A stretch of 64,000 bases of DNA, taken from assembly GCA_038087875.1 (NCBI GenBank), contig CM075992.1:1428001-1492000 (forward strand), given 5' to 3'. The translations under genes and the position numbers were made by a program. Shown piece after piece: positions 1 to 64,000 of the stretch. Positions within the stretch are counted from its first letter, which is position 1; each line of letters starts with the position of its first letter. Below the pieces are notes generated by a model. The model made no database searches, had not been told where the DNA came from, and saw only the letters and a list, made by a program, of their open reading frames with translations. Source of the stretch: Malacoraja senta (taxonomy: Eukaryota).

Positions 1-30
1 CTCCATCCCACATCCAGGTCTCAAGTATTC

Positions 31-359
31 AGTCTGAAGAAGGGTTTCGGCCCAAAACGTTGCCTATTTCCTCCGCTCCATAGATGCTGCTGCACCCGCT
101 GAGTTTCTCCAGCATTTTTGTGTACCTGCTGGAGAAACTCAGCGGGTGCAGCAGCATCTATGGAGCGAAGGAAATAGGCAACGTTTCGTCCCGAAACCCT
201 TCCGGGTTTCGTCCCGAAACGTTGCCTATTTCCTTCAGGGTTTCGGCCCGAAACGTTGCCTATTTCCTCCGCTCCATAGATGCTGCCGCACCCGCTGAGT
301 TTCTCCAGCATTTTTGTCTACCTTCGATTTTCCAGCATCTGCAGTTCCTTCTTAAAAAC
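31..359 (+). mobile_element. Penelope-like (PLE) 3'-end fold-back cassette (forward-inverted-forward) with hammerhead-like motif
   Basis: Unit CTGAAGAAGGGTTTCGGCCC(G)AAACGTT...GCTGAGTTTCTCCAGCA, then its inverse, then forward again; flanked by 12-bp TSD TCTCAAGT(A/G)TTC (19-30, 360-371). Confidence 0.8.
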
Positions 360-455
360 TCTCAAGTGTTCCTCATGGGCGGACGCCAGCCGTACCTTCA
401 AAGTCGGGGGTACATGTGAACCCACACCCCCAGCTTGTGATTAATTTCAGAAATT

Positions 456-1255
456 CATAAGTCATAAGGTCATAAGTGATAGGAGTAGTATCAGGCCATT
501 CGGCCCATCGTCAACTCTGCCATTCAATCATGGCTGATCTATCTCTCTCCCTCCTAACCCCAGTCTCCTGCTTTCTTCCCATCACCCCTGGACACCCGTA
601 CTAATCAAGAATCTATTTATCTCTGCTTTCAAAATATCCAGTGACTTGTGTCCTCCACAGCCTCCTGTGGCAAAGAATTCCACAGATTCACCACCCTCTG
701 ACTAAAGAAATTCCATATAACCATATAACAATTACAGCACGGAAACAGGCCATCTCGACCCTTCTAGTCCGTGCCCAACACGTATTCTCCCCTAGTCCCA
801 TCTACCTGCGCTCAGACCATAACCCTCCATTCCTTTCCCGTCCATATACCCATCCAATTTATTTTTAAATGATAAAAACGAACCTGCCTCCACCACCTTC
901 ACTGGAAGCTCATTCCACACAGCCACCACTCTCTGAGTAAAGAAGTTCCCCCTCATGTTACCCCTAAACTTCTGTCCCTTAATTCTCAAGTCATGTCCCC
1001 TTGTTTGAATCTTCCCTACTCTCAATGGGAAAAGCTTATCCACGTCAACTCTGTCTATCCCTCTCATCATTTTAAAGACCTCTATCAAGTCCCCCCTTAA
1101 CCTTCTGCTCTCCAAAGAATAAAGACCTAACTTGTTCAACCTTTCTCTGTAACTTAGTTGTTGAAACCCAGGCAACATTCTAGTAAATCTCCTCTGTACT
1201 CTCTCTATTCCTAAAGGATCATCCTTTTATTCTGAGGCTGTGCCCTCTGGTCCTT
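456..1255 (-). mobile_element. Older CR1 3' end (456-712, 1210-1255) interrupted by a younger CR1 3' fragment (~712-1209)
   Basis: ORF 792..1178 is the CR1 ORF2 C-terminus (LGLYSLE-RRLRGDLIEV...FFTQRVV-VWN-LP); (ATGGTTAT)n tail; host CR1 3' UTR on both sides. Confidence 0.9.
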
Positions 1256-1445
1256 GGTCAATGGTCAATGATTCCAGGTGAATGGTCAATGGTCAATGGT
1301 TCAATGGTCAATGGTCAATGATTCAATGGTCAATGGTCAATGATTCAATGGTCAATGGTCAATGGTCAATGGTCAATGGTTCAGTATTTATGGACACATA
1401 TAATAGACACATACAATTCAACATTACAGTGAAATTCATTTTGCG
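1256..1445 (-). repeat. (TCAATGG)n microsatellite expanded from a retroposon 3' tail
   Basis: Heptamer array 1256-1383 abutting a 3'-end-like sequence; unexpanded AATGGTTCAATGGT version near 43877. Confidence 0.65.
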
Positions 1446-1581
1446 TTTAATGCTGCCGCTGCCATGTGCGCCATTTCATCAGGTACAAAGTCCGGATTCC
1501 CGCGTGTTCGTTCTACCGTAGCGGCTCCCAATCCACTCCACCGCCCACGACCGACTCGTCCCGCGAACCCTCATCCCTCTC

Positions 1582-2507
1582 TTTTAGTTTTTTTAGTTTT
1601 AGTTTTAGAGACACGTCGTGGAAACAGGCCCTTCGGCCCAACCGAGACCACACCGACCTGCAGTCCCCAAACAGAAACACCTTCCTACACACACTAGGGA
1701 CAATTCAGTGTCCTACTTTAACAAGTTGGCGACGACTCTAACATCGGGAGCCTGGGAGCTCCAAACCGGCGCGGCCTTGTCGGCTTCGGAAGCCGCGGCC
1801 TCCGGTAAGGAAGCGGCCGTTCCAGGTGGCCCAGCCGCTGAGAGGACTCTCCCGACGCCGGGGGCAACAGCACCCGGTGAGAACGGCCAGGAACATCGGG
1901 CCTCCGTAGAGGCAATAGCGGAGGCCTCAATAGGCCTGACTTTGGGGAGAACTGGGGATGGGGACTGGATATTGTGCCTTCCCCCACACAGTGGTAACCA
2001 TTGTGGGGGGATGATTTTTGTGTGTAGTGTCTATGTTAGTCTGTGTCCAAGATGGCGGTCGGAGGGGAGAGTGGACGCTGGCGCGGTTTAGCTGCCGCTG
2101 CTCTCTCCTCACATTGTGTTTCTGAATTTTTGTTGTTTGTTTTTTTGGATCGAATTTCTGTCTTTAATTTGTGTATTGGTGATGTCTTTATAACCTGTTT
2201 TACTCCGATTATATGTTTCTTTGTTAAATTTTGTAAGGTGTCCTTGAGACTTTTGTATAGGCGCCCACGAATAAAATGTATTATTATTATTGTTAATAAT
2301 TCACATTTATACTACGCCAACTAACCTACAAACCTGCACGTCTTTGGGGTGCGGGAGGAAAGTGGAACCACCCGGAGAAAACCCACGCGGGTCACGGGGA
2401 GAAGGTGCAAACTCCGTACAGACAAGCGCCCGTCGTTGGGATCGAACCCGGGTCTCCTGCGCAGAGAGCGCTGTAAGGCAGCAACTCTACCGCTGCGCCA
2501 CCGTGCC
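1582..2507 (-). mobile_element. HE1/V-SINE-type tRNA-derived SINE split by an insertion
   Basis: Head rc GGCACGGTGGCGCAGCGGTAGAGTTGCTGCC...GGTTCGATCCC near 2507; (TAGTTT)n tail at 1582; halves separated by 1708-2296. Confidence 0.85.
1708..2296 (+). mobile_element. GC/CpG-rich non-autonomous retroelement with L2-like 3' tail
   Basis: Ends TGTAAGGTGTCCTTGAG...GGCGCC...AATAAAATGTATTATTATTATT; internal CAAGATGGCG; nested in a SINE with AATTCA on both sides. Confidence 0.55.
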
Positions 2508-2848
2508 TCCACTCTTCCAGCAGTACTTATACTCAACGTCTTGAACTTGCACCCTAATTCAGCCAGCAGGTCACATTTGTAGTCATTTGAAATAAGCACC
2601 TCTTGAGCAGTAAGTTTCTTAAAAACCTTTGCATGTTCATTGTCCAAAATATCATTTGTTTTCCATCACCATGGAGCGAAAAGTCTTCTCTAAAAAACAA
2701 TACATTTAAAAAATAAAGGCCACATGTCAAAATGACTGACACCTCTGCGGTATGTTTCCGGAGAATTCCATCAAGCTATGGTATTAAACTTCAAAACAAC
2801 TTGTTTTAATTTATGGATCTGAGAACGTGACTTTGTTCCTACTGCGAG

Positions 2849-3128
2849 CTTAGTTTATTTTAGTTTAGTCTTAGGGGTACAGCGTGGAAACAGGCCCTTC
2901 GGTCCACCGAGTCAACGCTGACCACCGAGTCCCCGCACACTAACACCATCCTACACACACTTATACCAAAAGCCACGTGCGTCTTTGGAGTGTGGGAGAA
3001 AACCGGAGCAACCGGAGAAAACTCACGGGCAGAAGGTACAACTCCGTACAGACAGCATCCGCAGACGGGATGGAAACCAGGTCTCCGACGCTGTAAGGCA
3101 GCAACTCTACCGCTGCGCCACCATACTG
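2849..3128 (-). mobile_element. HE1-type SINE
   Basis: Same head, core and CR1-like tail as the other copies. Confidence 0.85.
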
Positions 3129-3360
3129 CCCTCAGGAACTTAAGATCTATGTATATCTATGGCTGTGACCTATCTACAGGTCAAAGGATAGGGTGGTACC
3201 ATTTGGCTACCCCTGTTTACATGGACCATGAACTGAAGAGCCTCTTAGAGGGACAGAAGGACTGACGCAAGATAATAAATGACAAAAAAACAGAATTCCT
3301 TATCCCCGGTGATGAAGGTTGAAATATTGCAATGTAACGAAAGATTAATGCAACAGTCTC

Positions 3361-3491
3361 GTTTAAGAAGGAACTGCAGATGCTGGAAAATCGGAGGTGG
3401 TCTGAAGAATGGCCTCGACCCGAAACGTCGCCTATTTCCTTCGCTCCATAGATGCTGCCTCACCCGCTGAGTTTCTCCAGCATTTTTGTCT
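3361..3491 (+). mobile_element. PLE 3'-end fragment with inverted terminal piece and hammerhead-like motif
   Basis: Inverted GTTTAAGAAGGAACTGCAGATGCTGG followed by CTGAAGA...CCCGAAACGTC; AATG(C/T)AACAGT repeated on both flanks. Confidence 0.7.
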
Positions 3492-3514
3492 AATGTAACA
3501 GTATTAGTTCCTTA

Positions 3515-3985
3515 GCCAGAGGGTGGTGAATCCGTGGAATTCATTGCCACAGACGGCTGTGGAGGCAAAGACTTTGGGTATTTTTACGGTGAAGATACAG
3601 TAGATAAGTAAGTTTATTGGCCAAGTATTCACATACAAGGAATTTGCCTTGGTGCTCCGCCCACAAGTAACAACACGACACACAGCGACAGTTACGAATG
3701 ACTCAGAAAACACGAAACATTAATAATAATGAGACATTAATGATAAATGATTAATAGATTCTTGATTAGTACAGGTGTTGGATTATAGGGAGAATGAGGT
3801 TGAGCGGGAAAAATAGATCAGCCATGATTGGATGGATGGTGTAGACTCAATGGGCCGAATGGCCTAATTCTGCTTCTATCACCTATGAACACGAATGGGG
3901 TTGAGAGAGAGATAGATCAGCCATGATTGGATGGCGGTGTAGACTTGGTGGGCCGAATGGCCTAATTCTGCTCCTATGACTCGTG
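3515..3985 (+). mobile_element. Degraded CR1 3' ends with a nested antisense LINE-like 3' end (~3600-3750)
   Basis: GTGGTGAATCCGTGGAATTCATTGCCACAG and duplicated GGGCCGAATGGCCTAATTCTGCT tails. Confidence 0.7.
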
Positions 3986-4678
3986 AACCTCTGAAGGAAA
4001 CAGCGATGAGCAATGAAAACTGGCTTCGCTACCGATGTTCACCCACCGTTTGCAAAGGTGTCAAAAAATAAAACATCCTATCAAGCAAAACACTTCTCTA
4101 AAAGACACAAAAGAAACAGGGAGTGCAAAGTTCAGTGTTGTGTGGATGTTGAACAGGTACTTTGCTTTGTCAGTATCTGGAGATGGGAACACATGAAACA
4201 GATTGCTTGATTCAAGTTGCTTGGCTCAGCTGTTTTCCAATTGAAGTCTGCTTCAAAAGGCCTAATTACGTGTGTTGTTGAGACTGACTTGTCTCTTCGT
4301 AGCGCTGATTGATAAGGCGCTTGTCAGTGGCTGGGAAACATGTTTCCTTTTTTTTTTATTTGTTGGAGATATCCTTGTCATTTTGCATACTCCTAACTTG
4401 AGCCTAGGAAACTGAGTGTGAACCTTAGACTGACATTCTCAGTGCAACAGTCAACATGTTTCGATGTTAAAACAGAGCCTTGTAAACCTTCTATGGAACA
4501 AACGAAAGATCTCACACCAATATGGGAAGAAGAGAGATTCTTTCTCCATTGTACTGTCCCATATTTCTCTCAACTGATGTTATGAAAACCTTTAAGTCTC
4601 TCAACCTATATTTGAGCACAATATTGGGCTCTCCTCTACTTAACATTGCAAGTCACCAGGGTGTCAGGGGTAATGGTA

Positions 4679-4763
4679 GGGGGTGCCCTGTTTCGACGTG
4701 CACAATCAAATACAACAAGTTGTCCTACAACTTTAGGCTGTGCACGCCATACACAAGAAGAAG
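4679..4763 (+). mobile_element. Internally deleted copy of the HDV-ribozyme-headed (GAA)n-tailed short retroposon
   Basis: GGGGGTG|CCCTGTTTCGACG|TGCACAATC...GCCATACACAAGAAGAAG; imperfect TSD CAGGGGT(A/T)ATGG. Confidence 0.75.
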
Positions 4764-4939
4764 CAGGGGTTATGGGGAGAAGGCAGGAGAATGGGGTTAG
4801 GAGGGAGAAATAGATCAGCCATGATTGAATGGCGGAGTAGACTTGATGAGCCGAATGCCTTAATTCTGCTCCTAACACTTATGAAGTTATCAGCTTTGGT
4901 TTCCAAGTTAGAACCTTGTCCATAGAAGTCACCAGCATA

Positions 4940-5190
4940 GGTACAAAGCAGATCAGATACATCGATCCACGTTCCCTCAACACTGTCCCATCAAATGTCC
5001 CCCAAAATAGTTCCAATTCAGATCAGATACTGAGTGAAGTTACCTCTTCATTGCCCCAGGACTGGTATAGCTCACGTTAGATACAGAGTGAATTCCCCTC
5101 TACGCTATCCCAGCAGACACACCCAGACAGGGCATGGTCAGGTTTAGTGCAGAGTGAAGCTCCCTCTACACTATCCCACTGGACCTCTTC
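4940..5190. repeat. Degenerate ~60-80-bp tandem repeat
   Basis: About four diverged copies of (GTT/ATC)AGATACAGAGTGAAGCTCCCTCTACACTGTCCCA. Confidence 0.6.
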
Positions 5191-5369
5191 ATCCACAAAG
5201 CAACACTGATGGTCAACAGCGTGGGATGGTCAGCCCTCACGTAGCCGGAGTTGAACCCCCACAACATGGTTGAGTTCTGGATGCTAATGTTTTCTGAAGA
5301 CATTTTCCATAATGTGACCGGGCAAACATTGTCCAGCACCTCCTCTCTTCTAGCTTTCTACACTTCAGA

Positions 5370-7135
5370 CTTTAGAGAAACAGTGCGGAAACAGGCCCTT
5401 CAGCCCAACGAGTCCGCGCCGACCAGCCATCTTCGCACATCAACACACACAGGGACAATTTTACATTCACACCAAGCCAATTAACTTACAAACCTGCACG
5501 TCTTTGGAGTGTGGGAGGAAACCGGAGATAACAATATAACCATATAACCATATAACCATAACAGCACGGAAACAGGCCATCTCGGCCCTTCAAGTCCGTG
5601 CCCAACACTTTTTATATTTTTTATATATATATATATATATTTTTTTTTTATTAAACTTCCCCCTAGTCCCATCTACCTGCACTCAGACCATAACCCTCCG
5701 TTCCTTTCCCGTCCATATACCCATCCAATCTATTTTTAAAGGATAAAATCGAACCTGCCTCCACCACTTCCACTGGAAGCTCATTCCACACAGCTACCAC
5801 TCTCTGAGTAAAGAAGTTCCCCCTAATGTTACCCCTAAACTTCTGTCCCTTCATTCTCAAGTCATGTCCCCTTGTTTGAATCTTCCCTACTCTCAATGGG
5901 AAAAGCTTATCCCCGTCAACTCTGTCTAACCCGCTCATAATTTTAAAGACCTCTATCAAGTCCCCTCTTAACCTTCTGTGCTCCAAAGAATAAAGACCTA
6001 ACTTGTTCAACCTTTCTCTGTAACTTAGTTGCTGAAACCCAGGCAACATTCTAGTAAATCTCCTCTGTACTCTCTCTATTTTGTTGACATCCTTCCTATA
6101 ATTAGGCGACCAAAATTGTACTCCATACTCCAGAATTGGCCTCACCAATGCCTTGTACAATTTTAACATTACATCCCAACTTCTATATTCAATGCTCTGA
6201 TTTATAAAGGCCAGCACACCAAAAGCTTTCTTTACCACCCTATCTACATGAGATTCCACCTTCAGGGAACTATGCACAGTTATTCCAAGATCCCTCTGTT
6301 CAACTGCATTCCTCAATTCCCTACCATTTACCATGTACGTCCTATTTTGATTTGTCCTGCCGAGATGTAGCACCTCACATTTATCAGCATTAAACTCCAT
6401 CTGCCATCTTTCAGCCCACTCTTCCAAATGGCCTAAATCTCTCTGTAGACTTTGAAAATCTACTTCATTATCCACAACACCACCTATCTTAGTATCATCT
6501 GCATACTTACTAATCCAATTTTCCACACCATCATCCAGATCATTGATGTACATGACAAACAACAGTGGACCCAACACAGACCCCTGAGGCACCCCACTAG
6601 TCACCGGCCTCCAACCATTACTCTCTGGCATCTCCCATTCAGCCACTGTTGAATCCATCTTGCTACTCCACCATTAATACCCACCAATTGAATCTTCTTA
6701 ACCAACCTTCCATGAGGAACCTTGTCAAAGGCCTTACTGAAGTCCATATAGACAACATCCACTGCTTTACCCTCATCAATTTCCCTAGTAACCTCTTGGA
6801 AAAATTCAAGAAGATTAGTCAAACATGACCTTCCAGGCACAAATCCATGTTGACTGTTCCTAATCAGACCCTGCTTATCCAGATCCTTATATATATTATC
6901 TCTAAGTATCCTTTCCATTAATTTGCCCACCACTGACGTCAAACTAACAGGTCTATAATTGCTAGGTTTACTCTTAGAACCCTTTTTAAACAACGGAACA
7001 ACAGATCTCGGAGAAAACCCACGCAGGTCACGGGGAGAACGTGCAAACTCCGTACAGACAGCAGCCATAGTTGGGATCGAACCCGAGTCTCTGGCGCTGC
7101 AAGCGCTGTAACGCAGCAACTTCACCGTGATGCCC
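5370..7135 (-). mobile_element. HE1-type SINE (5370-5529, 7002-7135) split by a CR1
   Basis: SINE halves rejoin at GGAGAT|CTCGGAGAAAACCC; 4-bp duplication AGAT. Confidence 0.8.
5530..7001 (-). mobile_element. 5'-truncated CR1 (HER1-like) LINE, RT domain, frameshifted
   Basis: ORFs 6601..7254 and 5663..6658 give NYRPVSLTS, QHGF, DFSKAFD, GVPQGSVLGP, YADD; small internal deletion near 6617; (ATGGTTAT)n tail. Confidence 0.95.
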
Positions 7136-7256
7136 CATGACAGGTACATGGACAGGGCAGGTGTAGAGGGATATTCGCCAAATGCAAGCAGGAGGATTAG
7201 TGTAGATGGGGCATGTTGGCCGGTGTGGGCAAGTTGGGCTGAGTCTGTTTCCATTA

Positions 7257-8113
7257 TTATCTCAATGGGGTTAGGTTAGGTAAGGGGGAGGTGCAGCGAG
7301 ACCTGGGCGTCCTTGTACACCGGTCACTGAAAGTTGGCGTGCAGGTACAGCAGGCAGTGAAGAAAGCTAATGGAATGTTGGCCTTCATAACAAGAGGATT
7401 TCAGTATAGGAGTAAAGAGGTTCTTCTGCAGTTGTATAGGGCTCTGGTGAGACCACATCTGGAGTATTGTGTACAGTATTGGTCCCCTAATTTGAGGAAG
7501 GACATCCTTGTGATTGAGGCAGTGCAGCGTAGGTTCACGAGATTGATCCCAGAGATGGCGGGACTGTCATATGAGGAAAGATTGAAAAGACTAGGCTTGT
7601 ATTCACTGGAGTTTAGAAGGATGAGGGGGATCTTATAGAAACATATAAAATTATAAAAGGACTGGACAAGCTAGATGCAGGAAAAATGTTCCCAATGTTG
7701 GGCGAGTCCAGAACCAGGGGCCACAGTCTTAGAATAAAGGGGAGGTCATTTAAGACTGAGGTGAGTAAAAACGTTTTCACCCAGAGAGTTGTGAATTTGT
7801 GGAATTCCCTGCCACAGAGGGCAGTGGAGGCCAAGTCACTGGATGGATTTAAGAGAGAGTTAGATAGAGCTCTAGGGGCTGGTGGAGTCAAGGGATATGG
7901 GGAGAAGGCAGGCACGGGTTATTGATAGGGGACGATCAGCCATGATCACAATGAATGGTGGTGCTGGCTCGAAGGGCCGAATGGCCTCCTCCTGCACCTA
8001 TTTTCTATGTTTCTATGTTTCTATGTTTCTATGATCACAATGAATGGCGGTGCTGGCTCGAAGGGCCGAATGGCCTCCTCCTGCACCTATTTTCTATGTT
8101 TCTATGTTTCTAT
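7257..8113 (+). mobile_element. CR1 LINE 3' fragment, (TTCTATGT)n-tail subfamily, with tandem-duplicated last ~80 bp
   Basis: ORFs 7291..7638 and 7686..7925 (RDLGVLV, LVRPHLEYCVQ-WSP); 3' UTR repeated at 8030-8113. Confidence 0.93.
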
Positions 8114-8339
8114 GATCAGCGTAGATCTTGCCACTTGACTTGACTGGGCGTCCAAATCCATAACCTCGTGACTGGGGGAGCAGTGCCACCCCCTCGGTGC
8201 AAGAAGCTAGCTCCAGCAATCCACACTTCATCAGGAATTTCTTCAGCCAGAGGGTGGCGAATCTTGTGGAATTCATTGCCACAAGACAGTGGTGGAAGCC
8301 AAGTCATTGGGTATTTTTAAAGCGGAGATTGATAGGTGA

Positions 8340-8466
8340 AGGAAGGAACTGCAGGTGATGGTTTAAACCAAGGAGAGACACAAAAAGCTGGAGTAACTCA
8401 GCGGGACAGGCAGCATCTCTGGAGAGAAGGAATGGGTGACGTTTTCGGGTCGAGACCCTTCTTCAG
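8340..8466 (-). mobile_element. PLE 3' end with hammerhead-like motif, nested in a CR1 3' end
   Basis: rc CTGAAGAAGGGTCTCGACCCGAAAACGTCACCC...GATGCTGCCTGTCCCGCTGAGTTACTCCAGC. Confidence 0.75.
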
Positions 8467-9440
8467 CCTCTTGATTAGTAAGGGCATCAAAGGTTATGGG
8501 GAGAAGGCAGGAGAATGGGGTTAGGGTGAAGAAATAGATCAGCCATGGTGGACATTTTTGATGGGCCGAATGGCCTTATTCTGCTCCCATGTCTTTGTGG
8601 GCTTTTAGGCTGTACACGCCGTACGCAAGAAGAGCGAATCCCATGCTCTTTCTGCTTCCCGTCCAAAGGCTCTCCGAGGGTGGGCAAATACAGGGCCGTT
8701 CTCCGCCCACAAGCAGCTGGTCAGAAAGTGGACTCCAGGGGAGGTTGTCAGCTCACCGGGATGACTGCGCAGTCTGAAACCTAGCATGACAAGGCCTACT
8801 GTGACGGTACCCCAGCAGGCTTCTCCCAGTCCCCTTGAGGGTGGCTTTGAAACTCTGTGAGAACATCGTGAAAAAACCCCAGATCTACAATCAGGATCTC
8901 AATGTCTGACTGTCACTGAAACCTCTTGGTCTCCAAAGGCACTTGACTGATCTGCAAAATACAATGGCAGGGAACATCTGAGAACATGTCAGTGGTTTGA
9001 TGCCAAAGTTGCGTGTAATCTCATTCTTCATGTTTCATCTGTGACAGTTCAAAAGAGGACACTCACAAAGGAAGGCAGGGGAAGCGCGATTCAATTGGCT
9101 TTTGACAGGGTTTTGATATCTAGTAAGTAGCCCCAGACAGATTTCCTTTTAACGTCTTTCTGAAGAGCGCTCCGTGGGTCCGAAGGCACGACAACGGAGC
9201 CGCAATCTATGGCAACGCGCAAAGTGCACAGGGAAAGGCGGGTGACGTTTCGGGTCAGGACCCTACTTCACACTCAAGATGGAACTTCTGAAGATATTCC
9301 GAGGCTCTGAGCTCTAGTCCAAGACTCTCCCCCTAAACATCCACTCCACATCCACTCTATCCAAGCCTTTCACTATTTGTTAAGTTTCAATGAGGTCCCC
9401 GCCTCATTCTTCTAAACTCTTTCTTTTGCATGGAGCACTT

Positions 9441-9577
9441 TCTTCTTGCGTACGGCGTGCACAGCCTAAAGTTGGAGGACAGCTTGTTCTATTTGATCTT
9501 ATTTGATTGTGCACGCCCGGGTTGATTGCATTCGTCGAAATAGGGCAGACCACGTGAAGGTTGCAACCTCCCACCCC
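9441..9577 (-). mobile_element. ~135-bp bipartite non-autonomous retroposon (Vingi/Ingi-like): HDV-like ribozyme head plus CCGTACGCAAGAAGA tail
   Basis: Homologous to 4679-4763, 8604-8633 and 10958-11088; (GAA)n tail; 5' end folds as an HDV-like double pseudoknot. Confidence 0.75.
9524..9577 (-). ncRNA. Predicted minimal HDV-like self-cleaving ribozyme (54 nt)
   Basis: P1 GGGGUGG/CUGCCCU, P2 GGUUGCA/UGCAAUC, P3 ACC/GGU, L3 UUCACGU, P4 U-UUCG-A, J4/2 CGAA carrying the catalytic C. Confidence 0.72.
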
Positions 9578-9756
9578 CCCCCGCACAGAACACTGATCGA
9601 TTCAGAAGACTGTTTGATGAACGTTGTGTAACTTTGTCTAGGTGAGGTCTGTTTGATTGTATACAATCCTCCAACACTCCAAAGACGTACAGGTTTGTAG
9701 GTTAATTGGATTTGGTAAAATTGTAAATTGTCCCTAATGTGTGTAGGATAGTGTCA

Positions 9757-10086
9757 TGGGGCCTGTCCCACTTGGGCGATTTTTTAGGCATCTACAGGCG
9801 ACTAGTTTGTCACCACATGTTCACCGGTGGTCGCCGGGAGTCGTCTCCTCAGTCGCGCAAGAAGTCGTAGCGTCTTTCTGGTCGACGCTAAATTTTCAAC
9901 ATGTTGAAAATATTTCACCGACAGTGGGATTGACGCCAATGAGCGAAGCTTGACTTCTCCTGACGTTGGTGCTGTCGTAGGTTGTCGCCAGGATGACGTA
10001 GGTTGCCGCCGGTTTTTCGGCGACCTGCTACGACTGTGACAGTCGCCGGCAGTCACCTAAAAAAATCGGCAAGTGGGACAGGCCCA
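9757..10086. mobile_element. PIF/Harbinger-like MITE inserted in an HE1 SINE (9676-10158)
   Basis: TIRs TGGG(G)CCTGTCCCACTTG / CAAGTGGGACAGGCCCA; 3-bp flanks TCA/TTA at a host TTA. Confidence 0.8.
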
Positions 10087-10400
10087 TTAGTGTACGGGGT
10101 GATCGCTGGTCGGAGCGGATTCGGTGGGCCGAAGGGCTGTATCTCCAAACTAAAAAAACGAAACTGCACACACAGCAGGTCAGGCAGCATCCGTGCAAAG
10201 AAGGATACAGTCAGTGCTTTGGGTTAGGATCTACCCTCTCCTTCCCACTCCCCATTGAACTTCAATATTACTGTAGATAGACACAACATGCTGGAGAAAC
10301 TCAGCGGGTCAGGCAGCATCTAGGAGCGAAGGTTTTTTCACACAAAGGGTGCTGGGTGCATGGACTAGTGTAGATGTGGCACATTGGTTGGCATGGGCAA

Positions 10401-11160
10401 CATAGAAACATAGAAAATAGGTGCAGTAGGCCATTCGGCCCTTCAAACCAGCACCGCCATTCAATATGATCATGGCTGATCATCCAAAATCAGTACCCCG
10501 TTCCTGATTTTTCCCCAAATCCCTTGATTCCATTAGCCCTAAGAGCTACAGTATATCTAACTCTCTCTTGAAAACATCCAGTGAATTGGCCTCCACTGCC
10601 TTCTGTGGCAGAGAATTCCACAGATTCACAACTCTCTGGGAGAAAAAGTTTTTCCTCATCTCAGTCCTAAATGGCCGACCCCTTATTCTTAAACTGTGAC
10701 CCCTGGTTCTGGACTCCCCCAACATCGGGAACATTTTTCCTGCATCTAGCCTGTCCAATCCCTTAAGAAATTGTAATATGTTTCTGCAAGATCCCCTCTC
10801 AACCTAAATTCCAGTGAGTACAAGCCCAGTCGACCCATTCTTCCATCGTATGTCAGTCCCGCCATCCCAGGAATTAACCTGGTGAACCGACGCTGCACTC
10901 CCTCAATAGCAAGAATGTCCTTCCTCAAATTAGGAGACCATAACTGCACACAATACTTCTTCTTCTTCTCGCGTAAGGCGTGCACAGCCTAAAGTTGTAG
11001 GCAACTTGTTCTATTTGATCTTATTTGATTGTGCATGCCGGGTTGATTGCATTCGTCGAAACACGTGAAGGTTGCAACCTCCCACCCCTGCACACAATAC
11101 TCCTGGTGCGGTCTCACCAGGGTCCTGGGCAACTGCAGTGGGACCTCCTTGTTCCTATCC
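10401..11160 (-). mobile_element. CR1 LINE 3' fragment carrying a nested insertion
   Basis: ORFs 10546..10758 and 10746..10985 with CR1 motifs; (TTCTATGT) tail; CR1 continues to ~11160. Confidence 0.9.
10958..11088 (-). mobile_element. HDV-ribozyme-headed short retroposon with a 10-bp internal deletion
   Basis: Perfect 13-14-bp TSD (C)TGCACACAATACT (10945-10957, 11089-11101); begins GGGGTGGGAGGTTGCAACCTTCACGTG and ends (GAA)n. Confidence 0.85.
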
Positions 11161-11687
11161 TCAAGTTGAGCCGAATGGCCTGTCTGCGATAGACCCATTT
11201 CATTATTCACTGCAGTCTCTTATAATATATGAGTTTTGTGTCAAGCAACCCTAAGAGGCATCAGGAGTTTGTAATTAATTGTATTTGCATATGTAAATTG
11301 AGTTAGATTAGCACATTTGTGCTCCCCTTATCAAGAATGGTGACGCGACAGACCTCTTCAGGCTTGTTAAAGATAAATTTTGAGGCGTAAGCGAAAACTA
11401 TTTTACAGCGCCTGCAATCTGAGTGAGAGCGGGTCTCGTTAATGGAACTAATTTAATGAAGAATCATCGCCGGTCTCTTGTGCCCCAGCATTGTTCCAAA
11501 GCGGAGCAGTCACGGTGAAACATGTTCAGGTGTACGACACGGACTTGGGGGGCAAGTCCTGGCCCCGGGCGTGTCTGGTGTGTGCGGTGAGATTAGGGTT
11601 AGAATGTTACGACGCAAGGGTTAGCTGCAGGACAAAGCCGTGCAGCCCTTCGCCCATCTACCATTCATCAAAATGTCATTAAAGGGT

Positions 11688-11875
11688 CTGAATAAGGGGT
11701 TGGTTCCGAAACGTCACCTATTCCGTTTGCTCCAGAGATGCTGCCTGACCCGCTGAGTTACTCCAGCACTCTGTGAAACGTCACCTATCCATGTTCTCCA
11801 CAGATGCTGCCTGACCCGCTGAGTTACTCCAGCACTTTTTGTATTTTGCTAAAGATTTCACCATCTGCAGGACCT
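11688..11875 (+). mobile_element. PLE 3' end with a tandem 66-bp unit
   Basis: Degenerate hammerhead-like head, then TGAAACGTCACCTATCCATGTTCTCCACAGATGCTGCCTGACCCGCTGAGTTACTCCAGCACT. Confidence 0.75.
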
Positions 11876-12202
11876 GCAACCCCTCTGGACTGTTCTATGT
11901 TCTATGTTAACCCCTCCACCCCAGAAACCAGTGGTGGGGAATCTTCACAGCACCCTCTCCAGGGCATGTATATCCTATTTTAACGAGACGCAAGGAACAG
12001 CAGATGCTGGAATCTTGTGCAGAACACTAAGTACTGGAGTAACTCAGCAGATCAGACATCATCTCTGGAGGACACGGTTTCGGGTCGGGACCCTTCTTCA
12101 GGCTGATTGAAGTAGGGGGAAGAAAGTTGGAAAAGAGAGGTTGGGGGGAGGGATGTCAAAGCCTGCCGAGTGATAGGTGGATACAGGTGAGTGCGGCAAT
12201 AT

Positions 12203-12550
12203 CTGGAGATGGGTGTTGACCCGAAACGTGGCCTATTCCTTCTCTCCAGAGATGCTGCCTGACCCGCTGAGTTACTCCAGCACTCTGTGAAACGTCACCT
12301 ATCCATGTTCTCCACAGATGCTGCCTGACCCGCTGAGTTACTCCAGCACTCTGTGAAACGTCACCTATCCATGTTCCGGCAGCATCTATGGAGCGAAGGA
12401 AATAGGCAACGTTTCGGCCCGAAACCCTTCCGGGTTTCAGCCCGAAACGTTGCCTATTTCCTTCAGGGTTTCGGCCCGAAAGGTTGCCCATTTCCTTCGC
12501 TCCACAGATGCTGCCTGACCCGCTGAGTTACTCCAGCTTTTTGTGTCTAT
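12203..12550 (+). mobile_element. PLE relic containing the 66-bp tandem plus fold-back cassette
   Basis: 66-mers with embedded CCGGCAGCATCTATGG...CCCTTCCGGGTTTC...GAAAGGTTGCCCATTTCC, near-identical to the copies at 21.1, 37.1 and 42.3 kb. Confidence 0.8.
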
Positions 12551-13344
12551 CTAGAGGCAGAGGGTGTTAGATTGACGGATGTGTGGACGAAGGCCATGGA
12601 GACTAGTTTATGTCGAAAAAATTGGTGATGGCTTCATTGTCCTGATGTCCTGAAAGGTGGTGAATTAACGTGAATTCATTAACCCATCACCTAGTTACTT
12701 ATCTCAGCCTCCACGGTGCAGGTTTGGAGCTGGGGGATTTTTTTTTACGCTGAGTTAGTATGAGAGTGAAGGCATGTAATTAAAAATAGATTCTGAATCC
12801 ACCAGGCCTGGTGCAGACCCCACCTGCCAATATGAGGTCAGGGTCCCCACAGAATGTAAACTCCTTGGGGGCTGGTTGTGAAGAGAAGCCAGCACACGCT
12901 GTCTAAATGAGAAGCATCATTACTTTGTCAAGGGACAATTAACATGCCATTTTATTTCCCACTTATTTCCGATGCACGCCAATCTTGCAGCGATCGCCCA
13001 CCCTTGGTGGAGAGGAATCATCGCCTTTATATCCACCTCCTCACAACATTCAAACAACTGCCAGGAGGAAATTCTCCGCTAAATGTCTGCTCGCATTTGC
13101 TTCCATGCTGAAGCAACACCTGCTTTTCCGTTTCGTTCATTTGGTTTCCCAGCCAATTGCCCCGAGAAACCGCAAAAAACAGCGGCTCAAGGCTAATGAC
13201 TTCCCCGAGATCTGTCTCGGAGATAGACACTAAATGCTGGAGTAACTCAGCGGGACAGGCAGCATCTCTGGAGGGAAGGAATGGGTGACGTTTCGGGTCG
13301 AGACCCTTCTTCAGACAGGGAATCAGTCTTGGAATCAGCGTGGT

Positions 13345-13810
13345 GCTTTTTAAAAAATTAATTGATTTACAAAGCCAAATAATTCGAAGCAAAACCCGCC
13401 ACCACAATACAAGTCAAACCAATTTTCCTAAAACAACTATTACCCCATCTGCAATAAGGATGCATTCCCCCCCCGCCCCACACCCCCCCCACACCCCCGC
13501 CCCTCCCACGTGGTGCCCAGCGGTCCCGGAAATCCCCCAGGGCGCCATTGAGCATCGCTTGGTCCCTCTCTAAAACTGGATTTAAGAGAGAGTTAGATAG
13601 AGCTCTAGGGGCTAGTGGAGTCAAGGGATATGGGGAGAAGGCAGGCAGGCACGGGTTATTGATAGGGGACGATCAGCCATGATCACAATGAATGGCGGTG
13701 CTGGCTCGAAGGGCAGAATGGCCTCCTCCTGCACCTATTGTCTATGTTACCCGGGCGCGGACGTAACCCCGGAAAAGGGGCAGGCAGCCGGCTCGGGCAG
13801 AGCCCGATGC
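13345..13810 (-). mobile_element. Tx1-like (L1-clade) ORF2 C-terminus and 3' end, interrupted by a CR1 3' end (13578-13748, +)
   Basis: Joined translation GCLPLFRGYVRARV + VLERDQAMLNGALGDFRDRWAPRG resembles Tx1-type C-termini. Confidence 0.65.
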
Positions 13811-15329
13811 AGACACAAAAAGCTGGAGTAACTCAGCGGGGCAGGCAGCATCTCTGGAGAGAAGGAATGGGTGACGTTTCGGGGCGAGACCCTTCTTCAG
13901 ACAGGTCGGCCCAGCGCCGTGACTCGCTGACATTTTTTTTGGTATCAAAAAATAATTTATTTAATTTCAACACGATACAAAAACCCCAAAAATCTAAAGA
14001 CCATGGTGACCTACTCACCACCGTGTTACAAAATCATCAAACAACGATGTTACAAATATTCTAATGACTACTGTACAATGTACAATGGGGCAAGCTTCTG
14101 GCTTGGGCAAAGCCTTCTTCCGCCTGGTGCCGTGACTCAATAGACAATAGACAACAGGTGCAGGAGCAGGCCATTTGGCCCTTCGAGCCAGCACCAGCCA
14201 TTCAATGTGATCATGGCTGATCACTCGGGGATGGCCAGCTTGGCCGGGCACGGGAGCAAACCCAACCAGGACATCCTCAGCCCCAGAGTTGTGGTGCTTC
14301 GTCCGTCCCGAGATGCTCTTTCTGTGCCGGGGTGGGGTGGGGTGGGGTGGGGGATGGATGCCTGGTTGTGGCTGCCAGCGTTTCGAGATGCCACTGTGAC
14401 ACGACGGCCAGAGTTACCAGCCACTCTGCGCCACCCTCTCCCCGCTGACTCCTGCAGCCTCTGACATCAGTTGAAGATGTTTGCAGAGCGAAGCGTAAGG
14501 CCATAAAGACTAACATGCCCAGTGCGCTGACTGCTTATAATGAGGCTGGATGGTTCCCTTTTACAATCTGTCACGACGTATCTAAAAAAGTATATTTAGA
14601 ACTGCTTGTTAAAGCCGCAGCATCCTTAGAAATTGAGTTTCCAGTCGAAGACCCTGGGGAATTGTTCTGTTTTGTAAAGCTTCAATTTTCTCGTCGGCTT
14701 AAGGGGAGGGACTTCTGCGGGGGGAGGTGGGAGTGACGTTTGGACGCACGACATCAGTCTTGGTCTTTCCAGAGTTAGTTCATAAGTTCACAAGTGATAG
14801 GAGCAGAATTAGGGGGGTGGGGGGGAAGGAGGAGAACAAAAGGGGACCTGGCACGGGTACTGTGTATACTTTGTGCCCCTTATGTGGTGGCCATTTGCAT
14901 ACCTTCGGTGTGCAAGCAAAGAATTTCACTGTGACTTGCCACATGGGACAATGAAGTATTCATTCATTCATTCAATGACTTGGCCGTCTGTGGCAATGGA
15001 TCTTCGACACCCTTCAGTTCTTGGAGGATATGTGAACTCAGATAAGGGGCAGCACTTGCTGCCTAATCTTGCTGTGATTCTCTCCTCGGCATACGGAAAT
15101 CATTGTGATTGTAAACCTACCCGTTTAAAATCACAATGATGTCCCGTTGATTAAACTTGTTGGTACTGCACCATATATGGTAATCTTGCATTTTATTAAT
15201 ATTGAACCGCTAACCGGAGACAGCAGCTGTTTGCTGCCTCTGTTAACGGCTGACACAGTTAATAAAGCTTGCATTGATTAGCTTGCAAAGGCATACGTCA
15301 ATGATGCGCAGTTTTGTGGTCGGTGCATC

Positions 15330-15565
15330 TGCCCGTCGACCAGCGATCATCTCGTACACCAGCGCTATTTTACGCACTAGGGGACAATTTTACAACTTGC
15401 CGAAACCAATTAACAAACAAACCCGCAGGCCTTTGGAAACCGGAGCAGCTGGAGGGAACCAGCCAGGTCACGGGGAGAAGGTACAAACTCCGTACAGACG
15501 GCACCCGTGGTCAGGATCGAAGCCGGGTCTCTGGCGCTGTAAGGCAGCAACTCTACCGCTGCTCC
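15330..15565 (-). mobile_element. HE1-type SINE
   Basis: SINE core CACGGGGAGAAGGTACAAACTCCGTACAGAC and tRNA-like head. Confidence 0.8.
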
Positions 15566-15569
15566 ACTC

Positions 15570-16405
15570 AGTCCGCCCGGACCTACCTGATCTCCCGGTT
15601 GCTAAACACTTTAATTCTCCTTCCCATTCCCGCACTGACCTTTCTGTCCTGGGTCTCCCCCAGTGTCAGAGTGAGGCTAAGTGCAAATTGGAGGAACAGC
15701 ATCTCATAATTTTTATGGAGCAGCTTACACCCCAGTGGTATGAACATTGATTTATCTATTGATTTATCTAAACACCGGCATTCCCCCTCTCTCTATCCCT
15801 CCCCACCCAAGTCGCACCAGCTTCCAATTTTCACCCAACTAACAGCTAACAATGTCTGAAGAAGGGTTTCGGCCCGAAACGTTGCCTATTTCCTTCGCTC
15901 CATAGATGCTGCTGCACCCGCTGAGTTTCTCCAGCATTTTGTGTCTTTTTTCAGTTTAAACCAGCATCTGCAGTTCCTTGGTACACAAAAATGCTGGAGA
16001 AACTCAGCGTGTGCAGCAGCATCTATGGAGCGAAGGAAATAGGCAACATTTCGGGCCGAAACCCTTCCGGGTTTCGGCCCGAAACGTTACCTATTTCCTT
16101 CCTGAAGGGATTCGGGCCGAAACGTTGCCTATTTCCTTCGCTCCATAGATGCTGCTGCACCCGCTGAGTTTCTCCAGCACTTTTGTGTACCTTCAGCTCA
16201 CAACGGCCTGTTTCCTTTATCATCATTACTTTTTTGCATATCTTTCATTCATTGTTCTGAATCTCTCCACATCACCGTCTTATATCTCTCGTTTCTCTTG
16301 TCCCTAACCGGTCTGAGGAAGGGTCTCGACCCGAAACGTCACCCATCCCTTCTCTCCAGAGATGCTGCCTGTCCCGCTGAGTTACTCCAGCGTTTTGTGT
16401 CTGTC
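15570..16405 (+). mobile_element. Penelope-like element 3' portion (GIY-YIG C-terminus, 3' UTR, hammerhead-like motif) with a nested fold-back cassette at 15855-16193
   Basis: Translation PDLPVAKHFNSPSHS-TDLSVLGL...KLEEQHLI...PSGMNID; ends GGTCTGAGGAAGGGTCTCGACCCGAAACGTCACC; insert flanked by CAGCT(A/C)ACAA(T/C)G. Confidence 0.85.
16310..16343 (+). ncRNA. Minimal type I hammerhead-like motif of a PLE
   Basis: Stem I GGU/ACC, CUGAGGA core plus extra A, stem II GGGU-CUCG-ACCC, GAAA, palindromic ACGU stem III, GUC triplet. Confidence 0.65.
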
Positions 16406-17695
16406 CCGTACATCTCGTCAATACCAATGGAAACACTCTGGTGTCCCCTCCACAAACAGCTCAAATCCAACTGCCTGGATAAGGTCCAGGAAAAGCAAGG
16501 TGGGATTAGAGTCAGCAAAAAGAAGCCGGCTAATTAATCTCCCTGGGACACCACTAGAATCTGTTATCAGTGCCGAGCAAAATAGTAATTTATAGCTAAG
16601 CATACAGACTATTGGATTTACAAACTCAATCATCATTGTGGGCAGTGAGGGCTAACTGTGTGTGTGTGGCAGGGATTGTGTGTAACACTGGGTGTGTAAC
16701 AGGGACTGTGTGTGTAACACTGGGTGTGTAACAGGGACTGTGTGTGTGTGTGTGTACAGATGCTGCCCGTCCCGCTGAGTTACTCCAGCATTTTTTGTGT
16801 CTATCTTCGGTGTAAACCAGCATCTGCAGTTCCTTCCTGCACAAACCCAGAGCTTTAGTGGGAACAAAAGCCCCCCGACAAGATGAGTCAGGACTATAAT
16901 TTAAATTATATTCTGATATCTCATTAACTGTAATAATATTTAGGTATGATAATGATTGAGCAAAATCTACATTTAATATCCTAATTAGGGATTATGGATA
17001 ATCTAGTCGTTTGGCGTGTAATGTGAGTTGCTTTCATTTTCCCCAGTCAGTTAATTACTGATAGCTCTCACTGTAATTCTGCCACTTTATCTACGCTGCA
17101 GAAGGACTGGAGGAACAGCTTAAAGAGACAGTGCTCCTCAGGGCTGTGGAACACCAGCATCAAGCGTTGACACGGCGAAGTTGATGGAAACAAGTGGACT
17201 TTTGCTGTTATCCCGTCATGTCCACGGCACCTCACGATAATTCTTGAGTCTTAGTTAAGAGATACAGCGCGGAAACAGCTCTTCGGCCCCACCGGGTCCG
17301 CTCCGACCAGCGATCCCCGCACGCTAATGCTGTCCTACACACGCCAGGGACCATTTACAATTTTGCCAAACCAATCAGCCTACAAACCTGCACGTCTTTG
17401 CAGTGTGGGGGGGAAACCGGAGCACCCGGAGAAAAACCACGCGGGATGTGCGGGTTTGTTGGGTCAGTTGGCATTCTGTGAATTGTCCATAGTGTGTAGG
17501 ATAGAACCAGAATATGGGTGATTGCTGGTAGCTGAAGGGCCTGTTTCCGCGCTGTATCTCGAAACTAAACCGCTGAAGAAGGGTCTCGACCCGAAACGTC
17601 ACCCATTCCTTCTCTCCCGAGATCCTGCCTGTCCCGCTGAGTTGCTCCAGCTTTTAGTGTCTATCTTCGGTTTAAGCCAGCATCTGCAGTTCCTA

Positions 17696-18018
17696 GGTAG
17701 ACAAAAATGCTGGAGAAACTCAGCGGGTGCAGCAGCATCTATGGAGCGAAGGAAATAGGCAACGTTTCGGGCCGAAACCCTGAAGGAAATAGGCAACGTT
17801 TCGGGCCGAAACCCTGAAGGAAATAGGCAACGTTTCGGGACGAAACCCGGAAGGGTTTCGGGCCGAAACGTTGCCTATTTCCTTCGCTCCATAGATGCTG
17901 CTGCACCCGCTGAGTTTCTCCAGCAGGTACACAAAAATGCTGGAGAAACTCAGCGGGTGCGGCAGCATCTATGGAGCGAAGGAAATAGGCAACGTTTCGG
18001 GCCGAAACCCTTCTTCAG
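17696..18018 (-). mobile_element. PLE fold-back cassette inserted in the 3' end of an older PLE copy (17573-17694)
   Basis: Same junctions as 31-359; CAGTTCC on both sides. Confidence 0.8.
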
Positions 18019-18568
18019 TTCCCTCCTGCACTAAACTAAAAAAAAAAAAATCCAGGTTTTTGAGACTGCAGAGGCTAAGAATTCCATGTGGATAGTATGC
18101 ATTGTGTTACAGTGGAAGCAAATCGTGGTCATTCTCTGCTGGCAAGTGGGAGGTGGGACAATATTCCCGCTGCGATGTCAAGGTACAGATTTCCGATGGG
18201 TCTGGGAGTAGTGGAAATGGTTGCCCTCTGGGCAAAGCAGATTTTCAACAGCCTGACAGCTGTTTCTAAGCAAAGGTCACAAGTGAAACTTTAGTCTTCA
18301 GGAGATACAGCGCGGAAACAGACACTTCGGACCACCCAGTCCGCACCGACCAGCGATCAACCCGTGCGCTTGCACTGTCTCACGCACACTGGGGACAATC
18401 TCCATTTTTTTTTACCAAAGCCAATTAACCTACAAACCTGGAGTGTGGGATGAAACCAGAGCACCCGGAGGAAACCCACGCAGGTCACGGGGAGAACGTG
18501 CAAGAGTCAAGTCCAGAGTCAAGAGTGTTTTATTGTCATATGTTCCAGACGGGACAATGAAATTCTTA

Positions 18569-19682
18569 TAGCCCTGTCCTACTGTACGAGTTCATTCCAA
18601 GAGCTCTCCCGAGTTTTAAAAAATCGAGCTCGTGGTAAGCACGGAGAATGAAGGTAGCGGGTACGTCGGAGCTCAGCGACGTCTCTTAGCGCTAACGGCA
18701 GGTACTCGGGAAGACTCGCTAACGGCAGGTAAGCACGGGAAGACTCGTGAAGATTTTTCAACCTGATGAAAAATGTCCACGAGAGCCCCGAGTACTGACG
18801 AGCGGCCATTAGTTCTGTGCATAGTTCCCTGAAGGTGGAATCTCATGTAGATAGGGTGGTAAAGAAAGCTTTTGGTGTGCTGGCCTTTATAAATCAGAGC
18901 ATTGAATATAGAAGTTGGGATGTAATGTTAAAATTGTACAAGGCATTGGTGAGGCCAATTCTGGAGTATGGAGTACAATTTTGGTCGCCTAATTATAGGA
19001 AGGATGTCAACAAAATAGAGAGAGTACAGAGGAGATTTACTAGAATGTTGCCTGGGTTTCAGCAACTAAGTTACAGAGAAAGGTTGAACAAGTTAGGGCT
19101 TTATTCTTTGGAGCGCAGAAGGTTAAGAGGGGACTTGATAGAGGTCTTTAAAATTATGAGCGGGTTAGACAGAGTGGACGTGGATAAGCTTTTCCCATTG
19201 AGAGTAGGGAAGATTCAAACAAGGGGACATGACTTGAGAATTAAGGGACAGAAGTTTAGGGGGAACATTAGGGGGAACTTCTTTACTCAGAGAGTGGTAG
19301 CTGTGTGGAATGAGCTTCCAGTGGAAGTGGTGGAGGCAGGTTCGATGTTATCCTTTAAAAATAGATTGGATGGGTATATGGACGGGAAAGGAATGGAGGG
19401 TTATGGTCTGAGTGCAGGTAGATGGGACTAGGGGGAAGTATTTATTTTTAATTAAAAAAAAAAAAAGAAAAAAAAAAAAAGAAAATAAAAATTTAAAAAA
19501 ATATAATAAAATTTAAATTGTTTAAAAAAATGTTGGGCACGGACTTGAAGGGCCGAGATGGCCTGTTTCCGTGCTGTTATGGTTATATGGTTATATGGTT
19601 ATATTACCGTAAATCTCCGAGTTCAATTCAGGGCAAACTCGGGAGAGCTCTTGGAATGAACTCGCACTGTGGGACAGGGGTA
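18569..19682. mobile_element. PIF/Harbinger-like MITE (~320 bp) split by a CR1 insertion
   Basis: ~47-bp TIRs CCCTGTCC(C)AC...GAGTTCATTCCAAGAGCTCTCCCGAGTTT; flanks TTA/TAA; same family as 36058-36379. Confidence 0.85.
18812..19602 (+). mobile_element. Young CR1 3' fragment
   Basis: ORF 18817..19431; (ATGGTTAT)n tail; 4-bp duplication ATTA. Confidence 0.95.
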
Positions 19683-20349
19683 TAACTTGCTGCAGCACAA
19701 CAGAATATGTGAATATGTAAACATAGTACGTAACAAATATGGTGCAGATAACAAAAAATAATATAGTACAAACTCCGTACAGACAGCACCCGGAGTCAGG
19801 ATCGAACCCGGTTCTCTGTCGCTGTGAGGCAGCAGCTCTACCACCATGCCGACACTCACACTCACATAATGGGCTTGGATACACATCGGTCACAGCCACT
19901 GACGTCCCCACATTATCTCTCCCCAGCCCCTGCTTGAGGTCAATAGAGTTCAGCTCAGCTAAGCTGACTTGCCAATGTCTGGGTCTCATTTGAAGCCACA
20001 TTCTGGAAACTCATTAACACTACTAACACTGAGCACGGTTACTGATTGAGCAGAATCTGCATTTAATGTTATGATGAAGAAACAGGGGTAATGCTCTCGC
20101 ACTGTGTGCCATATGAGCAGCTTTTGTTCCAGTGCTCCTGTATAATTATGTGCACTTGGTACTGAAATTGTGACATTTATCTGCGGTTCGGAGATAACGG
20201 GACGGAGCCAAGTGGTGGGGATGGTGAGGAGCAAACTGCACCGCACCAGCGAGGGAGATTCACATCAGTGTGAGGCCGCATTTAGTCGGGAACGCATTGC
20301 AGCGCGGTTTGGGAACAGCGCTCCTTCCGAGACCGCGAGAGATGGCAGA

Positions 20350-20792
20350 GAATTGTGGACGCAGCCCAGACCAACCTCCCTTCAATTGACTCCATCTACA
20401 CCTCACGCTGCCTCACGCAAGGCCAGCAGCATAATCAGGGACCAGTCGCACCCCTTCTCCCCTCTCCCATCGGGCAAGAGGTACAGAAGCGTGAAAACGC
20501 ACACCTCCAGATTCAGAGACAGTTTCTTCCCAGCTGTTATCAGGCAACTGAACCATCCTACCACAACCAGAGAACGGTGCTGAACTACTATCTACCTCAT
20601 TGGTGACCCTCGGACTATCCTTGATCGGACCTTACTGGCTTTACCTTGCACTAAACGTTATTCCCTTATCATGTATCTGTACACTGTGGACGGCTGGATT
20701 GTAATCATGTATTGTCTTTCCGCTGGCTGGTTAGCAGGGAACAAAAGCTTTTCACTGTACCTCGGTACACGCGACAATAAACTAAACTGAAC
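20350..20792 (+). mobile_element. Rex1/Babar-like LINE 3' end
   Basis: FSPLPSGKRYRSVKTHTSRFRDSFFPAVIRQLN, then a 3' UTR ending ACAATAAACTAAACTG; related copies at 43300-43680 and 51720-51960. Confidence 0.8.
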
Positions 20793-20990
20793 CGACGCAG
20801 GTTAGGGAATTGCCGAATCCCAGAGGGACTGGGGTGCCTGAGCCAGGGGTTAATGGGCGCAGGTACTTCACACAAGAGGAGGTCTCAGGTTCGATTCTTT
20901 GGCTTTAAGTCACGTTGGGTAGATCCCCCAGACCCGGGCAAGAGAGAAAGAAGCATTCACTGATCGAGTCGAGTTGCCAAACGAAAAAAT

Positions 20991-21462
20991 CTGAAGAAGA
21001 GTCCCAACCTGAAACATCACCAACCCCTTTTTCTCCACAGATGCTGCCTGACCCGCTGAGTTACTCCAGCACTCTGTGAAACGTCACCTATCCATGTTCT
21101 CCACAGATGCTGCCTGACCCGCTGAGTTACTCCAGCACTCTGTGAAACGTCACCTATCCATGTTCCGGCAGCATCTATGGAGCGAAGGAAATAGGCAACG
21201 TTTCGGCCCGAAACCCTTCCGGGTTTCGGCCCGAAACGTTGCCTATTTCCTTCAGGGTTTCAGCCCGAAAGGTTGCCCATTTCCTTCGCTCCACAGATGC
21301 TGCCTGACCCCGCTGAGTTACTCCAGCACTCTGTGAAACGTCACCTATCCATGTTCTCCACAGATGCTGCCTGACCCGCTGAGTTACTCCAGCACTCTGT
21401 GAAACGTCACCTATCCATGTTCTCCACAGATGCTGCCTGACCCGCTGAGTTACTCCAGCACT
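20991..21462 (+). mobile_element. PLE relic containing the 66-bp tandem plus fold-back cassette
   Basis: Diverged head CTGAAGAAGAGTCCCAACCTGAAACATC followed by near-identical 66-mers and the fold-back insert. Confidence 0.8.
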
Positions 21463-21539
21463 GTGTGGCCATGTTTGGCAATTGAAAGCATCTTTATGGC
21501 CTCCAATTTTTAGGTTTAGAGATACAGCGCGGAAACAGA

Positions 21540-23084
21540 CATTAGATTTAGTTAACATAAGAGGTATAGGTATTATTAACTCTGGAGTTATCAATTTTTA
21601 TCAACATTGGAGGTACAGATATTAATAATGCTCGAGATGTTGATATTATTAATGTAACTAATATTGGTATCATTTGCCCAAGAGGTGGGTGTATGGAATG
21701 AGCTGCCAGAGGAGGTAGTTGAGGCAGGTACCATCACAACAATTAAAATACATTTGGACAGGTACATGGATAGGAAACCTTTGGAGGGATGTGGACCAAA
21801 CACAGGTAGGTGGGAGTAGTGTAGATGGGGTATCTTGGCTGGCATGGGCAGGTTGGGCCCGAAGGGTCTGTTTCCATGGTGTATGACTCTATCTCCATCT
21901 AAGATGTTTCTATTAGTGGAATCAATGGATATGGGGGAGAAGGCAGGCACGGGTTATTGATTGGGGACGATCAGCCATGATCACAATGAATGGCGGTGCT
22001 GGCTCGAAGGGCCGAATGGCAATAGACAATAGACAATAGACAATAGACAATAGACAATAGACAATAGACAATAGACAATAGGTGCCGGAGCAGGCCATTC
22101 GGCCCTTCGAGCCAGCACCGCCATTCAATGTGATCATGGCTGATCATCCCCAATCAGTACCCCGTTCCTGCCTTCCCCCCATATCCCCCTGACTCCGCTA
22201 TCTTTAAGAGCCCCATCTAGCTCCCTCTTGAAAGCATCCAGAGAACCGGCCTCCACCGCCCTCTGAGGCAGAGAATTCCACAGACTCACCACTCTCTGTG
22301 GAATTCCACTGCACCTATTTTCTATGTCGCTATGTATTTTTATTAGTAACACAAGAGGTTTAGTTAGTGTTAAACGCAACAGGTACAAATATTATTAATG
22401 TGGGGCATATATACATTCTTAACATAGGAGGAAATTATATTATTAGATTGAACCTATGGATATTATTAATGTGGGTGAAGGTATTATTAATGTCAGCAGT
22501 ACAGGTATTAACATAGGAAGTGGAAATATTATTAATATGGAAGGTACAGATATTATTAGAGGTACAGATATTATTAATGGCTGTAATTAACACTGCAGGT
22601 AAAGCTTTTATTAATGTAAGGTGTAAGTATTATTAAAAAAAGACAATAAGCTGGAGCAACTCAGCGAGACAGACAGCATCTGTGGAGGGATTAGACAAAT
22701 GATCTTTCGGGTAAGGACCTTTCTTCAGATAGTAATTGGAAGGGAGAAACAGGGGGTATAGATATATTAAATATAGGAACTAGAGGCATTATTACAGCAG
22801 GAGGTATGGATATCATTATATTGGAGGTAGCAATATCATTGACGCAGGAGGTAAATATATTATTAATGTTGGACGTACAGATATTATTAAGCCAGGAGCT
22901 AAAAATATTATGCAGGAGGATTGAATATTTTTAGTGTAATAGCTATAGATATTATTAACAAATGAGGTAAGGATATTATTAACAGAAGGGAGATAGCTAT
23001 GGTTAATATGGGGAGTATAGATGTTACTAACCGGGGAAGTATGTTAGTAATTATATATTATATGAGGCAGTAATTTATATATTA
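21540..23084. repeat. Old AT-rich ~23-25-bp minisatellite interrupted by CR1 and PLE fragments
   Basis: Many diverged units of GGAGGTA(C/T)AGATATTATTAATG at 21540-21680 and 22330-23084. Confidence 0.7.
21925..22327. mobile_element. CR1 3' UTR (+) with an antisense CR1 3' end ((TCTATTG)n tail) inserted at 22021-22300
   Basis: Host tail resumes CTGCACCTATTTTCTATGT at 22309; (CAATAGA)n array at 22020-22080. Confidence 0.85.
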
Positions 23085-23723
23085 CTAGACCAAGTGGGAC
23101 CCGTTGGGTCCCGGTCACACGGGAGGCCTGGTCCTCCTTCACAGCCCGTTCCCCCAACGCAATATTCGACCACTCATCCATAGCCCCCACGGGAGGCCTG
23201 GTCCCCCAACGCAACCAGTTCACCAAGGCAATATTCCACCACTCACCCGTTCCCCCCCAACGCAACCCGTTCCCCCAAAGCAATATTCCACCACTCACCC
23301 ATAGCCCGCATCTGCGCAGGGGCTGCTCATTTCCCCTTATTCACCCTCCCTCGTTTAATTTTTTTTTGTTTAATGCAATTGTACTTGCGAGGGCTGGCAG
23401 GACTCAGTGTCCTGGGATTGTAGCGGGCAGGACTACAATCCCATTGTGACGTCATAGCTGTAACTGCCAGTGCAGAGGGAAGACATTTTTCTCAAATTGG
23501 GATTTTGTAATGTTAAAAATGTGAATTACTTGTAAAATATAACATCAATCTGAACGAAACTTGATACACCACACCACAGGAAAATGGTGAGTAAGGTGGT
23601 CCAAAAATTGTAGTGCTATCGTGTACTGTTTTGGCCTAGTTCAGGCCATGAAAAGCACGAGCACAAACGAACACGCAAACTCCCTCACAGACAAGATTAG
23701 AGTTTTAGTAATAGATAGATAGA
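23085..23723 (-). mobile_element. Non-autonomous Helitron
   Basis: Minus strand reads A|TCTATC...GGGACCCAACGGGTCCC-ACTTGGT-CTAG|T: 5' TC, 3' hairpin 11 nt from the end, CTAG terminus, AT target, no TSD. Confidence 0.85.
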
Positions 23724-24124
23724 TATTAGGGAGCAACTCTACCGCAGTGGTGGAGTGCTGCCTTTGACCTGAGTTTGATCCTGACTATGGGTGCTGTCTG
23801 CACGGAGTTTGCACGTTCTCCCTGTGACCACGTGGGTCTCCTCCAGGTGCTCCGGTTTCCTCCCACATTCCAAAGACGTGCAGGTTTGTAGATTAGACAC
23901 AAAAATCTGGAGTAGCTCAGTGAGTCAGAGAGCACCTCTGGATAAAAGGAATCGGTGATATTTCGGGTCGAGACACTTCTTCATATTTATTTAGTACCGT
24001 GTTTGCAAAATGGTTGTCCTTCTGCAAGTAAGGATTTCATTGTTCCGATTTGGTACAAATGACAATTATACAATCTCTTGACCGTCTTGACTCTGAACCT
24101 AAACACGAGAAACATATTACCATA

Positions 24125-24915
24125 AATATGAGAGGCATAGTTCGGGAAGTCAGTCAGAAGCTTTATCTCAGGGTGGAGATGTCCAGCATTAGAGGGCACA
24201 GCTATGAGGTGAGAGGGGGAAAGTTTAATGGAGATCTTGTTTTTTTACACAGAGGGTGGTGGGTGCCTGGAACGCATTGACAGGGGTGGTGGTGGAGGCA
24301 GATACAATAGTGGTGTTTAAGAAGCTTTTAGATAGGCACGGAAGTGCAGGGAATAGAGGGATATGAATCATGTACAGGGAGATGAGATCAGTTTAACTTG
24401 GCATCATGTTCACCACAGACATTGTGGGCTGAAGGGCCTGTGCCTGTGCTGTCCTGGTCTATGTTGTATGTTCTATGTTCTCTGTTGTATGTTGTATGTT
24501 GTATGTTCTATGTTCTATGTTCTCTGTTCTATGATGTATGTTGTATTTTGTATGTTCTATGTTGTATGTTGTATGTTGTATGTTCTCTGTTGTATGTTGT
24601 ATGTTGTATGTTGCATGTTCTATGTTCTCTGTTGTATGGTGTATGTTGTATGTTGCATGTTCTGTGTTCTCTGCTCTATGTTGCATATTTATGTTGTATG
24701 TTGCATGTTGTATGTTCTGTGTTCTCTGTTGTATGTTGTATGTTGTATGTTGCATGTTGCATGTTCTGTGTTCTATGGTCTAGGTTGTATGTTGTATGTT
24801 GTATGTTGTATGTTGTATGTTCTATGTTCTACGTTGTATGTTCTATGTTCTATGTTCTCTGTTGTATGTTGTATGTTGTATGTTGTATGTTGTGTGTTCT
24901 ATGTTCTATGTTCAT
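24125..24915 (+). repeat. Old CR1 3' end whose tail has expanded into a ~450-bp (TATGTT[G/C])n microsatellite (24458-24915)
   Basis: GGGCTGAAGGGCCTGTGCCTGTGCTGT tail motif runs directly into the 7-mer array. Confidence 0.85.
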
Positions 24916-25194
24916 GCCCACCACCCTTTTGAATGCTAAAACTGAATCTGTACCCACTGCAGCCCCAGTAGGTAATTCCACTCTCTAAATACTTGAGCCA
25001 TCTGAAGAAGGGTCCAGACCTGAAACATAGCCTATCCCTACCATCTACAGATGCTGCCTGACCTGCTGAGTTCCTCCAGCACTTTTGCGCTTTGCTCAAG
25101 ATGCCAGCACCTGCAGTTCCTTGTGTTACGTACTGACGGAATGTGGGAGCAGACAGAGAGGCCTGATAATCAGCTCCTGCTTTTAATCCTAACG

Positions 25195-25510
25195 CGGCAC
25201 GGTGGCGCAGCGGTAGAGTTGCTGCCTCACGGCGCCAGAGACCCGGGTTCCATCCCGACCACGGGCGCTGTCTGTACGGAGTTTGTACCTTCTCCCCGTG
25301 ACCTGCGTGGGTTTTCTCCGAGATCCCCGGTTTCCTCCCGCACTCCAAAGACGTGCAGGATTGTAGGTTGATTGGCTTGGTGCCATTGTAAACTTATCCT
25401 GAGTGTGTGTAGTGGGATGGTGTTAATGTGCGGACATCGCTGGTCGGGGCGGATTCGGTGGGACAAAGGGCCTGTTTCCGCGCTGTATCTCTAAACTAAA
25501 CCAAAACTAA
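25195..25510 (+). mobile_element. Full-length HE1/V-SINE-type SINE
   Basis: A-box TGGCGCAGCGG, B-box-like GGTTCCATCCC, core, tail CTGTATCTCTAAACTAAA. Confidence 0.92.
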
Positions 25511-25896
25511 GCTCTCGCCCATCGTTCCCGTGCATTTGTTCCTCTGCAGGTGGTCAATGAAGCCCTGAAATGTCTTCAACATAATTGAGGGAAACTGCAG
25601 CACATTAATCTAAATTACCAACTCCATTAGAGCCCACTCTGTGCAGCTGCACTTCACAATGTCTCCAGGTTCCCACGGTCACCACTGTTATGTCCATGAC
25701 CTGGCTGTGTTCAGGTCTACTTTGCCCAGCTACTCATCCACCTGCTGTCTATGCACTGTCTCCCTCGTCAGTCTCCACCCCTCTGCTGAATGTGGTGCCT
25801 GGGGGGGAGCAGGGCCCTGACGTACCCACAATGTCCTTGTAGTTCAACAGTGAACTTGCACAAAGAGGGCACATCAATTTTCACACAGCGTCCAAA

Positions 25897-27923
<2,027 letters not shown>

Positions 27924-28536
27924 ATACCATATTTAAAAGACACATTGCTGGGAAGGAAAGGTTTAGAGGGACATGGGGCATGCGGATATCTAGTGGGACG
28001 AGTGTAGATGGTGCATCTTTGTCAGAATGGACGGGTTGGGCAGAAGGGCCTGTGCCCGTGCTGTACGTCTCCATGCCACTGCCCTGTCTCCTGTTGGAGC
28101 CACACATTGACGCTCGAAGAACCAGATCATGTCCCTGACTTCTGCCACTCAGCAGAGCTGCTAATTTTCCCATCTTTAAGCAAGTATTTGTCTTTCAACA
28201 AGTTAAATAACGCTGCTCAAGCCTGGATCCTATTCCACATACCCACTAATCACATTTAATACTCCCTCACATTTTGTTTAAGGCTTATTAATTTGTCCAC
28301 TTGTCCTCCATCTTCGAGCTGATCGCTGATCCTCGTCACTTTTAAAGCTTGGATTATATGTCCTCACTTTTTTTTCTGCCTAAACTGTTCTAACACCCAA
28401 GGGATTTGAGCTTCTTTCATTCATTGTTCTTTATCTCTCTACGTCAACGTCTATATCCCTCGTTTCCCTTATCCCGAACAAGCCTGAAGAAGGGCCTCGA
28501 AGCCTAAACGTCACCCGTTCCTTCTCTCCAGAGAAT

Positions 28537-29386
28537 AACCATCAAAGACCCACACCATCCTGGCCACACACTCATCTCCCCACTACCTTCAGGTAGAAGG
28601 TACAGGAGCCTGAAGACTGCAACGACCAGGTTCAGGAATAGCTACTTCCCCACAGCCATCAGGCTATTAAACTTGGCTCGGACAAAACTCTGAACATTAA
28701 TAGCCCATTATCTGTTATCTGTAGTTTATCAGTTTATTTATTCATGTGTGTATATATTTATATAATGGTAGGTAGACAAAAATGCTGGAGAAACTCAGCG
28801 GGTGCAGCAGCATCTATGGAGCGAAGGAAATAGGCAACGTTTCGGGACGAAACCCTGAAGGAAATAGGCAACGTTTCGGGACGAAACCCGGAAGGGTTTC
28901 GGGCCGAAACGTTGCCTATTTCCTTCGCTCCATAGATGCTGCTGCACCCGCTGAGTTTCTCCAGCAGGTACACAAAAATGCTGGAGAAACTCAGCGGGTG
29001 CAGCAGCATCTATGGAGCGAAGGAAATAGGTAACGTTTCGGGCCGAAACCCTTCTTCAGACTGATAGGGGGTGGGGAGAAGAAAGGAAAAAAGGAAAAAG
29101 GCGGAGGAGGAGCCCGAGGGCTGGGGGAGGGGAGGAGACAACCAGAGGGCTGATGAAGGTGGAGGGGACAGCAAGGGCTAGCAGAATTGGGAGAATTCAA
29201 TGTTCAAGCCCCCAGGATGTAGACTGCCCAAGCGGAATATGAGGTGCATTTATATAATGGTATATGGACACACTGATCTGTTTTGTAGTCAATGCCTACT
29301 ATGTTCTGTTGTGCTGAAGCAAAGCAAGAATTTCATTGTCCTATCAGGGACACACATGACAATAAACCCACTTGACTTGACTTGAC
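28537..29386 (+). mobile_element. Rex1/Babar LINE 3' end split by a PLE insertion
   Basis: Near-identical to 31347-31670; tail ACAATAAA...(CTTGA)n. Confidence 0.88.
28771..29247 (-). mobile_element. 5'-truncated PLE: ORF end, 3' UTR and fold-back cassette
   Basis: Perfect 15-bp TSD ATTTATATAATGGTA (28756-28770, 29248-29262); rc of ~29190-29246 encodes HLIFRLGSLHPGGLNIEFS. Confidence 0.9.
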
Positions 29387-29548
29387 GGAGATGCTGCCCG
29401 TCCCGCTGAGTTACTCCAGCTTTCTGTGCCTCTGTCTTCGGTGTAAACCAGCATCTGCAGTTCCTTTCGAACACAAGAGATTTGAGTCCTTGATTCTGAA
29501 GCTTCAGCAATGCACCAGAGTTTCTTGGAGGGATTGGTGCAGAGAAAG

Positions 29549-30047
29549 TGTTTAAGGAGGGGTTTCGTCCCGAAACGTTGCCTATTTCCTTCGCTCCATA
29601 GATGCTGCTGCACCCGCTGAGTTTCTCCAGCATTTTTGTGTACCTGCTGGAGAAACTCAGCGGGTGCAGCAGCATCTATGGAGCGAAGGAAATAGGCAAC
29701 GTTTCGTCCCGAAACCCTTCCGGGTTTCGTCCCGAAACGTTGCCTATTTCCTTCAGGGTTTCGTCCCGAAACGTTGCCTATTTCCTTCGCTCCACAGATG
29801 CTGCTGCACCCGCTGAGTTTCTCCAGCATTTATAACCATATAACCATATAACAATTACAGCACGGAAACAGGCCATCTCGACCCTTCTAGTCCGTGCCCA
29901 ACACGTATTCTCCCCTAGTCCCATCTACCTGCGCTCAGACCATAACCCTCCATTCCTTTCCCGTCCATATAACTATCCAATCTATTTTTAAATGATAAAA
30001 ACGAACCTGCCTCCACCACCTTCACTGGAAGCTCATTCCACACAGCA
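29549..30047. mobile_element. PLE fold-back cassette (+, ~29559-29831) fused to a CR1 3' end (-, ~29832-30046)
   Basis: Whole block flanked by the 12-bp direct repeat GTGCAGAGAAAG (29537-29548, 30048-30059). Confidence 0.8.
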
Positions 30048-30190
30048 GTGCAGAGAAAGATACTCGCTGTCATGAATGGAGCCGTGATGGTTTCTGTTGA
30101 GGTGAAGTCACCAACTTTTGCTGCAACAACAGTGAATGAGTACGCCTTAAAATTCGACACAACGTTCGTTGCAAATTTGTACCATCAACA

Positions 30191-30493
30191 GGGCGGCACG
30201 GTGGCGCAGCGGTAGAGTTGCTGCCTCATGGCACCAGAGACCCGGGTTCGATCCCGACTACGGGTGCTGTCTGTACGGAGTTTGTACCTTCTCCCCGTGA
30301 CCCGCGTGGGTTTTCTCCGGTTGCTCCGGTTTCCTCCCACACTCCAAAGACGTGCAGGTTTGTAGGCTAATTGGCTTCTGTAAATTGTCCCTAGTGTGTG
30401 TCGGATAGAATCAGTACATGGTTGATCGCTGGTCGGTGCAGACTCGGTGGGCCGAAGGGCCTGTTTCCACACTCTATCTCTAAACTAAACTAA
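30191..30493 (+). mobile_element. Full-length HE1-type SINE
   Basis: GGGCGGCACGGTGGCGCAGCGG head, GGTTCGATCCC B-box, (CTAAA)n tail. Confidence 0.92.
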
Positions 30494-31672
30494 TCTGGAC
30501 CACTTGGACAACAAAAACTCATATGTCAGGCTGTTATTCATCGATTACAGCTCGGCATTTAATACAATCATCCTCTCCAAGCTGGTTACCAAACTCGCAG
30601 AACTGGGTCTCTGCGCATCCCTCTGCAATTGGATCCTCGACTTCCTCACTCTCAGACCACAGTCTGTTCGTATTGGTGGAAATGTGTCAGCCTCGATAAC
30701 AATCAGCACGGGAGCACCTCAAGGCTGCGTGCTCAGCCCCCTGCTGTACTCACTCTATGCTCATGACTGCGTAGCCGGACATAGTGCGAACTCCATCATC
30801 AAGTTCGCTGACGACACCATTGTTGTGGGACGTATCACTGATGGGGATGAGTCAGAGTATAGAAGAGAGATCGAGCAACTGTCCATATGGTGCCAGCACA
30901 ATAACCTGGCCCTCAACACCAGCAAAACCAAGGAACTGATTGTGGACTTTGGAAGGAGTAGGATGGGGACCTACAGTCCCGTTTATATCAACGGGTCGAT
31001 GGTTGAAAGGGTCAAGAGCTACAAATTCCTGGGCGTGCACATCTCTGAAGATCTTTCCTGGTCCGAGAACACTGATGCCATTATTAAGAAAGCACATCAG
31101 CGCCTCTACTTCCTGAGAAGATTACGGAGAGTCGGTTTGTCAAGGAGGACTCTCTCTAACTTCTACAGGTGCACAGTAGAGAGCATGCTGACCGGTTGCA
31201 TCGTGGCTTGGTTCGGCAACTTGAGCACCCTGGAGAGGAAAAGACTACAAAAAGTAGTAAACACTGCCCAGTCCATCATCGGCTCTGACCTCCCTACCAT
31301 CGAGGGGATCTATTGCAGTCGCTGCCTCAAAAAGGCTGGCAGTATCATCAAAGACCCACACCATCCTGGCCACACACTCATCTCCCTACTACCTTCAGGT
31401 AGAAGGTACAGGAGCCTGAAGACTGCAACGACCAGGTTCAGGAATAGCTACTTCCCCACAGCCATCAGGCTATTAAACCTGGCTCGGACATAACACTGAA
31501 CTTTATTAGCCAATTAACTGTTATTTGCACTTTATCAGTATATTGACCATGTGTGTATAGATTTATAGAATGCCTTGTAGTCAATGCCTACTATGTTCTG
31601 TTGTGCTGAAGCACAGCAAGAATTTCATTGTCCTACCAGGGACACATGACAATAAACTCACTTGAACTTGAT
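30494..31672 (+). mobile_element. 5'-truncated Rex1/Babar LINE with open RT C-terminal frame (30504-31493)
   Basis: [50 protein letters not shown]...RFRNSYFP. Confidence 0.93.
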
Positions 31673-31867
31673 CTGATCTAAAACTGGACATTTACATTTA
31701 TCCTGGCCACAGCTTGCATAGTCAATGCTAGACTCAGTTCCCAATGGACACAAAATGCAGAAGGGTCTCGACCCGAAACGTCACCCATTCCTTCTCTCCA
31801 GAGACGCTGCCTGTCCCGCTGAGTTACTCCAGCATTTTGAGTCTACCTTCGATTTAAACCAGCATCT

Positions 31868-32726
31868 GGATAGGCTGGGTGAGTGGGCAAATGTTTGGCA
31901 GATGCAGTATAATGTGGATAAATGTGAGGTTATCCACTTTGGTGGCAAAAACAGGAAAGCAGACTATTATCTAAATGGTGGCCGATTAGGAAAAGGGGAG
32001 ATGCAGTGAGACCTGGGTGTCATGGTACACCAGTCATTGAAAGTAGGCATGCAGGTGCAGCAGGCAGTGAAGAAAGCCAATGGTATGTTAGCTTTCATAG
32101 CAAAAGGATTTGAGTATAGGAGCAGGGAGGTTCTACTGCAGTTGTACAGGGTCTTGGTGAGACCACACCTGGAGTATTGCGTACAGTTTTGGTCTCCAAA
32201 TCTGAGGAAGGACATTATAGCCATAGAGGGAGTGCAGAGAAGGTTCACCAGACTGATTCCTGGGAAGTCAGGACTTTCATATGAAGAAAGACTGGATAGA
32301 CTTGGCTTATACTCGCTAGAATTTAGGAGATTGAGAGGGGATCTTATAGAAACGTACAAAATTCTTATGAGGTTGGACAGGCTAGATGCAGGAAGATTGT
32401 TCCCGATGTTGGGGAAGTCCAGGACAAGGGGTCACAGCTTAAGGATAAGGGGGAAATCCTTTAAGACCGAGATGAGGAAAAACTTTTTCATACAGAGAGT
32501 GGTGAATCTCTGGAATTCTCTGCCACAGAGGGTAGTTGAGGCCAGTTCATTGGCTATATTTAAGAGGGAGTTAGATGTGGCCCTTGTGGCTAAAGGGATC
32601 AGGGGGTATGGAGAGAAGGCAGGTACAGGATACTGAGTTGGATGATCAGCCATGATCATATTGAATGGCGTTGCAGGCTCGAAGGGCCGAATGGCCTACT
32701 CCTGCACCTATTTTCTATGTATCTAT
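31868..32726 (+). mobile_element. CR1 LINE 3' fragment inserted in a PLE 3' end (31759-31868, 32727-32750)
   Basis: ORF 32022..32636; tail TTCTATGTATCTATGT; ATCTG at both junctions. Confidence 0.93.
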
Positions 32727-32914
32727 GTATCTGCAGTTCCTTCCCACACATGTTGTCAGTTGATAGGGATTGGTTGATGAACATGTAATGCATCCCGCTG
32801 GGCCAATTTTCTATTCAGTGCTTACCTGATGGTATTGCCACAGCATCTTCCAAAACAGTGTCGAGACCTTTGTTCCTCTCCGTCTGGTCCTCACCTGATC
32901 TCTGTCGCCTGGGC

Positions 32915-34100
32915 TTGTTGTCGCTGAAATTTAGAAGGGATGAGAGGGGATCTTATAGAAACATATACAATTCTTAGATTGGACAGGCTAGATGCAGAAA
33001 AAATGTTCCCGATGTTGGGGGAGTCCAGAACCAGGGGTCACAAAGTTTAAGAATAAGGGGTCGGCCATTTAGGACTGAGATGAGGAAACACCTTTTTCAC
33101 CCAGAGAGTTGTGAATCTGTGGAATTCTCTGCCACAGGAGGCAGTGGAGGCCAATTCACTGGATGTATTCAAGAGAGAGTTAGATTTAGCTCTTAGGGCT
33201 AACGGAATCGGGGGATACAGACATAGATACATAGAAAATAGGTGCAGGAGTAGGCCATTCGGCCCTTCGAGCCTGCACCGCCATTCAATATGATCATGGC
33301 TGATCATCCACTCAGTATCCCGTACCTGCCTTCTCTCCATACCCCCTGATCCCTTTAGCCACAAGGGCCACATCTAACCCTCTTAAATATAGCCAATGAA
33401 CTGGCCTCAACTACCCTCTGTGGCAGAGAGTTCCACAGATTCACCACTCTGTGTGTGAAAACGTTTTTCCTCATCTCGGTCTTAAAGGATTTCCCCCTTA
33501 TCCTTAAGCTGTGACCCCTTGTCCTGGACTCCCCCAACATCAGGAACAATCTTCCTGCATCTAGCCTGTCCAACCCCATAAGAATTTTGTACGTTTCTAT
33601 AAGATCCCCTCTTAATCTCCTAAATTCTAGTGAGTATAAGCCGAGTCTATCCAGTCTTTCTTCATATGAAAGTCCTGACATCCCAGGAATCAGTCTGGTG
33701 AACCTTCTCTGCACTCCCTCTATGGCTATAATGTCCTTCCTCAGATTTGGAGACCAAAACTGTACGCAATACTCCAGGTGTGGTCTCACCAAGACCCTGT
33801 ACAACTGCAGTAGAACCTCCCTGCTCCTATACTCAAATCCTCTTGCTATGAAGGCTAACATACCATTCGCTTTCTTCTCTGCCTGCTGCACCTGCATGCC
33901 TACTTTCAATGACTGGTGTACCATGACACCCAGGTCTCGCTGCATCTCCCCTTTTCCTAATCGGCCACCATTTAGATAATAATGGGGAGAAAGCAGGAAC
34001 GGGGTACTGATTTTGGATGATCTGCCATGATCATAGTGAATGGCGGTGCTGGCACGAAGGGCCGAATGGCCTACTCCTGCACCTATTTTTCTATGTTTCT
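32915..34100. mobile_element. CR1 3' end (+) interrupted by an antisense CR1 (33221-33981)
   Basis: ORF 33355..33945 on the minus strand; host resumes ATGGGGAGAAAGCAGG at 33982. Confidence 0.92.
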
Positions 34101-35744
34101 ATTCCAGCACTTCACAGCATATTGGGGGCAATTAACAACAGCCAATTAAACTGCTAACGTATTCGGGAAGATAGATACAAAGTGCTGGAGTAATGGTGAA
34201 TCTGTGGAATTCTTTGCCACAGAAGGCTGTGGAGCCCAAGTCAAGGGATATTTTTAAGGCTGGAGATTGGCAGATTCTTGATTAGTACGGGTGTCAGGGG
34301 TTGTGGGGAGAAGGCAGGAGAATGGGGTTAGGAGGGAGAGATAGATCAGCCATGATTGAATGGTGGAGTAGACTTGATGGGCCGAATGGCCTGATTCTGC
34401 TTATGAACTCAACGGGTCAGGGAAATCACGACAGGTCTGTGGACAAGCGACTTGCTTTTGAGACCAAAGATGGGCACAAAGTCCTGGAGAAACTCAGTGG
34501 GTCAGACGGCATCTCCGGAGAACACAGATGGGTGACGTTTCGGTTCGGGACCCTTCCTCAGACCGTGTATATTTCTTCAGACCTTGTGTATTTATTCAGA
34601 CAGTATGTGGGAGGCGTAGGAAACTGCAGCATCTGGGGAGATCCAATACGGTCAGAGGGAAAGCATGCAAACTGCACACAGACAGAGCTGGAGGTCAGGA
34701 TCGAACCTGTGAGGCATCAGCTCCACCAGCTGCCGCCCCAAGAAAAGGCAAGCTGTTGTAGTGTAAGTTGTGCCTTCCCTAGACTCTAATCTGTTCCTCC
34801 ACCTCTTGAACTCTGGCACGTTGCAGAGACAGCTCGAGGTGGCAGACTTAAGTCGACACCGCGCCCTGGACCTCATTGAATATTTTTTATTAAATCTGCC
34901 GAGAGAACGTCAGACTTGAGAAAGTCTGCCTCCCGGTCAACCCAAACTGTTGACTGAGCAGAAACCGGAAAAAGGACGTCTCACAGTGCAATCATTGGGA
35001 ATAAATCTCTTCTGGCAGCGGGAAAACAGCCCCTCGCAGATGGAGCGCCTCTCAAAGCCAGAGAACCGTCGGAACAGAGGACCCAGCGTCGTCTGAGATA
35101 ACGTTAAAAAGATTCAATTAAGACTGACAAGTCTAATGAGCAGTGATAGATGGGCTGGGATGCAGAGAATGGGGAAGAATAGTTCGCAGGCTTAGATTTC
35201 ACTCCCACAATGTCATCGAAACAATGAAATGTCCCATATTGTCAGCTTCTGAGTGGTGTTATTAGATGAAGGGTGATGTGCAATTTCAGGTAATCAGTTA
35301 AACAATAATATTGCTGCGTGTAAAGGTGAGGAGTTAGATTAGTTGTTTAAAGTTCCAGCACGTTGATGGTTCCAATCCCGGAAACACAGATTTGAAAACG
35401 ATGATCTGCCTTTTCTATGGAAATAAATCCCCTTGTGAGGTGAGCAACAATATACTGGTATCAGCAAGTTCTCTATATCTCAATGTGACAAGGTCTTGTG
35501 TTCTCAATGAGGCTGGTCGACAAAAAACAGCAGATGGACTTTTTAATATCTAAATTGTCTCTGGTTCAATACTAGGGGTGTCTGGATTGTGAATGGCCTG
35601 CACTTTGAGTAGGCAATGCCCAGTTCCTGACACAAAATTCGAGCACCAGTTTCATCGGGAATTTTTTTTTTTTTTTTAAATATGCTGGGAATTTTAAATA
35701 AGAATACAGAATCTGGAAGTAGAGGTCGGCAGGTTTCATTTATT

Positions 35745-36041
35745 TTCGTTTCAAGATAGGGCGCGGAAACAGGCCATTCGGCCCATCGAGTCTGTGCCGA
35801 CCAGCGATCCCCGCGCGCTAACACTATCCTACACACACTAGGGACAATTTACAATTATACCAAGCCAATTTATCCGACAAACCGGTACGTCTTCGGGGTG
35901 TGGGAGGAAACCGGAGATCCCGGGGAAAACCCACGCAGGTCACGGGGAGAAGGTGCAAACTCCGTACAGACAGCACCCGTCGTCAGGATCGAACCGGGGT
36001 CTCTGGCGTTGTGAGGTAGCAACTCTACCGCTGTGCCACCC
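35745..36041 (-). mobile_element. HE1-type SINE
   Basis: Complete head, core and tail on the minus strand. Confidence 0.9.
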
Positions 36042-36057
36042 AGGCAGCCCTCAGTAA

Positions 36058-36379
36058 AATCCCTGTCCCACAGTGCGAGTTCATTCCAAGAGCTCTCCCG
36101 AGTTTTTAAAAAATCAGACCCCATGAGAATGAAGGTAGCGGGTACGTCGGAGCTCGGGGACGTCTCTTAGCGGCTCGTAACGCTAACGGCAGGTACTCGG
36201 GAAGACTCGCTAACGGCAGGTAAGCTCGGGAAGACTCGGGAAGATTTTTCAACATGTTGAAAAAATGTCCACGAGAGCCCCGAGTACCGACGAGCGGCCA
36301 TTACCGTAAATCTCCGAGTTCGAATCGGGGCAAACTCGGGAGAGCTCTTGGAATGAACTCGTACAGTGGGACAGGGCTA
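36058..36379. mobile_element. PIF/Harbinger-like MITE
   Basis: ~47-bp TIRs; flanks TAA/TTA; interior colinear with 18569-19682. Confidence 0.85.
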
Positions 36380-36824
36380 TTAGTGCTTGTGGAAAGAGAA
36401 ATAGTCAACATTTTGGGGCTAGGACCAGGTTTATTATTGTCATGTGTGCCGAGGTAGACATCTGTAGTCCCTTCCGATACAAAATAGAGGTACACTGCGT
36501 TAAAATGCACGTGAGAGTCAATAAACTAAAAGGAGACACAAAATAGATAAGAAAAGAGCTAAATATAAAAGAATACGTACAGGAACTATACATAGATGTC
36601 CCAGAAATCACTAGGCAAAGGAAGGGCTGGTCCAGAGCAATGAATCTTCCCAAAACTGGGCCACATGAGCAGGTAATCCTGCATCTTTATACAACACCAG
36701 AGATGTCCATGTGATCCATGGCAACGTGAGCTTCAGGAAGGAGATAACTGGGGTGAAGGTGAAAATGGAGCAGTGTAGGAAGGAACTGCAGATGAAATGT
36801 GTCAGAAGGAACTGCAGATGGAAG

Positions 36825-37375
36825 TCTGAAGGACGGGTCTCGTCGTGAAACATCGCCCATTTCTTCCCTCCAGAGATGCTGCCTTGCCCGCTGAGTTACT
36901 CCAGCACTCTGTGAAACGTCACCTATCCATGTTCTCCCACAGATGCTGCCTGACCCGCTGAGTTACTCCAGCACTCTGTGAAACGTCACCTATCCATGTT
37001 CTCCACAGATGCTGCCTGACCCGCTGAGTTACTCCAGCACTCTGTGAAACGTCACCTATCCATGTTCTCCCACAGATGCTGCCTGACCCGCTGAGTTACT
37101 CCAGCACTCTGTGAAACGTCACCTATCCATGTTCCGGCAGCATCTGTGGAGCGAAGGAAATAGGCAACGTTTCGGCCCGAAACCCTTCCGGGTTTCGGCC
37201 CGAAACGTTGCCTATTTCCTTCAGGGTTTCAGCCCGAAAGGTTGCCCATTTCCTTCGCTCCACAGATGCTGCCTGACCCGCTGAGTTACTCCAGCACTCT
37301 GTGAAACGTCACCTATCCATGTTCTCCACAGATGCTGCCCGACCCGCTGAGTTACTCCAGCATTTTGTGTCTATA
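36825..37375 (+). mobile_element. PLE relic containing the 66-bp tandem plus fold-back cassette
   Basis: Diverged head CTGAAGGACGGGTCTCGTCGTGAAACATC, several 66/67-mers and the shared fold-back insert. Confidence 0.8.
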
Positions 37376-37821
37376 TCAAGGAACTGCAGATGCTGGTTCA
37401 CACCGAAGATAGACACAAAATGCTGGAGTAACTCAGCGGGACGGGCAGCATCTTTGAAGAGAAGGAATGGGTGATGTTTCGGGTCGAGACCCTTCCTCAG
37501 AAAGAGAGTCAAGGGAGAGAGACACAGAGATAAGGAAGGGTGAGGTATGAAAACGAGAAATGAAAGGGGCAAAAATCAAGGCAAATGTAGAGTAGATGAT
37601 TCCATGTGGGGCAGGAGGATGAGGGGAGATCTTACAGAGGTGTACAAAATCATGAGAGGAATAGATCGGGTTGAGGTACAGAGACTTTTGCCCAGAGTAG
37701 GGGAATCGAGGACCAGAGGACATAGGTTCATGGTGAAGGGGAAAAGATTTAATATGCCTCCGTACAGACAGCACCCAAAGTCGGGATCGAACCCGGGTCT
37801 CTGGCGCTGAAAGCGCTGTAC

Positions 37822-38203
37822 AGGTCCTGTCCCACTTAGGAGACCTAATCAGCAACCTCTGGTGACCTTGCCCACCACCCGAGGTCACCGTAGGTTTTGG
37901 CCACTCTCCCTAATGGTCGAAAGTGGTTTCCGCGGTGGTCGAGGCTTCATCTAGGTTGATGCTAATTTTTCATCGTGATTAAAACCGGCCTCGACTGAAA
38001 ACAGGTCGGCGTTTTAAAGATCGATCATTTTTTAGTCGCAGGTCTAGTCGAAGCTGGGTTTTCTTCATAGTGGAGGAAGGTTTTCAACATGTGCGTGGGA
38101 GGTGGTAGGAGGTTGCAGGTCATCTCGATCTTGATTTTTTTTTTGGGTGGTGGGCAAGGTGACCAGAGGTTGGTGTTTAGGTCTCCTAAGTGGGACAGGG
38201 GCT
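37822..38203. mobile_element. PIF/Harbinger-like MITE inserted in an HE1 SINE head
   Basis: Long TIRs CCTGTCCCACTTAGGAGACCTAA...ACCTCTGGT; flanks TAC/TAA at a host TAA. Confidence 0.85.
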
Positions 38204-38626
38204 TAAGGCAGCAACTCTACCGCTGCACCACCATGCACATTGTGGGGGGTTTGTTTTTGCTTCGAGATAAGTGGAAATGACACACACCTCCAGCCCAGGT
38301 AGACCAACCTGCCAGTGTAGCTGCTTGTGTTGTATCTCACAGACATCTTATATGAAGCAAACAAAACACAGGAAGCAAAGAATGATGCAACTGTGTGAAA
38401 TTAAAGTGCTATAAAATAACATGTAATTAGCTCGTAGAAATTAGAAGCAATTTTCGCTATTTGTGCCTGAATAATATATCATTATCTGTTTTGCTAAACT
38501 CTTGAGTTAAGGAGGTTTGTATCAAATGAAATTCAATGTTAGGACTGAGATGCCTCCAGCGGTACCTGAAGTCCTGTCTTGGCAATCCTAGCGTGACACA
38601 ACTCAGGGCAGGGCAGCGGTAGAGTT

Positions 38627-39420
38627 AACCATATAACCATAACAGCACGAAAACAGGCCATCTCGGCCCTTCAAGTCCGTGCCCAACATATTTTTAAATT
38701 TTTTTTAAATTAAAAATAAATACTTCCCCCTAGTCCCATCTACCTGCACTCAGACCATAACCCTCCATTCCTTTCCCGTCCATATACCCATCCAATCTAT
38801 TTTTAAAGGATAACATCAAACCTGCCTCCACCACTTCCACTGGAAGCTCATTCCACACAGCTACCACTCTCTGAGTAAAGAAGTTCCCCTTAATGTTCCC
38901 CCTAAACTTCTGTCCCTCAATTCTCAAGTCATGTCCCCTTGTTTGAATCTTCCCTACTCTCAATGGGAATAGCTTATCCACGTCAACTCTGTCTAACCCG
39001 CTCATAATTTTAAAGACCTCTATCAAGTCCCCTCTTAACCTTCTGCGCTCCAAAGAATAAAGACCTAACTTGTTCAACCTTTCTCTGTAACTTAGTTGCT
39101 GAAACCCAGGCAACATTCTAGTAAATCTCCTCTGTACTCTCTCTATTTTGTTGACATCCTTCCTATAATTAGGCGACCAAAATTGTACTCCATTCCCCAG
39201 AATTGACCTCACCAATGCCTTGTACAATTTTAACATTACATCCCAACTTCTATATTCAATGCTCTGATTTATAAAGGCCAGCACACCAAAAGCTTTCTTT
39301 ACCACCCTATCTACATGAGATTCCACCTTCAGGGAACTATGCACAGTTATTCCTAGATCCCTCTGTTCAACTGCATTCCTCAATTCGCTACCATTTACCG
39401 TGTAGGTGGATACCATTTAC
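38627..39420 (-). mobile_element. Young CR1 3' fragment inserted in an HE1 SINE (38607-38626, 39421-39700, +)
   Basis: ORF 38730..39416; 4-bp duplication AGTT. Confidence 0.93.
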
Positions 39421-40536
39421 AGTTGCTGCCTTGCTGCGCCAGAGACCCGGGTTCGATCCTGACTACGGGTGCTGTCTGTACGGAGTTTGCACGTTCTCCC
39501 CGTGACCTGCGTGGGTTTTCTCTGGGATCACCGGTTTCCTTCCACACTCCAAAGACGTGCAGGTCTGTAGGTTGATCGGCTTGGTATAATTGTACATTGT
39601 CCCTAGTGTGTGTAGGATGTGTTAGTGTGCGGGGATCGCTGGTCGGCGCGGACTCAGTGGTCCAAAACGCCTACTCTATCTCTAAACTAAATAAACTAAA
39701 GCAAACTCGTCAGATGAAGATCATCCTACATCACAAGAGCTGAATGCAAAAGGGACGCTGGCTCCATCCATACCTCTGGTGCTGTCTGCGTGGAGTTTGC
39801 ACGTTCTCCCGGTAACTGTGTGGGTGCCTTGCAGATGCTCTGGTTTCCTCCCACGTGCGGGAGGAATTAGTAAGTTAATAGCTCCGGTATTAATTGCTGC
39901 AAGTGTGTTGGCATGAGATGGAAGCTGGCTGGAGTTAAAAGGAAAGTAGGGCCAAAATTAGGCAAGTTAGTGGCAGAGGTGGTGAATCTGTGGAATTCTT
40001 CGCCACAGAAGGCTGCGGAGGTGGATATATTTAAGGCAGAGATAGATAGAGTCTTGATTGGTACGGGTGTCAGGGGTTATGGGGAGAAGGCAGGAGAACG
40101 GGGTTAGGAGGGAGAGATAGATCAGCCATGATTGAATGGCGGAGTAGACTTGATGGGCCGAATGGTCTAATTCTGCTCCTATCACTACTGACCTTATGAG
40201 GTAATGAAGTCGAGTTGATGGGCATGGGTGAGCGAGAATAAGTTGCAGAGGAACAACGAACAGCTTCTTCCCCACAGCCACCAGGCTGTGAAACACAATG
40301 AATAAGCGCTGAGCTCCGAACTGCAAAACACTATATTATTATTTATTATTTGCACTATGTTTGTTATTTATTAAACTTTTTTTTTTTCTTCTCTTGCCCC
40401 GTTATATACAATGTTTACATATTCACATATTCTGTCGTGCGTCTGGGACATATGACAATAACACTCTCTTGACTCTTGAGGAATATTGAGAGGGGGTTTG
40501 GGGACTGACGGGTTTGCCATGCTGGAACTGATGGGT

Positions 40537-40846
40537 CAATAGACAATAGACAATAGACAATGGGTGCAGGAGTAGAGGCCATTCGGCCCTTCGAGCCAGC
40601 ACCGCCATTCAATGTGATCATGGCTGATCATCCCCAATCAGTACCCCCCGTTCCTGCCTTCTCCCCATATCCCCTGACTCCGCTATCTTTAAGAGCCCTA
40701 TCTAGCTCTCTCTGGAAAGCATCCAGAGAACCTGCCTCCAGGCAGAGAATTCCACAGACTCACAACTCTCTGAGAGAAAAAAGTGTTTCCTCGTCTCCGT
40801 TCTAAATGGCCTACCCCTAATTCTAAAACTGTGGCCCCTGGTTCTG
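40537..40846 (-). mobile_element. CR1 3' end, (TCTATTG)n-tail subfamily
   Basis: CAATAGA x3, then rc of the CR1 3' UTR and ORF end. Confidence 0.85.
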
Positions 40847-41589
40847 GTCGAATGGCCTATGTCATTGGAAGTATAATAAGACGAGCAGGAGCTAAAATGT
40901 CACATATAGTTTTTGTCCCGAGATGCTGCCTGAACCTGTTGAGTTACTCCAGCACTTTGTGTTCTTCTGCGTCTTAACCAGCATCTGCAGTTCCCTTTAA
41001 TTCAGGAAACCAATAAGAACGCTCTTTCCTCTCTTTGCGAAAAGTTGTCACTTGATCCTCGGGCAGAGGTACGCAGAGAGACGGATCCCTTTGGCAGCGC
41101 AGAACTCCCTCAGCTCAGTCCAGGTGTCTGAACTGCAACCATTTGGAGCCTTTAGATCAGAGCGGGAAGAGTTGGGCTCGGAGCCACGACTGCGATTGAC
41201 CTTAAGAGCCAAACAATACATTAAGTCATACCTGAGTCAGGAATCTGTTAATTCTCATTACCCATTCAACTCCTGTGAAAGTCTAACACCTAAATATTTA
41301 ATATTTCCTGCAGCTCGCAGCGGAGGAAGATTTGTGGCTAACTGCCGTCTGCATAATTTATTTAATGGAAAAATTCTGATTTTCTCCAATTAATTTTTCA
41401 ACGATTGCAATAAATAATCCTTCATAGTTTTTTGGGAGCATTGGGGATTGGGTTAAGTACACTTTTCCATAAACATTATTATATTATCTGCATGCAAAGC
41501 TCTTTCCTTCCATTCATCCCGGGTGGAAGTTAGCCATGGAAAAGTTAAGAGAGGAACTCTTGACTTTATTAAGTGGCTTCTGGCGGGCG

Positions 41590-41886
41590 GAGGTAGAGTT
41601 GCTGCCTCACAGCGCCAGAGAGCCGTGTTCGATCCTGACCACAGTTGCTGTCTGTACGGAGTTTGCACGTTCTCCCCGTGACCCGGTGGGTTTTCCCCAG
41701 GAGCTCCGGTTTTATCCCACACTCCAAAGACGTGTAGTTTGTAGGTTAATTGGCTTTGGTAGAAATTGTAAATTGTCACTAGTGTGTGTAGGATTGTGCT
41801 AATGTACGGGGTTCGCTGGTCGGCGCGGACTCAATGGGCTGAAGGGCCAGTTTCCGCGCTGTCTCTCCAAAGTCTAAAGTCTAAAG
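41590..41886 (+). mobile_element. HE1-type SINE
   Basis: GGTAGAGTTGCTGCCTCACAGCGCCAGAG head and CR1-like tail. Confidence 0.85.
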
Positions 41887-42119
41887 ACCCATTTGGTTGA
41901 AGGCAGCCTCCCTCTGGAAACGTGGCCACTTTGGTATTGGTGTAAGGAGAGCCTGATATTGATCGATCAGAGAATCAGACCATCCAGCCAACAACGGGAG
42001 TCATAACAGCCATAACTGGGAGTCTCCTCTGACAACATTCCCAGATATCTCCTGACCCACAGGCAAGACCACAGGGAGACAGCCAGAGAAGGAGTGGGAT
42101 TTGAAATCCTCAATGTAGA

Positions 42120-42548
42120 AACAAACAACTGCAGATGCTGGTTAACACGCAAACAGACTCAGAGTGCTGGAGTAACTCAGCGGGTCAGGCAGCATCTGTG
42201 GAGAACATGGATAGGTGACGTTTCACAGAGTGCTGGAGTAACTCAGCGGGTCAGGCAGCATCTGTGGAGCGAAGGAAATGGGCAACCTTTCGGGCTGAAA
42301 CCCTGAAGGAAATAGGCAACGTTTCGGGCCGAAACCCGGAAGGGTTTCGGGCCGAAACGTTGCCTATTTCCTTCGCTCCATAGATGCTGCCGGAACATGG
42401 ATAGGTGACGTTTCACAGAGTGCTGGAGTAACTCAGCGGGTCAGGCAGCATCTGTGGAGAACATGGATAGGTGACGTTTCACAGAGTGCTGGAGTAACTC
42501 AGCGGGTCAGGCAGCATCTGTGGAGAACACGGACAGGTGACCTTTCAG
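42120..42548 (-). mobile_element. PLE relic containing the 66-bp tandem plus fold-back cassette
   Basis: Reverse complement of the 21-kb cassette, including the diagnostic GGAAATGGGCAACCTTTC. Confidence 0.8.
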
Positions 42549-43974
42549 TTGCCTGATAGTCTGACCACTGAATAGTCTGCCTCCTTTCTTGGCAAATGAA
42601 AATTCAAATGAGAAATGGTGACTTTGCAGCGAGGAAGTTGGGTGTAAGGTTGGTTTGTGAGTGTATAATTGAGCTATTTCCTGACTGTTTTTTCCTCATT
42701 GACGTCTACAAGGAGTAACTAAGAACAAGCTAATTTTGTGAACCGTGAATAATTTGAAAATCTAGAGAATAACTCTCTGAATATCGATTTTAATTAATCT
42801 CATGTTTATGTGCCAAACTAATAAGTCCGGAAAGTATATTTAGCTTGTCGCTGACTGGTTGGTGTCGACAGCAATCTACCAAAATTGCAATGTAATTTAA
42901 TAAATGCAATTAATTTTAGTAGTGATCCTATTTAATTAAATGATAAAAATCAATGCACACATAAATTTATTTCAGGTAAAGCAGTGTACACCTTGTCCTG
43001 AGCCAAGATCACACACAAAACCAATTCAATTTCCTATTGATTTCAACTTGCATCAGTCCTGTGTGATTGTGTTTAAGGTGGGATCTTTACTTGCTTTATA
43101 CGCACGATATTACTTGTGAAATTCCAACATTGGACATCATTTGGGGAGAGGAAGCAGTTTGTCAGAAGACAGACACAAAAAGCTTGGAGTAACTCAGCGG
43201 GACAGGCAGCATCTCTGGAGAGAAGGAATGGGTGGCGTTTCGGGTCGAGACCCTTCTTCGGACTCAACGTTGTGATGGCTTCAGCGTGATCAAGTGTGGA
43301 AACGCACAGCTCCGCATTCAGTTTCTTCCCAGCAACTGAACCATCCCACCATAACCAGAGAGTGGTCCTGAACTACTATCTACCTCATTGGTGACCCTTG
43401 TACTATCCTTGATCAGACTTTGCTGGCTTTACATAGATACATAGAAAATAGGTGCAGGAGTAGGCCATTCGGCCCTTCGAGCCTGCACCGCCATTCAATA
43501 TGATCATGGCTGATCATCCAACTTTGCCTTGCATTAAACTTTATTCCCTTATCATGTATCTACACACTGTAAACGGCTCGATTGTAATCATGTCTTGTCT
43601 TCCCGCTTGACTGGTTAGCTCGCAACAAAAAGCTTTTCACCGTACCTCGGTCCACGTGACAATAAATTAAATTGTAAACAGTCGATGATTCAGGGAGACG
43701 AGGTGGTCTTGGGTGAGGGACAAAAGGGGAGCAGACGCAACGTAAAATTACCCAAGTTTCACTGTCATCCTGTTGAGTTTCACTGTCTGTATAACTCGTT
43801 ACCACCTACCCCACAGCCAACAATGGACCATTGTGGGCTCTATCTCTCCCTGATCATCTTTGTTTTTTTGCATCTTAATGGTTCAATGGTACTTTGTTGT
43901 CAGAAGAAACCGATAAATAGTTAAATTCTTTTTGCAGACAGTTCAGTGGATGTGTTACTATACATCAGTACAAG

Positions 43975-44263
43975 TTTATTTTCAGTTTAGAGATACAGCG
44001 CGGAAACAGGCATTTCTTGAGCCTGCGGCCCCCCGTACATCAACACTATCCCACACCCACTAGGGACAATTTTACATTTACACCAAGCCAATTAACCCAG
44101 ATACCTGCACGTCTTTGGAGTGTGGGAGGAAGCCGAAGAATTTTGGTAGAAAACCCGCGCGGGTCACGGGGAGAAACTCCGTACAGACGGCGCCCGTAGT
44201 CGGGATGGAACCCGAGTCTCTGGCGCTGTGAGGCAGCAACTCTACCGCTGCGCCACCGTGCCG
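43975..44263 (-). mobile_element. HE1-type SINE
   Basis: Head, core and tail on the minus strand. Confidence 0.88.
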
Positions 44264-44309
44264 CACTAATCATAGATTAAGTGCAAGAGTGTAGGAATAG
44301 GACACTGAG

Positions 44310-46618
44310 ACGATATGGAAGAGTGCCCGAGCAGAGGAAACAATATTTTGGATCATTGTTACACTAACATCACTGGCGCGTACCGTGCCTTTCCTCGTGC
44401 TCCATTGGGCAAATCAGATCATGTAATGCTGCTGCTCATCCCCGCATACAAACAAAAACTGAAATCCATCAAGCCCAAAACAATAACCGTTAAGTCCTGG
44501 TCAGAGGATGCCATCGAAACGTTAAGGGGATGTTTTGAATGTACTGACTGGGACCTCTTCCTCGACGCATCCGGCAACAACATCGACGTGTACACTGACG
44601 TGGTGACGTCATACGTCCGCTACTGTGAAGAACTGTGCGTCCCCTACAAAACTCTCACAATACCCAGTAATGGAAAACCCTGGTTCAACAAGGATATACA
44701 ACTTCTTCGCAAAAAGAAAAATGCAGCCTACACCAATGGAAACATTGATCAATACAAAATAGCAAAATATGAACTCAGGTCTGCAATACGGAAGGCAAAA
44801 TTAGCTTATTCAAAGAAATTGGAACAACAATTCAAAACTCAGAATTCAAGAGAAGTCTGGAAAAATCTACAGAAGATGACGGACTACAAAAAACGTCCTG
44901 TTCCCATCTCAGATGAGGATCCGGACTTACCGGAAAAATTGAACACTTTTTATGCACGCTTTGATAATGTCACCCCGCCATCCATGCCTCCCCCCCCCAC
45001 CTAACTCAGCACCATTCACCATCTCTGAGGAGGTGGTGAGGGCGGCCTTCAAAAATCTTAATAAAAGAAAAGCGGCAGGGCCAGACGACCTCAGCCCCGC
45101 TGCTCTCAACCACTGTGCAACTCAGCTGGCTCCTGTGCTCACCTCCATCTTTAACACTTCCCTCAGCCAATGTAGAGTCCCGCAGTGTTTTAAAGCATCC
45201 ATTATCATCCCTGTGCCCAAGTCCTCCAAGGTGAGCTGTCTGAACGATTTTAGACCTGTTGCACTAACATCAGTTGCCATGAAGGCCTTTGAGCACATAG
45301 TCCTCACCCATCTGAAAACATACACTGTCCCCATCATGGACCCTTTTCAATTTGCATACAGCGCCAACCGGTCTGTGGAGGATGCTATCAACCTAGCTCT
45401 TCACTACTCCCTACATCATTTGGAATCACCGAACACTTATGCACGCATCCTGTTTATAGATTTTAGCTTGGCCTTTAATACTATACACCCAATTAAACTC
45501 TACAATAAACTGTTGGACATGGGCATTCACCTAGCCATGTGCCATTGGATTCTGCACTTTCTGACAAACAGACAACAAAGAGTCAAGGTGGGTGAAAAAC
45601 TCTCCAGCCCTCTGACTCTCAACACAGGAGCCCCTCAAGGGTGTGTTCTGTCACCTCAGCTCTTCTCACTTTACACCAACAACCTCACATCCCAATACAG
45701 CTCAGTTAAAATTTTCAAATATGCAGACGACACGACAATAATTGGCGTCATCTCAGACAACAATGAATCACAATACCATCAAACAGTGGACAGCGCAGTC
45801 AAATGGTGCGCAGAAAACAACCTCCAGCTTAACACCTCAAAAACCTTAGAAACCATCATAGATTTCAGACGCAAACAAAACCTCAAACCCCGCGGTCCAT
45901 GTCAACTCCCATCCCATAACCTCCACGAACTTATTTAAGTTTCTGGGCACCTATATCTGCAATAATCTAAAATGGCACATCAATGCTGACCACATCATTA
46001 AGAAAGGACAACAACGCCTACACTTCCTCAGACAGCTCAAGAAGTTCAGAGTCCACAAACACCTCTTGGTACGCTTCTATCAATCCATCATTGAAAGCAT
46101 CATCACTTCCTCAATCACAGTCTGGTACGGAAACACTGACAGTCATTCACTACACAGAATACAGCGCATTGTCTCCAAGGCCTCTAGGATCATCAACTCT
46201 CCCCTCCCCTCAATCCATTCCATTTACCTCCAACGTACCTCAAAACGGGCAACAAAGATCATCTCGGACCCCTCCCATCCAGCAAACCACCTTTTCCAGT
46301 CTCTCCCTTCAGGGAGGCGCCTTAGGTCACTTGCTACAAAATCCACCCGTTTTAAAAACAGTTTCTTCCCCTCAGCAATAAGAACACTTAATTCCCTCCA
46401 ATAACTTTTTGACTTTGATGTATACAGTGTCTTGTCTATGGTTTTTGTCTGTTCTTTTGCACTATGTATTGTTGGTGAGATTTGTGATGTGTGATGTGCT
46501 TTATTATTATTGTTGTTAGTGTTAATGTGCTAAAGCAGTACCATCATGTACCGAACCCAATTACCACCAACCCTGGTCGTGTGGCAAATAAAGTTTCTAT
46601 TCTATTCTATTCTATTCT
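44310..46618 (+). pseudogene. 5'-truncated Rex1/Babar-like LINE (end of APE, linker, RT), two frameshifts
   Basis: ORFs 44315..45004 (SRGNNILDHCYTN, LGKSDH), 44952..45938 ([22 protein letters not shown]) and 46066..46404; tail AATAAAG(TTCTA)n. Confidence 0.93.
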
Positions 46619-46651
46619 TTGGCCTCATTTCCAAGTCCAACCAGAGTTCTT

Positions 46652-46977
46652 TTTTTTTAATTTTTTTTTTTAAATATTTTATTTTATTAGAAGTAAGTAC
46701 AATTGTATACAATCATATTTTCATAATACCTTTTATGTACAGCTTCTTATTTAAAAAAAAATTGAAATAAAGAAGAAAAAGAAAAAAGTTAGATAATGAA
46801 AAATAGAAAAATGTGAGATATATAGTGTGTGAAAAAGAAAAATAAAGAGTGAAAAAAGAAAGTTGAGACATAGAAAATAGAAGAAAGAGAATAAAAGAAG
46901 AGAAGAGAAGAAAAGAAAATAGAAGTAAGGAGATCATTTATAATCTTGACTATCCCCAGTCACGGATTAGCTTTTAC
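46652..46977 (-). mobile_element. L1-type 3' UTR insertion
   Basis: AATAAA plus poly(A) on the minus strand; 12-bp TSD ACCAGAGTTCTT (46640-46651, 46978-46989); TT/AAGA-type nick site. Confidence 0.8.
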
Positions 46978-47199
46978 ACCAGAGTTCTTAACCTGGCCAT
47001 GAAGGCCCATGTTCTTCGGGAACTCTGCTTCAGACCGATTGTAGGGATGGTGGGGGGACAAAAGCTGGAAGAGAGGAAAGGCAGTACAATGGGTAGCAGG
47101 TAACAGGTGGACACAGGTGAGAGGGGGAGAGATGGGGGTGATGAGCAGATGGTTGGAACAAAGGCTGGGGGTTAAAGTAGAAGGTGTGAGACAGAGATA

Positions 47200-47725
47200 G
47201 ACAGATTCTTGGTGTCAGGGCTATGGGGAGAAGGCAGGAGAATGGGGTTAGGAGGGAGAGATAGATCAGCCATGATTGAATGGCGGAGTAGACTTGATGG
47301 GCCGAATGGCCTAATTCTGCTCCTATCAACTATGACATAGAAACATAGAAACATAGAAAATAGGTGCAGGAGGAGGCCATTCGGCCCTTCGAGCCAGCAC
47401 CACCATTCATTGTGATCATGGCTGATCGTCCCCTATCAATAACCCGTGCCTGCCTTCTCCCCATATCCCTTGACTCGACTAGCCCCTAGAGCTCTATCTA
47501 ACTCTTTTAAATCCATCCAGTGACTTGGCCTCCACTGCCCTCTGTGGCAGGGAATTCCACAAATTCACAACTCTCTGGGTGAAAACGTTTTTTTCTCGCC
47601 TCAGTCTTAAATGGCCTCCCCTTTATTCCAAGACTGTGTGTGGCCCCTGGTTCTGGACTCGCCCAACATTGGGAAACATTTTTCCTGCATCTAGCTTGTC
47701 CAGTCCTTTTATAATTTTATATGTT
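47200..47725. mobile_element. Tail-to-tail CR1 3' ends
   Basis: + 3' UTR 47200-47335 meets the ACATAGAA tail of a minus-strand copy. Confidence 0.85.
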
Positions 47726-48697
47726 TGACCTATGAGACAGACAGAATTGGAGAGTTGCAAATTGTGTAGGGAGAGGAAGGAATGTAGGAGGGGGGGGGTG
47801 GAGAGAAATCGGTGGGACGACATGACTTCATCTGCTGCTTTTCTTCCATTAGACCAAGGGTGCAGGGTGACGACTCATCTCCTGTCCTGAGCCGACTCCG
47901 TCTCCGCAGAGCTACTGGGCAGGAGTTCTCCGGTCGCCACCGGCTTGTGCAGTGTGCACTGAAGCACCTTCACAACACAACACGCACCCAATAATAAGGC
48001 CATCATTCCCAATTAGACAGTCACCTCCTTAGTCTCAACATTCGGCGTGTTCTAAGACCATCTGACTGTATTTTTCTTTTCCGATTTCTATAAGGCTTGC
48101 CACTTATGACAATTAAAGTAATGATTTTGCTCTTTCAAGAGGAAAACCTTTAATTGAACATGGCTTTGTAAAAATCCATCTCTACTTTAAAACCTGCAGG
48201 GCAAACTACTGGGTGGAAATAAAGCCTAGACTGTCTAATTAAATGTCACACTCTGCAGATTTAAACTAGCTGAACATGGTCATTATCTTCCTATCTAGTG
48301 CTGCATTTGGTGGAGTGTGCCATCATGTAACCCCAGTCAAACTGAAGTCAACCGTGGTCAGGGGGGAGGGGGGGGGGGGCGGCTCCAATAGTTCGCACAA
48401 GGGAAGGTGTTGGTGATCTTCAGAGAACACTGTAGATTCTCTCCAGAGCAGTGTCCAAGACTTAACCCACTTCAGAGGTTCAAGCAGCATCCTTGTTGAA
48501 CATGGATGGGTGATATTTCGGGTCAGGAACCTTCTTCAGTCTGAAGGAGAAGGGTCTCAACCCCAAAAACGCCACCCATCTTTTTTCTCCAGAGATGCTG
48601 CCTGACCCGATGAGTTACTCCAGCACTGGGGGTACCTATCTTCGGTATAAGACAGCATCTGCAGTTCCTTCCTACGCATTAACATTCCTAACACATC

Positions 48698-48940
48698 CCA
48701 CCCAGAGAGTTGTGAATTTGTGGAATTCCCTGCCACAGAGGGCGGTGGAGGCCAAGTCACTGGATGGATTTAAGAGAGAGTTAGATAGAGCTCTAGGGGC
48801 TAGTGGAGTCAAGGGATATGGGGAGAAGGCAGGCACGGGTTATTGATTGGGGACGATCAGCCATGATCGCAATGAATGGCGGTGCTGGCTCGAAGGGCCG
48901 ATTGGCCTCCTCCTGCACCTATGTTTCTATGTTTCTATGT
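48698..48940 (+). mobile_element. CR1 3' end
   Basis: QRVVNLWNSLPQRAVEA... and (TTCTATGT) tail. Confidence 0.88.
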
Positions 48941-49176
48941 AACTCTCTTTGCAACCTGTCTGTCACCTTCCTTCCAGCTGACAACAGATGAGGGGACGTT
49001 CGATGGTACAAAGGTATTTTATTGTCCCATGTACTGAGCGATGCTGTGAAATTCATGTCTGTATAATTCAACAATAAGTATGAATGAACAAATTAATGAA
49101 CAAATGAATGAAAATGTTTATTGACCAAGTAAGTACACATACAAGGAATTTGCCTTGGTGCTCCGCTCGCAAGTAA

Positions 49177-49528
49177 AGGGCCCGTCCCACTGTACGAGGT
49201 AATTCAAGATTTCTCCCGAGTTTTCCCCCGATTCGAACTCGGAGATTGTCCGTAGCTGGTCCGTAGGAGTTCGAGGACGGTTCGTACGAGTAAAAAGTAA
49301 CCATTCTTTTCATCACGAGTATTTTTTTTACTGGTGGACATTTTTCACAGTGTTGAAAAACCCCCACGAGTTTACCGGATGTCCCGGGTACCTACACGTT
49401 ACTCGTACGAGCCGCTACGAGACATCCACGAACTCCTACGGACCAGCTACGGACATTCTCCGAGTTCGAATCAGGGGAAAACCCGGGAGAAATCTTGAAT
49501 TATCTCGTACAGTGGGACAGGGGGCCCT
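49177..49528. mobile_element. PIF/Harbinger-like MITE
   Basis: TIRs GTCCCACTGTACGAG(G/A)TAATTCAAGATTTCTCCCG; inserted at a host TAA within a LINE-like 3' end. Confidence 0.8.
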
Positions 49529-50679
49529 GACCAACACGACATACAGTAGACAATTAAGAATAAAACATAAAACAATTAGAACATTACGAATAAAACATTA
49601 CAGTTTAAACATGTGAAATAAATAAAATACCAGGGCAAAAGGAGGCTACAGACGTTTGGTTATTGAGTAGAACTACTGCTCGTGGGGAAACAAACTGTTT
49701 TTATGTCTGGTTGTGCATAAGGATAGTCTGAGGGTCACCAATGAGGTAGATAGTAGTTCAGCACTGCTCTAAAGGCCCTTCAGCCCACAATGTCAGTGTT
49801 GACCATGGTGCCATGTTAAACTAACCCCATCTGCCTTCACAAGATTATCCGCTGAATTCCATGGATGAATTCCATCCACTGCTTGCCCATGTGCCATCTC
49901 TTAAACGTCTGAAGAAGGGTCTCGACACGAAACGTCACCCATCCCTTCTCTCCAGAGACGCTGCCTGTCCCGCTGAGTTACTCCAGCATTTTGTGTCTGT
50001 CTTCGATGTAAACCAGCAGCTGCAGTTTTTTCCTACACATCTCTTAAACACCATTATCCTGTCTACCTCCACCACCTCACCCTCCAGCGCGTTCCAGGCA
50101 CCCACCCATGTCTACAGAACATTCCCATCTCCCACATTTACTGCTCTTCTGAGCAACATTATAAGCCTTTGCTTCAGATCTGATAGCATCTTTAACTTCT
50201 TTTGTTCTGCATGGTTGGACTACCTGTTCACTTTTTGTGCCTTAAGGGGATATATATCTGTTGTAAACCTTCTACTAATGCTTTAAATGTTACCTATTGT
50301 TTGCTTACAGTGAATCCATCTACTGTAGTTTCTTGGCCTTGTGCTTTGTGCCTCCATAGTTAAGATTTGTTAAGATTTAAGATCCTGGTTTGAGATGCGT
50401 TTTAAGGTCATGGTATCATAGAGTGATACAGAGTGGAAACAGGCCCATCTTGCCCACACTGACCAGCAGGTCCCACCTACACCAGTCCCATCTGCCTACT
50501 TTTGGCTCATATCCCTCAAAACCTGTCCTATCCATGTACCTGTCTAAATGTTTCTTCAAAATTGCGATAGTCCCTGCCTCAACTATCTCCTCCATACACC
50601 CATGTTCCATACACCCAACACCCTTGGTGTATCTCTCAACTTCCTATTAAATCTTTCCACCCTCACCTTAAATCTATGT

Positions 50680-51020
50680 TTTCAAGAGAGTTAGATTTAG
50701 CTCTTAGGGCTAAGGGAATCAAGGGATATGGGGGAAAATGCCGGAACGGGGGTACTGATTGTGAATGATCAGCCATGATCACATTGAATGGCGGTGCTGG
50801 CTGGAAGGGCCGAATGGCCTACTCCTGCACCTATTGTCTATGTTTAGAAACATAGAAACATAGAAATTAGGTGCAGGAGTAGGCCATTCGGCCCTTCGAG
50901 CCTGCACCGCCATTCAATATGATCATGGCTGATCATCCAACTCAGTATCCCATCCCTGCCTTCTCTCCATACTACTCTGATCCCTTTAGCCACAAGGGCC
51001 ACATCTAACTCCCTCTTAAA
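50680..51020. mobile_element. Tail-to-tail CR1 3' ends forming an inverted repeat
   Basis: + copy 50680-50845, - copy 50845-51020. Confidence 0.85.
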
Positions 51021-51235
51021 AATGTTTCTATGTCCTCTGGTTCTTAATTTCCCCCAACTCTGGTCAAAAGACACGGTGCGTTTACCCGATCTATTCCTCT
51101 CATAATTTTGTACACCTCTATAAGATCTCCCCTCATCATCTTGTGCTCCAATAGAGACCCAGCCTACTCCCCCTCTCCCCATAGCCCAGTCTCCCGAGTC
51201 CTGGCAACATCCTGGTAAATCTCTGAACCCTCCAA

Positions 51236-51655
51236 GGTAGACAAAATTGCTGGAGAAACTCAGCGGGTGCGGCAGCATCTATGGAGCGAAGGAAATAGGC
51301 AACGTTTCGGGCCGTAACCCGGAAGGGTTTCGGCCCGAAACGTTGCCTATTTCCAGAAGGGTTTCGGGCCCGAAACGTTGCCTATTTCCAGAAGGGTTTC
51401 GGGCCCGAAACGTTGCCTATTTCCAGAAGGGTTTCGGGCCCGAAACGTTGCCTAATTCCAGAAGGGTTTCGGGCCCGAAACGTTGCCTATTTCCTTCAGG
51501 GTTTCGGCCCGAAACGTTGCCTATTTCCAGAAGGGTTTCGGCCCGAAACGTTGCCTATTTCCCTCGCTCCATAGATGCTGCCTCACCCGCTGAGTTTCTC
51601 CAGCAATTTTGTCTACCTTCGATTCTCCAGCATCTGCAGTTCCTTCTCGAGCAAC
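51236..51655 (+). mobile_element. PLE fold-back cassette with an internal 34-35-bp tandem array
   Basis: Perfect 15-bp TSD CTCTGAACCCTCCAA (51221-51235, 51656-51670); repeats of CCAGAAGGGTTTCG(G)GCCCGAAACGTTGCCTATTT. Confidence 0.88.
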
Positions 51656-52285
51656 CTCTGAACCCTCCAAGCTTGACAACATCTTTCCTATGACATGAAC
51701 TGAATTAATTTCAATTTTGACATCCTACCACAACCAGAGATCAGTGTTGAACTACTATCTACCTCATTGGTGACCCTCGGACTATCCTTGATCGGACCTT
51801 ACTGGCTTTACCTTGCACTGAATGTTATTCCCTTACCATGTATCTGTACACTGTAAACGGCTCGATTGTAATCATGTATTGTCTTTCCGCTGACTGGTTA
51901 GCACGCAACAGAAGCTTTTCACTGTACCTCGGTACACGTGACAATAAACTAAACTGAACTGATGTTCTCCTATATGATGGACATGTTTCCCTCAAGGCCG
52001 CTTAACGACATGGTTATTAATGAATCTGATTTCCTTGTGTAACACTGGATGTAAAGGAGCCTGGTTCTCATTAGTTCCCCAATGTACTGATCTAGTAAAC
52101 CGTCCCTTAACCATTCTGCACATTCCTCTTCCACACTACTGCTGTTAATTTGGCTCCGATCGTCTATATATAAATTTAAAATCTCCCCTGATTACTGTAT
52201 TACACTTGTTATGTGTGTCGCTGATTGTCTGATTTATTCAGCGACCTACATTATGGTTTTATTTATTTATTTATTGTTCCGAAGG

Positions 52286-52570
52286 TGGGGCAGCGGTAGA
52301 GTTGCCGCCTCACAGCGCCAGAGACCCGGGTTCGATCCCGACTGTACGGAGTCTGTACGTTCTCCCCGTGACCTGCGTGGGATTTCTCCGAGATCTTCCA
52401 TATCCTCCCACACTCCAAAGACGTACAGGTGTGTAGGTTGATTGGCTTGGTGTGTGTGTAAAATGTCCTTAGTGTGTGTAGGATGGTGTTAATGTGCGGG
52501 GATCGCTGGTCAGCGCGGACCCGGTGGGCCGAAGGGTTTGTTTCCACACTGTATCTCCAAATTAAACTAA
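52286..52570 (+). mobile_element. HE1-type SINE
   Basis: Head, core and tail; followed by inverted PLE ends at 52570-52790. Confidence 0.85.
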
Positions 52571-53214
52571 ACAGACACAAAATGCTGGAGTAACTCAGCG
52601 GGACAGGCAGCATCTCTGGAGAGAAGGAACGGGTGACATTTCCGGTCAAGAGGCTTTGAGTCAAGAAGGGTCTCGACCCGAAACGTCAACCATCCCTTCT
52701 CTCCAGAGATGCTGCCTGTCCCGCTGAGTTCCTCCAGCATTTTGCGTCTCTCTTTCAATTTAAAAATAGCATCTGCAGTTCCTTCCCACGCTATGCAGAA
52801 ATACTTTTTGTAAAGTGCTTTGGGACGTTCTGTGGTTAAGAAAAGTTCAGTGGAATCCTTTTATTCTCTCCCCTTACAGGATGTTACAAAACTATTTTCA
52901 CCTCTGCACAATATAAATATTCCACTTTAAGCTTGGCAACATCTCAGATATTTCTATCTTGCGCCTTTTTCATTGTCATAAACAATCTTTTTTAATTAAA
53001 TTGAGTTTTTATCGGGAAATATTCTGTTTCCTTGAGGGGGTTAGCAGAGTAATGGGAGGAAAAGTAAACAAACTTAAGGCTTTTGTGAGCGAGGTATTTT
53101 TTTGGTTTGATTGGCTGATTTTCCACGTCTCTTCATTTCATGATCATTAGCTTCTAACTTTTTTTTTGCTCATCAGCATTCCGATTTGCTGCCCCTTTTC
53201 ACTGTCAGCCATGT

Positions 53215-53660
53215 GGGGCAGCGGTAGAGTTGCTGCCTAACAGCGCCAGAGACCCAGGTTCGATCCTGACTGCGGGGGTGCTGTCTGTACGGAGTTCGCA
53301 CGTTCTCCCCGTGACCTGCGTGGGTTTCCTCCGGGTGCTCCGGTTACCTCCCGCACTCCAAAGACGTGCGGGTTTGCAGGTCGATTGCCTTCTGTAAGTT
53401 GTCCCAAATGGAGAAGGGTTTCGGCCCGAAAAACGTCGTCTATTTCGGGCCGAAACCCTTCTGGAAATAGGCAACGTTTCGGGCCGAAACCCTTCCGGGT
53501 TTCGGCCCGAAACGTTGCCTATTTCCTTCGCTCCATAGATGCTGCTGCACCCGCTGAGTTTCTCCATCACTTTTGCCTCCCTTGGGTAGGATAGAACTGG
53601 TTGGCGCAGATCCTGTGGGCCGAAAGGCCAGTTTCCCCCGTCGTATCTCCCAACTAAACT
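53215..53660 (+). mobile_element. HE1-type SINE with a nested PLE fold-back fragment (~53411-53580)
   Basis: SINE core interrupted by a cassette containing CCCTTCCGGGTTTCGGCCC. Confidence 0.8.
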
Positions 53661-54239
53661 CAACACAATAATGGCTCAATGGGGAATTCATGTTGACCTC
53701 CACAACACTGGTTAGAATTTAAGCTGGTTGAGTTACATAGGGTAAAGGACACAGAAAACTGGCCATTCGGCCCAAGTAGTCCATGCACTACTCACAACTT
53801 CAGGTTCTTGGATGTGAATATCTGTGAAGATCTGTCCTGGGACCTTTAGACTTTGGAGATACAGCATGGAAACAAGCCCTTCGTTCATTAGGGATGATGC
53901 CTGTCCCGCTGAGTTACTCCAGCATTCTGTGTCTCCCTTCGATTTAAACCAGCATCTGCAGTTTTTCCCCACACACATGTAGTGCGAGGTGTTCTGTACA
54001 CCTTCACTTGTCCAGGTGGGTCAATGTAAACAAGCCAGGAAGTATTCCATGATGTTACAAACTCCGCGATCAATACTTTCGTCTGCCAATATCAATGGAA
54101 AAGAGAAACTGCATGCATTGATTACTATTTGAATTGATTCAGTGGCCAAATGTTGAGAACGCTATTTACAGGTCAACTCGGAAAGCAAAAGGTTCCTGTA
54201 ATGACCAGAATTCTATTAGTGTTAAAATAGTTATTTTAA

Positions 54240-54422
54240 TTAGAGGCAGCGTTAATATGTAATCGTTAAAGGAGGACCCCAGCAACTTTGGTAACTGGGT
54301 ATCCGGAAACCTGGATACTTAATATGTAATCGTTATACCAAGTTTGTAGTGGGTTGGACTATGATATGCAGATACCTCTAATAAAAAATTAAAATTAAAA
54401 AAAATTAAAATTAAAAAATTAA
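54240..54422 (+). mobile_element. Short poly(A)-tailed L1-signature insertion
   Basis: 16-bp TSD AAAATAGTTATTTTAA (54224-54239, 54423-54438), TT/AAAA site, AATAAA plus A-rich tail. Confidence 0.8.
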
Positions 54423-54799
54423 AAAATAGTTATTTTAACCGACTGTGTCAACTCAACATCTTCTGTCTGACCAAAGAAATTTCTCCTCGTCTTTGTAAAT
54501 GTACGTCCTTTTATTTTGAGGCTGTGCGCTCTGATCCTAGACTCTTCCACTAGTGGAAACATCCTCCCCACATTCATAAATTTACTTATCAAGGCACTTG
54601 GATTTAAGATTGGAGCCAGAGGGAACCAAAGCACCCAGGAAGAACCCACACATGGTCACAGAGAGATGATGCAGACTTCACACAGACAGCACCTGGGGTT
54701 AGGATTGAACCGGGGGCCACTGGGGCTGTGAAACATCCCAAAGACAGGCAGGTTTGCTGATCCATTATCCTCTGCAAGTTGCCCCCAGTGTGTAGGGAG

Positions 54800-54999
54800 N
54801 NNNNNNNNNNNNNNNNNNNNNNNNNNNNNNNNNNNNNNNNNNNNNNNNNNNNNNNNNNNNNNNNNNNNNNNNNNNNNNNNNNNNNNNNNNNNNNNNNNNN
54901 NNNNNNNNNNNNNNNNNNNNNNNNNNNNNNNNNNNNNNNNNNNNNNNNNNNNNNNNNNNNNNNNNNNNNNNNNNNNNNNNNNNNNNNNNNNNNNNNNNN
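54800..54999. other. Assembly gap (200 N)
   Basis: N run. Confidence 1.
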
Positions 55000-57900
55000 G
55001 TGAAGCCAGTGTCCAGTGACCGGAGAAGCCAGTGTCCAGCGGCCGGAGAAGCCAGTGTCCAGTGGCCGGATAAGCCAGTGTCCAGTGGGCGGAGTAGCCC
55101 GTGTCCAGCGGCCGGAGAAGCCAGTGTCTAGCGGCCGTACAAGCCAGTGTCCAGCGGCTGGAGTAGCCAGTCCAGCGGCCAGAGAAGCCAGTGTCCAGCG
55201 GCCGGAGAAGCCAGTCCAGCGGCCAGAGAAGCCAGTGTACAGCGGCCGGAGAAGCCAGTGTCCAGCGGCCGGAGAAGCCAGTGTACAGCGGCTGGAGTAG
55301 CCAGTGAAGCCAGTGTCCAGCGGCCGGAGAAGCCAGTGTCCAGCGGCCGTAGAAGCCAGTGTCCAGCGGCTGGAGTAGCCAGTGAAGCCAGTGTCCAGTG
55401 GCTGCAGTAGCCAGTGTCCAGCGTCCGGAGAAGCCAGTATCCAGCGACCGGAGAAGCCAGTGTCCAGCGGCCAGTGAAGCCAGTGTCCAGTGACCGGAGA
55501 AGCCAGTGTCCAGCGGCCGGAGAAGCCAGTGTCCAGTGGCCGGATAAGCCAGTGTCCAGTGGCCGGAGTAGCCCGTGTCCAGCGGCCGGAGAAGCCAGTG
55601 TCTAGCGGCCGTACAAGCCAGTGTCCAGCGGCCGGAGCGGCCAGTGACCAGCGGCCAGAGTAGCCAGGGTCTAGCGGTCGGAGAAGCCAGTGTCCAGTGG
55701 CAGCAGTAGCCAATGTCCAGCGGCCGGAGAAGCCAGTATCCAGCGGCCGGAGAAGCCAGTGTCCAGCGGCCAGTGAAGCCAGTTTCCAGCGGCCGGAGAA
55801 GCCAGTGTCCGGTTGCCAAAGAAGCCAGTGTCCAGCTACCGTAACCAGTGTCCAGCGGCCGGAGTAGCCAGTGTTCAGCGGCCGGAGTAGCCAGTGCCCC
55901 GCGGCTGGAGAAGCCAGTGTCCAGTGATCGGTGTAGCCAGTGTCCAGCGGCCGGAGCAGCCAGTGTCCAGCGGCCAGAGTAGCCAGGGTCCAGCGGCCGG
56001 AGAAGCCAGTGTCCGGCGGCCGGAGAAGCCAATGTCCAGTGGCCGGTTAAGCGGCCGGAGAAGCCAGTGTCAAGCGGCTGGAGTAGCCAGTGAAGCCAGT
56101 GTCCAGTGGCCGGAGTAGCCAGTGCCCATCGGCCAGAGTAGCCAGTGTTCAGCGGCCGTAGTAGCCAGTGTCCAGCGGCCGGAGAAGCCAGTGTCCAGCG
56201 GCCGGAGAAGCCAGTCCAGCGGCAAGAGAAGCCAGTGTCCAGCGGCCGGAGAAGCCAGTGTCCAGCGGCCCGAGAAGCCAGTGTCCAGCGGCCGGAGAAG
56301 CCAGTGTCAAGCGGCTGGAGTAGCCAGTGAAGCCAGTGTCCAGCGGCCGGAGAAGCCAGTGTCAAGCGGCTGGAGTAGCCAGTGAAGCCAGTGTCCAGCG
56401 GCCGGAGAAGCCTGTGTCCAGCGGCCGGAGAAGCCAGTGTCCAGCGGCTGGAGTAGCCAGTGAAGCCCGTGTCCAGTGGCTGCAGTAGCCAGTGTCCAGC
56501 GTCCGGAGAAGCCAGTATCCAGCGGCCGGAGAAGCCAGTGTCCAGCGGCCAGTGAAGCCAGTGTCCAGTGGCCGGAGAAGCCAGTGTCCAGCGGCCGGAG
56601 AAGCCAGTGTCCAGCGGCCGGAGAAGCCAGTGTCCAGCGGCTGGAGTAGCCAGTGAAGCCAGTGTCCAGTGGCTGCAGTAGCCAGTGTCCAGCGTCCGGA
56701 GAAGCCAGTATCCAGCGGCCAGTGAAGCCAGTGTCCAGTGGACTGAGAAGCCAGTGTCCAGCGGCCGGAGAAGCCAGTGTCCAGTGGCCGGATAAGCCAG
56801 TGTCAAGTGGCCTGAGTAGCCAGTGTCCAGCGGCCGGAGATGTCAGTGTCCAGCGGCCGGAGAAGCCAGTGTCCAGCGGCCAGAGAAGCCAGTGTCTAGC
56901 GGCCGTACAAGCCAGTGTCCAGCGGCCGGAGCGGCCAGTGTCCAGCGTCCAGAGTAGCTAGGGTCCAGCGGCCAGAGCAGCCAGTGTCCAGCGGCTGGAG
57001 TAGCCAGTGTAGCCGGTGTGCAGCGGCCGGAGAAGCCAGTGTCCAGCGGCCGGAGATTCCAGTCGAGTGGCCGAAGTAGCCAGTGTCCGGCGGCCGGTGA
57101 AGCCAGTGTCCCGCGCCTGGAGTAGCCAGTGTCCAGCGGCCGGAGAAGCCAGTGTCCAGCGGCCAAAAAGCCAGTGTCCAGCGGCTGGAGTAGCCAGTGA
57201 AGCCAGTGCCCAGCTGTCGGAGAAGCCAGTGTCCAGCCGCCAGAGTAGCCAGTGTCCCGCAGCCAGAGTAGCCCGTGTCCAGCGGCCGGAGTAGCCAGTG
57301 TCCGGCGGCCGGAGAAGCCAGTGTCCAGCGGTTGGAGTAGTCAGTGAAGCCAGTGTCCAGCGGCCGGAGTAGCCAGTGTCCAGCGGACGGAGACGCCAGT
57401 GTCTAGCGGCTGGAGTTGCCAGTGTCCAGCGCCCGGTGAAGCCAGTGTCAGGCTTCTCAGCCAGCTGGACACTGGCTTCTCCGGCCACTGGACACTGGCT
57501 ACTCCGGCAACTGGACACTGGCTTTTTCTGCCGCTGGACACTGGCTTCTCCGGCCACTGAACACTTGCTTGTCCTGCCGCTGGACACTGGCTTCTCAGGC
57601 CACTGGACACTGGCTTCTCCGTCCACTGGACACTGGCTTCTCCGGCCACTGGACACTGGCTTCTCCGGCCACTGGACTGGCTACTCCGGCCACTGGACAC
57701 TGGCTTTTCCTGCCGCTGGACACTGGTTTCTCCGACCACTGAACACTTGCTTTTCCTGCCGCTGGACACTGGCTTCTCAGGCCACTGGACATTGGCTTCT
57801 CCGGCCACTGGACACTGGCTTCTCCGGCCACTGGACACTGGCTTCTCCGGCCACTGGACACTGGCTTCTCCGGCCACTGGACACTGGCTTCTCCGGCCAC

Positions 57901-60900
57901 TGGACACTGGCTTTTCCTGCCGTTGGACACTGGATTCTCCGGCCACTGAACACTGGCTTTTCCTGCCGCTGGACACTGGCTTCTCCGGCCACTGGACACT
58001 GGCTTAACAGCCCGCTGGACACTGGCTTCTCCGGCCACTGGACACTGGCTTCTGTGCCCGCTGGCACTGGCTTCTCAGGCCACTGGACACTGGCTTATCA
58101 GGCCACTGAACACTGGCTTTTCCTGCCGCTGGACACTGGCTTCTCCGGCCACTGGACACTGGCGTCTTAGCCCGCTGGACACTGGCTTCTCAGCCCGCTG
58201 GACACTGGCTTCTCCGGACACTGGCTACTCCGGCCACTGGACACTGGCTTTTCCTGCCGCTGGACACTGGCTTCTCCGGCCACTGGACACTTGCTTTTCC
58301 TGCCGCTGGACACTGGCTTCTCAGGCCGCTGGACACTGGCTTCTCCGGACACTGGCTACTCCGGCCACTGGACACTGGCTTTTCCTGCCGCTGGACACTG
58401 GCTTCTCCGGCCACTGGACACTGGCTTCTCCGGCCACTGGACACTGGCTTCTCCGGCCACTGGACACTAGCTTCTCCGGACACTGGACACTGGCTTTTCC
58501 TGCCATTGGACACTGGCTTCTCCGGCCACTGAACACTGGCTTTTCCTGCCGCTGGACACTGTCTTCTCCGGCCACTGGACACTGGCGTCTCAGCCCGCTG
58601 GACACTGTCTTCTCCGGCCACTGGACACTGGCTTCTCCGGCCACTGGACACTGGCTTCTCAGCCCGCTGGACACTGGCTTCTCCGGACACTGGACACTGG
58701 CTACTCCGGCCACTGGACACTGGCTTTTCCTGCCGCTGGACACTGGCTTCTCCGGCCACTGGACACTGGCTTCTCAGCCCGCTGGACACTGGCTTCTCCG
58801 TCCACTGGACACTGGCCTCTCCGACGACTGGACACTGGCTTCTCCGGCCACTGGACACTGGCTTTTCCTTCCGCTGGACACGGGCTTCTCCGACCACTGA
58901 ACACTGGCTTTTCCTGCCGCTGGACACTGGCTTCTCAGGCCACTGGACACTGGCTTCTCCGGCCACTGGACACTGGCTTCTCCGGCCACTGGACACTGGC
59001 TTCTCAGCCCGCTGGACACTGGCTTCTCCGGCCACTGGACACTGGCTACTCCGGCCACTGTACACTGGCTTTTCCTGCCGCTGGACACTGGCTTCTCCGG
59101 CCACTGAACACGTGCTTTTCCTGCCGCTGGACACTGGCTTCTCCGGCCACTGAACACTGGATTTCCTGCCGCTGGACACTGGCTTCTCCGGCCACTGGAC
59201 ACTGGCTTCTCAGCCCGCTGGACACTGGCTTCTCCGGCCACTGGACACTGGCTTCTCCGGCCACTGGACACTGGCTTTTCCTGCCGTTGGAGACTGGCTT
59301 CTCCGGCCACTGAACACTTGCTTTTCCTGCCGCTGGACACTGGCTTCTCCGGCCACTGAACACTGGATTTCCTGCCGCTGGACACTGGCTTCTCCGGCCA
59401 CTGGACACTGGCTTCTCAGCCCGCTGGACACTGGCTTCTCCGGCCACTGGACACTGGCTTCTCAGCCCGCTGGCACTGGCTTCTCAGGCCACTGGACACT
59501 GGCTTCTCCGGCCACTGAACACTGGCTTTCCTGCCGTTGGACACTGGCTTCTCCGGCCACTGGACACTGGCTTCTCAGCCCGCTGGACACTGGCTTCTCC
59601 GGTCACTGGACACTGGCTTCTCCGGTCACTGGACACTGGCTTCTCAGCCCGCTGGCACTGGCTTCTCAGGCCACTGGACACTGGCTTCTCCGGCCACTGG
59701 ACTCTGGCTTCTCCGGCCACTGGACACTGGCTTCTCCGGCCACTGGACACTGGCTTCTCCGGCCACTGGACACTGGCTTTTCCTGCCGTTGGAGACTGGC
59801 TTATCCGGCCACTGAACACTGGTTTTCCTGCCGCTGGACACTGGCTTCACCGGACACGGGACACTGGCTTCTCAGCCCGCTGGACACTGGCTTCTCCGGC
59901 CACTGGACACTGGCTTCTCCGGCCACTGGACACTGGCTTCTCTGCCCGCTGGACACTGGCTTCTCCGGACACTGGACACTGGCTACTCCGGCCACTGGAC
60001 ACTGGCTTTTCCTGCCACTGGACACTGGCTTCTCCGGCCACTGGACACTGGCTTCTCAGCCCGCTGGACACTGGCTTCTCCGTCCACTGGACACTGGCCT
60101 CTCCGACCACTGGACACTTCTTCTCCGGCCACTGGACACTGGCTTTTCCTGCCGCTGGACACTGGCTTCTCCGGCCACTGAACACTGGCTTTTCCTGCCG
60201 CTGGACACTGGCTTCTCAGGCCACTGGACACTGGCTTCTCCGGTCACTGGAAACGGGCTTCTCCGGCCACTGGACACTGGCTTCTCAGCCGCTGGACACT
60301 GGCTTCTCCGGCCACTGGACACTGGCTACTCCGGCCACTGGGCACTGGCTTTTCCTGCCGCTGGACACTGGCTTCTCTGGCAACTGAACACTTGCTTTTC
60401 CTGCCGCTGGACACTGGCTTCTCAGGCCACTGGACACTGGCTTGACCGGCCACTGGACACTGGCTTCTCCGGCCACTGGAAACCGACTTCTCCGGCCACT
60501 GGACACTGGCTTCTCCGGTCACTGGACACTGGCTTTTCCTGCCGCTGGACACTGGCTTCTCCGACCACTGGACACTCGCTTGTTCGGCCACTGGACACTG
60601 GCTTCTCAGCCCGCTGGACACTGTCTTCTCCGGCCACTGGACACTGGCTACTCCGGCCACTGGACACTGGCTTTTCCTGCCACTGGACACTGGCTTCTCC
60701 GGCCACTGAACACTTGCTTTTCCTGCCGCTGGACACTGGCTTCTCAGGCCACTGGACAGTGGCTTCTCCGGCCACTGGACACTGGCTTCTCCGGCCACTG
60801 GACACTGACTTCTCCGGTCACTGGACACGGGCTTCTCCGGCCACTGGACACTCGCTTTTCCTGCCGCTGGACACTGGCTTCTCCGGCCACTGAACACTGG

Positions 60901-62074
60901 CTTTTCCTGCCGCTGGACACTGGCTTCTCAGCCCGCTGGACACTGGCTTCTCCGGACACTGGACACTGGCTACTCCAGCCACTGGACACTGGCTTTTCCT
61001 GCCGCTGGACACTGGCTTCTCAGCCCGCTGGACACTGGCTTCTCCGGACACTGGACACTGGCTACTCCAGCCACTGGACACTGGCTTTTCCTGCCGCTGG
61101 ACACTGGCTTCTCCAGCCACTGAACACTTGCTTTACCTGCCGCTGGACACTGGCTTCTCAGGCCACGGGTCACTGGCTTCTCCGGCCACTGGACACGGGC
61201 TTCTCCGGCCACTGGACACTGGCTTCTCAGCCCGCTGGACACTGGCGTCTCAGCCCGCTGGACACTGGCTTCTCCGACCACTGGCCACTGGCTTTTCCCG
61301 CCGCCGGACACTGGCTTCTCCGGCCACTGGACACTGGCTTTTCCTGCCGCTGGACACTGGCTTCTCCGGTCACTGGACACTGGCTTCTCCGGCCACTGGA
61401 CACTGGCTTCTCAGCCCGCTGGACACTGGCTTCTCCGGCCACTGGCCACTGGCTTTTCCCGCCGCGGGACACGGGCTTCTCCGGCCACTGGACACTGGCT
61501 TCTGCGGACACTGGACACTGGCTTCTCAGCCCGCTGGACACTGGCTTCTCCGGCCACTGGATACTGGCTTCTCTGGCCACGGGACACTGGCTTCTCAGCT
61601 TGCGGGACACTGGCTTCTCCGGCCACTGGACACTGGCTACTCTGACCGCTAGACACTTTCTTCTCTGGCCACTGGACACAGACTTCTCCGGCCACTGGAC
61701 ACTGGCTTCTCCAGCCACTGGACACTGGCTTCTCCAGCCACTGGACACTGGCTTCTCAGCCCGCTGGACACTGGCTTCTCCGGCCACTGGACACTGGCTT
61801 CTCCGGCCACGGGACACTGGCTTCTCCGGCCACGGGACACTGGCTTCTCAGCTTGCTGGACACTGGCTTCTCCGGCCACTGGACACTGGCTACTCCGACC
61901 GCTGGACTCTGTCTTCTCCGGCCGCTGGACACTGTCTTCTCCGGCCGCTGGACAAGGCTTCTCCAGCCAGTGGTCACTTGCTACTACGGCTGCTGGACAC
62001 TGGCTTCTCCGGCTGCTGGACACTGGCTACTCTGACCACTGGACACTGGTTTCTCTGGCCGCTGGACACTGGCT
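55000..62074. repeat. GC-rich 23-bp minisatellite with an orientation switch at 57450/57451
   Basis: Unit CGGAGAAGCCAGTGTCCAGCGGC on + to 57450, then the rc unit CTGGACACTGGCTTCTCCGGCCA to ~62074. Confidence 0.97.
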
Positions 62075-62126
62075 GGAGGGAGAGACAGAGGAGACAGGGG
62101 GAGAGTGACAGAGGCAGGCACCCTAA

Positions 62127-62322
<196 letters not shown>

Positions 62323-62623
62323 CCTCCGACATTCACATCCAAGCCATGAAACTATAAACTAAACAGCAAAGGCTGCAGCACCCACCCACCCACCCACAGA
62401 TCTTGGATCCGACCTGCCTTCGACCTGTGGACCAGGTGTACAGGCCAAACATTGGCAAGTCCCTTGGTCAAGTTCATACATTGTTTCAAAATGAGATCAG
62501 TGTTCTTAGTTGTACACACACACGCGCACATCAAATCCACCCGTCAATTGAACCCCCTCTCATTCAGCCACCCTAGAATCGCGAGCCTCCACACATTCTG
62601 TGTTGCACAAGGGTCATTCAATC

Positions 62624-62796
<173 letters not shown>

Positions 62797-63239
62797 GAGG
62801 GTCCACTCACTCCTCACTTCACTCAGATTCCACAGAATGTCTTTAAATTTTATTTTAAAGTGTCTCCTCGGCCCATCAGTCATCTGGAGTAGACCAGGAG
62901 GTGTCCCTAAGGCTCATCAGGCCTTTCCTGGCCCTCAAGCCTCAGTGTGTGATGATCATAATCATCATAATAATCAAGAGTCAAGTGTTTGATTTGATGA
63001 ATTTATTTTTATTTCATTGGAAGACACACTTTAATACAACTTGGCTCCATTTTCAGAGCAAATGTCTTTGTTTTCCACAGCAGCAGCAGCAGCTGGCGCC
63101 AGGTCCTATATCCTCCTTCATTGTTCCGATCTGTAGAAAAATAAAAAGAGGAAAAAAGTCAAAATATGTCTCCCTCTTGAAGTTTTCCCCCTGTATGTAC
63201 TCACTCAAATGTATTACTGACCCAAAATTGGAAACAGGT

Positions 63240-64000
63240 GTTTAAAGCGTATGAAACATTCCTGACAATATTTAAATCATTATATGATGAACACTGTCCT
63301 TTGAAACAACACAACAAGAAGCAGAAATATATAGGTAGGCCATGGATGACAAAAGGACTACAAAATGCATGCCAAAAAAAAAGAATATCTTGTATAAAGA
63401 ATTCTGAATAGAATTCAGAACTATAGGAGGAAGGAGCAGAAAGTAAATACAAAAGATATAAAAACAAATTGACTAGTATTATGAGGACATGTAAGAAAGA
63501 TTATTATAATAAAATATTAAACGATAATAAAAATAATATCAAGGGCATATGGAATGTGTTAAATAATATTATCAGGAATGGATCAATGAATATAAACTAC
63601 CCTCAGTATTTTGAAGACAATGATACAACTGTAAGCGATATGAATGATGTGGTTATTGGGTTTAACACATTTGTTGTAAGTGTGGGACCAAAACTGGCAG
63701 ATGAAATCGATAATCCACAGTCAGAAGAAGGAGAGGGGAAGGAAGGTTGTGGATTTGTTAGACAGCAACCCAAACTCAATGTTTTTGAAAGCAGCTGATG
63801 AAAAGGAGATTATTGACATTGTTAGTAATTGTAAGAATAAAAGGGGTCTACAGACTGGAATGCCACATTGATATGGTTTTAATCAAGGTAGACATTGGTG
63901 TAATTGTAAAACCCTATATTAACTTATATTTGCAATTTATCTTTCAAAACTGGTGTATTTACATGTAAAATGAAAACTGCCAAAGTCATCCCACTATACA
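63240..64000 (+). pseudogene. Degraded AT-rich CR1-group (Crack/L2-like) LINE ORF2 linker leading into RT; runs off the window
   Basis: Frameshifted pieces LYDEHCP, RPWMTKGL, KKDYY...NKNNIKGIWNVLN, FVVSVGPKLA, SMFL...EI-DIV, TGVF...KTAKVIPLY. Confidence 0.75.

What the first reader, a model, noticed from the sequence alone, without database searches (positions are those of the whole stretch)
12203..42548. Young 66-bp tandem cassette found only inside old, diverged Penelope relics (homing or conversion-like spread)
Seen: four loci (12.2, 21.0 and 36.8 kb on +, 42.1 kb on -) hold nearly identical 66-mers in different copy numbers. Each has the same embedded fold-back insert with the private variant GAAAGGTTGCCCATTTCC. 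The outer heads differ strongly between loci (CTGGAGATGGGTGTTGACCC, CTGAAGAAGAGTCCCAACCT, CTGAAGGACGGGTCTCGTCG) and I see no TSD around the cassette. The 12-kb copy carries its TTTCAGCCC variant in a different sub-repeat, which argues against simple assembly collapse. Inference: the cassette enters existing homologous relics by homology-directed integration or gene conversion, possibly from concatemeric (rolling-circle-like) cDNA.
Basis: partly seen in the sequence, partly recalled or inferred. Interest (0 to 1): 0.7.

Follow-up and report, generated by a model that had tools for sequence, protein, structure and literature searches.

The report
Tandem repeat overwriting dead Penelope relics
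In this skate-type genome, near-identical short tandem repeats sit exactly in register inside old, decayed leftovers of Penelope-like jumping genes, as if young copies were written into dead copies by sequence matching instead of landing at new sites; this is probably real but was not checked against raw reads.

Summary
Observation confirmed and extended. Four cassettes (plus a missed insert-less dimer at 11.7 kb) have interiors differing at 6 of 1,178 nt, while their hammerhead-type heads differ from a plain relic head at 7-9 of 41 nt. The 66-mer is a Penelope-type pLTR end lacking the hammerhead catalytic half, so it is not a retrozyme unit. The 125-nt fold-back is a slice of a second relic family's head-to-head complex (7 loci). 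The 32-nt core next to the old heads is perfect in 3 of 4, against a mean of 3.7 changes in old plain relics (P about 0.002): donor sequence overwrote it in register, or only perfect cores are entered. The same old-head/66-mer/old-tail layout shows in one RefSeq protein of a skate whose published assembly is HiFi-only, which argues against a short-read polishing artefact for the tandem, though not for the insert. No genome and no read evidence were obtained. Best reading (0.5): homology-guided, in-register copying of a PLE-derived tandem template into older relics. Artefact about 0.2. A new variant of known PLE/retrozyme biology.

The parts
11688..11842 (+).
12203..12288 (+). L12 old head: hammerhead-type CTG..stem II..GAAAC plus first unit; private variants up to U position 27
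   Evidence: 7 events in 41 nt
12289..12375 (+). L12 one exact 66-mer plus 21-nt partial unit
   Evidence: 0 differences
12376..12500 (+). L12 125-nt fold-back insert (family-B slice); A variant in sub-repeat 1
12501..12552 (+). L12 closing core and relic-type tail
20991..21077 (+). L21 old head and first unit
   Evidence: 9 events in 41 nt
21078..21462 (+). L21 interior: U, partial, insert 21,165-21,289, core with an extra C, U, last unit
   Evidence: fold
36826..36912 (+). L37 old head and first unit, private variants up to U position 40
   Evidence: 9 events in 41 nt; 2 in core
36913..37372 (+). L37 interior: 3 U (two with an extra C), partial, insert 37,134-37,258, core, last unit with T38C and relic tail
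37378..37500 (-). Plain family-A relic abutting L37 tail to tail; its tail sequence forms the 15-nt direct repeat around L37
42127..42546 (-). L42: 5'-truncated first unit (3 mismatches, no hammerhead head), U, partial, insert 42,393-42,269, core, last unit, old tail
34..347 (+). Family-B fold-back complex; holds the slice seen as insert (3 differences in 87 nt)
15856..16191 (+). Family-B complex with private substitutions, downstream of an ORF remnant
17695..18018 (-). Family-B complex with three 34-bp sub-repeats, abutting the tail of a plain family-A relic (17,573-17,690)
28770..29059 (-). Family-B complex at the 3' end of an ORF remnant
29557..29832 (+). Family-B complex
51234..51642 (+). 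Family-B head-to-head complex with a 35-bp x7 array, flanked by a 16-nt direct repeat (TSD-like)
53409..53575 (+). Rearranged family-B complex
15541..15757 (+). ORF remnant resembling the C-terminus of a Penelope/Poseidon GIY-YIG endonuclease (motif recalled; frameshifted)
   Evidence: no Pfam hit
29187..29249 (-). Second ORF remnant of the same motif
   Evidence: no Pfam hit

Best explanation
The window is littered with short 3'-end (pLTR) relics of two Penelope-like element (PLE) families, each with a minimal hammerhead layout and an optional tail. A non-autonomous family-A derivative arose by one deletion joining the body end (CTCTGT) to GAAAC. This gives a 66-nt unit that lost the CUGAnGA core and stem II but kept the GAAAC-GUC cleavage-site half. 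One lineage of this tandem captured 125 nt of a family-B head-to-head complex by template switch, using the ~16-nt homology that A and B share at the 3' join. The tandem is then copied into existing family-A relics in register: a nick or break in the relic core pairs with the tandem template, most likely RNA/cDNA handled by a PLE reverse transcriptase. Synthesis enters in one unit and resolves in a later one. The old head and tail survive, the core is replaced, there is no TSD, and the unit number varies. Shown: anatomy, import of the interior, register, clean cores, family-B origin of the insert. Inferred: PLE enzyme, RNA template, nick position, order of events.
For: Interior 6 differences in 1,178 nt against heads with 7, 9, 9, 9 events in 41 nt. 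U matches across loci, not the local head. 5 of 35 relic clusters carry the tandem and all 5 are in register. Core events: 0, 0, 0, 2 beside cassette heads against mean 3.7 in 7 old plain relics; P(3 or more perfect of 11) about 0.002. A perfect 32-nt core is in 4 of 5 tandem loci and 0 of 23 plain relics, Fisher p = 2.4e-4 (partly circular). All switch windows in the window overlap at U41-59. RefSeq protein P0001 (XP_078261850.1, Rhinoraja longicauda) ends in old-type tail + exact 22-residue unit across the junction + old-type head; that species' published assembly is HiFi plus hifiasm, with no polishing step found in the text. Head-to-head inverted copies, partial tandems and tails are standard PLE products (PMC8557442 passages; PMC3846280 passages). 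A PLE protein cleaves and extends both strands and is proposed to nick its own pLTR or elsewhere (PMC11167929 parts 1-2 of 4). Family-B complexes carry private changes and one has a 16-nt TSD-like repeat.
Against: No raw reads and no genome were seen. The all-or-none dependence on a perfect core is also what read mis-mapping during polishing would give: 7 of 23 plain relics are one mismatch from the core and none carries the tandem. [quoted passage not shown] P0001 is one example, at protein level, without the insert, and its version of the assembly was not checked; three other protein searches showed no junction. Preference for old heads is not significant alone (4 of 11 against 0 of 9, p = 0.09). 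L37's tail variant conflicts with its head, and L42 has no old head. n = 5 loci.
Confidence: 0.5

Rival explanations
1. Assembly or polishing artefact: short reads from one real high-copy tandem/fold-back source pile onto relics with about 30 nt or more of perfect match, and local reassembly writes the dominant looped path between the true flanks.
For: Threshold behaviour: perfect core in 4 of 5 tandem loci, 0 of 23 plain. Near-zero interior divergence with variable loop numbers. 7 of 9 family-B loci show the same kind of inner complex. No read check.
Against: Same dimer layout in a RefSeq protein from a species assembled from HiFi alone, with tail variants only about 10 nt from the inferred switch. 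L37 shares only 20 perfect nt between head and tail variants. Interiors hold private C-run insertions and substitutions, and B complexes hold private changes. The window resolves a 2-kb CA tract and a 7-kb satellite and has one N gap, typical of long-read contigs (inference).
Confidence: 0.2
2. DNA-level ectopic gene conversion (synthesis-dependent strand annealing) from genomic tandem arrays, with out-of-register return; no reverse transcriptase needed at the last step.
For: Explains overwritten cores, no TSD and variable unit number equally well. Sensitivity to single mismatches suits recombination. Local amplification of pLTR ends into tandems is proposed in bioRxiv 2026.07.22.740005.
Against: 30-50 nt of homology is short for vertebrate ectopic recombination (general knowledge, recalled). 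5 events in 55 kb is a high rate. Other dispersed repeats in the window stay mostly 70-90% alike. The insert has the head-to-head geometry of PLE reverse transcription.
Confidence: 0.18
3. Ordinary retrotransposition of a fixed composite master to new sites; the varied heads and tails come from template switches onto transcripts of old relics, or from many source loci.
For: L37 is flanked by a 15-nt direct repeat. L42 looks 5'-truncated. Family-B complexes have near-consensus heads and one TSD-like repeat.
Against: Needs two independent switches per insertion, since both heads and tails differ among loci. No direct repeat over 6 nt at 4 of 5 loci. Heads differ pairwise at 7-9 of about 20 nt among the four with heads.
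Confidence: 0.12

Closest known systems
Insertions of EN+ Penelope-like elements: partial tandems, adjacent inverted 5'-truncated pLTR, 30-40-bp tail (PMC8557442 passages; PMC3846280 passages)
   Same: Short pLTR-end relics, head-to-head fold-back with a palindromic junction, optional tail, secondary insertion next to older copies.
   Different: A fixed internal 66-nt unit, identical across loci, sits in register between an older head and tail. The passages read describe no in-register replacement of old copies.
Minimal type I hammerheads of metazoan PLEs (PMC4209133, part 1 of 4 and passages)
   Same: Heads show CUGAnGA, an unpaired A, stem II, GAAAC and GUH with no helix III loop.
   Different: The repeated unit lacks CUGAnGA and stem II and keeps only GAAAC-GUC.
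Non-LTR retrozymes (PMC7229834 passages; bioRxiv 10.64898/2026.07.22.740005 parts 1-3 of 5)
   Same: PLE-pLTR-derived, non-coding, short tandem arrays of few units, dispersed; present in the one chondrichthyan sampled there.
   Different: Retrozymes are defined by a complete hammerhead in each repeat, which U does not have. They are not described as entering older relics by homology. That preprint's supplements were not seen and may list a related chondrichthyan family.
Poseidon element PAc in vitro (PMC11167929 parts 1-2 of 4)
   Same: Both strands cleaved and extended; proposed to nick its own pLTR or elsewhere; internal initiation that defines the tail.
   Different: [quoted passage not shown]
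Gene conversion of old SINEs by young subfamilies, and group II intron retrohoming (both recalled, no call)
   Same: Young sequence replaces old at a pre-existing homologous site.
   Different: Conversion here adds tandem units and a foreign insert; the target is a dispersed dead copy, not an empty allele.

Membership tests
Penelope-like element pLTR relic (host sequence) | Minimal type I hammerhead layout in the terminal repeat | tested here: met
   CTG, A15, G19 and AAA invariant in 19 of 19 aligned heads; stem II 90.8% of cells paired. Covariation weak (17 of 500 shuffles as high); no hammerhead among 51 Rfam matches at E<=1.
Penelope-like element pLTR relic (host sequence) | Lies 3' of an RT/GIY-YIG ORF | tested here: inconclusive
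   Two remnants upstream of family-B heads match a recalled C-terminal motif and each other; Pfam gave 0 families for both; atlas best score 0.75, hypothetical. No ORF remnant was seen upstream of family-A heads.
Penelope-like element pLTR relic (host sequence) | Optional 30-40-nt tail and head-to-head inverted copies | tested here: met
   Relics with and without the ...CATCTGCAGTTCC tail; head-to-head pairs at 48.5, 51.2 and 52.6 kb.
Non-LTR retrozyme (66-mer) | Complete type I hammerhead in each of two or more consecutive repeats | tested here: not met
   U has CAGCACTCTGT before GAAAC, with no CUGAnGA or stem II; fold z = -0.78.
Non-LTR retrozyme (66-mer) | Derived from a PLE pLTR and arranged in tandem | tested here: met
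   U aligns at about 80-90% with plain relics; arrays of 2-4 units.
Non-LTR retrozyme (66-mer) | Self-cleavage and circular RNA | not testable with these tools
   No RNA holder listed and only contigs served.
Ordinary TPRT insertion | Target-site duplication around a uniformly young element | tested here: not met
   At most 6 nt at 4 of 5 loci; the 15 nt at L37 is conserved tail sequence outside an old head; ends older than interior.
Homing element | Empty homologous site in a relative or on the other haplotype | not testable with these tools

The most novel reading that the evidence does not exclude
A 'half-hammerhead' defective retrozyme. The 66-nt unit keeps only the substrate half (GAAAC-GUC) of the dimeric PLE hammerhead, is cut in trans by intact heads into 66-nt circles or multimers, and is reverse-transcribed by PLE protein in register, telomerase-like, onto homologous dead relics genome-wide. 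This would be retro-homing into an element's own fossils in a vertebrate. If the window is typical (5 loci in 55 kb), it happened on the order of 10^5 times.
Probability: 0.22. Interest if true: 0.8.

Novelty: new variant of a known kind. Interest (0 to 1): 0.5.

Why it matters
How PLEs integrate and form tandem or inverted structures is still undefined (PMC8557442). If real, each locus records a left and a right switch point against a dated old relic, so thousands of loci would map PLE nick sites, homology needs and template jumps in vivo. It would also show homology-dependent targeting, which the single in vitro study did not see. If it is an artefact, it is a systematic error that adds hundreds of false bases at many repeat copies in a skate assembly, which curators should know.

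Tried and rejected
Whole genome not held. Run search: 24 runs listed, all as contigs; two runs of organism A hold 0.63 and 0.62 of sampled words, 15 runs of organisms B-H hold 0.28-0.31; no RNA holder listed. Cassette words are only 4.9% of that stretch, so the shares say nothing about the junctions. Junction and plain-core patterns gave 0 hits in metagenome, prokaryote-genome and viral contigs; the plain core also gave 0, so these are uninformative. Protein searches: 0 hits of 25 candidates, 1 of 627, 0 of 17. The representative search listed 150 of 224 hits; none of the 150 held a junction motif. Of the 3 printed, one was an unrelated repeat-rich bacterial-type protein and two were translations of single relics. 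Rfam gave only below-threshold hairpin matches. Paper searches found no description of this cassette or of in-register entry into PLE relics (open-access library only). Earlier findings by place, sequence and skate words: none. Rejected: local tandem duplication (U is not a copy of the local head); retrozyme membership; coding function (the open minus-strand frame follows from the 66-nt period). The head-versus-plain-head column used a mis-set reference and was redone.
Full report
Observation. The four loci are as described. With U the 66-mer starting at GAAAC, each locus reads: diverged first unit, 1-3 U, a 21-nt partial unit, a 125-nt insert, the rest of the interrupted unit, 0-2 more U, then a relic-type tail. 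Interiors differ at 6 of 1,178 nt, three of them single C insertions. The variant GAAAGGTTGCCC occurs only at these four places. A fifth locus, an insert-less dimer at 11,688-11,842, was missed. L42 lacks an old hammerhead head. L37 is flanked by a 15-nt direct repeat made of conserved tail sequence; the other four loci have none over 6 nt.

Hosts. BLAST of the window gave 35 relic clusters of two related families, A and B. Heads show the minimal hammerhead layout of PLE pLTRs (PMC4209133, part 1 of 4): invariant core letters in 19 of 19 heads and stem II paired in 90.8% of cells, though covariation is weak and Rfam lists no hammerhead. Two ORF remnants upstream of family-B heads match a C-terminal GIY-YIG motif that I recall; Pfam and the atlas did not confirm it. 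Tails and head-to-head pairs fit published PLE anatomy (PMC8557442 passages; PMC3846280 passages). 'Penelope relic' is likely, but not database-proven here.

The unit and the insert. U is the relic body from GAAAC to just before the short 3' end, joined to itself. It lacks CUGAnGA and stem II, so it fails the retrozyme definition of a full hammerhead per repeat (bioRxiv 2026.07.22.740005), but it keeps the GAAAC-GUC half. The insert is a slice of a family-B fold-back complex found at 7 of 9 family-B loci, with 3 differences in 87 nt from the copy at 34-347. It folds into a long hairpin, z = -14.5, and rejoins U through the stretch that A and B share. So the cassette is an A/B chimera of single origin that was later copied (inference).

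Old outside, young inside. Against a plain head, the four cassette heads show 7, 9, 9 and 9 events in 41 nt; 9 of 16 plain relics with heads show 0-2 and 7 of 16 show 4-12. U matches across loci and not the local head, so it was imported. The 32-nt core beside cassette heads has 0, 0, 0 and 2 events, against a mean of 3.7 in the 7 old plain relics (P about 0.002). Either the donor overwrote the core, or only rare perfect cores are entered. None of 23 plain relics examined has a perfect core (hand-picked; fragments lacking the core and most family-B loci left out); 7 are one mismatch away and none carries the tandem. The young subfamily with T or C at U40 is never entered (0 of 9), but against 4 of 11 old heads this is not significant (p = 0.09). 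The left and right switch windows of all five loci overlap at U41-59.

Real or artefact. The all-or-none dependence on about 30 perfect bases is what short-read mis-mapping would also give, and I keep that rival at 0.2. Against it: a search with the open minus-strand frame of L12 found 1 protein among 627 candidates, XP_078261850.1 of Rhinoraja longicauda. Its C-terminus reads old-type tail, then the exact 22-residue unit across the CTCTGT|GAAAC junction, then an old-type head; the tail residues match variants in plain relics here. That species' published assembly used HiFi reads and hifiasm, and 'polish' does not occur in the text (bioRxiv 2025.06.08.657570, passages and section 14). This is one example, at protein level, without the insert, and I do not know whether the window comes from that assembly. 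Also against artefact: L37 has only 20 perfect bases between head and tail variants, interiors and B complexes hold private changes, and one B complex has a 16-nt TSD-like repeat. Three other protein searches and five DNA scans added nothing.

Mechanism. Most likely (0.5): a break in a relic core pairs with a tandem template handled by PLE machinery, synthesis enters in one unit and resolves in a later one, leaving old ends, a replaced core, no TSD and variable copy number. A PLE protein extends both strands and is proposed to nick its own pLTR, which suits the fold-back and the self-targeting. But it initiated at a non-homologous site in vitro (PMC11167929, parts 1-2 of 4), which does not suit in-register joins. 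DNA conversion from genomic arrays (0.18) predicts the same anatomy. Ordinary insertion of a fixed master (0.12) needs two switches per copy. A rolling-circle origin is possible but has no direct support.

Novelty. Fold-back PLE ends are ordinary, as earlier notes on shark-type windows also concluded (unchecked AI notes). Tandems from pLTR ends are known as retrozymes. What I did not find in ten searches of the open library is a hammerhead-less unit entering older relics in register. Supplements of the retrozyme preprint were not seen and could list a related family. Verdict: new variant of a known kind, interest 0.5; 0.8 if retro-homing into fossils is shown.

Noticed in passing
window 55,002-62,074: 7-kb array of a 23-bp satellite with an orientation switch at about 57,450, right after the only N gap (54,800-54,999). 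The two arms are 86% alike as mirrors, so it is not an exact fold-back read chimera.
   Followed up: partly
window 15,980; 17,690; 37,378: Three younger elements abut, tail to tail, the GCAGTTCCT(T) end of a relic tail; may mark a preferred PLE nick site.
   Followed up: no
window 34-347: Head and tail copies of this family-B complex share a private C that the inner inverted arm lacks, as if the host relic's own sequence had been duplicated around an imported middle.
   Followed up: partly
window 15,856-15,980: Near-consensus family-B head joined to an old family-A-type tail: possible replacement of an A head by B.
   Followed up: no
window 51,234-51,642: Family-B head-to-head insertion with seven 35-bp sub-repeats and a 16-nt flanking direct repeat; both arms share a private variant.
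   Followed up: partly
P0001 (XP_078261850.1): A predicted skate CCSAP isoform ends in a translated 66-mer dimer: possible exonisation or mis-prediction; isoform X1 lacks it.
   Followed up: partly
window 25,899-27,922 and 24,460-24,912: 2-kb imperfect CA tract and a 450-bp 7-mer array.
   Followed up: no
window 713-1,209; 5,533-6,340; 18,815-19,605; 38,626-39,407; 29,836-30,046: Young dispersed repeat family, mostly 87-99% alike, following microsatellite-like ATAACCAT runs; one copy abuts a family-B complex.
   Followed up: no
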